NCBI GenBank assembly: GCA_032718475.1 | Contig: JAUCBJ010006798.1 | Coordinates: 1,972 to 65,971 of the forward strand | DNA from: Nemertoderma westbladi | Lineage: Eukaryota > Animalia > Xenacoelomorpha | Length of the DNA: 64,000 nt | Direction: 5' to 3' | Shown here: positions 1-64,000 of the stretch, in pieces | Layout: the number at the start of each line of letters is the position of its first letter | How positions within the stretch are numbered: the stretch's first letter is position 1 | The notes under the pieces: model-generated | Told to the model about the DNA's origin: nothing | The model's database searches: none | Seen by the model: the letters and a program-made list of their open reading frames with translations, nothing else | Program-made: the position numbers and the translations under genes

Positions 1-57
1 AATCGTACCCTCCGTGCAAGTCATAGACAACGCAGGGCCGAATTAAAATTAAAACAA

Positions 58-3000
58 TTGGAACGCCAAGCACAAATAAGGCTAGAAATTGAATTACAAA
101 CAGCCAGAGATCTAGCAGAACAAACTCAATTAGATTCACAGCTGGCAATCGAATCACTGAGACAATCTGAGGTTTTTGAAGGACTTATCGATGATGACTG
201 GTTGGCTCAGCAGGAATATCCAAATGATGACATCATCCCAGTTTCTCATATTTCGACAGAAATTTCAGACCCCCCTTCTACCAGCATCGACTTCAACCCA
301 AATTTACCACCTGTATCCAACACACTTCATGCACCAGCAGTAATTACCACTGTATCTCAAACAACTGTAGGTACTAGTGCATATTGGGCCCAACCAAAGT
401 TATATAAAGAACACCCTTCTGCTCCATTAATTGATACAGATATCTATCTTCCAAACCCTCAAGAGGGTCATTTAGGTGCAGGTATATGTGATGCAGGTGT
501 TCACTATACTCCACAACATCCCATCTTGAGCACAAGGACATCATGTCTTCCTAAAACGACCACTCTGACAGATTTCCTGCTCGGTACTAACCCTAATCCT
601 AGTGTTCCCTTTTCAAATACTAGTCTTGGTGACGGGCCAAGACTAAACACGGATCTATTCGTAACCTCATCACATTCCCAGCTTCAGGATTATAACTTGG
701 GTGATAAAGCCATTATCGGTGGTGACAGGTTATCAACAAGCTTATTCGGGGGTAATAATGACACGTGCAGTGCTCCCATTCTACCAATGCCTACTAATTT
801 GTTAAATCAACTGTCTGAGCCTCTACGTAGAACTATTATTACTAAAGGTTCTAAACAACCAAACAATTTAGATTACTCAACTATCCCAGGGTCAGTTGTG
901 CACCAGTTGCAATATCCAGCCAGTCGACACGCAATTTGGACTGGTATTAATAATGAGTACACAACAACCCAATCTACTCCAGTAGCGTCACTCATATCTG
1001 GATTAAATCAACCAATCATCGACCCTGGAGGCAGTCCCTCTATCCCATGCACCTTAAATTTAGTTAGTAATAATCCTAACTTAACTCCGCATGACACATT
1101 CCGGAATAGCCCTGTACATGGCAGAGACCTACTGTTATTCTCAACCCCTCCAAACAGCCATATTAATACTGGTGGTTTCCCATTACAATCACACAGCCGT
1201 GACCTGTCTGATAACAATAATAACCAGTTTGATCTGATCAACGCCTTTCAGATGTGTAATGCTCAAAATATCGCAGCCATCGAACGACTTAATGCCAAAT
1301 TGTCTATGCCAAATTTAGGGGTCCCACAGAAATTCAATGGAGAACCAGGGTTGTATGTGAATTTCGTAGCATCATTCATTGCAGATGTTGAGTCCAAACG
1401 CTTCTCCGAAAGTGAAAAGATGATGGCACTTCAACATTATCTGGGACCTGAACCATTGGAACTCATTAAGTACTTTATGGGGATTCCTGGTGGTTATGAG
1501 GCCGCCTGGAATGTACTACATGACCGCTATGGTCATCCCAGCATTATCATTCAGCAAGTAATTCAAGAACTAATTGGAAGCGTCGATCTTCGTTCTGGGA
1601 ATTATAACCTAAAGAAAATTAAACTTCGAGCCTTTTCGGACAAAATTATCCAGAAAGTATTAGTCCTACAGTACTTCAAGTCAACTCATGAAATTAATTC
1701 CTCAGAGAATTTAAAGAAGATTACATCCAACTTTGAAAATTGGATGTATGTCCGCTGGAAACGAGTAGCAGCTGGTATCAGGAAACAAAAAAACAGAGAG
1801 CCTCTAATAACCGAACTCGCTGTCTTTATTAAAGAAGAGTCAGATATAATGAATGACGCTGTCTATGACCAACCTTCCAGCAATGGAAATCAGAATTTAT
1901 CATCAGGTTCTCAAATTCAAAACACCACAATGAACGTAATAGCATCAGTGGGACACGTAACCAGAAACAACTCAGCGAATCCTACTACAACCACTTCAAC
2001 GCAAAGTCGACAAGCCAGCCTTACCGCTCGATTGGATCGCCAGCCTCAGCACAATAATCAGACCAATAGAGATAACAACAGACCCAATCAGAACCGTTAT
2101 GGTCCTCAGTATAGAGCTCAAAATCAACAACAAACACGTACAAGTGCTGTCATAAATAGAGGTAATGTTGTTATAAATACAAATTCTGAAGCTCAAGCCG
2201 CACCTAAATCCAGCGCCAACCAGACAAATCCAGTCAATACATCAACTCCACGAGCTCCTTTACAGTCAAGAGCTCCACCACAGTCTTCTAGACCACCCCC
2301 AACTTGCTCATACTGTACTGACTCCCATACCTTATATCATTGTCAACCATTTAATACACTCTCAAGACGCCAACAAGCCGAGTGGTTATTGAACACGGAA
2401 TTGTGTTTAAAGTGCACGAATAAGGACCACAAGACAGCAGATTGTACTGGTAGGAGTTACCGTTGTAATATAAACAATTGTCAGGAGACACACAATAAGG
2501 TCCTGCACTGGGCAATTGACCGTATCCAAACATCTCAGGAAACATCAAATATATCCTGCATCACAACCGATAACTTCTCAAGAGTACCATCTGTCATTCC
2601 GACTAAGGATCTAAATCCCTACATGGTGTGGCTATCAGTTGTCCCTGTGAGTGTGTCTGTGGAAGACAAGGTGGTAACAACCTACGCATTGCTGGACGGT
2701 GGAGCCACATCTACTTTAATTGACGAAAGTGTTATACATAGTCTTGATGTCCAAGCTGGACCCAATATCCAAATGAAAACAAAGAGTGTTTTTTCTACCA
2801 GCATACAAAGTGCGTGTCTTTTTAATTGTGTCTTTTCACCAGTTATGAACAAACCGGGTTGTGATATGAACTTCAATATTGTGGCCAAAAATGCATTAGT
2901 GGTGAAAAACTTCAAATATGAATTTACTAATGACATAGACACCATCGATCTGGCTAAATTGTGTCAGATCGAAGATTATCTGGAATTTCTGCGCACCGAT

Positions 3001-4002
3001 GATGTTCGAGTCGATATTCCTGAGGTGACCATTCTCATTGGAAGAGACAATCAAGAAGCTATTGAAGAGCATCTTGTGATCCAAGGAGACTCAGAAAGAC
3101 CCTCACTCGTGCGTACTAATTTTGGGTATTGTCTTGTTGGCAAAGTTCCAACCATTAAAGGTTCTATTAAAAATTTAATGACTCCTATCAGTGTAAATAA
3201 TACTGAATCAGAAATACATATCAATCATATAAGTTGCGGTCTAAATCCAACAACACTGAATATGATTGAACAGTCCATTGGAATGGGCACCATCTCAAGT
3301 ACAAAAATTGACGACAAAGAGATGGCCTTATCAAAGGATGATTTAGAAGCACTAAGAATCCTTCAAGATACAACTAAACTAACAAATGGTCGTTATACCG
3401 TATCTATGCTCTGGAAAAAAAACCCACCAGAACTAGTCAACAATTATCGACTTGCAAAGAAACGCCTTGATCAATTAATCGAACGGTTAACAAAAAAACC
3501 GGAATTGTACATCCGATACCATGAGAATCTTATTGACTATATAACCAAGGGCTATGCTATTAAAATCGAACCTGATACCCCTACTCTTCCTGGGAGAACA
3601 TACTACCTCCCCCATCACTTCGTAATACATCAACTAAAGGACAAACTTCGAATTGTCTTTGATGCTGCTGCTGTATATAAAGATATATCCTTGAACACAC
3701 AATTGTACAGTGGCCCATGTCAAATAAACTCTCTCATTGGTATATTAATGCGTTTTAGATGTGGGAGCATAGCCTTCGTATGTGACATAGAAGGCATGTT
3801 TCACCAGATTAACGTGACAAACGAAGACAGAGATAGCTTACGATTTATCTGGAAGTCTCCTGGCTCTGATCTAATTGAGCACTACCAAATGGTACGTCAC
3901 ATTTTTGGCGCTAATGATTCGCCATGTGTCGCAGGTCATACACTGAAACAGTGTGGGACGGATCACATCGATCAGTTGGACCAGAAGTTGATTCAGCAAT
4001 AA
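58..4002 (+). CDS. Element A Gag-protease-RT N-half (frame is open from base 1)
   Basis: BEL gag core (KFNGEP..Y..F), Cys/His knuckles (CSYCTDSH..C; CLKCTNKDHKTADC; CNINNC..H), protease YALLDGGA, RT YYLPHH, RIVFDA, CDIEGMFHQI, FGANDSP. Probable 1-bp deletion near 3977. Confidence 0.92.
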   Translation: MERQAQIRLEIELQTARDLAEQTQLDSQLAIESLRQSEVFEGLIDDDWLAQQEYPNDDIIPVSHISTEISDPPSTSIDFNPNLPPVSNTLHAPAVITTVSQTTVGTSAYWAQPKLYKEHPSAPLIDTDIYLPNPQEGHLGAGICDAGVHYTPQHPILSTRTSCLPKTTTLTDFLLGTNPNPSVPFSNTSLGDGPRLNTDLFVTSSHSQLQDYNLGDKAIIGGDRLSTSLFGGNNDTCSAPILPMPTNLLNQLSEPLRRTIITKGSKQPNNLDYSTIPGSVVHQLQYPASRHAIWTGINNEYTTTQSTPVASLISGLNQPIIDPGGSPSIPCTLNLVSNNPNLTPHDTFRNSPVHGRDLLLFSTPPNSHINTGGFPLQSHSRDLSDNNNNQFDLINAFQMCNAQNIAAIERLNAKLSMPNLGVPQKFNGEPGLYVNFVASFIADVESKRFSESEKMMALQHYLGPEPLELIKYFMGIPGGYEAAWNVLHDRYGHPSIIIQQVIQELIGSVDLRSGNYNLKKIKLRAFSDKIIQKVLVLQYFKSTHEINSSENLKKITSNFENWMYVRWKRVAAGIRKQKNREPLITELAVFIKEESDIMNDAVYDQPSSNGNQNLSSGSQIQNTTMNVIASVGHVTRNNSANPTTTTSTQSRQASLTARLDRQPQHNNQTNRDNNRPNQNRYGPQYRAQNQQQTRTSAVINRGNVVINTNSEAQAAPKSSANQTNPVNTSTPRAPLQSRAPPQSSRPPPTCSYCTDSHTLYHCQPFNTLSRRQQAEWLLNTELCLKCTNKDHKTADCTGRSYRCNINNCQETHNKVLHWAIDRIQTSQETSNISCITTDNFSRVPSVIPTKDLNPYMVWLSVVPVSVSVEDKVVTTYALLDGGATSTLIDESVIHSLDVQAGPNIQMKTKSVFSTSIQSACLFNCVFSPVMNKPGCDMNFNIVAKNALVVKNFKYEFTNDIDTIDLAKLCQIEDYLEFLRTDDVRVDIPEVTILIGRDNQEAIEEHLVIQGDSERPSLVRTNFGYCLVGKVPTIKGSIKNLMTPISVNNTESEIHINHISCGLNPTTLNMIEQSIGMGTISSTKIDDKEMALSKDDLEALRILQDTTKLTNGRYTVSMLWKKNPPELVNNYRLAKKRLDQLIERLTKKPELYIRYHENLIDYITKGYAIKIEPDTPTLPGRTYYLPHHFVIHQLKDKLRIVFDAAAVYKDISLNTQLYSGPCQINSLIGILMRFRCGSIAFVCDIEGMFHQINVTNEDRDSLRFIWKSPGSDLIEHYQMVRHIFGANDSPCVAGHTLKQCGTDHIDQLDQKLIQQ

Positions 4003-6854
4003 CCGACAACTTCTACGTTGACGATGGCTTGCTGTCTACGGATTCGCGGGACAGCGCCATACTTCTGGCAAAGAATATCATCAACTGCTTAGCACTTGGA
4101 GGTTTTGTCCTGAAGAAGTTTATCTCCAATAGTAAACAGTTCTTAGAACAACTCAGTGTTGAACAATTAAGCCCACAGTTAGACCTTGACTTAGATAAAC
4201 TGCCTGTTAGCAGAGCACTTGGCATCACCTGGGATACCGAATCAGACACCTTTACCTTCATAAGCACTATCACCCCTCGACCACTAACAAAGGCTGGATG
4301 TCTCAGTCAACTTGCGTCAATCTTTGACCCCATTAACTTCCTCGCACCATTCTTGCTGAAGGGCAAACTTATTCTTCAGTCAATATGGCGAGCAGGGACT
4401 GATTGGTCTGCACAAATTCCAAATGATCTTCAATCTAAATGGTCGAAGTGGATATCCCAAGTTCCTTGCCTATCAGAGATTAAAGTTCCACGAGTTTATC
4501 GTCAAGATCTATCCGTAGTTGCATCCTATCAAGTGCACTTGTTCTGTGATGCTTCGGATGTTGCTTATGGTGCAGTTGGCTACACACGGTGTGTCGAAGA
4601 GAATAATATAAGAACTTCATTCATATTTAGCAAATGCAAGGTTGTCAGTATATCTGCTGAAAAGAGAACTCCTCGACTTGAGCTCGAAGCAGCCGTTGTT
4701 TTAGTTGACATTCTTTGTTTAATTAGAACTGAATTAATGCGTTCCCTCAATATCGGTGAGATTCATTGCTGGACTGACTCCACCGTCGTGCTCGGATATA
4801 TTACAAACACAACCAAATCATTCAAGCGGTATGTTGCAAATCGAGTTAGCTACATACAATCTCATACCAGTTCTAATATGTGGCATCATATCAAAGGGTC
4901 TCTAAATCCCGCTGATAAACTCAGCCGAGGCCTAAGTGCTGTTGACCTCATGAACTGTATTTCATGGTGGAATGGTCCGATGTTTCTCAAACAAACCCAG
5001 GCTGAATGGCCAAACAAGTTACACCTAACCCCCACTATGTTTGAAGTCTCTGCCGAAGACCCCGAGGTTAAATTATCATCCTTGAACATAGAATCCATTC
5101 CTCACGGTGGGGCTGACCCTGACCCTATGTCTATAAACGATAATGGAAACTCACAGACTCTGACGTGTGACTACACCGACATGTTACAACAGTTCCACTA
5201 TCACTGTATGATTCAGATCAATTCCAGCTCTTTGTCCCCAAATTGTGATTCCAAGCCTAGAGTCAGCATATTTGACCGAACAAAGGGTCTAACCTCCATG
5301 GAACGACTGGAGTTTGTGATCAATACTGAATCGAACTGGAATAAACTTAAACATAAAATAGCATGGCTCGTTCGCCTTGCCAAGTTTTCAATAAACCCAC
5401 AATTTGGTCAAAACATCACACGTAAAGTACCATGCAATGAATTAGACAATGCAGAAGCGTGTCTAGTTAGGTTTGTTCAGAAATGTGAATTTCAGAAAGA
5501 TATTGAACGACTTGAGGCAAACCTACCAGTTTTAAAGAAGAGCTCACTACGCCGTCTCTCTCCATTCCTGGACCCTAAGGGTATACTCCGTGTCGGCAGC
5601 CGTATTGAACATGCTGCTGTTCCTTACTCTACGGCCTTTCCAGCCATCTTACCAAAAGGGAGTCAAGTAACTCGTTCCTTAATTTGGCACACACATACCA
5701 CAATGGGTCACATGGGTTACTCGGTCATCCTTTCCGAAATTAGGAAACGTTATTGGATAATTACAGCTCAGAGAGTCATTAAGTCGCTCATTACTAAGTG
5801 CTTCATATGTCGAAAGGTGCATGGGCGTGCTCTCGAACAGATTCAGGCCCCTTTGCCTATGACTAGAGTCACGGCTTATCTGCCACCATTCAGCTATATC
5901 GGTCTGGATATGTTTGGACATATGAACGTTAAATATGGCCGAGGGGTTATTAAGCGGTATGGAATTATATTCACCTGCCAGAATAGCCGCGCGGTTCATC
6001 TAGAACTCACTGTAGACAAATCAGCCGACGCCTTTCTAAATTCTTTACGTCGATTTTGTGGCCGTCGAGGAACCCCCCTGCAAATTATATCTGACAATGG
6101 CACCAATTTCACTGGTGCAGAATCAACAATTCGCTTGTTTCGTGAGTATGTGGAGGATGACTCTGTAAACTCATATACCACTCATAATAATATAGATTGG
6201 AAGTTCAATGATGCGGACACTACTATGTCCAATCACCTAGAATGGAAATTTCTTACCCCCACTGCGGCACATACCGGCGGATTTTACGAACGCCTTATAC
6301 AAACTACAAAACGTATCCTGCTATCCGTAATGGAGGGTAAACTTGTGACTGAAGACGTGTTACATACTTACCTCGTCGAGGCCGAATCAACTATTAATAA
6401 GCGGCCGCTCACCATGCTTAATAGTGACCCCACATCGAACGAGCCTCTAACCCCTCAACATTTATTAATTCAGCGTCCTGCAGCAAACGTTCCGATCGAG
6501 GATGAGATAGACGATTCCCAAATTTACAGCGAACTGACATGGAAACAAAGTCAATATCTCGCCAATAAATTTTGGGAGAGATGGGTACAAGAATATCTCA
6601 CACTACTCCTCGATCGTCAGAAATGGAATGTTCGACGCGACAACGTACAAATCAATGATGTCGTTCTAATTCAATACGAACCCAGTAATATGACTCCTCG
6701 TTCGCAATGGCCTTGGGGTCGTGTCGTCGAAACATTCCCAGATATCGACGGCAACATTCGCACAGTTCGCATCAAACTCAAGACTGGGACGTTTCTAGAA
6801 AGGCCAATCCAGCGAATTTGTCTCCTGGAACAGGCTGATAATAATCCTAATTAA
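3924..6854 (+). CDS. Element A Pol continuation: RT C-half, Pao-type RNase H, integrase
   Basis: FYVDD; FCDAS/PRLELEAA/WTDS/NPADKLSRG; HH-CC zinc domain; IN D-D-E (GLDMFG, SDNGTNF, GGFYERL); C-terminal RPIQRICLL. Confidence 0.93.
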   Translation: MCRRSYTETVWDGSHRSVGPEVDSAITDNFYVDDGLLSTDSRDSAILLAKNIINCLALGGFVLKKFISNSKQFLEQLSVEQLSPQLDLDLDKLPVSRALGITWDTESDTFTFISTITPRPLTKAGCLSQLASIFDPINFLAPFLLKGKLILQSIWRAGTDWSAQIPNDLQSKWSKWISQVPCLSEIKVPRVYRQDLSVVASYQVHLFCDASDVAYGAVGYTRCVEENNIRTSFIFSKCKVVSISAEKRTPRLELEAAVVLVDILCLIRTELMRSLNIGEIHCWTDSTVVLGYITNTTKSFKRYVANRVSYIQSHTSSNMWHHIKGSLNPADKLSRGLSAVDLMNCISWWNGPMFLKQTQAEWPNKLHLTPTMFEVSAEDPEVKLSSLNIESIPHGGADPDPMSINDNGNSQTLTCDYTDMLQQFHYHCMIQINSSSLSPNCDSKPRVSIFDRTKGLTSMERLEFVINTESNWNKLKHKIAWLVRLAKFSINPQFGQNITRKVPCNELDNAEACLVRFVQKCEFQKDIERLEANLPVLKKSSLRRLSPFLDPKGILRVGSRIEHAAVPYSTAFPAILPKGSQVTRSLIWHTHTTMGHMGYSVILSEIRKRYWIITAQRVIKSLITKCFICRKVHGRALEQIQAPLPMTRVTAYLPPFSYIGLDMFGHMNVKYGRGVIKRYGIIFTCQNSRAVHLELTVDKSADAFLNSLRRFCGRRGTPLQIISDNGTNFTGAESTIRLFREYVEDDSVNSYTTHNNIDWKFNDADTTMSNHLEWKFLTPTAAHTGGFYERLIQTTKRILLSVMEGKLVTEDVLHTYLVEAESTINKRPLTMLNSDPTSNEPLTPQHLLIQRPAANVPIEDEIDDSQIYSELTWKQSQYLANKFWERWVQEYLTLLLDRQKWNVRRDNVQINDVVLIQYEPSNMTPRSQWPWGRVVETFPDIDGNIRTVRIKLKTGTFLERPIQRICLLEQADNNPN

Positions 6855-7255
6855 CCTTGTGCTTTGATACCGGTACGTTGTGTCACATAAATATTGATAT
6901 TCCCAGCTCAGTGCATTGTATGGTTTTTAAATCACTGGTATATTATATATTATACTGCACATGATTCAAATAATAAATATAGATAATTAAAGAAAAAACA
7001 TGACCTGTAAACCTTTTTAATCCCAACTAAACGTGACATAACTGTAAGTTTACCGTAAGTACTTACTGGTACCGTACCGTATATATTTTGCAATGTTTGG
7101 TAATTTTATTTAACGGTTACTACGGTGTTGGCTGCCCTAGCTGCAGCCGAAGATCGGTCAACATTTCAGGATCCACTATCTGATCGATAACTGAATATAT
7201 ATAAATTCATAAATTTTATGGTAGCTCGATTTCAACTATAGCAAGATGTTTAACA

Positions 7256-7383
7256 GTGGATATTCGACTTCCCTTGGATATCCGTCTTCTCTTGGATATT
7301 CGTCTTCTCGTGGATATTCGTCTTCTCGTGGATATTCGTCTTCTCTTGGATATTCGTCTTCTCGTGGATATTCGTCTTCTCTC
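7256..7383 (+). repeat. 18-bp tandem repeat (~7 copies) in the 3' UTR of A
   Basis: (TGGATATTCGTCTTCTCK)n read directly. Confidence 0.9.
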
Positions 7384-8733
7384 AACCCCGGTGATGTCTA
7401 ACCAGAACCAAGTTGTTCAACATCTCAAAGGGGGGGGGGGGGGGGGCGACTCAGATCATCAATCTTCACTTCAACATCGGGAATGGGAACTTAGATGACT
7501 TGGGTCTCCGTGCTTCACCATTCCCAGACTGGAAGTTCGCCGATCACGAGACAATACCAACTCCCTGACGATTACTGAGTATATATCTATCCTTCTCATT
7601 TATCCTATATATATTACAACGTGTAACTTCGTTATATTCCGTATATCGATGGCTATTTTTTTTTTTTTTTCAATTCCATTCGTGTACTACATTGTCTATG
7701 ACATAACATTTATGGTGATGGTTTATATAGTTAGTATATAGTATAGTTAGTTTATATAGTTAGTATATAGTTAGTTTATATAGCTCACATATATTCCTGG
7801 AAGTGGAAAAAGTTCTGGGAAGATTTTTAGTTAGTTAGTAGTGAATATATTCGGTAGTTATTTTCAATTACTTTTCAGTTGTTAATTTTTTGATACCGTC
7901 GTTCGAAACGAAGTGCATTTAAATAACAGTTATTTTATGTAAAACGGACTCATTTGGTGTAGCTCATATATCATTAGGATACTCATATAATTTCTGATCC
8001 ACCTTCGGCAATGGACCTCTCTATTAGAACTCAGGCCGAAAGATCATTAAAATAATGTATTTAAAAAAAAAAAAAGTTTAGCTCTAGAGACTTACTCCAG
8101 TTGTCCTGTCTGTTCCTTTGTTGTCTGTCCACTGTACAGGGTTTTTAGGGAGAAATCCAGGACCAACCTATGATGCATTATAAGACAACCCCCAGGCTAG
8201 GCAACCCTCAAGAGGGCTCTGTTAACCTACACCCTGAGGTGTCTTAAGGATCGGTCAACCGTAATTAGGGCGTTCATTCTTAACGGTGTAGCCCATTCCT
8301 CCGACCCAAGGTTGGAAGACCAAGACCTTCCAGTATAGCGTTAAAATGCAATATACTTGGAAACGGTCCTTATGCATGAGTATTATATCATCCATCCTAT
8401 CACCCTACCTCCAGTATCTCCCTTCTCCCGACAACCTGGCTACAGTATATTTGTTCAGTTCAATGTTGTATTGTTGGACAACTGGTCGTCTCCAAGAGTT
8501 ATAACAACGTAAAAAAAAACCCATGGCTCCTACCTTTCTAAATTTATGTGCAATATATACATTATAAATAAATATATTAATTACAATATTTTCCAAACAT
8601 TTCGCGGTTTGTGCAATTTATTTTCCTTAGTCATACTCTTGTCTCAAATTATTTTACAAGTTAGCTTAAACATCTTATCTACTCTACTTAGATTTCGTGT
8701 TTACACCGGTGCACCCGAAAATCTAGGTGGGGC

Positions 8734-9298
8734 TGTGAAATCCGCTCGCTCGACAAAGCGCCATCTAGCGGATATCTCAGGATTCTCCACGATTTTACGT
8801 ACCGGACAGTTTTCAGTGTTTCACGGATTGACAGACTGCCGATCTGTGGTACGGTGCAATATTTATTCGTACCACGGGCCTATAGGACTGATTTTCCTGT
8901 ATTCAGCACAACACATACTGACACATTCAGATATGTGATTGTGCCGACGATAGATACAGTTACAGTTCGAGGACATAGCCTGATAGCTGCATAGTCTCTA
9001 GTTACTAGTTAGCGGTGCATATTTGTATGTACGGTCATCGATATATGGGTCGTATTACAGTCTGGTAACTTACATTATACCAGTCTGTCAGTATATTCAT
9101 CGTTTTTACTATTGTACTAGACTTTACGGCTAAATATACTTCCATGTATGTCTGTGCGTTAGCGAAAAATATTATTAGTATATCGGGACTACCACACGCA
9201 TCTAGACCTACACCGCAGTTCGGCCTGTCAGCCTGTCCTTCTGTCTTTTCGTTATAGCTCATCCTGCCATCCGTCCGTATACCTGTGTGGTCGTCACA
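8734..9298 (+). repeat. 3' LTR of element A (~565 bp)
   Basis: Follows a purine-rich tract; terminal inverted repeat TGTGA/TCACA; sharp junction to B's RT. Partner LTR is not in the window. Confidence 0.75.
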
Positions 9299-11850
9299 AA
9301 CTTACCAAATGCAGGTAAGAGTATTCGGAGCCAGGGACAGCCCCAACTGCACCATGTACGCATTAAAGCAGACCGCATTAGACAGACGAGACCAATTTGA
9401 CCCAGAAGTAGTTCGGACCGTGGAACGAGATTTCTACGTGGATGACGGCCTCAAGAGTTGTGACACCTTGGAGCGCGCTACAACCGTAGCACACCAACTC
9501 CAGGATTGTCTCGCTAAGGGCGGATTTCACCTGACGAAGTTCGCTTCCAACGAACCCGAACTGGTGAACTCATTTGACCCGACGGATCGCAGTGGAGGTG
9601 ACCTAGACTTAGACCTAGAACCTCTGCCGACGACCAAAGTATTAGGACTTAGTTGGGACCCTAACACCGACAATTTTAGGGTACGTGTAAGGTCCAACGA
9701 CCAGACTAGGCCTCTCACTAAGAGGACTTTTCTCACTAAGAGAAAAGTTAGCTGAGCGATGGAGGGACTGGGAAGCCCAACTGACGTTCCTACAAGACTA
9801 TACCATACCGAGGGTATACTTTCCTTTGCAAACCACCTTTCCTGCCGATTTAGAGCTTCACAGCTTTAGTGACGCTAGCAAGGATGGATTGGGGGTTACT
9901 TTATACCTTAGACGACAAGTGACATCGGACAGCTACGAAGTGTCTCTCGTTACTTCAAGGGCTAGAACAATGCCATTGAAGTATATGACCGTACCTCGTG
10001 GGGAGCTGCAAGCCGGAACGATATCCACCGATATTGTCAGTCTAGTTCAACGCGAGCTGGAAGCTAACTTGAAGGTCACGTATTGGACGGATGCGACGTT
10101 GGTACTTTGGTACATAAACTACGAAGCGTTTGAGTTCAAGACTTTCGTAGCCAACAGACGGGCTGAAATACTAGACCGGTCGCTCAAACAAGATTGGCGT
10201 CACTGTCCAGGGAAGCTGAACCCAGCTGACATCGCGTCACGGGGGATGCAACCGCTTGACTTTTGTAAATCAATAAATCCTTTTGGTTTAGAGGACCCGA
10301 TTTCCTACAACGACCATCAGACGAATGGCCACCGTTATTCGACGCGACAACCAACACCATACCAGAGGGTGCCGAGATAAAAATCGACAAGGTTGTCAAG
10401 TCTAAAGCGAAAGCCAACGCCAAGGTCAAGAGGAAAAAGAGACGGACGAAATCTGATGACCTGGACGCCAGACCTGACATTATGCCAGACGTCTCACCAG
10501 ACATTCGACCAGACGCTTGTACGAATCCGTCGCCGGATGTTCCGCAGGAGATTTCACCAGATGTTTCGCCAGATTGTTCACCAGATTACTCGCCAGACTA
10601 TTCACCAGAAGAGACACCAGATTGTTCTCCGGATTGTTCGCCAGATTGTTTGATGGAACTCACGACAGAATGTCTACCGGACATCTCACCAGACTTTCCA
10701 CCAGACATCTCGACAGACTGTCCACCAGACTTTAGACCAGATTTTGAACCAGACTTTCTGACGGAAGTTACGCTAGACAGACTTTGGGACCGACGACAAG
10801 ACATTTTGCTGGAAGTTCCACGCTATGTCTCACCAGACGTCTCACCAGACTGTTCACCAGACGCTTCACCAGACTGTCTACTAGACACTCCATTAGAAGA
10901 CCCATTGGAGCGGACCTTTAGAGACTTACCGAATTTGACTTCTTTGGACGACAAAGGTGTGGCCACAGCGATTACACTCCGCTCGAAGAAGGTACTTGAC
11001 TTACCACCTACAGGTAAGCGTGTGACTAAGGTTAGGAAGCTTACAGGCTCACAGGAACACACTGACACTGTAGAGTTGAAACCGTTACTGCCAGTCGACA
11101 CATTAGGTGCGGATGGTAAAGGTAAGACCGTAGAGATTGACGTACTTGGGGACTCAGACAAACCTACTGGAAGGCCCGTGGGCCTACCAAGTCCAGACAA
11201 GTATCCACACTACGACTACACCTTACCCGATGACGTCACTAACACTTACGTTGACAGGATAGTGAACCTAACTAGATCATGGACTGACGCGTGCCGCAAG
11301 TTAGCATGGCTCAAACGATTGAGACAATATGCCAGAGGCAAACGCGACTTTCCTAGAAGACTTACCTTAAAGGAAATTGGCCAATGTGAAGTTGATATCA
11401 TTAGACATTATCAATTGCGATATTTCGCACGAGAGTTCACAGCAAGGTAAAGGTAAACAGATTAAGTCTTCACCGATTTTGAGTTGGAGTCCGATTATTT
11501 ACCGGGGCTTACTTTGTCACAAGTCCAGACTCCAAAACATCGACTTTGCACTTGACTTTAGGTATCCTATCATCAAACCGCAACACCATGAATTACAGCG
11601 CGCTATGATACTGGACGCACATGTACAACTCAAACACGTGGGTAGACACCACTGTCTATCACACTTACGCTCGAGGTTTGTACTGATTAGACCTAGTAAG
11701 GCACTGAGTTCGGTAACACGGAACTGTATTATTTGTAAGAAGGTGCACGCGAGGATAGGACACCAAGAAATGAGTGAACTACCACTAGCAAGATTACAGG
11801 CGTTTAGACCCCCTTTCACTGAGACAGGGATAGACTGTTTTGGACCCATA
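9299..11850 (+). pseudogene. Element B pol: RT end, RNase H, linker, IN zinc domain (frameshifted, small deletion)
   Basis: FGARDSP, FYVDD, FSDAS, PRGELQA, YWTDA, NPADIASRG, H..H..CIICKK, GIDCFGPI spread over several frames. Confidence 0.9.
10470..10880 (+). repeat. Coding 12-bp tandem repeat (SPDx)n in the RNase H-IN linker of B
   Basis: Repeated TCACCAGAY/TCGCCAGAY units; translation SPDC/SPDY/SPDV. Confidence 0.85.
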
Positions 11851-13032
11851 CCTAAAGAGTTGAGGTCTCTATAGGGGTGTGGGTAACAGGCGGCGGCGGA
11901 CTCGTGAGGGTCTGGGGGCACGTTAAATCCAAATATAGTGCTAGGGAGTCACTGAAGGCCCTCGTGTCTAACGAACCATGAATTGCCATGGTGCCGTGGT
12001 TCCGTCTAGTCGGCATGTTGCCGTACTGCCAGTCCTGTACACAGTAGGGGTGGTGGCATGGCGTGATTTGTGGTTCATGTGGCGTGAACTATGTTTTGTA
12101 TGTGAGCAACCAGTGGCAGTTGGCTTTGGGGCTTGGATGGTTCCATTGGCCATCAGCTGTTCCGTTTTTTTGATACTATATGTTATTGTCTCCATGTTCA
12201 GCTGATTGGTCTTTGGAGTGTGTTGAACTTCTGGGTCTCTGAGTCTCTGTTGCTGTAGGTACGTGAGTACACGTGATTGTATGTGTGGCCACTGCGAGTG
12301 AGTATGGGAACCCTTGCCAGTTGGACCAGACGCCGCTGGTATTAGTAGGACCATATCTCTACTGCGCCCCAGCATACTTTGTGCACACAAAGATATTTTG
12401 CCCTGATGGCAAAATAAGGTACTCTCGACTCTTTATGAGTTGATACAATTTTGTCCCCTCTGATTTGACCCCGATTTTGTCTTACCCGATTTTGTCTTCT
12501 GTGTGTACGTGGTATGTGTTCGATTTTGTGCTTACCGTTGTGTACTTGATTTCGTGAACATCTGTTGAGTACACGTGTACAGTGACTGGTAAGTGGTTAC
12601 TTGTTCAGTAGCTTTTGAGCTACAGACAGTATTGTCTTTTCAATACTGCCGGCGAGGCAGGTGAAAACGAGTCAAAATTCCATGTTGGGTAGCGCAAGCC
12701 CACATGGGACAAGACCATCGGTTAGGCCCAAGGGCGACCTTGGTGCTCGATCGCTATCGACTGGTCCACCTGCCGGTTGACTCTTTGTTATACTTTTGAG
12801 TTGGCTCAATGTACAGTCAGGCCACAGTAAGTTGACAGTAGCCGCCCATCTGGCTACACGTTCGACGAGCTGTGCCGGTGTGATCGGGGGACCGAAAACA
12901 GAACCCGGGAAGCATCGGGCCACCCTCCGGCCCGGTCTGATAATAACATCAGTCGGACTGGCCCCAGGGGTGGTGGAAACACGTCCGCCTCGTGGGTGCG
13001 CCTCGGGGAGGAGCCCAGAAGGACGAAAGCGA
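11851..13032. other. 1.18-kb insertion of unknown type in the integrase of B
   Basis: Interrupts IN just after GIDCFGPI; no clear TSD, TIR or tail; 12968-13031 is the exact reverse complement of 63937-64000. Confidence 0.8.
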
Positions 13033-13901
13033 ATCGCGAAACGCGGAAGGGTACAGGTAAAACGTTGGGGATTGATCTTCACTTGCATGGCCAGCAGAGC
13101 TGTCCATATAGAGCGAGTGACAGACTTGACCACCAATGCCTTTATCCTAGCCTTACGGCGATTTATCGCTAGACGTGGATTGGTCAAATCCATATACTGC
13201 GACCAAGGGACAAACTTTGTGGGTGCACGGAACGAAATAACCAGAGCTTTGAGAAAGTTGGACCAAAACCAGATTTCCGAGGAACTACGTCCTCACCGTA
13301 TTGTTTGGAATTTCAACACTCCAGACAGTCCGTGGAGAGGTGGCGTTTGGGAAAGGCTGATTGGCTAAATTAAGACAGCTATGGCTAAAGTCGTACCGAC
13401 GCAACACATCTTGACAGACGACCAACTGACGACGTTACTTATAGAAATCGAAGCAATCTTAAATACAAGACCGATCGCTTTGATCCCAGACAATAACGAC
13501 GTACAGTTCGCCTTGACACCAGCGCACCTGCTTATGCAGGCGCCGAAGACATTGTTGCCCATTTCGGTACCCGTTGATAGTGACGGATACAGCAACAAGG
13601 CTTGGAAAATCACTCAATTGCTTGCAAATAAATTCTGGGAAATATGGCAGAAATATTATTTGCCCTCTATTTCGACCAGAACCTCTTGGTATCTAAATAC
13701 CCGATGTTTAAGACGTGGTGACCATGTTTTATTGGCTGAAGAAAATCTGAAAAGACGGTTTTGGCTGACTGGAGTCATTTTGACCACGCACCCTACATCT
13801 GGTGTAGTGAGGACAGTTACTGTAAGGACTATCGACGGACGTACCGTAGATAGGCCTGTACAACGTCTCGTGCTCCTTGAGGAGACTAGAAACGAGACAG
13901 G
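13033..13901 (+). pseudogene. Element B integrase core and C-terminus (internal stop)
   Basis: KRWGLIFTCMASRAVHIE, CDQGTNF, GGVWERLIG*, RPVQRLVLLEE; last codons resume after C at 24658-24691. Confidence 0.9.
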
Positions 13902-15117
13902 TGTTCGCGCTTTCAGACCTTTGGCAGTTTAACCCGCCAAATTAAGATGTCTTCTAGATATTAAATCGCTTTTTAGCCTATGACAAGTATTTGATTCACT
14001 ACACTAGTCGAAACCAATCCGTGCGCGACCATTCACCCGCTGGATATTCCCGGGAGATTGGGTTCGACGGTTTAATTTTGTTGCTATGTAAGCCTAATGT
14101 ATTATTCGACTGACAGTATTATATAATCTCTGACAATATTATTTACCTTCGGGAATATTAACAGTTCCTTTAGGACGTGGCGCTTTATCTACATAAACAG
14201 AGTTATGACTTAAACTACTCACAACGATATGGCTTAATTATAATTCACATATATGGCGCATTCTTTAGGAATGCTTCTTTAACAGACTCACTCATACACA
14301 ATGCTGCACAATACTGCACACTAATCTGCCGATCTTCACTGATTTTAGTCACATATAAAAGAAACACAGACTGACTCATGTAGGGTCTATCAAATAACAT
14401 TAGATTCACTTCAAACCACCTTAACATAAGTCACAATCGTTTATCTGTAACCCTTCTCTCTTACCTTCGGTATATCAAGAATATTGGGTTTCGGGGTTAT
14501 TTATCGTTATTCCAAATATAATAATTCATCAACCATGTTATGAAGAACTGACAGTAAATAGCAGTATAACAATATAAAAGTATGCACAGTATTACACAGT
14601 ATGCAGTGTATGCAGTACTGCAGTATGCAGTGATTACGAAATTGCAGAGTGTTTGTTTCGTCAGTTAAAGGATATATGTCCTTGTAATTAAACCTACTAG
14701 TGTTGAGCTAAAAAGCAGAAAGCACAAAACACTAAAAAGCCGTTCTTTCGTGGCTTTGAAAAACTCGTGACTACTGCTCTATACGAGGATACCAACTCCC
14801 TTATTCCACGAAGCTCCCGTTCAACACAGAGAAAGAGCAGTGAGATAGGAAATTTTCAGTTCAGTACTCTGTGATTGGTCAAAATCAAGGCTAACTCAAA
14901 ATTCTATTGGGAGATACAAAAACAAGGCTATGACGCAACCTCCCTAGGCTTGTTGGCCGATTAAACAGAGCCCAGATGCCTGCGTACAGCAAATCAGCCA
15001 ATAAGCTGGTAACTTGCACTATTTTTAGCTGTAGATCACTTTGAGAGTATTCTTAGCGACTGGGGGGGAACTGGCCAACAAGGCAAACGAATCAGTTATC
15101 CCACAAAAGCTTTTACA
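13902..15117 (-). repeat. 3' LTR of C
   Basis: Near-identical to 23437-24652 (one mismatch seen by eye, ~14670 vs ~24205); adjacent PPT. Confidence 0.96.
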
Positions 15118-18067
15118 CCGCTCCCAGAAAATGGGATTTAAGTCTATAAAATATACAAAATCACAGTTTCTAAAATATAAAAATACTCTAAACAGTTAGT
15201 CTATCTTGCGCGGACGGCGTTTACGCAGTTTCTTAAGGCTAGCAAGAGTCCTTTTCTCTTTGGGGGAAGCCACTTTACTAGGAGGGCCATAACTCCTGGG
15301 TGAAGGGTGCAATATGATTGCATTAAAAGGTTTGGGTTTACGGTCGGTGTCTCGTCCATTTCGATATGCTTCTCCTCGAGCTGATTTTCCTCCGCTTGTC
15401 ATGGGATACGTTCGTCCAAAACTCTCGCAGAGAATAGGGTTTTCTAAGCTTGATATCTTCTTTGAGATTCGAGGTTTCCCAATCGAACTGAGATAAGGCC
15501 AATTCGTTTATCGATTGGACTTAATGTTATAACTTACGTTTATCTGAACAAACGCAGGTTTCTTTGTTGATCTTTATAGAATAGCGTTTAACTCGTGTCG
15601 TACAACGCTCTCCTTCACTTTGATGAAGGGTTGTATCGCGTTAAACGGGACGACCATACGGTTGGATAATGATATTAGGTGTCTGCGTCATAATCCAGCT
15701 AGGTAAGATGGGCGGCTAGCTAGAAATCACTGTCGGAGTGTTACCGATTAATTGTTAGGGTAGCACTAGATCTTGAACAGTGAATACCGTCCGCGAGGAT
15801 CCGCGACACCACCAGGATCGCAGGTCTGAGGTCCAACTAAGGAATGAGGAGGTTTGACCGAGTATTCCGGGACTCTGATCGTAGGTTTACTCTAGGATCG
15901 TTAGAGCCGAGTGAGCATAGGTGATACGTCAAACAAGTTTCGCTCGAAACTCCAGTAAATATAACGAACACAACTGTGTTTAACACGACGTTTCCGTGGA
16001 TGTTTATGTCTTTCCGTTTATTGGCTGGGTCTAGGACATTTATCGTAATAATACCAAAGACGCACGTCTGGTAGGGGAAACACGGGTGATATTTATTTGT
16101 TGTTACAACGCTTCTATCAAGAATTCCAAATATACGTTGGAGTTACCGCGTCCATTTGTTTCTTTAGTGTCTTTTCTTTCGAGTCGATTTCGAATAGAAT
16201 TTTCGCATTCGAATTTCAGTTTATGGTTCCGACTCCGCTGGGCAGGATATATAGTCGACATAGTCCGTATTGTGTAAATCGATAGGATGACCAGTAGTTA
16301 AGAAGACCACATACGTACCATTACGCTGCGTATAAGCTATCAACAAACGCTTGCAAAAGTAGAGTATATCGCTCCCCGATACCAAGAACATCTGCTATCA
16401 ACTCCATCATGTCTGCTATATATGAGTTTATCCACATTATAAGGAGTTTATATTCAGGCTAGCGAGCGTCGCTGCCTACTCCAATTAACCCCCGGACAGT
16501 ACGAGATCCTCAGCGCCGATGTGTCGTCGCCGCTGTACTTTCGCCAACGACGTAGCCGCACAACGACAACGACAACCGGCACAAGTCACTCGACTGTCCG
16601 TCCCAAAGGCTTAGATGTACTTCAGGTTTTCCTTGGAGAGTTAGGTTACTTTTACGATTGCGACTAGCTACTGTAAACACACCTTAGTAGTAACATTCGC
16701 CTATAAACTCACAAGTACCACACACACAACTTGTCACAAATTACACACACTCGGGTCACTTGTCCGTTAGTCAATGCCTTCCAGAATGTCACTATATTAT
16801 TATGTATCCTTGGATACTATCAGTGCACTATTTATTCCCTATGCTATTCAATGGGACAAGCTTTCTATTGTTCTTTTAACTCAATTCTAATTCTAGCGTG
16901 GTTGTTGCTATGGTGACATTATGCAAAGCTAGCGGTAGAATTAGAGCAATTCCAATGCATACAGATCTGGGATGTTATTTAATAGTATTCTTTAATAGTC
17001 AATGTTCTGTTTTATACATGACTTTATGAATTTTATCGGCTATTGACTATGTTTGGGAGACTTTCGCACACTCATACACATAATAAGATAAATCTCCGCT
17101 CCCTTGATCTATTAATTAATGGAATTTTGGGAATGTTATAAATTGCGTAAAAATGGCAATTTATTAAATTCATTAAAAGGCATGAATTTAAATTTATTCC
17201 CTGAAATTTTATTATTTGATAATTAAATTGACATATTTTGATTCTAGAATATGTCTGGGGACACAAGATCCTTAATTCTATGACAATTGTCTTTTTAAGA
17301 ATATCGGTAAATGCTACGATATCTTAATTGACTAGAATTGCTGAAGGATCTGAATTTTACAGATTTTGATTTATTAGATTTGCAAATATTAAATAATTAA
17401 TATTTGAGATGGGCACCGATTTATTCCAGAACTTGTCTGGGGACGTTAACCACTGATTCTAGAATTTGTCTTTCAAGTATATCGGTGGGTGCCGCGATAT
17501 CTTAATCGACTAGAATTACAGATGGTCAAAGGGTTTAACAGATTTATTTTGCGTTATACGCTACTGTTAAAGGGACATCACGCTACTATATGTATTATTT
17601 AATATACGGTATGAGAGCAATATCGCACGAAGCAATGTCAGTGTGAAGAGGCAAGTCGTTTCCAAGGTCTACCCAGAGCTTGGTTTAGCCGAGACACGAG
17701 GATCTGAACTTTGCATTCCTAATACTCTGCCTACCAATAATACTTGAATATAGTAGTGGCTTTATTGTACTTTAATAAGTACGGACATTTCATCTTACTG
17801 TAGTTACGTATTTGTAATGTAATACGGACAGTAAGGAAGAAGGAAAAGAATTATTTCTTGCCGTCGCATTAAATATAATATATACGTAATTAAGTAATAA
17901 ACGCGAATATATATTGCACTAATCTACTAAATAATCGCTAAAATAACATTCTACTGAATAAAATTAAAGAAAACGATTATAATAAAATTACATAGTAATA
18001 CATACATAAATATAAAAATAATAAAATAATATAAAATAATAGAGTCACACACCCACTCCATATGTTG

Positions 18068-21000
18068 TTACGTTATGGAGTCCCTAGATGTTTGAAGGAT
18101 TAGGGAGGTGGTCGTGGGAAGAGAATCTTGCCTTCCACAGTTTCCGGAGAGTCCTCCATTCCCTTCCGATAAACACAAACGACCGACTGGGTGATTGAGT
18201 CGCTGCATCCTGAATACAATTCCAGGTTTCCTCTTCGTCCTGGAATAGTGACGATAGAAACATCGCTCAAAGTATATGACGGCGTCACAAAGCCGATTCC
18301 AGGAGCTATAGTGGTCCGTCGCTCTCTGCAGGAGAGGTGAGAGTCCCTGCGAGACGTCTGATGTTCCAGAGCTCCAATCGCTCTCTCTGATCTTCATGAA
18401 GGATCCACTCGCGGAGGGGAGGCCCAGATCCACGGCGTCGTCCCTGGCAACATGTAATACCGACAGATCTATCCCGGGTTCAAATAACTCCGATCCACCC
18501 GTCCGGGTTTCAGGTTCGACTTTCTCCGCTCCCTTGGCTGGTCTAATCTCAGTCGGAGTAAGATGGGGAGGCCATTCATTCTCCTTACTCAGGAAGTCGG
18601 GTTCACCTAACCGGTCTATAGTATCTGTCAGTTCTTGAGGAGTTGCTCCTCTGGAAGCGATGTCCGTTGGATTAAACTTCTTGGGGCAATATCTCCATTG
18701 ATCTACATTGGAGCTAAGATTGTCATTATCTGAGGAGTGTGGTGTTCCCTCAGTTGGGTCGTCTCCCTCACTAGTATCATCTTCCCATTCACTCACCTGG
18801 CAGACGCGATCTTGAAGCAGTCTTTCCCTGAGCGTTCTACCGGAAGGTCCAGTAAGGTACCAACCTACTCTAGTTCTTACCGCATAGGTCTGTAGTGGCT
18901 GCGGTTGAGCAGGCCGTTTCTCTAATGTCTCCAGCGCCTCATGCGCGTTTTGGCCGATGAGTATTTGCACTCCAGGATAATCAGTCTGGAATCGAGGTAT
19001 GTTAAGATGTTGGATGCTCTCATCCTCGTCCCAATTATAAAGGTCTGCTTGAGTAGTAGCGAAGTTCTTTATAGCCACCATTTTCACTGACCTTATACTG
19101 TATTCTCCTAGTTTATCCTGTGGAGTGGACAACTCACCTATATAATAGTCGGCAGCTACAGTAGAATTCCAAACCTGCATGATCCCTGACATGTTTAGCT
19201 TGGTTCGGAACTTGGGTTGTCCAGCAAAGATGACTTCGGCTAGTTCCCTATCGATGAATGTTCCTGTGCTACCGGAGTCCAGGAGGGCGTTCACTATATA
19301 GCTCTTCTGAGGTCCGTGGACCCGTAACTGGACTACAGGAAATTCTCGGATTCCTATATTGGAAGTTGGCGCTTTCCAAGATGGTTGTTGATCGGAAGTA
19401 GTTAAGGTAAGGTCGCTGTCTGTGTCTTTCTCATACACGAGTGCTCGATACACTGCGGTGGTGTTTATTAGGTAACAGGATTCGTTTTGGTCGGAGAACT
19501 CGTCCGTATAGAATCCTTCCATCTCAGATTGATCAGTGTCGTTCACATCACTGAATTGGACATGTAGTTCGGACTCACTTACCTGACTCGGGCTGTTTTG
19601 TTCGAATTCCGTGTGCAACAAGATATGATGTTTTGCGCCGCACTTTGCACACCTTGCGTCGGAGTTACAGGTTCGCCGTTGGTGTCCTCGTCTGAGGCAA
19701 TTATAACACAACCGCTTATCCCACATGACTTCACGTCTATCCTCGAGTGATTTCCTCAGGAATTTATCACACGCATTTAAACGGTGGGGCCCGTCGCACA
19801 GCACACATTTCGGCTTGATGTTACTTACTTTAACCTGTGCTATGTGGTGCACACTTGTTCTTTCCTCGGGCTTTCTCACCTGAATTCCTTTAGGAGACGT
19901 AGGAGGGGTTTTTTGTACCGGTTCCCTTCTGTCATTGGGTCGAGACTTGGATTTACTTACCTGTTCTTTAGGCATTTTATTGACATAATAAGGCCTGTCA
20001 GTGTCTTTCCCGCTGTCCTCTCCTTGAGAGGTTTGGCTTTCACCGTCGTCGGTATAACATACTGGTGTTACCCTTCTCCTAGAAACGGGTTTCTCACTTA
20101 CCTTGTTTTCCAATGTCTTCTCTCTGGACTGCCTTAGGAGCTGTAATTTCACTTCTCTATCTAAGAATGACATGAGATCAGTCATGGTAGGGTCTCGTCG
20201 TTGTTGTTCCATCATATATAACACCTTCTTATCCCAGCGTGTACCTACTCCACCCTTGGGCAAAGCAGATGCTAAGGCTCTTACAACCATAGAATTCTGG
20301 TATTCATGAGACTTACCTAGCCAATCTAATTGTCTACAGATCTCCTGAATCTCATCGGAAAACTCTATAATCCCGCTGCTAAGAAACTTTCGGGGCGCCA
20401 TTAATTTTGCATACAAATACCCAGCTATGTCATTCCTATTACCATACCTGATGTTTAGTGTATCCCAAACTTGTCTTAATCCATCTGGATGTCCAATAAA
20501 TTTTAACGCCATTGACTTGGGAGGTCCTTCCAAACATTCGATGAGGAATCTAAGTTTCTCTCCGTTAGATAGTACAGAGGTGAATTATATTTTAATTTGT
20601 TTTGTGAACTACTGTTTATTTAAATATTGTCTGTAAATTGTGTGCGGTCATTCTGGAACAAAATATAAGAGCCCTTACAGGCTCACATCAATCAATCAAA
20701 ACAGAGTTCTGTATGTTATCTTTGTAATATTCATTAAAAGGTAACCATTTCATCTCATCTCCATTGAACTTGACAATCTCTCCAACCTTTACCGCTTGCC
20801 GGGCTTCGGTTCTAGCCATTTGACGCGTAAAACTTTCTTGGGCCATCGTGCTATTTAATATCGAGTTATCGGTATATAAATTTCTCGGATTATGATCAGT
20901 TCTATAGGGAATATCATTATCAACAGGTCTATAATTACCCTTAATAGGGTTCACTATAGGAGTTTCTACTTCGCTAGCAGTATAAATGCGTGTAGGCTCC

Positions 21001-21248
21001 ACACCTTGCGCATGAGATACTTCAGACCTAACAGGTTGACACATTGTTACAGAGGGTGGTGGTATACCCTTTTGGGTATTTACTAATTTATCGCGTTCAA
21101 GCGCGATACTTTGCTGCACTTCTTGCAACTCTAGCCTACTTTCCCTTACTGTGCCCTTGAATTGCTGGACAGTCTCCTGCATCTGCCCGAGCAGGATATC
21201 CATTGTATCTAGTAGACTGTCTGACAGGTTCTGCTTAGTATCAGACAT
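18068..21248 (-). pseudogene. Element C gag-protease fused in frame to the RNase H tail/linker; split by a 121-bp insert
   Basis: KFNGDEMKW, knuckles CVLCDGPH/CYNCLRRGH/CAKCGAKHH, protease ALLDSGS, then directly QWRYCPKKFNPTDIASRG; no YxDD or DDE motifs. Confidence 0.88.
20580..20700 (+). mobile_element. 121-bp 5'-truncated retroposon end inserted in gag of C
   Basis: 6-bp TSD ACAGAG (20574-20579, 20701-20706); (ATCA)n tail; removal restores NSVLSNGEKLRFLIECLEGPP. Confidence 0.8.
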
Positions 21249-22579
21249 GACTAGGTATGTACAGTTGAATGCCTACTGCTATATTACAGTCTAAGCAAGT
21301 CTAGTAACTCAGTATGAACTGCTAGCCTAGTAATTAATTACCGTTACTGCTACTCAATGTAGCGAGATATATATATAATATATTAGAATACCGGTATACT
21401 TATAGTATATATAACTATATAAGTATTATTACAGACTAGGTTTATCTCCGAATACCGGTATAATTTTAGCATAAAATATATATAAATATATAATAGGCCT
21501 ATCGGAATACCGGTATACAGCTTACAGTTTATAGTATATATAATTCTGAAATAGAATTAATTACAAGTACCGGTATAATTTCAGCCTAGATTTATAGAAA
21601 TAAAGATAATAGGCCTATCGTAAATACCGGTATATCAATTGTTTCAAATAATTGAATTTCTGTTACTTTAGGGTTACTTGGTTACTCTAACTTACTTTAT
21701 TACCGTTATTTAAGCAGTAATCCAACTGATATTAAGACCTAATGGTTGTATGGTAGGCCTACTATTTATAAATCTTTAGATTTGATTTATAATATATATA
21801 TACCCGTTTTAATGGGTTTTGTCAATGTTTGAAATAAATGTTATTATTTCTGGGGAGTAATCACTACACAAAGCGGTGCGCTTTCAGTGAAGTGTTACTT
21901 ATGAGACACTAAAACAAATAATACTAATTTACCTAAGTTACTTAATACTACAAATTACGTACAATTCGGGTTGAGATTACAATCTCTAAATAAACACAAA
22001 AATTTACAAAAAACACAAAATACGAATTTTTAGGGTAATTTTACAAGAAGTCTACAAACCAGCCTAACAAAGGGTTAGAATACCGGTTATTACAACGGAC
22101 AGGGTACTACGGTATTTGAAATAATAAGTAGTAGTAAATACACTGCGTTGTCTAGATAGGAAAATACCACCGCCTGACGACCTATAGCCGTATCGCTATA
22201 GGTACTACGTTATGTATCACGGAGTGTTCCTACCTAGAAGTTAATAGAGCTAATCGAATGTGCCTATCAACCACTTTACAACACAAATATAATGCCTACA
22301 CTTACTTTCGGAAAGCACTGTACACTAAACCCTAAATTAGGTACGAGTACTTGTACAACAGATAATCAGTAGTTAAATATACTTGAACAGCTAAAAGAAC
22401 CACGGCATCTGCTGGAGTGACCGATGCACAAAATCACCAGTCTTTACCTACGCCGAGCAGCCCGTGTAGTACCGGGGTTAATTTAACTATAGCGGTATGT
22501 ATAACAAACACAATTACTGTAGGAACAAACTTGGGGAATGAATGTTGCGGATAATCGCATAAACTCTGAATAATAAATA

Positions 22580-23140
22580 TTACGCTACGCGTACAAACTA
22601 CTCAAACAAAATACAGACAGAACACTGACAGACTACTATCAAGCCTAAACAAACTACGGTATATGCAGACTCCGAAATGATTAGGGAGTATGCGCTCTAA
22701 CCCAGTAGTGCGACTTATTCTTTAGTTGGGGGATTACCTTACAGCGTTCGCTGCCCCTACTGCCTAATCGTACTTAATCGGACAGATGATCTACACACGC
22801 GGCAATCCGTTCAGACCTAATAACAGCCAGACAACTATCCAGCCTACAAATTATCTAAATAAAATTATACGCTACCCGTACAGACTTACACAAACAAAGT
22901 ACAGACTAAACGATGGCAGACCACTCTCAAGCCTAAATAAACCACAGGACATGCAGACTCCGAAATGATTAGGGAGTATACGCTCTAACCCAGTAGTGCG
23001 ACTTATTCTTTAGTTGGGGGATTACCTTACAGCGTTCGCTGCCCCTACTGCCTAATCGTACTTAATCGGACAGGTGATCTACACACACTGCAATTCGTTC
23101 GGACTTAACAGCAATCAGACAACAGCTCAGCCTACAAATC
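22580..23140. repeat. ~289-bp tandem duplication in the 5' leader of C
   Basis: ATGCAGACTCCGAAATG...GATCTACACAC block at ~22662 and ~22951. Confidence 0.85.
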
Positions 23141-23436
23141 GTCTGTACTATCTGATCAGGCTTACACGCCTTCTGTTCAATACTGGCCTACAAATAAATA
23201 AAACTTGACAGAAATAAGTAAACCATATAAAGGTATAAGGGGTGATCAATCCCTAATCCCCTAAACAGCCTACCGGTATACAACAATCAAATCGAATAAT
23301 ACTAGTGTACTTATACGGCAGTACCGGTTAGAACAGTTAGGCCTACTGACCTACAGAGTGTACCGGTTCAGGTTTACCGGTTGACCGGTACTTTCAACTT
23401 TATTGCTTACTGCAACAAAGAAGCTATATCCTTTAA

Positions 23437-24652
23437 TGTTCGCGCTTTCAGACCTTTGGCAGTTTAACCCGCCAAATTAAGATGTCTTCTAGATATTAAA
23501 TCGCTTTTTAGCCTATGACAAGTATTTGATTCACTACACTAGTCGAAACCAATCCGTGCGCGACCATTCACCCGCTGGATATTCCCGGGAGATTGGGTTC
23601 GACGGTTTAATTTTGTTGCTATGTAAGCCTAATGTATTATTCGACTGACAGTATTATATAATCTCTGACAATATTATTTACCTTCGGGAATATTAACAGT
23701 TCCTTTAGGACGTGGCGCTTTATCTACATAAACAGAGTTATGACTTAAACTACTCACAACGATATGGCTTAATTATAATTCACATATATGGCGCATTCTT
23801 TAGGAATGCTTCTTTAACAGACTCACTCATACACAATGCTGCACAATACTGCACACTAATCTGCCGATCTTCACTGATTTTAGTCACATATAAAAGAAAC
23901 ACAGACTGACTCATGTAGGGTCTATCAAATAACATTAGATTCACTTCAAACCACCTTAACATAAGTCACAATCGTTTATCTGTAACCCTTCTCTCTTACC
24001 TTCGGTATATCAAGAATATTGGGTTTCGGGGTTATTTATCGTTATTCCAAATATAATAATTCATCAACCATGTTATGAAGAACTGACAGTAAATAGCAGT
24101 ATAACAATATAAAAGTATGCACAGTATTACACAGTATGCAGTGTATGCAGTACTGCAGTATGCAGTGATTACGAAATTGCAGAGTGTTTGTTTCGTCAGT
24201 TAAAAGATATATGTCCTTGTAATTAAACCTACTAGTGTTGAGCTAAAAAGCAGAAAGCACAAAACACTAAAAAGCCGTTCTTTCGTGGCTTTGAAAAACT
24301 CGTGACTACTGCTCTATACGAGGATACCAACTCCCTTATTCCACGAAGCTCCCGTTCAACACAGAGAAAGAGCAGTGAGATAGGAAATTTTCAGTTCAGT
24401 ACTCTGTGATTGGTCAAAATCAAGGCTAACTCAAAATTCTATTGGGAGATACAAAAACAAGGCTATGACGCAACCTCCCTAGGCTTGTTGGCCGATTAAA
24501 CAGAGCCCAGATGCCTGCGTACAGCAAATCAGCCAATAAGCTGGTAACTTGCACTATTTTTAGCTGTAGATCACTTTGAGAGTATTCTTAGCGACTGGGG
24601 GGGAACTGGCCAACAAGGCAAACGAATCAGTTATCCCACAAAAGCTTTTACA
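23437..24652 (-). repeat. 5' LTR of C
   Basis: Direct repeat of 13902-15117. Confidence 0.96.
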
Positions 24653-25816
24653 ACAGGAGACTACAAATCTCCACCCAATATTGGTAAATAGATGTGGGAC
24701 CTTGATTGGCATTGGGATTTATTCATTTCGTATTTTCTTTTACTAACCACAGCAATTAATTTAACTGTGTGTTTCCTATTTTTTACTATTCCGCTGGAGT
24801 TTCTGACAAATATATATATATATTTTTTTCCATTCAAATTTTAACATTGAAACATAATTTCCTGGAATACCTTAATCATAATACTATAAATACTTACATT
24901 CATTACTATTTATATATGTTGCAGTTTGAGTCACGCACTAGCTATGCTATGTGCCTTAAACTGTAGATATACTGAGCTACATAAATATTAGTTTATTTGT
25001 GCAGTAGGCCCATACACCATTATATTCTGTAATGTCTGTTATGTAAATTAAATTAAATGAATTAAATGAATTAAATGAATAAATGAATAAATGAATTGGC
25101 CGCCACATAGACCTACTGTATTTTAGTTATTTGTATTTGTATTACTGTATGTGCATTTGTAATCCTCTTCACTGTAGATAGAGACAGCGGTGGAATTCCA
25201 TTGTCTTTATACGTGAACATGGAGGGTAGTACCCTTATGTATCACATAGGAGCGGGATTGTGTGTACAGTAGGAATGGAATTCCACTTGGAACCCACAAG
25301 TGAGACATTTTTTCAAAAATTATTAGACAAATCCATTTATTTGGATTAAAATTTAAGAAAAACGATTCTCCAGTGAAAGCAAATTCTAGAATACAGCTAG
25401 ATAATAATTAAAATTGGGGAGGACAAGAGCGGATGGAAGGCTTGCGAGCCTACCGATAAATTTTTTTTGGAAAAGAAAATCGGCCTTGTTCTACGTAGTC
25501 GTGTCTACTATTATTTAGACCAATTAATTCTCGACTGCACTATTTTCTTGGGAAATGTAGCATGGGAAATTAAAAGGTGAGTATTTTAGACTCGCGGCTA
25601 GTTTACCCGGAATTCGTTTTTTTATTGGCACATTTTTTGGATTAGGAGCCAGTGCGAAATCACGCGAACCCGAAATCATTAGGCAAATGGGTTGGGGTTT
25701 AGAGCAGAGTTGAGCCAAAAGCCGACAAACTCTAAGTCACCTCACATCTAACCTCTATTTTGTGCTTCATCTAGTAGAAACGTAACGATATGTAACCACA
25801 TATATATTCGTATACG

Positions 25817-28800
25817 ATGGAGAAGATGTATAAAGAGTTACGTCAAGGGTTTACGCAAGAACAAGAGCACCAGGCGCCATTCAATCGTTATGGAGCTAAA
25901 AACTTTAGTGTGTTTGGAGTGGAGAGTATGGCTAGGAGTACGGCCATGCTCGCTAAATCCAAGGCGGACCCGAATGTTACGCGACAGCGGTTGGACGCAT
26001 ACAACAAAAGAACGGAGGAATTACGCGTGGAGTTCAATGCGTTATATCCCTACGATGCGTTATGCGACGCTAGCGACATTTGCGAGGATCCAGACACCGA
26101 AATATGCCGATTGTATCATACGCTGCAATATTTGACAGTAAACGAACCCTTACCTGCAGCTAGAGACGAATTTGAAGGAATGCATCTTTATAGACGCGCT
26201 CAAGGAGCGGATCCAGAGACCAAGGACGCGTTCTCCATATACAAACTGTTTTATAAATGTGGAGCGTGTATGCGCGAGCAAGACAACGCGATTCCTATGC
26301 GGTTGAACTCGGAGAACCCCGAGCCGATATTAGCGCGATGTTCACACCACCAAAGTCTACGTTACCAAGAAGGCGGATACCCTTTGACAAATCCGTATCA
26401 TTCGTTTAAAATGAGTGGACCGAACGCGGGTGAGATCGTTATTTACGAACCCAAATTAGTCGAACCAGACGTCTACAGCATGGTAGTGGACGAGTCTAAT
26501 AAGTCGACACAAGAGAAACGGGAAGCTTTGAGCCTCTACAGGGCGTACAAGGCGTACGAGAAAGGCGAGATCGAGGAGTTCGGTGGAAGGCTCGCGAGCC
26601 TACCATTCTATTGGATATCCCACGATCAAACCGAACCCAAGGAGATGACACCCGAGCTCTTCGATAGTATCACCTTTGCTCAGCGTTTGTCGCAGAGACT
26701 ACAGATACCTCATGTCGAGATGACGCGAGAACCTCAGCCCCATTCTACTGGAGCGATAGTACCGGTTGCGAGACCAACTAGTTTTCCTATTAGTATACCA
26801 ACCTGGAAGGAGACAACTTACGAGATCCCTATAGTTGAACACCCGGAGATCATCTCGAACCTGGATTTCCTCCCATCGGTTACCTTTGGTGATGTGTTAG
26901 AGTCAGCCGAGTTGCGTAAAGTAATAGTTCAAAAAATCGTACGCAACGTGCCTCCACATATTATGGACTTTAAGGAAGTGGATCGCGCGGGGACGGATAT
27001 CGCACCTTGTATCTTGCGAGGATATCTGACGAAGACGATTCGATTATGGATCGGAGTTGGAACGTTTGAGACCGACACCGATATCGCGACCAATTGGACC
27101 GGTAAACCTATTAGTTTCGATGATGAAAAGTCGATTGGGAGAATTTGGAACCCTACCGACGATTTACTCGACGATTGGGACGTGACTAGCCGATCTCTGA
27201 AAGAGAATGGTTATATGTTTTACGATAATGAAGGAGGAAGCCATCAGCAAAGCCTCACTTCAAAGACTATACAGATTAGACCACCAGATGGCGTGTTACA
27301 TGTCTTCAGCCGACAGAGGAGTGATAGGAAGATGCCTATGCCGGAAGGAACGACGCAAAGACACGCGATGATAAAACGGATAGTTAAATCCATGGACCTG
27401 GCTTGTAGCATAGAAGCTAGGATGTTGCCAAAGGCCGTGCGAGACGTTGTGTTGGACAAGAGCATCGTCAAGATCAGATCCGGTGTACGGGATGACCTTA
27501 TTAGCGATTTTGCAGGGATGCCCACGGAAGAGGACCAATTGCCTACGCCATACGTGGATACTAGACCATTGTTGCTTTGGGCTATTGAGCAAGGATATTT
27601 TAGGGAGTATAACACGCTAAAAACTGGGACGGGTTATATCTCATATCTAATGTTCAGTTGGGATTACAAGGAGAGTAAGAGGAACAAATACATGGACGTA
27701 TACAGAGAGGGAGATACCCCCGGCGTAAACGAGTTCGAGTCACAGTTGAAGTGACGAGGTTGTGTGTATTGGGCGATTACTTCACCTCCGCGGATAATCT
27801 TGCAATACTATTTAGCGATAGAATCTTCGGTTAACGTTTGTTTCATCGCGGACGTAGTATCCAGAACCCTAAAGCGACACCCGTTATGTCTTGGCGAAGG
27901 ACATACCTTTTACGATGGAGGAAGGACGCATACTGATGTATTCCGACGATTTCTCCAACCCTTTTATAACACTGCTGCGCACTGCGAAGTTTTCAAGCGA
28001 GCGGGACTTAGCATTTTCAGGGACGTCTATCTCTCTCACGCGGCAAGTCTAGTCGACAGACCGTCGATGTTAACGTTAGTACCCTATGACGGGGAACGCC
28101 ACGTGGAATTCGAACGCCCGGAAGGATCCTGGAAGGCTCGCGAGCCTACCGCCCATCACGACGATGTGGATCCGACCGAGTTGGCGCTAATAGACGAACC
28201 GTTACAGCAACTCATAGAGATAGGGGAGAACCTTCCGAGGAAGACGCGAACTGAGATACGCGAGTTGGAGAAAAGCGATGCCATGGTTTGTGTACAACCT
28301 ACGGAGACGAACATACCGACTGACCCGGATGATGAGAATTATCACGTGGACGGTAGCGCTTGCCCCATCGGAGATCTCATCTATGAGCGAGTTTGGTATC
28401 CTGCCAACACTATTTGTGGCAGATGCGGAGCAACTGGCCATCGCAGTGCGGAGCGAAGCACATATCTCTACCGGATTTAGTATGCAACTGGTGCGGGGAT
28501 CAGCGTTCGCACACTTTCTACACTTGCTGGCGTTTCGTGGCGCAGTGTACTTATTGTAATATTAAGGGCCATAGGGCATCCGAATGTCAACTTAGAGACG
28601 TCCCCTATGAGCACATGTCAGTTAAAATCGTTCGACAATTATTCGACCATTGGGAGGATCTAGCAGACGAGCATGTATCGACGCAGCGACGCCGCTTCCC
28701 TATGAGAGCACATTTGGGATTTTGGGCCGTAAACCCTCTCATAATGTCAAAGGAAGGATATGTATCGGCTATGCCTCAGTATGATGAATTGTTGGAGGTA

Positions 28801-29562
28801 TTGGATATATTGCCGTTGGACAGTGGATTCAAAGTTGTGCGGGACTATTTCTTACAAGTGCACCCCGACAACAAGAATACTTGGAACTTTCAAACTGTGG
28901 TGAACAAGATTACCGCCGGAGAATTCGATAAACTGCGAGTTGAACAGCGGAATCGAGGAGCCTGGCATTCGATAGCTTGGGCATACCGGAGCGCATTTTA
29001 TCACAAACGCGTAACCTCGTGTATTCTGGACGAGACCGACGTTTTGCGTGAGACTGGCTTCAAGGCCACGCCATTAGCAGAAAAGACGCGTCACCCACAG
29101 GATGATCAGCAATTTCGTATACTCAAAGCCCAGAAGGCCGGACAAGAGATAAAGAAGATAGTGAATGTCGCCGAGAGGACGACATCGAAGTCGCAAATCC
29201 GGATGACTCGGGGCACGGTTTCCCTTGCTAGAGAACCACGCGGAGGGACAGGATACGCTTTGACTGAACCCATTAGGATTCAAACGACGTCAGAGAGCGA
29301 GGTGTCAACGGACGGAACGGTCCTACCCTTTCGACTTCCTCCTAGCGTTGTAGAGACTCGATCCGATGTTAAGCCGACAGTTGGAATCGGACGAGGATTT
29401 AGAGGATTGAGCGCACGACGGATGTGCAAAACTCCCGTCGTCCCCTTTCCTAGCGTTTTGGAACCACCGACGACTCGACGCCGAAGTCCGAGCCCAGTTC
29501 GACCTCGACCACCCCCCAATCGCACTAGAGGACGTGGACGAGCCCGCTCAGCGAAGGAATAG
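25817..29562 (+). pseudogene. Accessory ORF3 of B (~1250 codons reconstructed): CxxC..CxxH motif, DEDDy 3'-5' exonuclease-like domain, 3 CCHC knuckles, Arg/Pro-rich tail
   Basis: ORFs 25817-27754, 27764-28480 and 28393-29562 join via one in-frame TGA and a frameshift near 28455. Motifs FYDNEG, IQI, LPKAVRDVVLDKSIVKIRSGVRDD, YVDT, W..LQYYLAIE. Collinear homolog at 47580-50766. Confidence 0.82.
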
Positions 29563-29597
29563 GAAGCGAGGAGAAGGAAGGCTTGCGAGCCTACCGA

Positions 29598-29677
29598 TTT
29601 GGATATTATATTTGGATATTATATTTGGATATTATATTTGGATATTATATTTGGATATTTATATTGGACATTATGTT
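29598..29677 (+). repeat. 13-bp tandem repeat between two palindromic motifs
   Basis: (GGATATTATATTT)n, ~5-6 copies. Confidence 0.8.
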
Positions 29678-30213
29678 TGAATGTTGGGTTTGGAGGAGCG
29701 AGATATGGAAAGGAAGGCTTGCGAGCCTACCGTTAGCAATTGGTGCTCAGGAGAAGATATCCAGACCAGCAGGACGAACTTTTAAGATCGTCAGGAGGAC
29801 TCTTTAAGACTCATTTTAAAGTTATTAGCGCATTGTGTTTATATTATATTTGAACTGATTTAATTTGGTGGAAGTTTATTATGTATATTTACAATATGTA
29901 AAGATTTATCGAAAGAGATTTGAAATTATTTGTTTGATTTATTCTAATTTGTTTTGATTCTAATTTGTTTAATTTGCTTACCTTGATAACCGAAAGCCTT
30001 TTTTGTATTTTAGGCACTAAAGTTAATTAGTAAATTTGTATTTGTATGTACGATCGATTGTATTTACGCCGTATCTGCAATATTAAGTATGCAATAATTA
30101 GATAGTGATTATATTTTATATTTTAGGCCCCACCAGTAGATTTAGAAGTAGTTTGTAAATATTTTATATTTCGATTGGTGAAAACAGTCTTACTTACTGT
30201 TTTCATGGAGCGG

Positions 30214-32531
30214 TGATGAATTATTTCACTATAAGATAGCATTTGTAGTTTAACTTTAACGTAAAAACTTTCGAAAATCCGACGCATTTTGATTAAGTTA
30301 CAGTAATGTAATATGCCTATTCATATTTGTACACATAAATCCCTTAGGTACTCTCGTGGCGTAGTGGTCAGATGGTTAAGGCGTTGGTTACATTACATAG
30401 GTTACGAGTTCGAATCCCAGTCGGGAAATTTGTATTTTGGGGCCATTTATTTTCATTTGGTGCAAATTGGTGGACCAATGAGAAGCGTACAACGTAGCGA
30501 AAGATGAGCCAGGCCAATCATAGGGCATAAAATATCTTATTGCTCAAATGTGAGGCTATGGAAAATTCTGTTAGGATTCCATGTCCCAGATTAGTGTAAG
30601 GGCCGGATTGCGTTGAACGATGAGCTGGGCCAATCATAGGGCATAAAGCACTTTATTGCTCAAATGTGAAGCTGTGGAAAATTCTGTTTGGTTTCCATGT
30701 GCGATATTTAGTATAAAAAGGCCGGTTTGCCTTCGGTTATCACCCCCTTATAACACCACTTCTTAGATCTACCTTATACTTCTAAATTGTTGTTAGTTTA
30801 TTTGGTTTCTTGTTGAAACTTTGTTAATCTGTTTGATAAATCCTTTGTAAAACTGTAAATATACTGCAAATTCCTGAACATGTTTTCTTTTGGTCCAACT
30901 TCGGGACAGCCAAACATCGGGAAGATGGCAGCCTAGACCGTTAGGCCGTCAGCAACGCAGGGGAAAGATGTCCACAACACGCTAGCGCCCACATTGGATT
31001 TGACCGCGCACCCCCTTTGCCCTTCGAAATACTCCACTTGCCATGCAGCGCCCGCTTTGTGAGAAAGGTAAGACTTTGTTCGACGCCCTTGCCCGCCGTA
31101 AGACCTATAGATCAGGGTAAGCGTGACGCCGTCCTGGACGCCGCAAATTTTAGGATCAAATAATTATATTTTAGACAGGACCCCCCCCCCCCCCCCCCCC
31201 CCCCCCTTGTCAAATCCTACGAACCCCTGGGTTAACCTGTACTTCCTACAGGTGCGAACTATTGCCATTCGTCAGTACGCGAGTACATAGGTACGGACAG
31301 CATATGTTCCATAATTTAGTGATTCGTAGTACTGACTGTTTGGTACCGGTTCGCTTTGTAGAACGTACATTAGTACCCCCCCCCCCCCCCCCCCCCCCCC
31401 CTGTCTGGAGTTAGCTATTTGATCAGGCAAGGAGTATTTCTGCTACCGGCACACTGCTTGGCCTAGGGAGGTTTATTTATATCCTACCGCGCCTTGCCAC
31501 GTACTGATAGGTATTGCTGCTAACTACCGCGGCAACAAAGTTCTAGAATTAAATTTGTATACCAGATCAGCTAACGTACGGTAGCGATTAACCCCTATTT
31601 CTTATCTTACAACCAGAATCTGGTATTAGTGCCGATTGACGTCATTTGTGAGTATAAAAGTTCTACAAAACGCGACTAGTTTATTTTAGTAGCTAGCGCA
31701 CGGTATCATTTCGGTCAGAAAATCACTAAAACCTAGTAAAAGAAATACACGAAATTGTTTTATTTGTAACACACCCACACACACACGCCCTAAAACATAT
31801 TCGCCCTTAGAGTTCTACTAGCTATAGCGCACTATACATTATTTTAGGTAGAAATTATCTGTATTTGTAAATTAGGATCTGATATTTAGTTGCGGCAAGA
31901 GAGAGTATTTCATTTCGTTATTAAACTGTTGGTTCCTGTTCAGCAGTATTGTTACATTTAGGCTTGACCCTTTAGACTGATTTCGTACAGGGGGATCAGT
32001 TATTGTTACATTTAGGCACGACCCTTTTTCGACTGATTTAGGATTGAATCAGTGTTGTTACGCTAGGTCTGTTAACCCACTAGCTCGTATATAAACCATA
32101 TAAATCACACCGCGGCAAGTTACTGTATTTAGGACTGTCAGTGATAGTTAGGATTCGCTGCGCGGGGATTGTTTTCCCGTGAGTTTGGTCTGTTACTGTA
32201 ACTGTACATCTGCCTCACCGGTTAGAGGACAGGTATCCTTTTGTCTAGTACGTAGGCATTAGACCCGCTCACGTACATAGAATAGATACTAGGCTCTGTT
32301 CCTCGCCAGTAGTCGTTTGTGTATTGTATCTGTTTGTTTAGATATCCTGGACTGGGATTTGTTGTCAGATACTGTACGAGCCCGTATACATTACTAGAGT
32401 CTCATAGTAAGATACATCGTTACTAGGATCTGGTAAGCGGTATACTACTGGACCTTACAGTTTCGATGTTTGTTTACGCTGGTTTTTCATTTATTGGTGT
32501 TCCTCTTCGATTCCCCGCCTCTAAATTTACA
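30214..32531 (+). repeat. Probable 3' LTR of B (~2.3 kb; right end approximate)
   Basis: PPT GGAGCGG|TGATG; duplicated CCAAT block (~30503, ~30619); TATAAAA ~30712; layout and size resemble E's LTRs; ends ..TTTACA before AT-rich host DNA. Confidence 0.6.
30351..30427 (+). promoter_or_regulatory. tRNA-derived segment with Pol III A and B boxes inside B's LTR
   Basis: A box TGGCGTAGTGG (30357-30367); B box GAGTTCGAATCCC (30406-30418); no intact cloverleaf. Confidence 0.6.
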
Positions 32532-32974
32532 ACTAATATTAAAGCTCTAAGATGCTACCTAAAGTAAAATTAGGATATCCAAAGCATAATAATTTTATTT
32601 TGTTACTTATTAGGCCAATTTTAAAGTAACGTATACAAATGTATACGAAAGGAAGGAAAGGGATAAATTATAAAAGTTAAATACAATATTTATTTTAAAA
32701 AATTTCCAGAAAATTTTTGCAACTGAACGGTAAAAACCAACTATTTTTCACATGTGCGATCGTACACTTTCGTACGAGCCAACAGCTAACATCAAATAAT
32801 AATAATAATATATATAATATTAATGTATATATATTCAAGATAAATGGTCTAAGTATTGTTTTATCTTGACTAAAACTCAGATTTTATCAGCTAACTCATC
32901 TAACAATACAATCCAATAATTTATTCAGCCAACCTTCTTTACCTAACCCATCAACCCTCACTTATACGTAAACT

Positions 32975-33624
32975 TTATTGTATAAATTTGGACCAACCTT
33001 GAATCAGTATTTTCATTTCAACCATTTGAACTGGGTTAATCCCGGATAGGCTATTCCATCTAGGTCCTTTATTATCTAACGCTCCGTATAATCCATTAAG
33101 ATTGGAATGATGGCAATTGTTGTACCACCACGCCCCGTTATACTCCTGAGCGCAGTTCTTTTGTAACTCCATATCTAAATCGTTGTCATATGTTGTAAAC
33201 GCCATTCCATTGTGGACTTGTTTTGGAGAATTATCGTTGGTCAGCGAATCGCCGGCAGTAGAATCCTGGTCATTGTATCCTGATATCTTTAGCTCATAGT
33301 TGGTGGCAGCAGATAGAACTTCAAAGGATGAATATTCTGCATAACTCACAATATTATTGTAGCAAAGTCCTACTCTCAGTTGAACTCCTCCCTGCTGGGT
33401 GAGCTGGTGAATATTTTCGAGGCCAAGCCAAAACTCGTTGTTTATGTCTCCGAACCCAGTTACGTATTCATCCCAATTTCTATAGAAATCAACAATCCCA
33501 TTCATTCTTCGTTGAATGACGATCCATTGATCTCCTTGTTGATCGTCGTAACGAAGATAACCGTTGAGACTGTTTACAGTGGCAGGAAGAACTTCTCCAT
33601 TAGATTGTAACTCCGCGCATGTTA
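32975..33624 (-). CDS. Terminal exon of a host gene: fibrinogen C-terminal (FReD) domain, ficolin/angiopoietin-like
   Basis: WIVIQRR.NG.VDFYRNWDEYVTGFG..EFWLGLENIHQLT..HNGMAFTTYDND..GAWWYNNCHHSNLNG; acceptor TTTTCATATAG ending at 33625, phase 1. Confidence 0.9.
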
Positions 33625-34369
33625 CTATATGAAAAGAGGTAACGATGAAATATAAAATAATGAAACATTATGAAATAATTATTAAGAAATTCAAACAATT
33701 TATACAATCTATGGATGTTAAAACATATAAACATTATAAAATAATATTTTATATTAGACGACACTACAGACTTGTAACTAATGATTAATTGTAATAAGAA
33801 AATGTTAACTGATACTTTCTTTTTAACTGTATTAAAATTTGGAACACGTTGCCTAATAAAATAAAAAACCTCGATATTCGCCCTTTTTTTTATTTTTTTA
33901 GGATAATTTATTGAACATTAAATAATAATATAAATAATATATTACTATCACAATATATTATATAAAGTTTTAATAAACGATTCAATATTGATACTAAATC
34001 TCTATTTTAAATACTCTATTTCCTTGGAAACGGGACATCAACCAATAGGATTGCAGGCGGGTTGCGGGGGGGGGGGGGGGTGGAGGGGGGGGGGGGGATT
34101 CTACCACCACTACATTGGCAAGAAAGGCTGTCGTCTACACCATTAGCAGTCACTGTTGCTCCAAACCTAAATACTGTCAGGTATTCGATTCAAATACTGT
34201 CAGCTCTTGAAAGTGTCTTAATGTGTAAGTAATGTTACAATTTTGGAATAAAACTACCTACATGCTTGTTGCAAAGTACTTTACAGTGTTCTGATCCTCG
34301 TGGCTTTATTTTCACTCACTCACTAACGTTCGTTCGTGTAACAAAGCAATCGGATCATCACACTGTAAA

Positions 34370-34493
34370 GTGCTGGTTCGATCTCTAGATATGGTAGAAG
34401 TATTTGGGAACAGTGCTTTTTTTAAATGCTGCATGCTAGACCAACCCTGGCTTTAATCCTTCACTGGTCGGTAAATGGGAACCAAGGCAACTT
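34370..34493 (+). mobile_element. Possible tRNA-derived SINE fragment leading into the minisatellite
   Basis: B-box-like GGTTCGATCTC at ~34375 and ATCCTTCACTGGTCGGTAAATGGGAACCA, resembling (from memory) an invertebrate SINE central domain. Confidence 0.4.
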
Positions 34494-37235
34494 GGGAAAC
34501 GAGTGGAAGGGTTTACTGTGGAAGATCACCCATGGTGTGGTGAACAGGCATTCCTTTAGGAAACAGAGTGGAAGGGTTTACTGTGGAAGATCACCCATGG
34601 TGGTGAACAGGCATTCCTTTATGAAACAGAGTGGAAGGGTTTACTGTGGAAGATCACCCATGGTGGTGGTGAACAGGCATTCCTTTAGGAAACAGAGTGG
34701 AAGGGTTTACTGTGGAAGATCACCCATGGTGGTGAACAGGCATTCCTTTATGAAACAGAGTGGAAGGGTTTACTGTGGAAGATCACCCATGGTGGTGAAC
34801 AGGCATTCCTTTAGGAAACCGAGTGGAAGGGTTTACTGTGGAAGATCACCCATGGTGTGGTGAACAGGCATTCCTTTATGAAACAGAGTGGAAGGGTTTA
34901 CTGTGGAAGATCACCCATGGTGGTGAACAGGCATTCCTTTAGGAAACAGAGTGGAAGGGTTTACTGTGGAAGATCACCCATGGTGGTGAACCGGCATTCC
35001 TTTAGGAAACAGAGTGGAAGGGTTTACTGTGGAAGATCACCCATGGTGGCGAACAGGCATTCTTTTAGGAAACCGAGTGGAAGGGTTTACTGTGGAAGAT
35101 CACCCATGGTGTGGTGAACAGGCATTCCTTTATGAAACAGAGTGGAAGGGTTTACTGTGGAAGATCACCCATGGTGGTGAACAGGCATTCCTTTAGGAAA
35201 CAGAGTGGTAGGGTTTACTGTGGAAGATCACCCATGGTGGTGAACCGGCATTCCTTTAGGAAACCGAGTGGAAGGGTTTACTGTGGAAGATCACCCATGG
35301 TGTGGTGAACAGGCATTCCTTTATGAAACAGAGTGGAAGGGTTTACTGTGGAAGATCACCCATGGTGGTGAACAGGCATTCCTTTAGGAAACAGAGTGGA
35401 AGGGTTTACTGTGGAAGATCACCCATGGTGTGGTGAACAGGCATTCCTTTATGAAACAGAGTGGAAGGGTTTACTGTGGAAGATCACCCATGGTGGTGAA
35501 CAGGCATTCCTTTAGGAAACAGAGTGGAAGGGTTTACTGTGGAAGATCACCCATGGTGTGGTGAACAGGCATTCCTTTATGAAACAGAGTGGAAGGGTTT
35601 ACTGTGGAAGATCACCCATGGTGATGAACAGGCATTCCTTTAGGAAACAGAGTGGTAGGGTTTATTGTGGAAGATCACCCATGGTGGTGAACCGGCATTC
35701 CTTTAGGAAACCGAGTGGAAGGGTTTACTGGGGAAGAGCACCCATGGTGGTGAACAGGCATTCCTTTATGAAACAGAGTGGAAGGGTTTACTGGGGAAGA
35801 GCACCCATGGTGGCGAACAGGCATTCTTTTAGGAAACCGAGTGGAAGGGTTTACTGTGGAAGATCACCCATGGTGTGGTGAACAGGCATTCCTTTATGAA
35901 ACAGAGTGGAAGGGTTTACTGTGGAAGATCACCCATGGTGGTGAACAGGCATTCCTTTAGGAAACAGAGTGGTAGGGTTTACTGTGGAAGATCACCCATG
36001 GTGGTGAACCGGCATTCCTTTAGGAAACAGAGTGGAAGGGTTTACTGGGGAAGAGCACCCATGGTGGCGAACAGGCATTCTTTTAGGAAACCGAGTGGAA
36101 GGGTTTACTGTGGAAGATCACCCATGGTGTGGTGAACAGGCATTCCTTTATGAAACAGAGTGGAAGGGTTTACTGTGGAAGATCACCCATGGTGGTGAAC
36201 AGGCATTCCTTTAGGAAACAGAGTGGTAGGGTTTATTGTGGAAGATCACCCATGGTGGTGAACCGGCATTCCTTTAGGAAACAGAGTGGAAGGGTTTACT
36301 GGGGAAGAGCACCCATGGTGGCGAACAGGCATTCTTTTAGGAAACCGAGTGGAAGGGTTTACTGTGGAAGATCACCCATGGTGTGGTGAACAGGCATTCC
36401 TTTATGAAACAGAGTGGAAGGGTTTACTGTGGAAGATCACCCATGGTGATGAACAGGCATTCCTTTAGGAAACAGAGTGGTAGGGTTTATTGTGGAAGAT
36501 CACCCATGGTGGTGAACCGGCATTCCTTTAGGAAACCGAGTGGAAGGGTTTACAGTGGAAGAGCACCCATGGTGTGGTGAACAGGCATTCCTTTATGAAA
36601 CAGAGTGGAAGGGTTTACTGTGGAAGATCACCCATGGTGGTGAACAGGCATTCCTTTGGGAAACAGAGTGGAAGGGTTTACTGTGGAAGAGCAACCATGG
36701 TGTGGTGAACAGGCATTCCTTTATGAAACAGAGTGGAAGGGTTTACTGTGGAATATCACCCATGGTGGTGAACAGGCATTCCTTTGGGAAACAGAGTGGA
36801 AGGGTTTACTGTGGAAGAGCAACAATGGTGTGGTGAACAGGCATTCCTTTGGGAAACAGAGTGGAAGGGTTTACTGTGGAAGAGCAACCATGGTGTGGTG
36901 AACAGGCATTCCTTTATGAAACAGAGTGGAAGGGTTTACTGTGGAAGATCACCCATGGTGGTGGACCGGCATTCCTTTAGGAAACCGAGTGGAAGGGTTT
37001 ACTGTGGAAGAGCAACCATGGTGTGGTGAACAGGCATTCCTTTATGAAACAGAGTGGAAGGGTTTACTGTGGAAGATCACCCATGGTGGTGAACAGGCAT
37101 TCCTTTGGGAAACAGAGTGGAAGGGTTTACTGTGGAAGAGCAACCATGGTGTGGTGAACAGGCATTCCTTTAGGAAACAGAGTGGAAGGGTTTACTGTGG
37201 AAGAGCAACCATGGTGTGGTGAACAGGCATTCCTT
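34494..37235. repeat. Intronic minisatellite, 63/65-bp unit, ~43 copies
   Basis: Unit GAAACAGAGTGGAAGGGTTTACTGTGGAAGATCACCCATGGTG(TG)GTGAACAGGCATTCCTTTAG/T; no unique spacers. Confidence 0.97.
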
Positions 37236-37659
37236 GACTTAACGAGCCTAAAATATTATCCCATTCATTACTATTTATTTCAATAACAATAAGTATATGT
37301 AAAAATATGTTTGAGAATAACAAAATAAAACCAATACAAATGTTACAGTAGTTTGTATTTGGTGAATTTCCAGCTTTGCTTTGCTTTGCAGTAGAGCTGA
37401 GGTAAATAGACTATGTATGTATTGTAATTACAACAGGTGGATCTATCAGTAAAATTTATAACTCTCATTATTATAAGTTTACTCTACTTGAGGAATTATC
37501 GATTTATAGCAGATATTATCTTTACTATTAGTATTTCGCTCCTATTTAAGTAGTATAATCTAATAATGTCCGAGGCCCGTGCTGGGCGAAGGGCCCACGG
37601 ATGTGTTCTACTCTAGTGGAGCAGTCTCAGGGCGGACTAATATTTCTATATTCACTAAC

Positions 37660-38331
37660 TTAAGTTTTGATCCAGTGTCATGATTTCTGAATATACAACA
37701 TCCAATTGGTCCGGTGTTAGAGGGCAATCATACCAACGGGCGTGGCAGATGTATCCAGGGAAACGTTGGGTGTGTGAATGTTCAATTCCCAAAAGTAAAG
37801 GAGTTGTTTGATCATAAGCTGATCTTAACAAGAATGGATCTCCAGAATAATCTGTTGTCTCAACGACTTCCGTAACAACATTCTTGGAGTAAAGTGTTGT
37901 CATTTTATCATCGGGTGTTACACTAACAGCAACCATATGCCATTCACTGACAGTTACAGCATTTTGAAGTTCCTTACAATAAGCGTCATCCCCAGTTCCA
38001 GGATTGTACCACAAGGTAGTACCAATTGGATGGTTGAATAAATGAGAACCTCTGAATGCCGCATTGCCAAACTCATATATTGGACCAGATCCACCATTGT
38101 TTCTGATAAACGCCACGAACGTGAATGTGTTTGAGGTAAATTCCAAGTTTGTATGGTCAATTGAAATGTAACTAATAGAGAAATCAATCGCGCCATTGGG
38201 ATTCCCATTTATTCCATACGGGTAATCGAAAGGAATTGGAAATATCTCACCATTAAACTTTCGCAATAAGTCTTTCGCCATATAATCCGAATTCAATGGC
38301 CAGTGTGCTGCATATTTGCATGATGGTAAAA
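37660..38331 (-). CDS. Internal exon of the same host gene: concanavalin A-like/LamG domain
   Basis: AAHWPLN..GAIDF..FTFVAFI..WHMVAVS..FPGYICHARWYDCPLTPDQL; acceptor TTGTTTACAG, donor A|GTTAGT; phase 1-1, in frame with the FReD exon. Confidence 0.78.
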
Positions 38332-38660
38332 CTGTAAACAAGTAAATATTTATTGAGTAATAATATATAAATAATTCATTTCGACTTTTGTGTAATCCAG
38401 AACTATTTATGATGACAATGCGCACCGAAGCACAATTCAAAATGAATTTATCGACCTCTATCTATACTGACTATGAGAAAGCTTCATTCTGGCTAAAGCT
38501 GCGTAGCCACGGAATTAGTGGTAGGTTACAAAGGTTACAACGTTTTAATAATTTTTTTTTAAGAGAATCAACTCAACACCCCATGTCGGGGTATAATATA
38601 TTTATATATTATACAGTTATAGCACAAAATAAAATAATAATAAATAATAAAATTGCTAGT

Positions 38661-39450
38661 TTACTACTACTAGGTCGAGCGAACTCGGACAGTGGAAATG
38701 AGATCCTTCCAGGCTTCCCGATTCTCCATAGTTGTCGCAATTTCGTTTCTCCCAAGTTCAGTATCCCTTTCAAGTTGTTCAAGTGATTTAGTCAGTGTCC
38801 AGGTCTCACCCCCGTATAAAAATACACTTTCAACTGTGGCTCGAAAGAACTTAGTCTTCAGGTGCCTGGAAAGATCTGATTTCCAGATGGTATCCATTTT
38901 TGATAGAGCTACCCAAGCCTTTGAAGAAAGAACTTAGTCTTCAGGTGACTGGAGAGATCTGATTTCCAGATGGTATCCATTTTTGATAGAGCTACCCAAG
39001 CCTTTGCTTTCCTAACTTCTATGTCCTTTTTGTTACTTTCTATCCATAATCCAAGGTACTGGAAGTCATCGACCTTCCTTAGTTGATTATTATCAATGGT
39101 TGTCAAGTTTCCATCAACATTAAAGGTCATGAATTCGGTCTTGGTAGCATTTATATGCAATCCAACCTCCTTAGCAGCCCTCTCCACTTTATTTAGTAGA
39201 AGCTGTGCATCTGCTAGCGTATTAGAGAGCAGGGCGATTTCATCCGCAAAGTCGGTGTCTGTGACTGTAGTTGCCGGATATCTACTGCTTCTGCGTTCTT
39301 GAAGTGTGAATCCCAGATCTTCACCCTTTGTGGCCGTCCTCATTGCGTAATCCAGCACAATTACAAATAGTAATGGTGCTAATGTGTCACCTTGCAGTAC
39401 GCCAGCCAGGATTGAGAAAAACTCAGTTTCTCACCATCTGGTGACACAGC
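38661..39450 (-). mobile_element. 5'-truncated, rearranged RTE-like non-LTR retrotransposon fragment
   Basis: LQGDTLAPLLF, DFADEIALL, VGLHINATKTE, FQYLG, FRATVESVFLYGGETWTL; (TAG)n tail; internal ~80-bp duplication and a deletion. Confidence 0.88.
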
Positions 39451-39873
39451 GACATCTCTCTATCATTCCCATGAAAATCCTAATTTCCTATTCTATAACA
39501 TTAACCAGGAATTGCAGAATATGACGACTGCTTGGCAGATAATTGACTGTCCCTCAATCTCACGAAAAAATAATACATCCTTATTACAAACTAATCAATT
39601 CTTACAGAAATTTTACAAAATTAAAAATAATATAAAGCATAAAATAAAATTTCTGATGCTACTAAATTATTAGGGGTCTCCAAAGCTCTCCAAAACAATG
39701 GGAATATTTTACAAACTTAGATACCTATTTTCCCCCAACAGTATACGCTTATTATATGTTTCGTTGATCCATTCATATAATATTCTCTATGGTATAGTGT
39801 TGTAGAGAAATGCATCTAAAAGTTACACTATCCCTATAAAAATAAATAAGTTATTACGAACAATAACCTTTAA

Positions 39874-41439
39874 CCCTATTAGTACCGGGCTATAACATGT
39901 ACAAATACCGGGGGGAGGGGGGGTCATTATTGACCTTTCCTTCTAAAATCTACAAATTTTAACAAAGACGTCTGATTTTTTTGTTTGTACGTAGACTACT
40001 AGTCCGACTCGGACTCACTCGGACTCGGACTCGGACTCACTAGTCCGAATGCTCACAATATATTTGCTGCACCAAAATTACAAGTAGTGAACAATTTTCA
40101 TAAAAATTGAAGGTTATAATTTTCGTCCAATTGTTTTTTTTCAATACACGTTTTCTGGGGCGCAAAATCCATTGGAAAGTGTTTAGAAATGATCCCATTA
40201 CTATAAATGGCTGTTTCAGTCCTCTCTACTTAGGCAAAAAAACGAAAAAAACAAGTAACCAGCACTTTTCAGTTTTAAAATAAAATTTTTAATTCACTTT
40301 ATACAATGCTATAAATTTAGGTTTTCTGGGGCGCTGTTTCTAATGGAATACATTTCTAATTTGCCAGAACATTGCTAGGTGTATTTTTCAGCGTAATATG
40401 GCAAATTTTGGTGCTATCACCGAACTTCGTACCCATCACCAATAGTACAAATTGTAGATGTCCTGTCCAGTGCGGTTTTTATTGATTCCATCGGATTCAG
40501 GACCCTCATAAACCCGTATAACGCAAGAAAGAAGATGATACTATCTATTGATCAATTTGCTTATATTCAAAAATTTGGCGCTTGCACAACAATTTCCACC
40601 CACCAGCGAAAAATTCAGGTTTGAAAACTCTTATGGAATTTTTACATATTCCATTAAATTCAGAACCCTTACAAAGCCGTATAACACAAAAAACAAGGTG
40701 ATTCAATACATTGATTTATTTGGTGGTTTTCAAAATTTGGTGCTAGCACAAAAATTTTGCACCCACTTCCGAAAAATACAAGTTTGAGATGTCTAGTTAT
40801 ATAATTCCATTGAATTCAGAACCACCATAAACCTCTAAAACGCGAGAAATAAGTTGCAACAATCAATTTAACTATTGAATGGATTTTTTCAAAATTTCAT
40901 GCTGGCACCAAATTTTGCACACCGCACCGAAAAATACAAGTTTAATTGGTGCAAATCGTATATATTCCATCGAAATCAGAGCCCTAATAAACCCCTAATG
41001 CGCAAAAAAACATGTTCAAACAATCAATTTACAAATTTGACATATTTCAAAATTTGGTGCTGGCACCCAAATTGGCACCCGCCGATAAAAACAACTTTGA
41101 AATTTCTAAATTTATTTAGATCAATTCCATCAAACACCAAAAAACCGGTGTAAATCAAAAATTGAGATGTTACAAATCAAATTGAATGAAATGTAATTTT
41201 CAAAAAACGCCTCAAAAAAGTGCCAAAAGTAGGATTAAAAAATGGTGTCTCGAAAAATTCCCTTCCCAATATTTTTGAAAACCGTTTTCACTATTAGGAA
41301 GAAAATAGATTTTTAGGAAAAGTAAAATAATTTAAGATTTCCCACTGCGTTTGTTTCAGAATTATAACAAAAAAACCACGGGGGGGGGGGTCATATTGAC
41401 CCCTCCCCCCCCCCCCCCCCCCCCTGGGGTTTAATAGGG
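39874..41439. mobile_element. Non-autonomous piggyBac-like DNA transposon
   Basis: TTAA|CCCTATTA ... TAATAGGG|TTAA; subterminal GGGGGTCAT(T)ATTGACC at both ends; degenerate ~120-bp internal repeats; no transposase. Confidence 0.78.
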
Positions 41440-42138
41440 TTAACCTTTATGAGGCACACTCTAATCCAAATTAAAAATACTCCAAATAGAAACACTTTTT
41501 GAGCTAAAAACACCACAATATTTACTATTTTATTTATTGACATTAATAAAAGAGAAAAACCCAGCCCCCTTTCGAAATTATTCATTAGAATTATTCATTA
41601 TTCAGTATCCATTCACATTTAAATTGCTCCGTAGCGTTGGATAATTACCACCCCCCTCTCCGCATCTCCTAGTTCTGACAGATATGAAGGACCGAAAATA
41701 TATATATATATATAAAATAAGTCAATCAATAAAGTAAACTAAAAAGTAAAAATATAAAATAAAATAAACATTCTTTATATATTATAAATTAAAGAGTAGA
41801 AGTGATCACACATATTATCTATGCATATTGGTATATCATTCAGTTACTCAGATTGTCAGTTTTAGTGCAGACCAATAACATTCTTCACCGTCACCAATAT
41901 CAGTACAGCATACCGGTATCCATCAAATCTGTACTTCCTCTTTTATTGTGCTATCATTATCAACATTTAGTATATCAAGAGACAACATCGAACTCTCATT
42001 ATTTTACTACATCAGCCTCGGCCTAGCTGCTAGCACTATCCCTAAAGCAAAACGGTGATACGTAGTATATTTATCCGGTCGGGATCCCTTGATCAAGTCA
42101 CAGTGAAGAATTGCCAACTGAACTGAACTGAACTGTGA

Positions 42139-45132
42139 TTGCCAGACGCCAGAGATAAAGAAAAGATGAGCACAGGAGAACCCCGATTATCAGAGGGAGA
42201 GAGGACGCCGCCGCGGACCCCGGACGACACCAACCAAACGATCCGCGAGGCCGCGACGAGACAGTATCAATCTGCGACACCGGATTCGCCAACGAGGGAC
42301 GATCCGGTACCCAAAGTGGAGGGCGGCTGTCAACCACGAGGGAGAGACGAGTCGACGCACAACGGCGGTCGGAGTACCGAAGTCGCCGGCCAGCCACAGG
42401 CCGAGGGCGATGGACGGCCCACTGGAATGGCGACGGTGGGGCCGCCGGTATGACGCCGAACCAGGAGAGGAGAAGGAGATGTCGGCGAAGAGGACGTCGG
42501 GACCAGCGATCGGCTACGACGGGCCTACAATGCCACGAAGAAACTGCTAAAGGAGGCCAGAGAGGGAGAGAAGGTAAACCAGGGAAAGTTGAGCCAGTGG
42601 CTAGGTGAGTCGAATAAACATTTTCGGTATCTAGTTCGTTTTGGGCAGGGAGAACTGGCGAGTGAGAGAGCGAGGGGGGTCGCCACCGAACTATTCGAAC
42701 TGTGGCGATCCAGGGTTATGGAGCCTGAAATAGTGTTCGTAGGGCCGTATTTAGTGGATGCCAGGGGAATTAAGTTAGTGGGTTGGGCGGATCCGCACGA
42801 GGGTGAACCCAAGGTTAACCCCGAGGATTCGGTCTCGTCGGTTAGCGAGATCCCAAGAAATTTGTGTCTTTTAAAAATCGCTTTATGGCTCAAGTGCATT
42901 CGAAAGATGTCACTGATGACATCATATTACGCCATTTGGTCACCTATGTTAAAGGTGAACCTCTGGACCTCATAGAGCATTTTGAGGGTATGACTAATGG
43001 ATATCAGCTGGCATGGGAAACCCTAGAAAAGAACTATGGGAATCCGGCTTTAATAATTAAGGCTGTCATTGAGGATGTCACATGATGTCGCTTTCCCATA
43101 GAAACACCTAGAGATGTAAGGAAGTATGCCCATGATGTGCGACACACTATGGATGTGCTATGGAATTTAAATTGCCCACAGTACGTCAACAACCCCGATT
43201 TTATTCAGCGAGTAGCTGTGAACCTTAATGATAGGATGAGGTTACGGTGGGCGAGGAGAGTTACTAGGTTTAGACAGGACCAAGGAAGTGACCCAGGACT
43301 TAGACAGTTAGTGGCTTTCTTAGAAGAGGAATCTGACGTCCTAAACTGTCCTATGTATGGTAGGCCAGCCGCTGAATCTATTCTCAGAGAAAGGATGGGG
43401 GACAAATTCCATGGTTTTGGGACAAAACCATTGCCATTAGCAGGTGACAAGTGTGACCGCCAGGCTGCTCGTCATATTCATCACGTCCCGGAGACACCAC
43501 GCTTCCCCTCAATCGATGGTAAACAATGGCTTATGACGTCATTCCATGAGGAACATTGTGTAGTTCCTGAGGTTATGGAGGAACCATCCTTTTCAGAAGC
43601 TAGCGGTGTAGATACTGACAACATTGATAAATTTTCCTGTGAGACTTATGCAGTAAATCCACATCATTCCTGCCAAATGTGTAAGGAGAATCATGGTTTA
43701 TTTAACTGTCAGCAGTTTTGTGAAATATCTCCGAGGGCAAGGTGGGAGTTTGTAGTTGAACATAAGCTATGTCTGAGATGTTTGAGACGTGGACATTGGC
43801 GTGATGGGTGCAAAGCCCAGTTCCGTTGCAAGGAGTGTCAGTGACCCCATTCCTCACTGCTGCACCCCGAAAATTTTGAAACAAAGGACACTGATGAGCG
43901 ACTAAAAAACTTTTATGCAGCGAAACGAGACGATGCCTCTTTGTGACTAAAGGATTACTTACCAGATAAGGTAACACAGAGTAGGCCACCATATGGAATA
44001 TATCAAAGAGTAACAGCTATGGCTACTGATCTGATGGACCGCAGAGTCAAGGGGACAGATCAGACTGCTTTAGCTGCGGTATTCCTTAAGGTACTCCCTC
44101 TAGCGGTTTCCAATGCCGCAACAGGGGCAGTACTGACTACATTTGTGCTGCTCGATGACGGTTCTACAGGTACGTTTTTGGATGCCCATGCTGCCCAGCT
44201 GCCCAATTTCACACAAATTAATTAAAGCTTATATTTGTCACGGTATTTTGCCTGTCAGTTAATGTACCGTCATTTTAATATTATCTGTCCATTTGGCTAT
44301 TGTTTTGTTTGTTTTTGTTACATTGTTTTCCATTGTTACGTCTCTTCTTGTCAGTTGCTTGTGGCTATTTACTGGTAATTTTTATCGTCAATAAACTTAA
44401 TAATAATAATAATAATAGCGAAGTGTTTAGACATGAACTTACAGGCGCTAAATATTTCAATTAATACTGTACTTACTAAGGATGAAACCAGAACTGTTAT
44501 GCAGAGTAACTGTCGAGTATCATCAGTAATGCCAAACACCGACATGGTTCTGGCGCTAAATGGACTAAGTTTGAGGTATTCTAGACCGGGGTCGTGGACT
44601 CTAGAACAACTGTCTTATTTGAGGGACATAGACCTAACATATCCAGAAGTGGATGTTGACAAGATTTCCATGATTGTTGGCTTAAATAATCCATTGGTGC
44701 ACAAAACACTTGAGGAGGTGTGAGGTCCAACAGATTATGACAAGTTGCACAATCCTCATGCAGTTAGAACACCTTTAGGTTGGACATTAGCAGGTCCCAT
44801 TACATCAACTGTGGCAAACTCATGCTTGGGCTCGAATGAAAATTATAAGGCATCTGCTGATTCATCCCCTCGCATACGAAATGGCTCAGTAGCTCAACCT
44901 CTTCAATTATTAGGAGCATCAACTAATTTTGCTGGTACAATAAGGATAAAGTCTTTGTATATCGTATAGACTGTTGTCCCTGGAGGGGAGACAACAGAAT
45001 GGACGACGAAATAACATCGGACTTGATGACTAAGTATTTTGACTCAGAAGCATTTTATTGTCCATCTAAAATGCAGACCAAATCAGTAGAGGATCGCAGG
45101 TGTGAGGAAATTTTAGACGCCACTACAACCTT
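42139..45132 (+). mobile_element. Decayed BEL/Pao element D (gag + protease), cut by insertion of E
   Basis: GYQLAWETLEKNYGNP, knuckles CQMCKENH/CLRCLRRGH, VLLDDGSTGTF, AVRTPLGWTLAGP, SVEDRRCEEILDATT; many stops and frameshifts. Confidence 0.85.
44190..44414 (+). mobile_element. ~225-bp retroposon 3' end inserted in the protease region of D
   Basis: AATAAA plus (TAA)n tail; removal restores TFLDAH-IAKCLDMNL. Confidence 0.7.
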
Positions 45133-47311
45133 TGTTAAACAACCTACCCCTGTACTAACTGCAGAACCGCTAAAACATACAAAGACGTGCTTTACTGTTA
45201 AACTAGCGGGTCCCTGCCTAACCAATAAAGACACAAAGACTGCTCTACTGTTAAACAGGGGTAATCAGGAGCGTGTTATTACTAATGTAGGGCTGCTAAA
45301 TACAAAACCGCTACTCACCGTTGGATGGCGCTAATCTGCCGTCCGCTAATATATTTTACTAATTTTCTACGGCTCCTGCTAATCGCTTGTTCCTTTCTCT
45401 ACCGATCACTCGATAGAGAGCTAACTGTTCGAACAAATGAGCCACGCGGGAATAACCAAAACAATAAACCCGAATCGGCTCCCTAAGCTTACTTAAAACG
45501 AGTGTGAGAGGCTTTACACTCTGAGTATATTCTTATGGCATAATCTTACTGTTAAAACGCGCTAATAATTACGTCTTTTCTAATCTAATCTAATCGCGTC
45601 TAATCGCAAAGACTGGGGTTCCCTAACGGAATGTGTGAATGTGAGAATATTTAAATAATCATATTTTATTTGCAGTGTTTATTAGGGCTAATACCTACAG
45701 TGGGACTAAACTTGCCTACGGCTGGCTTTAGGCCAGCAAATTACTAATGCGTGTTGCGTACTGCATACTGCGATCTAACTTATTGTCCGCTAATTAAATA
45801 ACCGCCCAGCGTGAATAGTGTACTGTACTCCAAATTAATACCTTAACTACTCTCCGCTATGCTGCGTACAAATTCTTAATTTTACTAATTAATTACAGTC
45901 ACAAATATGTTACAGCATACTAATTACTAAGTATTCCAGAATGCGCAATTCTAATTTATTACGTAACTGGTTATACTAGTAACAGTCTAAATACCGTATT
46001 ACTTTCGACCTAATCAGTAATTATTTACAGTAAACTAAGAAATAGAAATCAATCAAAGGGGAAAAGAGCACCTATCCAAACATTCGTGATTTATTAGGCA
46101 CACTTTAGTAACACACCAATCAGCGTAACAATCAATATTTTATACTTACCAATTTAGTTCCTAATGCACAATTCTCAATTAGCGATCAACAGTTCACAAC
46201 TCGCAGTCTACTACTCAGCTCGCAATGCACAATCCACAATTCGCAATTCGCAATGTAAGGCACGTAGGCCTCTCCCGAGTACATCTAGGCTTCCTAACTA
46301 ACCCGATTCCTGCCCCACTAATACTACAAAATAGAGACAAAATCTGGATCATCAGCCCCTAACTATTGTACCAACGAGCGGTCTCCACTCTACACTGCAA
46401 ACTGCCCGACCGCAACGCGACCTTCCCGCCAGCATTGCCCGCCCTTGAATTACTACCGTAACGGAACATGCAAATCACAAGTCTGACAGTCTAAGAAAAT
46501 CCGGTAGGATTATTGCATAGAAAGGAATCACGTAGAACCATTAACTAAAGGGTAGAAATCATAGTTCCAGTTGTAATTGACAGTAATCATTGGGATTGAT
46601 TGAGAAACACAAGCAAGAATAATCAAATTAGCGAATCATTGCAAGAAATAATCGAAAAAGCAGAAAATACAAAATTTACAACGAATTACGCACAAAATGT
46701 ACTTAGGTGAGGTGGGAGAAAGTAGAACAGCACTGCAAGCTAGCTAGAGACTGGACTGGTGTGTGTTGTACATACCGGCAAAACGCCAATTTATAGGTGA
46801 TTCGAGAGGGATGATGCAATCGTTCTCTCATTGGCTCCCCAATCCGAGCTATCATTAGACCAACTTGGAAGCAGTTAGGCCAATAAGAAAGCCGGATCGT
46901 GAACCTATTGCTCCTAAAATCCACAATTCGTCACCATATAAGGTTATTTTGCCGATGCTTAATTTAGCGGTACTAATAACATGATGCACAAAGGTTAATT
47001 TAGCGCAATTATAGAGAAAATTAAAACCAATAGCTAGCCCCATCAAGGCTAATAACAGCAAGCCCATATCCAGGGTCCAGCAGGAAACTTGCTACCCTGG
47101 AACTATCTACTTATATCCTATTACAAAACTACATAGGTAGGGCTACATACTATACAAAATGGATGAATTCAAAATATATGGGCGTTTTATTTTCCTTATC
47201 TAAATGTCACTGCGATATTATGTCTTATCTAAATAATTATACTGCATAACGGACTAATATATTATACTGTATAACGGACTAATATATGTATACAGCGCAT
47301 ATACCGTAACA
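45133..47311 (-). repeat. 3' LTR of E (~2.18 kb)
   Basis: Minus strand GGAGCGG|TGTTACGG ... TTTAACA; diverged homolog at 60891-63153. Confidence 0.85.
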
Positions 47312-47579
47312 CCGCTCCAAGGGAAAACATGCAATGTTTCCCTCCAATTGTAGAAGAGTATAAGGCGATATATACAAACAAAATAAATTCGCTTCCAAAT
47401 AATCTAAATAACTATAATAATTCTATTATATTATATGCATATATACATATATTGCATAATGGATTGCATACAAATTAAATTTACAAAATATTATTTCCTT
47501 CAATGTTAACGATTATTACATACAAATTAAATTTACAAAATATTGTTTCTCGTTTGTTCTACATAATGATTACACTTTT

Positions 47580-50500
47580 CTAGTTTCCGAGTACACCCTT
47601 TGTTATGCGGTCGCAAATAGCAACAAAGTTCCAAGTGTACTTGTTATCCATATTTAATTGTCTGAAGTATTCCCGAACTTCGATGACTCCAGTGTTCTGT
47701 GGAAGGTCTTGAGCGGTCAGTATGAGCTCCTGATATTGTGGTAACGACTGACTGCAGATACGTCTCATACGCAACGTGTGATGGGTCCACTGCCCAAAAT
47801 CCATATCCCGCCTTAAATGGTAACCAATGCATCTGCGCTTGGATGTGGTAGTCAGCCACACTCTCCCACTTATCTAGCATCTCCCGAAGTAGGTTAGCGC
47901 TATGGTTTTGGAAGGAATCGTCTCGCAGTTGGCATCTCGCGCTACGATGTCCCTTTACTCCACAATATCCACATTGAGAAATGAATACGGTGCACGTATG
48001 AAACGAATGGTCGGTCTCATTGCACCAACGGCAGACCTTATGCGCCGCCTCCACTACCGCTTCGCACGATTTTTGATTGTGCCTTGTGCTGCCGCACAAC
48101 TTGCACCTACGCGCTTGTGGAAACCAGGCCCTCTCGTATATGAGGTCTCCAATCGGTTTCGCACTTCCTTCTTTCCCAATGTCTAATACGATGTCATCCT
48201 CTCCGGTCAGTGGTTGTCGATCCGGAACAAAGTAAACATCATCGCCCTTGTCCTCTATCTCCAATATTTCCTCCCGCGTTCGTTTCGGATATGTCTTCTC
48301 CACTGGAAGATCCACTCCAAACACTTCTACTAACATCTCCGGCCAACCCTCTCTAATAGGTCTATCAGCTTCCGAGTGGAAGGGAGTACCAAACCCGCGG
48401 GTTTGATTCCCGAACCACTTCTCTAAAGCCTCTGGCGTCGGATATTCCATCGACGGTCGGTCTCCCAAATCTCCGATGTTCTGTCGATATATTCCTTCGA
48501 ATATCGCTAATCCTCTCCTAACCATCAACGTATTCTCTAACGATTGGTTGAAGAACGGGGTTAAGAAACGCTTCATCACGTCGGATTGGATTCCCCCTTT
48601 CGAGCGAACGTATTGATCTCCTCCGAATACCAATGGATGACACTTCAAAACTCGCGCAACGATATCCGCTAATAAACAAGTTACCGTGTTCGACTCAAGC
48701 ACCAAATAATATTGTAGTGACGCACGGGGTGGCGCGCAAATGTTCCAATACACTACGCTTGCCGCTTGAAGTGGGATTTGAACTCCGCTCCCGGTGGCGT
48801 GTTATATTCACCATACGCCTCCTCGTACTTCTTCTGTGTCTTCAACTTAAAGTCCCAATTATACAATAAATGGGCTATGAAGCCCATGCCAGTCTTGGCA
48901 GAGTTGGGATACTCCCTATAAATTCCAATATCCTGTGCCCATAGCAACAATAGGTTGGTGTCGACAAACGGTCTCGGCAATCTATCTTCAAAATCAGTCA
49001 TGGCGTTGAAGTCACTCTCCAAATCGCTCTGGACTCCCGATCCCACCTTGACGTAATCTTGGTTAAGAATAGCCTCTCTAACCTTCTTGGGTAGCATCCT
49101 GGTGTCGATACGCTCCGCTCCGTGCATACCTCCTCGCCTGCATACCTCCAAAATCTGTTCCCTAGGATCCTTCCCCTTCCGATATTGTGTCGTTATTATG
49201 GGTTCCGGTCTCTCTCGATCCAGCCTTACGCGCATAAACACATGAGTCACACCATCGGCCGCGCGAATTTGAATGCATTTGCTAGTCAAGCATTCCTGAT
49301 GAGACCCTCCTTCATTGTCGTAGAACATCACTCTCCAATCCTGCAGTGATTCCTCCGTTTTCCTCCACTGACGCTGAATCTCGTCTGATGGGGTCCAAAT
49401 GCGCTCGATAGCCTTGTGGTCATCATATCGGGTGTAAGAACCCTTCCTCCTCAGCCACGTCTGGTCTACCTCCACGTCATCTGGGAACGTAGCCACCGCG
49501 ACCCATACCTTGATGTACTTATCCAACCATCCGAATAACTTACTCTCCTTCCCCGGAGCTCCAATCTTGTCCAGTGTGTCGTAGTCCGTGATCTGCATCG
49601 GGACATCACGCAAGAACTTTGCGCATAAAAATTCCCGTAGACAGTCGACGTTCCAATGATCCGACATCCTCACCATCGGCAAGAATCTAATCGCTTCTCG
49701 CGACTCCGGGTGATCTACCAATATTGCAGGTTCGTTGCCGTCGGAATAATACACCAGTCGGGGTTGAGATACGGCCTGTGGAACAAATCCAGTCACTCTC
49801 CTCGTCTCCTCCTGATGTCTATACGTGGTCTTATTATATTCCGCTACCCGCGCTTCGAATAACTGTTTCGCCTTCGCCGCTCGCTCCTCCTGCCGCAACG
49901 CGTCTATGTCGTCCTGATGCTCAGGCGTGAGGTTTCTCGCTCGATGAGGCGAAGTAAACGTAGTCCAGGGACTCGAGAGCTCCAAACCCGCGGGTTTGGT
50001 ACCCGAGTCCCGTGCCGCTTCGCGCCGCGCCTCTAGGTCCTTGTAGACTCGGTATAGCGAAATGGCCGCTGCCGTCTCTATCAAACTGGGTGTCGAACAG
50101 GGTTTAATCTCCATATACGGATCTAATGTCGTAACGGTCGGTGTAATGGGTCTTAGAGGTCGCTTTCCGCTGAAGTCGATACTGATCATCGGGTTGCTCA
50201 TTGGGTAACCTCCTCGTTGTATCTAAGGAATTGGTGAGCTTGACATTGCGTTAATATCGGTTCAGGATGTTGCTCGTCCAGTCGGTCGGGAATCGCCACG
50301 TCTTGTTTGTTCATGCATTCACCACACTTGTAAAACAGCTTGTACACGCTGAAGATTTTCGGCGTCTCCTGATCCTCGCCTCGAGTCCTCCGGTACAGAT
50401 GCATTCCGTCGAACTGATCTCGGACTGCAGGTAGAGGTTTGTCGTGTCGTAAATACATGTTCATATGGTACAGCCGCGCAATCTCCTCGTCCGGGTCTCC

Positions 50501-50766
50501 ACATCGCAAACGTCCAATGCAAAATCGTAGGGATACCGAGTGCGATACTCTTTCCGCAAAACTTCCATACGGTCTCCCAACGCTCTCATTCTTTCCCTCC
50601 TTAATTCCTTATCGTACGCGGGTTTGTACTTCCCATTTAGCTCCATTACTGACCTTCCATGTTAGTAAACGTTCGAATCTTTACATCCCGGTCAGGCAAA
50701 TGGTAGTTCCGCCTCCTCTCTAGCAGTAAATCCTCTCCGCGGTTGCGCTCTAATTTCCTTCTCCAT
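47580..50766 (-). pseudogene. Accessory ORF3 of E (DEDDy exonuclease-like + 3 CCHC); C-terminal tail deleted
   Basis: MEKEIRAQPRRGFT aligns with B's MEKMYKELRQGFT; YKLFYKCGECM..CQAHQ; FYDNEGGSHQ; LPKKVREAILNQDYVKVGSGVQSD; LQYYLVLE; CKLCGSTRH/CRWCNETDH/CGYCGVKGH. Confidence 0.82.
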
Positions 50767-51548
50767 TATGAGCCGCGTATATACATATATATATCCCAAT
50801 AGGTTCCGTTACGTAACTAATTACACTGTGGCGATGTGGGTAAATCAGTTAGATGTCGCCGAAGGTCAGACCTCCTAAGCCCCCCCCCCCCCCCCCCCCC
50901 CCACCCGCCTTCCAGCAGTTCAGGTTCGACTCTCTAGATCCTGTCTCATTCCTAACTATCATCTAACCTATTCCCATGCATAGCGCAAAAACTTTGGAGA
51001 TAAACTGGCCGTGACCAACTCACCTTTTGATGCCCAACCTACTCCCATTACTCGTACTAAACTACAGTAGTTAGAAAGGACAATAGTCTCAACGCTCGAC
51101 TATACCAAACCCACAGGTTTGTTAATCGAACCTCACACTTCACTGCAAACTACTGAGTGGGGTCGTGTATGCCTCTGGTGCTACTAACCTTTAGCACCTT
51201 AGTTGCACTGTTGGCACCAATCTGTGGAAGTTGCTAAACTCAATTTATACTCCTACGTAATATAGCCATCACCATGGTTTCTAAATGCTATTTTCCAGGC
51301 TTCACGACTTTTCAAATTACTGTATATCTATAGACGAATTCTAAAACGCGTCTATACACAGGGTCTGGAATTGTCTTGGGTTCATTTCTAAATTTTTAAA
51401 ATTTTCTAATTTTCCAAAATTTTTGAAATAAAATTTTGTTTTTGATACCCACCAGACAAAACTCAACGCAAATCACCGCAAACTCGCTCCTATGCATTTC
51501 CTAGTATTTGCATACAAGGAATGCATACAAAGTGAGTTGCGTCCAACA

Positions 51549-54500
51549 CTAATTTTTGATTGAGGCAGGAGACAAATTATAATCTCCCGTCTCGTTGCGT
51601 GTCTCCTCTAATAACACGATATCTTGGACCGGTCGGTCCAAGGTGTGTAAACCATTAGTTTTACACTTCTTTGGGTGCGGACACTTGCACCTAATTTTCA
51701 CAGTAACTGTGCGCACTATGTTTTGCACGTCTGGGTGTATATGCAAGATGACTCCTGTTTCCCAATATTTTCTCTTGACAATCGGTTCGGTTATCAATAT
51801 GTAGTCTCCTCTTTGGAGGCTCCGAACCGTTTTGTACCACTTTGATCTGGTGGATATGGTGGGAAGATAGTATTCCCGCCAATATTCCCAGAATGTGTAC
51901 GCGACTAATTGTGTTACTTTCCAGCTTTTACGACTATATAGGTCAGCACTAATGGGTTCTGATGCCGGCACAAGAAATGCTGGACTCTGCATTAGCAAAT
52001 GATTCGGCGTTAATGCAACACCGTCTGGCAACATAGCTATCGGCCTCGAGTTTAGTGTATGCTCGATTTCGATGAAAGCTGTGACCAGCTCGTCGTCAGT
52101 AAGTTGTTTGTTTACAGGCAAGGTTTTAGCAATGGCCTGCTTTATGGAACGAACCAAACGCTCCCAACTTCCTCCTCTCCAAGGACTTTCTGGAGTGTTG
52201 AATCTCCATTTTACTCTTTGCGGCAAAAGTGCTGCAGAAATTTCTCTATTCTGCGCTGCTTTGTGAGCCGCGTTTAACTCGCTATTCCCCCCGACAAAGT
52301 TTGTACCCTTATCAGAGTAGAACGCCTTTACTAGTCCTCTCCTGGCCATAAATCTCTTTAAGGCCAGGAGCAGAGATTTGGTCGACATGTCTGCCACATG
52401 CTCGATATGTATGGCTCTACTAGCCATGCATGTCAGTAGCAGGCCCCATCGCTTGTGGGTCAGCCGTCCTACTACTAGGATCGGCATGCTGCATTGCAGC
52501 TGCATTTTTAAGAATGCTGTGCCGGCTTGTCAACAAAATTGCACCGCCACAACTCCCTATCACCCATGACATTTGCTAGATCATCCGCATCTTTAAGGCC
52601 AGTGTCCTTTAAGATGCGTCTCAAGAAAGTCATGGGCTGTCCACCATGCTTATTCACTCCATGAGGCTGCCAAAGTACAAGATTATGCACTGGCTGGTCC
52701 TCACGGCGAAAGCAATGTCCTGCAAAGCGGAGGCGATTTTGTTCTAGTGTCAAGCTTGGGGGAACCAATGAGACACCTCCAATGTTATATAGTGTCTGGT
52801 TGGAGATGTGTGCATTGTACTTGACACAATGTACCCGGCGTAGCATTCTTGTGAATGTGCCATCCAGAGATTTGGTGTCCTCAGCAGTTAGAGCCCAGCA
52901 TGGACTCCCGTAGAGGAGTACTGGAACTACTGCTGCTCTAAATAATCGGACCTTAAGTTTCCGATTAATTCTCGGTGACTTCCAAATCCTGGAAAGCCTA
53001 TTCAAGGCTGCCCATGCCTTTCCCTTATGTATTCGAAGGTCCTCACCTGACTTCCTCAGCCGTCCACTCTTTGCCTCAATCGGACCAAAACAATCCACCC
53101 CTGTATTTGTAAAAGGTGGGTTATATGCCTGCACTCTCGCTTCCGGGAGTTCAGCCATCTCCTGTTCCAATACTCTGGCGTTCACCCTCTTGCAAACCAG
53201 ACAGGCGTCGTACATGGTGCCTACTGCCCTGCTTGGCTGCAATAGAATGAATCGCTGTCTCGCTGCCGACAAACAGTGTAACTTTCCCGCAAACAGTGCA
53301 ACCTCTTGTGTATATCCCATAGAATCGCTCTTTGCAATTCTATTGGGTGACTAGGGATTATCACTGGGAACCTAAACTGTGAGTTTAGGTCGACAGTCTG
53401 GATTCTCGATCTATGACAAATCAAACCCTTATGGATTAATGGACTCCATTTTCTAAGGGGTTTATAGAGAACTGGTCGTTGAGCCGATAATAGATAGAAT
53501 TTCTTTGGGAAGGCACACATTTGATAATGTTTCAAATGCTTTAATTCCGCTTGATCAATCTCATCCTCTGTCAGAGGTTGTTTCAATTTCTGAATTCGCT
53601 CACTATTGACGCTCATTTGTTCTCCCAAATGTTTCGAATGTTTTATACAAAGGTACGAAATGTATCGGCTTAACCACGCAGTTCTTTTACAAATTGTCAG
53701 CCAAGAGGCAGACGAATTTAGTAATTTGTCATAAATACTACATGGCTCTAATGCCAGCGATGGTTGCCCGCTAACTAATGGAAGTTTCGAATCCAAACCC
53801 GCAGGTTTGAAAACCAAAGGCTCCATTGTGTCGGTCATTTTCTGTCCGTCACTTACCAACTGTGACTCTGGTTTAGTCTGTAAGGGTGGTTTTATGTCAT
53901 AACTTACCCTTCCGGACCTAGTCGTCACGTAAGTCTGTAGGTCTGACAGGTCTCCGGGCCGCTCCAATGACTCTTCAGGCTGCTCCAATGACTCTTCAGG
54001 CCGCTCCAATGACTTGAGTTTGGCTTTAGACTTTGACTTAGAGACTTTCTCCACCTTGACTTCTGCATCGTCTGGCATCGGATTGGTCACTATCTTCAGT
54101 CGCTCTGGCCAATGTTCCTGTGTCCTCGTTAGAAAATCAGGTCTATGCAACCAAAACTCCTGGGACTCTTCCTGACAGAATTCCGCCGGCATTGCACCTC
54201 TCGAAGTTATGTCGGCCGGGTTTAACACTCCCGGACAATGTCTCCATTGTTCCTTCATCGAAAAGTCGACGATCTGAGCGCATCTGTTGGCCACAAATGT
54301 CTTTAGTGCAATATTGTCGGCCGCGATATATACTAACACTAAGGATGCGTCCGTCCAATAGAATAAGGTCAATGTCGTGTCTAACTCCTCTGTTATCTGC
54401 TTACTTACCTCAACTGAAACTACTGTCGCCTGTAACTCTGCACGAGGGACAGTCATGTATTTGACCGGCATTGTCTTTGATCTAGAAGTCACAAAAGCCG

Positions 54501-57500
54501 TCTCAAACTTGTCCTGACTTACCTCTCGGCAAAGGTAGGCTACCATACCAAAGCCGGTGTCACTTGCGTCACTAAATAAGTGCAGCTCGAGATCCGCTGG
54601 AAATACCAGCTGATTCGGAAAGTAGGAACGGGGTACATCTATGTTTTACAATAGATGCAACTCGGCTTCCCACTCTCTCCACTGCTTTGCATGTATAGGA
54701 GATATTGGTTCATCTCACCCTAAGTCGGACAACCAAATTTTCCTCATGCACGCTCGTGCCTGTAATATTACCGGACTGATAAAGTTCATCGGGTCAAATA
54801 GTCTACTTAACATCGATAAGCAAATTCTCTTTGTCAAAACTTTGTCTGGACTACTGGGCTCAAATCTAACTCTTACCTGGAACTTGTCCATGTTCGGGTT
54901 CCAAGTGAGTCCCAGTACTCGCGCCATGGGGATGGGTTCTACCCCCAATTCTATGTCTCCGCTCCCGCGATCTTTCACCGGGAATGACTCTAATAGGGCC
55001 TCCGAATTAGTGGTGAACTTGGTTAGAGGAAAACCCCCTGTAGCCAAGCACTCTTGCAGGCCGTGAGCCACTTCTATGGCTTGTTCCGCTGTGTCCTTGG
55101 ACACCAATCCGTCGTCCATGTAGAAGTTTCTCAATATAGACTCGATAACCTCTACTGGGTACTTACCAATCTGGGCTGTTGTCGTTTTCTTTAGAACAAA
55201 CAGCGTGCCATTTGGACTATCGCGGGCGCCAAATATCCTAACGTACATTTGGTATATAACCACTGGGCCGGATAAGTCTTCATTCTCAAACCAGAGAAAT
55301 CGAAGGCTATCCTGGTCTGCCTTACAGGCTCTTACCTGGTGGAACATCGCCTCGATTTCACAAGTAAATGCGAATCGCCGCTGTCTAAAACGTAACAGTA
55401 TACCTATCAAATAATTATTCAGGTTGGGTCTGTCCATCAACTCTGAATTCAGGGACATGCCTCTATAGACTGCTGCGCAGTCATTGACTACTCGGACTTT
55501 GTCAGGGTGAGTCACATAGTGGTGTGGGAGGTAATAAGTCTGGTCTGTCACTAAGTCAGGGTCCTCTACCTTCCCAGCAAATCCCTTGGCGAAATAGTTG
55601 TTGATCTGGGCGCAATACTTCTCCCTAATGTCCGGATCCTTTAACAACCGAGCCCTTACTCCGTTCAATCTTTTCAAGGCTAAGCTGTAGTTGTTCTCCA
55701 ACTTAGGAGGTTGTCGACGCCACAACATTCCAACTTCAAAATGTCCAGTCGGTAGCAGACGTATGGTATCTTCCATCATCTCCAGCAACCGTTTCTCATC
55801 AGCAGACATGGTTAGGTCATATCCACCGGGTTCCATTGCGTCCCTATCCAGCCATTCGACGGTTCTGGCTCCTGTCTCGAGGTCCTGACGTATCAATTCC
55901 TTCTGCAATTCCTCCTCACTGTATTGGAAAATGTCAAGGTCTCGATATTTAGCCACCTGACCCTCCACTATGTCGGTATAAGTCAAAACGTTACTCAGAT
56001 AAGTAGCGTGGGCCGCTGAACCAGACCCACGGGTCTGATAACAGTAGTCCTCGGGTTCACTATCTGTCCGGTCATTGTGGAGTGGTTCCGACAACCTAAC
56101 ATTATCGGGAATCAACTCCTTGTCCGACTCGCTAACGTCACTATAATGGTCAATACAGGTTCTCCTAAACTCGTCTATGTCTGGTGGTTCTACTAACGGT
56201 GGTTCAGTTATAGGCTGTAATCCGTCGTATCTATCTATTGGCTTGTCACCACCTGTAAACTCGTAGGACATGGGTACTCTTGTATACCAACCTAATATAG
56301 TCCTATGGGCATGTGGTTCACATGTGTCCGCATGTGGTTACATGCGGTTCAGCTGGTCTCGTTTCCCATATCTGGTGTGCGATCAGCTGTTCTGCACCAA
56401 TCAACATAGAAACATTCCTATAACCTACCTGGTGTCTGGATACTCTGAGCTTGTCAAAATACTCCTGTGCTATGGGACTCATCGGCGGCACCTTACCTAA
56501 CTGCCTGCCGAACCCCTTCCTAGCTAGACACTTAAATCCGTCCAATGGCAAAGCTCTCCGTTCTTGTCGAGTATGTTGGTCTCTCGGAAGTAGGGAGTCT
56601 AGTTCTACCGAAATTCTGTGTCCCTTGAGGTCCCCTACCCCGTGCATAGACTTTAACTCTAATTAGATTTCCTCGGCGTCTTGGAAGCTAGAAACGGCTC
56701 TCGCCACTTCCTCGTCGATATAAGATAATGTCTACGCAGTGTCCAACATCACATATATTCGCTTTGATCCCTTATCGCCAGTAAGTTTCACCGGAATAAC
56801 TCTAAATATTTCCGACGTGGCCAATGATAAATACGTCCACGCACTGGTCGATGAACTATCCGCGGTAAAACCTTGGCAGGTCACTTCTCTCGCGCTCGAC
56901 TCACCATCCTCGTCCAACGAACCTGGTTGATAACCATCGTCCTGAATGCCGGTGTACGTATTTCTATACGATATTTTATCTATTTCGATACGGGTTCTTT
57001 GCTCCCCTTCCTTTGAGGATTTTGCTGTAAGTAACAATCCGTTGGAGTGTGGAAATCCGCATGTAGCAACTTGTGATGTAGTCTGCCGCATTCCATGCAT
57101 CCGTCCTTGCTGTTTGGGCACTGCCGCCGTACATGACCTGGCGCAAGACATGCCCAACAGGTGTCCAACGTCCGTACTTGAACTCTTCTCTGTTCCGAAT
57201 TTAATTCTTTGAACCGTCTGCAACTATCTAACTTATGGTCGTCAGATCTTACCTCCTTTAGTAAGCAGAATTGGCAACCTACAAATCCATCCGGCAACTC
57301 CTGTTGCTTTAACCTAGGTCTATCTAATCGCTCACCTGACCATACTCGCGAGTCTGATCTAAAGGCTGTGGTACTCGAATTATATCTGTCTACTGAGTTA
57401 AATGTCACAGTGGTCCTGTCATCGTCAAAACTTACCATAGACTTACCGGTAACAGGTTTAGACTCTCTCATATTCTCCTCTGAGAAATTTGATTTCATCT

Positions 57501-60440
57501 CTGCTACTACTGCGTCTGTGGCTATCATGTCATGAATGTGCTGAAGTGTCAACACCTTACCTTGACCCTCCAACTTATTCTCTAATTTGCACCATTTTTG
57601 TCTGTAACGCATGTTTAAACGTCTTATTACGCTCTTCAAAACTTCGGCATGATCACCATGGTGAGGTAGATTCACCGTCCTCAAGATGTCCAATGCGTTC
57701 GAAATAGCGTTCGCTGAGTTCAACAGCTCTAACGGAGTTGTAATCCTTCCACCCTTACCCAAGTCTTCCACTATCGACTGTGCCATCTTGGTTTTATTCC
57801 CGTAGATGTTGCTAAGCGTCTTCATTGCCAACTCAAACGCTCTTTCATTGCCGACGAAGTTGTCAGCAATGGCTCTAGGTTCTCGATGGAGCATTTGAAG
57901 CAAATAGTTGAACTTCTCATTGGGAGTAAAGGTTCTGTTGGTCAGCTGTTCGTCGACATAGGTTTTGAAAGTCCTCCAATGCTTATGGTTGCCCATAAAC
58001 TTCTGGGGTTGTTGCGTCGTTCCGGGTTAACAAATGGTTTAGTTCTGCAGGATTATTAAGTCTGGTCCTTTCCCGGGGATTAAAACTTACCTGCTCCGCG
58101 TCCGTCCTTCTTTCCTTATAGTTTCGGGACTTCTGACGTCTCATTTCTTCCTCTTCATCGCTTGAGTCAGTATCAGTTATCAGCCCTCGCGTTGGTTTGC
58201 GCGCCGAAGCCCTGACCCAAGCCTCCTGTATAAACTTCTCTGCCGAATTTTCGAAATTTGGATTATGGATAATCGGGACAGGCGTCCTTACCTGAGGTCT
58301 ATGTGGTATAGTTGCCTCCGATATACGTACTCGTTGACTAGGTTGGACTTTATCTAACTCAGGCTTGCTAGGATTGGAATTACTTCTTACCTGGGCTGCT
58401 TCCTTTAACTGCAGGTTGCTAAGCATGTCCGTTATAGGTTGGATGTGCGGCGATATAGCTTGCGCTAAACTAGCACGTAACTCATCCCTCGTAATAAATT
58501 CCTGGCTAGGGTTCTGTTGTATAGTCGGCTCTATCTGAGTAATCCGCTGTCTCTCATATGATCCCTCTTCCGGTTTAACCCGGAAGTTCTCCGTCGAACT
58601 GGGTCGGCGCTCCGTCTGCGTATTCCAAACCCGCGGGTTCGGTTCGCCCAATACTCGTCCTGTCGGAGTTTCTCCCCTAAATTCTTCGTTCTCGCATTCG
58701 GTATGTAGTGGTGCGGTGTTCCGATGACGTGGATCCTGCGCGATGGGTGAAGCACTAATACCAACTGGTGTGCGATATGTAGAGAACGGTTTAGCGATCC
58801 GTGTACTCGTAATAGCTGGACCGGGTATAGGAATTATGGTCGTCGTCGACTCGCGTATGGTCGGAGTTCTCGCTTCCTGTTCGGCCTTCTGGAGTGCGAA
58901 CAGTTCTCGCAACTCGGTACCTACACTCGCCCCACATTCTTCGATCATTCGCATCCCCTTCTCGGCGATTTCATTCGCCTTCCTAGTCCGTTCTTCGCTC
59001 TCTAGATTTAATCTCGCACTTTCTAACTGCGCCAGTTTACGTTCTTCTTCTTCCCTTGCTCGTCTCGCTGCGCTCTCTTCTTCCACACATGCCTTCTCTT
59101 CATACAACGCCTGTCGCTCCTTCTCGATCTCGCGTTCGCGTTCTTTATGCTCGTGTTCGAGTTGAAGTTCGTATTCCTTTTGTTCGCGTTCCTTGCGCTC
59201 ACGCTCGACTTGAAGTTCGCGTTCCTTGCACTCGCGCTCGAGTTGAAGTTCGCATTCCTTGCGCTCGCGTTCCGCTCGTTCACGCTTACCTTTATCCTCC
59301 AACTCTCGCAACTTCGCGTCTAACTTACGTGTGAGCTCCCGTTCCCGCTCGGCTTCCTTCCGTGCTTCCGATGCACGCAAAACTTCCGCCTCTTGTTCGT
59401 CCAGTCGGCGTCTTCTCTCCTCTGCCGAGTTGTGAGAAACAAGGGATCTAGCACATATAACCTTACCGCGCGCGTGACTAACCTGGGAATCGCCACTGTC
59501 TCTAGATGCGTCGTCGGGTGGAGTCAACGTTCTCTGTTGGATGTTCTCCGTAGTCGGTAGCACCTGGCCCGGTACCACCACTCCACTCTGCATCAACCAG
59601 CCGGTAACTTCCCGTTGATACCTGCACTCCTCTTTATCTTACGTTTCTTCCCGCTCCACTAAGTTTCTTGACTCTGCGTCACTCACCTGAGTCGCCTGCG
59701 CTTGTGATGCCCATAGCAGCCAGTTCTCCGTCCTAACTCGTCGAAATCGCTCCGATAACGTGCGATACTCCAACAAGGCTGCTAAAACCCTGTCGTAAAT
59801 CCTCATCGCCACGTCGCTCGACTGAGACTCCACTGCTCTCTTTGCCAGGACTGCAAGCTCCTCTGTCTGCTTGAATAACGCTGAGTTGTATCCTCTTCTA
59901 ATCTCTTAAACCTCTCCTAAACCCTTCCCTTCCGATGTTCGCTGAGTCGGCTAGCATCTTCCTTACCTTGTCCGCCGTCCGGGTTATATGTCCGTCATGA
60001 GCGCGAAGTTTCTTCTTTATCGCGATGTCAAGTTCTCTCTCGCTTACCTGACTTACACTTGGTGGACTTGAAGGATTATTCCAGGAACTACGGGTACTCC
60101 TTACAGCCGCTGGGACCACGGCACTTACCATACCCACAGGTCTGGAAACCAGGCTCCGGGCTCTCACTTCTGCTACACTTCCCTCCCTATCACTCACCTC
60201 TGGTCGGGCTGTTGTACAATCCTTCCTTACAGTAGTGGTAGGGGATTCTAATACTATTACTTCTACTTGCTCTTCCTCACTAGTTACTGTCTCGTCCTCC
60301 TGTTCACTTACGTCAGCGTCGCTCGCTGCGTCGTCATAGTCGGCATTATCGTCAACAGTAATATTATCGCTATCGTCAGTCGGCGGTCCAGCCGCCGTCT
60401 CATAGCTGTCCTCTAGTGCCTCCTTCTCTGAGACACTCAT
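51549..60440 (-). pseudogene. Element E gag-pol (multiple stops and frameshifts)
   Basis: E/R coiled coil, gag core, CQFC..H/CWACLAPGH/CMECGRLHH, protease VMLDTA*, RT CEIEAMFHQV and FYMDD, RNase H PRAELQA/YWTDA, IN GVDCFG/SDKGTNF/GGSWERL. Confidence 0.92.
52470..53055 (-). mobile_element. 586-bp 5'-truncated RTE-like element in the integrase of E
   Basis: 10-bp TSD TCAGCCGTCC (52460-52469, 53056-53065); KVRLFRAAVVPVLLYGSPCW..RLRFAGHCFR; TAGTAGTA tail. Confidence 0.92.
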
Positions 60441-60890
60441 AGTCTAAATAATATTTGCCTTCCGGCCAAAATCTCGCAAAAATTCGAGATATATATATAA
60501 TTTAATCGAAATACGATTAAATTATTTGTCAAATAATTAGTTGTCCAAATGTCAAAATAAATTCGCAATGCAATATTGTGAATTTAATAGGATACGGTTA
60601 TAGCAAATACCAATACAATATTTAAACAAAAATATTATTCTATAGCTATTATATAGCATTTAAATACCGGTATAGCACAAAATAACTTTGAATCTAATAC
60701 AAAATATTCAAAATAAACTTGCCACCCAAATATTTCTAATTTTGCATATATAGCTCTAATCAACGCAATTTTAATTACAAATATTATATGTATCCACTAG
60801 CGCGTGGCTACATCTTCGGGCTGCGACTCTCTATCTCTCTAACTTGAGCGATTCAAAAAACCATGGCAGGCTAAACCTAACTAACCTAAC

Positions 60891-63153
60891 TGATAAACAA
60901 CCGCGACCTCTATACTAACAGCAGAACTGTTGAACAGACCAATACCCGTTAATATCCTTCTGCCAACCTAATAAGTTCTCGTCTAACCAATAAGACACAA
61001 AGACTGCTCTACTGTTAAGTAAAGGGGATCAGGAGCGTGCTATTACTAAATTGTAAGGGTTGCTAAATACAAAACCGCTACTTACCGTTAGATGGCGCTA
61101 ATCTGCCGTCCACTAATATATTTTACTAATTTTACACTACTCCTGCAAAATCGCTTGTTCCTTTCTCTACCGATCGCTCGATAGAGAGCTAACTGTTCGA
61201 ATCTATGAGCCACGCGGGAATAACCAAAACAATAAACCCGAGTCGGCTCCCTAAGCTTACTTAAGACGAGTGCGAGAGGCCTTGCACTCAGAGTATTCTT
61301 ACGCCTAATTTTATCACTATTAAAGCACGCTATTACCTACGTCTTTCTAATCGCGAATACTGGAGGTTCCCTAACGTAATGTGTGAATGCGAGAATATTT
61401 AAAATATCAAAATGGTACAGTATCTGTTTCTACGTGGATAATACCACTCCGGGTCTAAAACTGCCCGCGACTGGCTTTAGGCCAGCAAAATTACTAGCGT
61501 ATCGTGCGTACCGAATAGTGCGTTCTAGCTGATTGTCCGCTAATGCAAATAACCGCTCAGCGTGAATAGTTTACAGTACACTAATTATTACCTTAGCTAC
61601 TCTCTGCTATGCTGCGTACTAATTCTTAATTTTTTACTAATTAATTACAGTCACAAATATTTAACAGCGTACTAATTACTAAGAGTTCCAGAATACGTAA
61701 TTCTAATTTATCACGCAACAGGTTTCGCTAGTAATAGCCTAATTTGCCGTATTACTTTGACCTAATCAATAACTAATTATTGTAACTAAGAAATAGAAAT
61801 CAATCAAAGGAAAAGAGCGCCTATCTAAGCATTCGTAATCTTAGGCACACTTCAATAACACACCAATCAGCGTTAGAAATCACAGTTTACAATTGTGCAA
61901 TTCACTACTCGTACTCCACACTCAACGTTATAATACGCGCAGGCCTCTCCCGGGTACATCTAGGATTCCTAACTAACCCAATTCCTGCCCCCTAATACTA
62001 AATAGAGACAAAACCTGGATCATCAGCCCCCTAATTTGCTGTACCGGCGATCGGTCTGCGTGCCGCAGTGCAAGTTACCCGCCCGCAACGGTGACCCTAG
62101 CCAGCGTTGCCCGCTTTGAATCCTCCGCTCTCTCCTAGTCGCCCAACCCCCCGATGCGCCCACCGCCCACTGGCACCTTAGCCCTCCATTACGCTAATAG
62201 CTACCGTAGCGGCGCATGCAAATCACAAAGTCTGACAGTTTCAGGAATCCCTTGGGATTATTGCGCAGAAAAGAATCACATAGAACCATCAATCAAAGGT
62301 AGAAATCATAGTTCGATTGTAATTTGCAGTAATCGAAGGAATTATTGAGAAACACAAGCAAAGTAATCGCACTAGCAAATCATTCCAAGAAATTAATCAA
62401 AATTAGCAAATTGCAGAAAAATACAAAATTAGAGACAGCTCAGCAAGTAAATTGTAACAGGGGTGTATCATGTGACAGATTGATGATAGGCTCTACCGGC
62501 ACACCGCCAATTTATAGGTGATCCGGATGGGATGATGCAATAGGGTGACTCAATCGCTTTCTTATTGGCTCTCCAGTCCGTGCTAGCACTAGACCAACCT
62601 GGAAGCAGCTAGTCCAATAAGGAGGCCGGATTGTAGCCCTATTTGCTCCCTTTCCTCGAATTATTACCATATATGGTAATGGTTCACGTCTCTGGCTGCT
62701 GAATGGCCAGGACGGCGTCCCTATATGCTAGCCCTACTAAAGCTAATATCAGCAAGCACGGAATCCAGGGTCCGAATAAACTTACCCTGGAACTATCTAC
62801 ATATAACCTAATACAAAATTACGTAGGTAGAGCTACATACTATACAAAATGAATGGATGCAAAATATATGGGCGTTTTAACTTCCTTACCTAAATACCAC
62901 TGCGTTATTATGCCTTATCTAAAATATCATGCTGCACAACGGACTAATATTACATACAGTATAACGGACTAATATTGCATACTGCATAATGGACTAATAT
63001 TGCATACTGCATAATGGACTAATATTGCATACTGCATAATGGACTAATATTGCATACTGCATAATGGACTAATATTGCATACTGCATAATGGACTAATAT
63101 TGCATACTGCATGATGGACTAATACTGTGGATACAGCGCCATATACCGTAACA
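60891..63153 (-). repeat. LTR shared by F (as 3' LTR) and E (as 5' LTR)
   Basis: Homologous to 45133-47311; preceded on the minus strand by PPT and 3' UTR, followed by E's leader and gag. Confidence 0.82.
62928..63125. repeat. 25-bp tandem repeat (~8 copies) in U3 of the LTR
   Basis: (ACTGCATAATGGACTAATATTGCAT)n; only ~2 copies in the other LTR (47241-47286). Confidence 0.88.
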
Positions 63154-64000
63154 CCGCTCCAAGGGAAATCATATAATGTTTCCCTCCAATTGTAGAAGAG
63201 TATAAGGTGATGTATACAAAACAAATAAATTTCTTCCAACCAATCTAAATAACATAATAATTCTACTATTTACAAATATTGCCATAGATATTGCATAATG
63301 AATTACATACAAATTAAATTCACAAAATATTATCTCTCTCACTGTTTAACGATTATTACATACAAATTAAATTTACAAAATATTGTTTCTCGTTCATTCT
63401 TACTACATAATGATTACTACATACAAAATCAAATATAAATTTTGCTAGGGCAAGTGAAAGGAGTAAGCCAAACCCGCAGGTTTGTCTCCCCAATCACTTC
63501 CTTCGCCTCTTTCATAATATAAATTCAAATAACTCAACTAGTGTATATGAGTCTAGTCGAAGATTTTCAAATGCTACAATATACATCAGAGCGACGATGA
63601 TGTATATATCTAGAGTCTGTCGCCCTGTGCCATAATGTATTATCGACCCGCTCCTGGGTTCTTTGGGCTCGCTCCTCTCTTTCGCCCCCTTCCCAGATAC
63701 ACTAATCTACCTCTAGTTGACTCCGTTGACGGCGTCCGTGAGGCGTCACTCCCCGGAACCGACGACGACGTTCCCTGAGCCCCGACAGATTCTCGGCTCG
63801 AACTTCTCCCTCGGCCTCGTCCCAATTGTCGCGCTCCCGTGGTCGCTTCCGCCAACTCTTCCTTATGCAGTTGCACTCGCGCTTTTTCAGACGCCCCCTG
63901 CGCCTTGCGCTGCAACCTTTGCGCTTCTATAATAGACGCTTTCGTCCTTCTGGGCTCCTCCCCGAGGCGCACCCACGAGGCGGACGTGTTTCCACCACCC
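63154..64000 (-). mobile_element. 3' end of sibling element F: RG-rich ORF tail (63640->64000), 3' UTR, PPT
   Basis: 63154-63417 matches 47312-47573; ORF ends with GRGRGR..GRGRKRG like B's ORF3 tail; family palindrome at 63469-63484. Confidence 0.75.

Follow-up and report, generated by a model that had tools for sequence, protein, structure and literature searches.

The window analysed here, a 64-kb stretch of DNA from Nemertoderma westbladi, carries two sister BEL/Pao retrotransposon families, B and E/F, both equipped with an orphan open reading frame, ORF3; the sister placement of B and E is taken from a quick tree. Family B is represented by a pol remnant (9258..13901, forward strand) that comprises the end of the reverse transcriptase (RT), RNase H and integrase, lacks its 5' part, and is interrupted by a foreign insertion at about 11860-13031, with the integrase picking up again at 24653. 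The end of this integrase is the insertion site of another BEL element, C (13902..24652, reverse strand), whose LTRs are 1216 bp long. The E gag-pol (51549..60440, reverse strand) encodes a Gag with CCHC knuckles, RT, RNase H and integrase, and is interrupted by several frame breaks and, near 52600-53050, by a LINE-like insertion. F (60983..63936, reverse strand) is the 3' end of a close E relative, consisting of an ORF3 tail, the 3' non-coding region and an LTR-like part, and is about 80% identical to 45218-47573. The LTR-like copies on either side of E are likewise merely about 80% identical to each other, and the 5' end of B is missing. Element A (1..6854, forward strand) is a BEL gag-pol without ORF3; Gag is encoded by A, C and a further element, D, and both C and D are incomplete.

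By their Pfam domains and gene order, B and E belong to the BEL/Pao (Belpaoviridae) LTR retrotransposons. All three Pao-type domains (DUF1759, Peptidase_A17 and DUF5641) are found in E, Peptidase_A17 and DUF5641 are found in B, where gag is absent, and the domains follow the BEL/Pao order of gag, then RT, RNase H and integrase. An integrase search returned 239 matches at E<=1e-20; among the matches listed, the best are 33-44% identical, and the relatives carry PF05380 and/or PF18701. None of 94 pattern matches to the E integrase in metagenome contigs was confirmed.

The ORF3 of B (25817..29562, forward strand) encodes an orphan protein in which a DEDDy-exonuclease-like region (about 27200-27830) is followed by three CCHC-like knuckles (about 28415-28600) and then by a tail rich in Arg; its frame is interrupted twice, by an in-frame stop (27752-27754) and by a frame break near 28440-28480. 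The ORF3 of E (47595..50766, reverse strand) has several frame breaks and a deleted 3' end, and is 37-42% identical to that of B over the longer pieces. Three CCHC-like knuckles are present in both families, with a Pfam zf-CCHC match (E 0.003) that lies under the cut-off. An Exo I-like FYDNEG and an Exo II-like xDL are kept in both B and E, and a YxxxE (YYLAIE / YYLVLE), compared by eye with the family pattern, is presumably Exo III-like. An hhalign comparison with RNase D gave an E value of 0.0019 at a probability of 14.5%, over 50 columns across Exo II; the exonuclease-like region had no match in Pfam and none to the PolA exonuclease, and an RNase D profile searched against 667 six-frame segments left ORF3 unranked. 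AlphaFold models reached pLDDT values of 30.6 and 35.2, and a Foldseek search with the second returned noise. These comparisons weakly suggest that ORF3 carries a DEDDy-exonuclease-like domain. No ORF3 relative was found among 4716 longer candidates, nor at E<=0.001 among 1.84 billion representatives; the Atlas gave none that was usable, none of the pattern matches in metagenome (595) and viral (44) contigs was confirmed, the best plasmid tblastn matches had E values of just 2 and 6, and sequence searches of the PDB produced no match.

A first-pass annotation of the window had listed 13 palindromic sites in B and E/F, all of which were found again in place and in sequence; two unlisted E-type sites bring the total to 15. 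In B the motif recurs at least six times in a remnant from which gag is absent, always on the forward strand: in the RNase H-integrase linker (11169..11188, loop CGUG, with a closing pair C-G where the other B sites have U-A); in non-coding sequence about 370 nt 5' of the ORF3 ATG (25435..25454, loop UGCG); twice within ORF3, after SLYRxYK, where it is read as GRLASLP (26585..26604), and after DRPSM, where it is read as WKAREPT (28131..28150), both with a CGCG loop; and in two 3' non-coding units (29576..29595 and 29712..29731, both UGCG). Any tandem-like arrangement is limited to these two 3' units, whose copy number differs among B copies in public runs, through gain and loss. No RNA holder is listed for B.

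The E/F sites all lie on the reverse strand. Within ORF3 of E they follow DRPSM (48390..48405, loop CGCG) and SLYRxYK (49983..49998, read as TKPAGLE, loop CGCG), the latter with a long lower stem predicted (z -3.4), as is also the case for the non-coding site about 350 nt 5' of the ORF3 ATG (51106..51121, loop UGUG, z -4.3). Further sites occupy the RNase H-integrase linker (53794..53809, loop UGCG), a position 5' of RT (56022..56037, loop CGUG, with one stem pair G-C for A-U, a two-sided change) and gag (58626..58641, loop CGCG, one G.U stem pair), and the F site lies in 3' non-coding sequence past the Arg-rich end of ORF3 (63469..63484, loop UGCG). The two additional sites, each with one G.A mismatch, are in gag (57341..57356, loop CGCG, closing pair U-A) and near the gag 5' end (60129..60144, loop UGUG). 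The former has a matrix score of 16.8 and a predicted hairpin probability of 0.62-0.79 in the sense and <=0.01 in the antisense strand; the latter scores 22.4, with a predicted hairpin probability of 0.15 in 60 nt and 0.00 in 200 nt. In all, E has eight sites over 11.7 kb, 1.1-2.7 kb apart, across its whole internal region; degenerate-pattern and matrix scans found no site in its leader and LTR-like parts.

The sites had been described as CGCG-centred palindromes. They are indeed self-complementary, but CGCG occurs in just 6 of the 15 loops (UGCG in five, CGUG and UGUG in two each) and was dropped as a rule; what they have in common is a 6-8 bp stem that closes a YGYG tetraloop on the sense strand of the element, with the guanines at loop positions 2 and 4 invariant at all 15 sites. 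Core identity is 0.92 for the sites of B and 0.79 for those of E/F, that of the flanks 0.28-0.32, so that the homogenised tract is sharply delimited at 16-20 nt. The stem is family-specific: an A.A mismatch is retained in all six B sites, and B and E/F stems differ by two-sided, pair-keeping changes. The gag-side E sites form a sub-variant of their own, with intermediate states. The core-to-flank difference in identity, together with the sister status of B and E, supports the original proposal of a family-specific nucleic-acid tag that changes in concert.

Under a strict rule (at least 5 Watson-Crick pairs and a YGYG loop), six hairpins were counted in B against a mean of 0.12 and a maximum of 2 in 200 shuffles, and six in E/F against a mean of 0.20 and a maximum of 2. 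In B, degenerate patterns matched 12 times, at six sites read on both strands, where shuffled sequence averaged 0.00; in E/F there were 15 matches, at eight sites, and a shuffled average of 0.55. These pattern and strict-hairpin counts are partly circular, because the patterns and the YGYG rule were derived from the sites; this does not apply to repeat family D12, in which repeat finding recovered seven E/F copies de novo. No strict YGYG hairpin was found in A, C and D, which serve as internal controls within the window. Two E-like half matches in C, at 16061 (score 15.2) and 15819 (score 9.5), have the hairpin out of register and were excluded from the count. Comparison with other BEL elements, which had been proposed as a check on the motif, finds sites in both ORF3-bearing families, while the window's three other BEL elements have none; this co-occurrence with ORF3 is confounded with descent, given the sister relation of B and E, and two of the elements without sites, C and D, are incomplete. 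There was no Rfam match at gathering score in the window. A tandem-repeat origin was rejected, as no listed array covers any site, and so was an insertion footprint, the sites having no shared flanks and inherited positions.

Ten of the 15 sites lie within coding linkers and use all three codon phases, which bears out the earlier contention that the constraint acts at the level of the nucleic acid; the three phases and the differing residues rule against a protein-level motif. Correspondence in position between the two families was confirmed in part. At SLYRxYK (26585 and 49983), where C>T at loop position 1 and G>A at position 4 would each be synonymous, the sites of B and E occupy the identical alignment column, the sole codon-exact match, and elsewhere they fall in the same intervals but are mostly shifted: by about 4 codons in the RNase H-integrase linker, by 6-7 codons within the 53-55 residue linker after DRPSM, and, upstream of ORF3, by about 45 nt relative to a common donor-like anchor. 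The second B 3' site aligns to the F site, in a weak alignment. The phase of the loop is identical in all three paired coding sites.

Several observations bear on whether the motif acts as RNA. Over 13 sites, 90.4% of 104 stem cells are paired, compared with 21-56% in slid registers, and two-sided changes affect 5 of the 8 stem pairs; these figures lean upward because short palindromes pair by construction. Within families, two-sided changes are seen at 11169, 56022 and 57341, and they favour a hairpin because a dimeric DNA-binding protein would not need them. Non-Watson-Crick oppositions in the stems of 14 sites, read on the sense strand, include four G.U and no A.C, and changes in the 15 loops comprise 11 C>T and no G>A. 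The background for this bias is uneven: C>T and G>A are about equal among public B copies (69:72, 74:75 and 126:116 in three runs), whereas in a comparison of the 3' copies of E and F a CpG is opposed by TG 22 times and by CA 9 times, and against this latter background the 11:0 bias has p of about 0.02, or about 0.13 if it reflects some six independent events. Among the 40 of 785 differences shown for public B copies, none falls in five motif sites, but with about 0.6 expected there this absence carries no information. The predicted hairpin probability in 200-nt context is at least 0.83 in the sense strand at all 13 listed sites and below 0.5 in the antisense strand at 5 of these; the folding energy differs between strands (sense minus antisense) by a mean of merely -1.2 kcal/mol, with a background sd of 4.2, and the B sites are without additional flanking structure (flank z -0.7 to +1.3). 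Dispersal through coding linkers, pair-keeping double changes and G.U-compatible changes in the sense strand together point to an RNA hairpin, and on this pattern an RNA signal is more likely than a VANC-like DNA site.

The best explanation, which we offer tentatively, is that the sites are co-evolving, family-specific RNA hairpin tags read by the element's own ORF3 to pick out family RNA. The internal region carries a self-complementary sequence every 1-2.7 kb, predicted to fold as a YGYG hairpin in the sense RNA. The tandem CCHC knuckles of ORF3 could grip the invariant loop guanines 2 and 4, much as the two knuckles of HIV-1 NC bind precisely the G7 and G9 residues of the tetraloop G6-G7-A8-G9 (available text of PMC7599994), while the family-specific stem would be read elsewhere in the protein, probably by its exonuclease-like domain; a precedent is Egalitarian, whose exonuclease-homology domain binds RNA stem-loops, the I-factor ILS included (available text of PMC13186709). 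ORF3 and the stems would drift jointly by pair-keeping steps, leaving all sites of a family alike. ORF3 might then coat its own RNA from end to end and escort or shield it, be it in export, in transport to the assembly site or in protection from host RNA surveillance, and it may also regulate the mRNA from which it is translated, where 4-5 of the sites would lie.

Gag likewise has CCHC knuckles, and dispersed packaging or dimerisation signals are the main alternative, one that we consider possible, if rather doubtful: Gag would bind the loops and/or two RNA copies would kiss and then form an extended duplex, only same-family RNAs would be co-packaged, and the likeness of the sites would follow directly from selection for mutual pairing. 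The YGYG loops do remain self-complementary if G.U pairs are allowed, the sites cover the whole internal region of E, the DIS of HIV-1 and DIS-1/2 of MoMuLV are pseudopalindromic hairpins that make extended duplexes (available text of PMC7599994), and PAL6 of Ty3 sits in a short gag hairpin (available text of PMC11381356). Duplexes of the 20-nt cores are predicted at -30.7 kcal/mol within families and -12.9 between them, a contrast that any palindrome would give. Known signals of this kind, however, are one or few and near the 5' end, and the scans found no site in the leader or LTR-like parts of E; the 4-5 sites in the ORF3 unit would be carried by a likely spliced mRNA that should escape packaging; the A.A mismatch kept throughout B is not favoured by pairing alone; and A, C and D have Gag yet no sites.

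It is rather improbable that a host RNA-binding protein acting in stability, export or germline localisation needs only a stem and a YGYG loop, with the family stem arising as a by-product of inter-site copying during reverse transcription and no co-evolving element protein. The loop and hairpin shape are common to both families, the sharp 16-20 nt tract resembles short conversion tracts, public contigs reveal template jumps at the 3' units of B, and retrotransposons are known to exploit host Egl via stem-loops (available text of PMC13186709). Switches between short repeats kilobases apart should nevertheless mostly delete, the flanks are unhomogenised, and the gag-side sub-variant of E, with its intermediates, resembles stepwise selection. 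There is similarly little probability that an anti-silencing ORF3 binds the sites as double-stranded DNA, with TpG variants as tolerated deamination of methylated CpG. Most sites are single copies in coding linkers and do not form tandem arrays in non-coding sequence; at a symmetric DNA site G>A should be accepted no less readily than C>T; the two-sided changes in the stems imply that pairing is intrastrand; and CCHC knuckles are single-strand binders. In its favour, some of the C>T bias may be background, and the family-specific, singly oriented motif with its CpG-rich core, the extra gene and the gain and loss of B 3' units are all VANC-like (available text of PMC5735166).

Reading of the hairpin tags by ORF3 would, in its broadest form, amount to self-recognition at the RNA level, in which an element-encoded protein with a nuclease fold and zinc knuckles reads a hairpin password that recurs over the full length of the element, with a lineage-fixed loop and a stem rewritten in concert in each family; this wider notion is speculative, and we hold it to be somewhat unlikely. 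Were it true, each family would escort or protect its own RNA only, to the exclusion of relatives and parasites. To our knowledge, little is understood of how an LTR retrotransposon distinguishes its own RNA from the RNAs of co-resident relatives, the known signals being a few 5' elements. The layout described here differs from that of such signals, with one hairpin over the whole internal region, a lineage-wide loop, a family-specific stem and an adjoining orphan gene. The stems of B and E form a pair whose specificities are naturally swapped, and the reader, whether ORF3, Gag, RNA or a host protein, should therefore be findable with short RNAs and binding assays. The case also raises the question of how sites that are dispersed, not in tandem and embedded in coding sequence come to change in concert.

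The YNMG tetraloops, of which the 3C-bound enterovirus oriL stem-loop is reportedly an example, would accommodate 11 of the 15 loops (CGCG and UGCG); the other four (CGUG and UGUG) have U at position 3 and do not fit, so that YNMG was rejected as the loop rule, and position 2, which is free in YNMG, is here fixed as G. The bdelloid LTR elements Vesta and Juno, and the Athena retroelements, belong to rotifer lineages that are Ty3-like and are not known to be BEL/Pao. Compared by description, they have an extra DEDDy-type ORF3 3' of pol, which recalls the putatively DEDDy-like ORF3 of B and E, and in the main text of PMC5408684 neither 'palindrom' nor 'CCHC' occurs; if the DEDDy reading holds, such ORF3s extend from rotifer elements to BEL/Pao, with a candidate target. 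Egalitarian and the I-factor ILS offer an exonuclease-homology domain on RNA stem-loops, a signal in retrotransposon coding sequence and an irregular pair at a fixed distance from the loop, but Egalitarian belongs to the host, has LOTUS-like domains and recognises a variety of stems (available text of PMC13186709), whereas ORF3 is element-encoded and has CCHC knuckles, its exonuclease-like fold and RNA binding being putative. The HIV-1 DIS and Psi hairpins, DIS-1/2 and SL-C/D of MoMuLV and PAL6 of Ty3 are likewise self-complementary hairpins of LTR elements, and among the retroviral, Ty1 and Ty3 hairpins tetraloop guanines 2 and 4 are gripped by CCHC knuckles; these, however, are one to few distinct signals near the 5' end (available text of PMC7599994 and PMC11381356), where here a single motif, at least sixfold in B and eightfold in E, runs through gag, pol, ORF3 and the 3' region and changes as a set.

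The comparison with VANC and the Arabidopsis VANDAL elements (Mutator), to which the motif had originally been likened, extends to a short family-specific motif spread through the element in one orientation (here within the window), an extra element gene, a proposed co-evolution of motif and protein, and gain and loss of motif units (available text of PMC5735166). At the molecular level the analogy is not favoured: VANC binds double-stranded DNA at non-palindromic motifs in the non-coding tandem repeats of a plant DNA transposon, whereas the sites described here resemble hairpins, belong to an LTR retrotransposon of an animal and for the most part occur singly and within coding linkers; their loop is conserved and their stem covaries. 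A self-recognition system of the kind outlined above, if real, would be an RNA counterpart of VANC-VANDAL in animal LTR elements.

The animal DNA of the window, with its fibrinogen C and laminin G domains, is dense with BEL/Pao LTR retrotransposons. Element A (1 to ~6850, forward strand) is a gag-pol element without ORF3, and element B, which starts with the end of RT at 9258 and extends on the same strand to ~31180, is split by element C (13902-24652, reverse strand). A gag fragment, D, lies at ~42450-43870; on the reverse strand, E extends from its gag at 60440 down to ~45218, and F (63936-60983) represents the 3' end of an element closely related to E. In both B and E the integrase is followed by ORF3, 37-42% identical over the longer pieces, and the integrases are 58% identical; a quick tree of B, E, A and 45 of 120 database relatives among the matches listed joins them in one clade (SH-aLRT 100, stem 1.35). 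B belongs to a high-copy family, with 8306, 3969 and 257 contigs matched in three public DNA runs. C is a non-autonomous BEL element that moved recently: its 1216-bp LTRs differ at one base (99.9% identity), a 5-bp ACAGG duplication is present, and pol is largely deleted. A stretch of ~2.9 kb in its 3' part ends in a short basic reading frame, and its leader (21388-21762) contains the short palindromes ATACCGGTAT (four times) and ATAGGCCTAT/GTAGGCCTAC (three times), the first of which recurs at 60664 in the E leader and at 41910. An identical 64-bp piece at 12968-13031 and, in opposite orientation, at 63937-64000 borders insertions in the B integrase and the F ORF3 tail, and a CpG-poor 63-bp satellite of 43 copies (34495-37235) separates a fibrinogen-C exon (32975-33667) from a laminin-G-like exon (37655-38461).

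The two ORF3-bearing families share a set of short hairpin sites. All 13 sites of the first-pass annotation were confirmed as described, and de novo repeat detection recovered the E set as family D12. With a matrix derived from the seven E/F sites then listed, two more in gag score directly below them, at 60129-60144 (22.4 bits) and 57341-57356 (16.8 bits), the next match, unrelated, reaching 15.2 bits; E thus holds eight sites, spaced by 1503, 1285, 1319, 2228, 2688, 1123 and 1593 nt. There are six strict hairpins with a YGYG loop in B and six in E/F, where shuffles average 0.12 and 0.20 respectively, and none was found in A, C or D within the window. Within families the 20-nt core is 0.92 (B) and 0.79 (E/F) identical, and sequence outside it 0.28-0.32. 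The 3' region of C holds partial matches to the E motif at 16061 and 15819 on the reverse strand (15.2 and 9.5 bits), which lack in-register pairing. Among public contigs of B, motif-bearing 3' units (29550-29734) are gained and lost, one having kept a motif arm within diverged flanks, and contigs of two runs skip from 26376 to 29432; the latter would represent a deleted derivative without most of ORF3 and two hairpins, in which the pre-ORF3 and 3' sites would remain.

On the sense strand, each of the 15 sites has the layout of a stem closing a four-base loop in which G2 and G4 are invariant. The description of the sites as CGCG-centred holds for six of them, the others having UGCG (five), CGUG (two) or UGUG (two). 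Pairing extends to 90.4% of stem cells at the 13 listed sites, five of eight pairs are altered on both sides and slid registers reach at most 56%; since these sequences also served to define the structure, the figures are biased upward. More telling are the two-sided changes inside one family (11169, 56022, 57341), the sense-strand oppositions (four G.U, no A.C) and position 8 of the E stems, at which three kinds of pair occur. In 200-nt context the hairpin is predicted at all 13 listed sites in sense (P>=0.83) and falls below P 0.5 at five of them in antisense. Whole-window z lies between -2.2 and -4.3 at five of the seven listed E/F sites; when only the flanks are shuffled around an unchanged core, just two stay at z < -2 on the sense strand, and no extra structure was found around the B sites. 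Loop changes comprise 11 C>T and no G>A (p 0.001 for symmetric, independent changes), some of them probably common by descent, and with about six independent events p is 0.03. Background changes in public B copies are symmetric (69:72, 74:75 and 126:116 in three runs), while CpGs that differ between the 3' copies of E and F gave TG 22 and CA 9, a background that would lift p to ~0.02-0.13. Given this mixed background, and a site at 60129 that is not predicted to fold, it is likely, and only likely, that the motif acts as an RNA hairpin. Some sites mix features of both stem types, which suggests that the stems drifted step by step: B 11169 closes with the pair typical of E, E 57341 with that of B, and the E sites on the gag side have the G of B at stem position 4.

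The claim that sites occupy the same positions in both families survives for intervals; an exact column is shared only after the SLYRxYK motif of ORF3, and the other sites are mostly shifted. There GRLASLP (B) and TKPAGLE (E) fill the same alignment columns, and so this site was inherited. The sites in the RNase H-integrase linker lie about four codons or less apart, those at DRPSM 6-7 codons apart within a linker of low conservation, the pre-ORF3 sites ~135 and ~90 nt upstream of a donor-like AAAAGGTGAGT common to both families, and the 3' sites align weakly. Loop phase is identical in all three paired coding sites and the 10 coding sites together cover all three reading phases, bearing out the proposal that constraint acts on nucleic acid. 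Just 5' of the B linker site (11155-11168), CAAACC matches the E motif's left arm in codons aligning to the E site, possibly a relic, or chance. The B linker also contains a 12/24-bp coding repeat of SPDx-like units (10460-10910) that E lacks; at 53957-54014, E has a 21-bp repeat.

ORF3, broken in both copies of the window, has no relatives in Pfam, PDB, Atlas or sequence databases. Read by eye against the family patterns, it shows FYDNEG as an Exo I-like motif, a segment resembling Exo II and YxxxE as an Exo III-like motif. Downstream lie three CCHC-like knuckles and then an Arg-rich tail. The ORF3 profile aligned with RNase D, represented by 39 sequences (the E. coli domain plus 38 of 120 matches listed), over 50 columns around Exo II (E 0.0019, probability 14.5%); the PolA exonuclease gave no alignment, and structure prediction no usable fold. 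PMC5408684 describes DEDDy ORF3s in bdelloid LTR elements and in Athena elements, which makes a DEDDy exonuclease-like assignment plausible. Upstream, both families have a donor-like AAAAG|GTGAGT (25572-25582, forward; 51028-51018, reverse) and acceptor-like ends near 25774 (B) and 50826 (E), ahead of a common ACGTAACG and ATG, suggesting a spliced ORF3 mRNA.

Stem identity throughout a family, including an A.A mismatch at all six B sites, requires that a partner reads the sequence, that the sites pair with one another or that they are copied into each other. The favoured reading, that ORF3 reads the family stems, is somewhat less than an even bet, supported by its co-occurrence with sites (two of two elements vs none of three, confounded with descent), by the four to five sites inside the ORF3 unit and by analogy with Egalitarian, whose exonuclease-homology domain reads stem-loops, the I-factor signal included (excerpts of PMC13186709). 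The fuller proposal, of an RNA password read by ORF3, is tentative. Just as tentatively, the sites may be packaging signals bound by Gag or by RNA-RNA contact, for which predicted duplexes of -30.7 kcal/mol within families vs -12.9 between them speak, although known signals are few and 5' (available parts of PMC7599994 and PMC11381356). A DNA site like those of VANC proteins is improbable: the family specificity matches, as do the uniform orientation and the 3' units gained or lost among copies, but the coding location and the stem pairing pattern do not fit (PMC5735166, in part). A host reader combined with neutral conversion among sites is equally doubtful.

Searches of the full-text literature, covering titles and abstract beginnings among the matches listed, with Repbase reports, most subscription papers and supplements outside their scope, returned neither a DEDDy ORF3 in BEL/Pao nor an LTR retrotransposon with family-specific hairpins dispersed along it, and the available portions of PMC8556966 and PMC12440569 contain neither 'exonuclease' nor 'palindrom'. 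The sites are real and unusual, and would be a variant form of cis-acting retroelement RNA signal with a candidate reader. Replacing the HIV-1 tetraloop had little effect on packaging (PMC7599994, in part), so the parallel with HIV-1 NC is structural only: two NC knuckles hold G7 and G9 of that loop, much as the loops of the sites keep G at positions 2 and 4 while either pyrimidine occurs at the other two.

Follow-up and report, generated by a model that had tools for sequence, protein, structure and literature searches.

A long-conserved third gene with zinc knuckles and a probable DEDDy-type fold in BEL/Pao retrotransposons of Nemertoderma westbladi

Two BEL/Pao retrotransposons, B and E, found in a 64,000-nucleotide stretch of Nemertoderma westbladi DNA (contig JAUCBJ010006798.1; hereafter the window), carry a large third open reading frame, ORF3, after pol, in the position of an envelope gene. 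We propose, at a probability of roughly 0.4, that ORF3 is a long-conserved BEL/Pao accessory gene that is expressed from a spliced message and encodes a 3′–5′ RNA exonuclease of DEDDy fold, with zinc knuckles that grip the element's own RNA, possibly at a set of hairpins with YGYG loops. The proposal builds on linkage to BEL/Pao pol, purifying selection, conserved motifs, knuckles, hairpins and splice-like signals, each of which is seen in the DNA. The 198-nt intron-like leader and the YGYG hairpin set are new here; DEDDy-type third genes as such are already known from gypsy-like elements of rotifers and from Terminons.

The gag and pol pieces match the BEL/Pao families Peptidase_A17, DUF1759 and DUF5641 (Pfam E-values of 7e-22 and 1e-19 for B pol, 4e-10 for E gag, and 1e-18 and 3e-17 for E pol), and the Pao-type gag/pol domains follow the order gag-RT-RH-IN; on these domains, B and E are both BEL/Pao elements. 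Their layout in the window is as follows.

9258..13901, plus strand: B pol remnant covering the RT end, RNase H and integrase; it is frameshifted and holds an insertion near 11860-13030
13902..24652, minus strand: nested young gag-bearing BEL-type LTR element C, which splits B pol from ORF3
24653..24691, plus strand: last codons and stop of B pol, beyond the nested insertion
25817..29562, plus strand: B ORF3, which opens with an ATG at 25817 and closes with a TAG whose last base is 29562; one stop and one frameshift interrupt it
27752..27754, plus strand: in-frame stop in the window copy of B ORF3, absent from most other copies
45218..63417, minus strand: element E, LTR-gag-pol-ORF3-LTR, LTRs 72-86% alike
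47580..50766, minus strand: E ORF3, with several frameshifts and no tail

A preliminary description had set B ORF3 between the integrase and the polypurine tract. The order is correct but integrase and ORF3 are not directly adjacent, as element C (10.7 kb, LTRs 99.9% alike, 5-bp target duplication) intervenes, and the tract is a candidate purine run at 29568-81 or 29707-17. The window holds neither gag nor a 5′ LTR of B; no bounds could be set for its 3′ LTR, and a search for a partner LTR came up empty.

The ORF3 of B had been described as a sense ORF of ~1250 codons, and its span of 3746 nt (~1248 codons) agrees, but it is not one open frame: it runs through three (25796-27754, 27755-28480 and 28387-29562), interrupted by the stop, which falls between the ExoII-like and ExoIII-like motifs, and by a frameshift at ~28442 that cuts the first knuckle. 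The reported lack of a transmembrane segment is borne out, with a top 19-residue hydropathy window of at most 1.48 in 6/6 pieces; we thus find no env-type membrane anchor, and no signal peptide as judged by eye only. The collinear homolog in E is indeed present, on the minus strand (50766-47580), and its frame terminates at the LTR junction without an Arg/Pro/Gly tail.

The gene is real, but the window copy of B is dead, and that of E is broken as well. Public DNA runs X1, X3 and X4, which come from three studies and of which one may be the window's own sample, carry a base differing from the window stop at 31274/31274 depth in X1, 13349/13357 in X3 and 120.5/120.5 in X4. The frameshift site is marked by loose ends in X1 and a gapped contig in X4, that is, it differs in two runs, and contigs from X4 and X6 join the integrase end to 24656 with element C absent. 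The family, present in very high abundance in three DNA runs, does not share the window stop and frameshift throughout; the breaks are copy-specific. At the ExoII/ExoIII junction, where both B and E break, programmed readthrough or frameshifting was rejected for B only, because other copies lack the stop.

B and E ORF3 are 40-63% identical with synonymous sites saturated, as in pol, and both contain the motif series first listed for them, with one correction: the N-terminal spacing given as x21 is CxxC-x23-CxxH. When B was compared with E, pN (0.27-0.45) lay well below pS (0.81-0.92) in 6/6 ORF3 comparisons, much as in four pol controls (pN 0.27-0.32, pS 0.75-0.87). These substitution patterns show purifying selection on ORF3 with pol-like constraint. 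Chance capture of a host gene as the identity of ORF3 was rejected because both elements hold ORF3 at the same place under selection.

Upstream of ORF3, each element has splice-like signals.

25577..25774, plus strand: predicted 198-nt intron in the B ORF3 leader, donor AG/GTGAGT, branch CTAAC, YAG 22 nt on
50826..51023, minus strand: predicted 198-nt leader intron of E ORF3, with the same signals and length as in B

The donor, branch word and acceptor spacing are common to B and E (198 nt each), and the intron interior has diverged. Going by these signals, ORF3 is probably translated from a spliced message of its own, and RNA of the element is apparently produced in both spliced and unspliced forms.

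The centre of the protein holds the nuclease-like domain.

27146..27859, plus strand: DnaQ/DEDDy-like domain with ExoI D470/E472 (putative; 27224-32), ExoII D560 (27494-96) and ExoIII Y665/E669 (27809-23)

Several weak but agreeing tests, made by way of distant homologs, support a DnaQ/DEDDy fold of the RNase D/EXD2/WRN branch. A homolog search of 1.84 billion proteins gave two matches, P0002 (E 1e-4) and P0003 (E 9e-4). In profile comparison P0003 reached 95.4% across 149 columns, and P0004, from the same cluster as P0002 but longer, reached 96.3% across 95. Searched against the PDB (177,635 sequences, E<10), the family profile found only two matches, RNase D and EXD2; hhalign to the RNase D profile reached 86%, scoring 43 where none of 25 shuffles exceeded 18, and aligned the DxE and ExoII Asp of P0003. 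An Atlas search with E's own frame drew 25/30 matches from PF01612-bearing clusters (score 0.92, 164 shared features, below the tool's benchmark of 170), PF01612 covering 11-31% of the top clusters. Foldseek ranked EXD2 first (E 5e-4) for a P0003 structure model of low quality (pLDDT 44, TM ~0.3, best Z 4.3 with rmsd 3.9 over 88 aligned). The 39 Foldseek rows among the matches listed for this model are, we take it, all DnaQ-superfamily proteins, as presumably are its top nine VIA rows.

Searches of the window protein against Pfam, NCBIfam and PDB sequences gave no direct nuclease match. B and E did not match PF01612, and the homologs scored 11.9-14.6 bits, below its threshold of 23.6; the B+E profile by itself reached only 1-7% against RNase D; a PDB sequence search gave 0 matches for B alone and no nuclease for P0004 alone; and the structure model of B itself failed (pLDDT 33), with matches to short helices only. 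Word-indexed protein searches for further relatives yielded 0/3242 candidates for B region 330-760, 0/1958 for the core profile and only P0003 among 7988 for the family profile, and scans of metagenome and viral contigs confirmed 0/29, 0/595, 0/16 and 0/44 candidate stretches. The fold had been called established; the bridging homologs uphold the fold and its branch, but the word is too strong because the evidence is indirect and individually weak.

D470, E472, D560 and E669 are identical in B and E. D560 aligns with D85 of E. coli RNase D, which we take to be catalytic, and is shared by B, E, P0003 and P0004. In B and E, ExoI is a putative assignment by position only: D470-N-E472 follows a predicted strand in both but is aligned to RNase D only for P0003, and the ExoI segment of B and E scored no better than chance, 7 and 11 against homolog/RNase D (shuffle maxima 14 and 13). 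MAFFT misaligned this region in two alignments, and the affected rows were omitted from a later one. ExoIII is a variant rather than canonical DEDDy, with Y-x3-E in place of Y-x3-D in B, E and P0003, and aligns with the YAAAD of RNase D only loosely, in global mode; a literature search on what an Asp-to-Glu change in ExoIII does returned no paper.

Three further regions flank this domain.

26051..26383, plus strand: conserved N-terminal domain, CxxC at 26258-69 and CxxH at 26339-50, a possible zinc site
28415..28587, plus strand: three CCHC knuckles, the first cut by the frameshift near 28442
29200..29559, plus strand: Arg/Pro/Gly-rich tail of B ORF3, by composition

The N-terminal domain, 56-63% identical between B and E, found nothing meaningful in Pfam or the PDB and is assignable to no known family. 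Three knuckles had been ascribed to both elements: E has three complete in one frame, whereas B has two complete and one cut. The form C-x2-C-x4-H-x4-C occurs three times in E, and in B once exactly and once as an x5 variant, besides the cut copy; the Pfam match to the CCHC knuckle (E 0.009) is under the cut-off. The homolog P0003 likewise has three knuckles (score 90, equalled by 0/500 shuffles, the highest of which gave 53), and the segment after them, taken alone, showed no above-chance alignment with P0003 (138/500 shuffles). The Arg/Pro/Gly tail claimed for B is there, with 21 R, 17 P and 11 G in the last 120 residues. Some 250 residues lie between ExoIII and the knuckles, a long spacer that is unlike the compact trypanosome enzyme and speaks against the nuclease reading.

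The candidate RNA ligand is a recurrent hairpin with a YGYG loop.

11169..11188, plus strand: copy within B pol that shows a compensatory pair change
25435..25454, plus strand: leader copy of B
26585..26604, plus strand: within B ORF3, codon phase 0
28131..28150, plus strand: within B ORF3, codon phase 1
29576..29595, plus strand: right after the B ORF3 stop
29712..29731, plus strand: adjoining the candidate polypurine tract
58635, 56031, 53803, 51115, 49992 and 48399, minus strand: loop positions of E hairpins
63478: loop position of an E hairpin just beyond the LTR match

Exact copies number five in B against none in 100 shuffles. YGYG loops account for 6/12 strong tetraloop hairpins in B, 7/20 in E and 0/3 in elements A, C and D, for a class defined post hoc in which the scan criterion itself imposes pairing on the inner five pairs; the three other BEL pieces of the window have none. 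B and E share four sites at matching offsets, but stems and codon phases differ. Taken singly, the hairpin windows show no unusual stability (z +0.1 to -1.8), and what lends the hairpins weight is their repetition and position; Rfam and ARAGORN found no matches in the window. Pairs on the sense strand include four G-U and no A-C, and loop changes (8/13 copies) are all C-to-T on that strand; RNA is therefore favoured over DNA. B and E are closely related, so the joint presence of hairpin and ORF3 may be inherited; BEL Gag, moreover, has knuckles of its own and could itself be the hairpin ligand. The family specificity of the hairpins argues for action on the element's own RNA over general counter-defence.

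Whether such a protein would cut is a separate matter, and a non-cutting RNA adaptor, Egalitarian/EXD1-like or with a Rev-like role, that exports, localises or shields hairpin-marked RNA through its fold, knuckles and Arg-rich tail is conceivable if somewhat unlikely. In its favour, the best fold matches include Egalitarian and EXD1, ExoIII departs from the canonical form, the tail is rich in R, P and G, and spliced and unspliced RNA are apparently both made; in the sections available of one report, the putative catalytic residues of Egalitarian are dispensable for RNA binding and its structure with the I-factor retrotransposon signal is described (PMC13186709). Against it, B and E, 40-53% identical overall, agree at each of the four acidic positions, and DxE, D and YxxxE are retained in P0003.

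A role in counter-defence, with ORF3 acting in trans as a nuclease that shortens or degrades small RNAs of the host (piRNA or siRNA precursors), seems unlikely. Its precedents, from partial texts, are Nibbler, a DEDDy enzyme among the fold matches that trims piRNA 3′ ends (PMC13269885), and trypanosome RNase D, which has the same domain pairing and depletes guide RNAs when overexpressed (PMC7797062), and the abundance of the ORF3 family would suit it. However, the family-specific hairpins point to self-recognition, a general suppressor would presumably also aid competing elements, and rotifer DEDDy ORF3s have, in the portion of that study available, no clear link with copy number (PMC5408684).

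An action on DNA, either cDNA proofreading or trimming or binding of the motifs as near-palindromic sites, is very improbable. The matches do include WRN, Pol I exonuclease domains and TREX1, the hairpin motif is near-palindromic with a CG-rich centre, and the conserved N-terminal domain has CxxC/CxxH, but the C-to-T loop changes and sense-strand-only wobble pairs count against it, and CCHC-type knuckles mostly bind single-stranded RNA. That the domain lacks a DnaQ fold and its matches are chance convergence around one motif is most improbable of all, for although none of the tests made on the protein of the window itself reaches significance, several partly independent methods give the same superfamily and nothing else.

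In the exonuclease reading, by analogy with trypanosome RNase D, the three zinc knuckles would hold the element's single-stranded RNA and feed its 3′ end into a two-metal D-E-D-E site; as particles assemble, the nuclease would trim the ends of the element's RNA, or RNAs paired with those ends, and the YGYG-loop hairpins would confer family specificity. More speculatively, and doubtfully, the BEL/Pao lineage may run a programme like that of complex retroviruses, in which a spliced accessory mRNA yields a knuckle-guided nuclease, or an adaptor of nuclease shape, reading family hairpins that are spread over the 3′ end as well as gag, pol and ORF3, with co-evolution of protein and stems as a self-recognition code; each family would then process or shield its own RNA only. 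The BEL/Pao case, with its pol-like constraint, knuckle fusion and candidate RNA ligand, would make exonuclease cargo more widespread, and turns the role of retroelement nucleases into a question of direct binding and cleavage, with the sister family's hairpin as a built-in control.

Among known systems, B and E share with BEL/Pao (Belpaoviridae) a Gag with DUF1759 and knuckles, RT-RH-IN, Peptidase_A17 and DUF5641, and differ in carrying a non-envelope, enzyme-like ORF3; literature searches found no DEDDy third gene in BEL/Pao. In C. elegans, a BEL-type Cer element reportedly bears an accessory ORF to which the name exonuclease may have been given. The hosts of the rotifer genes, namely Juno, Vesta and Penelope-like elements, are non-BEL. 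The rotifer precedent cited at the outset was verified: in the parts available, the bdelloid LTR retrotransposons Juno1/2 and Vesta2/5 and the Terminons are described as carrying a DEDDy ORF3 (PMC5408684, PMC6431247), with no assay in the literature covered. Rotifer and B/E ORF3s have in common a position after pol, no transmembrane segment, an RNase D-like DEDDy fold (in B/E by homology) and an altered acidic quartet, reported as DEED in rotifers and D-E-D-E in B/E. As far as the available text extends, the published description of the rotifer genes mentions no triple knuckle after the nuclease, N-terminal CxxC/CxxH domain, leader intron or hairpin set, whereas B/E have the first two, a predicted intron and the hairpins. 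EXD2, Egalitarian, EXD1, Nibbler/Mut-7 and WRN exonuclease domains (PF01612) are the top sequence or fold matches and align in the ExoII region, at no more than ~22% identity and under the Pfam cut-off. Trypanosoma brucei RNase D (TbRND; PDB 7c42) comes out as the best PDB match when the whole-family profile is searched, by virtue of the knuckles (E 6.9e-5), and is also among the fold matches; like ORF3 it sets several zinc fingers after a DEDD exonuclease(-like) domain, and in the accessible part of its description the knuckles give RNA binding to a weak exonuclease domain (PMC7797062). TbRND as there described is a compact cellular enzyme with four fingers and a canonical D-E-D-D, whereas ORF3 has ~1250 codons and a long spacer.

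In this animal genome, the window holds a nest of decayed BEL/Pao LTR retrotransposons; between the elements lie one frame with a fibrinogen domain and another with a LamG domain. Two related elements, B and E, carry a third gene (ORF3) after pol, in the env position.

9258-13901, plus strand: remnants of B pol
13902-24652: element C, inserted in the last integrase codons of B, with LTRs 99.9% alike and a 5-bp target duplication
32975-33667: fibrinogen-domain frame
34472-37300: array of a 63-65 nt satellite, between the fibrinogen-domain and LamG-domain frames
37655-38461: LamG-domain frame
~63417 to 45218, minus strand: element E, with gag, pol and ORF3

Element C is younger than B, and its LTR identity indicates that it is very young; its sequence (13902-24652) has a long frame for gag-protease but none for pol, and it is possibly non-autonomous. 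The B pol stop lies at 24691, 3' of element C. The B integrase also holds an insertion of ~1.17 kb (11860-13031), probably a separate small mobile element, the last 64 nt of which recur exactly at the window end (63937-64000), and a 12-nt tandem repeat encoding S/P/D-rich units (10460-10910) lies between RNase H and integrase. In the E integrase, a fragment at 52900-53200 (minus) resembles, by eye, the terminal part of a reverse transcriptase of non-LTR type; a second such fragment, at 38909-39430, matches RVT_1. A short R/G/S-rich frame at 63936-63560 (minus) is weakly like the ORF3 tail of B (2 of 500 shuffles reach its score), and 3' of it a purine run and then an E-type hairpin directly precede the right-hand LTR of E, which together suggest a further ORF3-bearing element in tandem upstream of E, sharing that LTR.

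We conclude that ORF3 is a real, conserved accessory gene that is broken in the window copy. In B it extends from an ATG at 25817 to a TAG at 29562; the span of ~1,250 codons given in the preliminary description stands (~1,248), but not as an open frame, the gene being split over three frames, broken at 27752-54 by a stop and near 28442 by a frameshift. The motifs described there are present, with an N-terminal spacing of x23 rather than x21. The E homolog has several frameshifts and ends, without a tail, at the LTR of E. Contigs from four public sequencing runs, one of them possibly the window's own sample, were compared with B, and the entire ORF3 has deep coverage in three of the DNA runs, each from a different study. 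Almost all depth in these three carries another base at the stop site, the frameshift site is marked by loose ends in run X1 and a gapped contig in X4, and contigs in X4 and X6 connect the integrase end to sequence 3' of element C. Because the contigs differ at these sites, the stop, the frameshift and the element C insertion are particular to the window's B copy, and the family has ORF3 and pol in linkage. The ~490 nt at 24690-25183, 3' of the B pol stop, are missing from contigs in X4 and X6 and are a copy-specific insertion; a derivative lacking 26377-29431 is present in X3 and X4.

Between B and E, the ORF3 pieces gave pN 0.27-0.45 and pS 0.81-0.92 in six of six comparisons, and four pol controls gave 0.27-0.32 and 0.75-0.87; pS is saturated, so that no pN/pS ratio is computable, but constraint on ORF3 is comparable in magnitude to that on pol. 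The best-conserved part is the N-terminal CxxC/CxxH domain (63%), for which a search for relatives found none.

The nuclease-like domain very probably has the DnaQ fold. Used directly as a query, the window's ORF3 protein gave no nuclease match, and a B+E profile matched two of 1.84 billion proteins, P0002 and P0003. Profile comparison (95-96%) supports homology of ORF3 with P0003 and with P0004, a longer cluster-mate of P0002; P0003 ends in three CCHC zinc knuckles, as does ORF3. These two and a further distant homolog, P0005, all match PF01612, each under the cut-off. Searched against the PDB, a five-row core profile had two matches at E<10: one to RNase D at E 0.41 and one to EXD2 at E 0.57. 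Compared by hhalign with an RNase D profile made from 80 close sequences, one alignment of B and E with homologs (A5) reached 86% and a score of 43 (shuffle maximum 18), another (A4) reached 75%, and B+E alone reached 7%. PF01612 occurs in 25 of 30 ESM Atlas matches to the P0003 core, the top three being unnamed clusters, and likewise in 25 of 30 to E's own frame, with a score under the tool's benchmark. The B structure model failed and yielded no useful match. The P0003 model, itself weak (pLDDT 44), opens with the helix-strand-strand-strand start of the DnaQ fold; EXD2, Egalitarian and RNase D rank first in two PDB searches and giant-virus 3'-5' exonucleases in a viral structure search.

A leader intron is predicted 5' of the ORF3 ATG in both elements, which have in common AAAAG/GTGAGT, ACATCTAAC and a YAG 22 nt past the branch word; donor and acceptor are 198 nt apart in each, with a diverged interior. 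Since the donor word occurs seven times and the branch word five times over both strands of the window, their paired recurrence at equal spacing is unlikely to reflect chance. Between acceptor and ATG lie ACGTAACG and a ATATATAT-GTATAC run, common to B (25780-25815) and E (50814-50770, minus).

B also has five exact copies of one 20-nt hairpin (0 in 100 shuffles) and, in pol, one variant with a compensatory pair; E has seven copies with another stem and the same YGYG loop. Four sites are matched in position between B and E:

Site 1, pol: 121 and 118 nt from an anchor
Site 2, leader: 134 and 92 nt 5' of the donor
Sites 3 and 4, ORF3: 59 and 65; 84 and 63

The ORF3 copies lie in differing codon phases, and the signal therefore resides in the nucleic acid. 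Of the 32 strong tetraloop hairpins that B and E have between them, 13 carry YGYG loops, a class defined post hoc, versus 0 of 3 in the other BEL pieces (A, C and D).

Over all rivals, we favour an ORF3 that acts as an RNA exonuclease on the element's own RNA, to which its knuckles would guide it (probability about 0.4). Gag, which also carries knuckles, is for that reason an alternative hairpin ligand. ExoII D560 aligns well, and ExoIII reads Y-x3-E in B, E and P0003, a Glu on whose catalytic effect a literature search gave no answer; ExoI is putatively D470 and E472, assigned by conservation and position, and a direct alignment test of these two was negative. A non-cutting adaptor is an unlikely but serious competitor, and counter-defence against small RNAs somewhat less likely again. 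Wobble pairs and loop changes in the hairpins are biased by strand toward sense RNA, and we consider a DNA-directed role improbable. An erroneous fold call is slightly more improbable still.

The predicted leader intron and hairpin set were previously unnoticed and make ORF3 function testable. Our literature search, in the article listings and text passages that it covered, found no BEL/Pao precedent for a DEDDy ORF3; one in a Cer element is possible. The nearest working model is trypanosome RNase D, in which most RNA binding and cleavage depends on the zinc fingers (PMC7797062). The bdelloid rotifer cargo mentioned in the preliminary description is indeed published: DEDDy ORF3s are described in the LTR retrotransposons Juno and Vesta and also in Terminons (PMC5408684, PMC5718144, PMC6431247).
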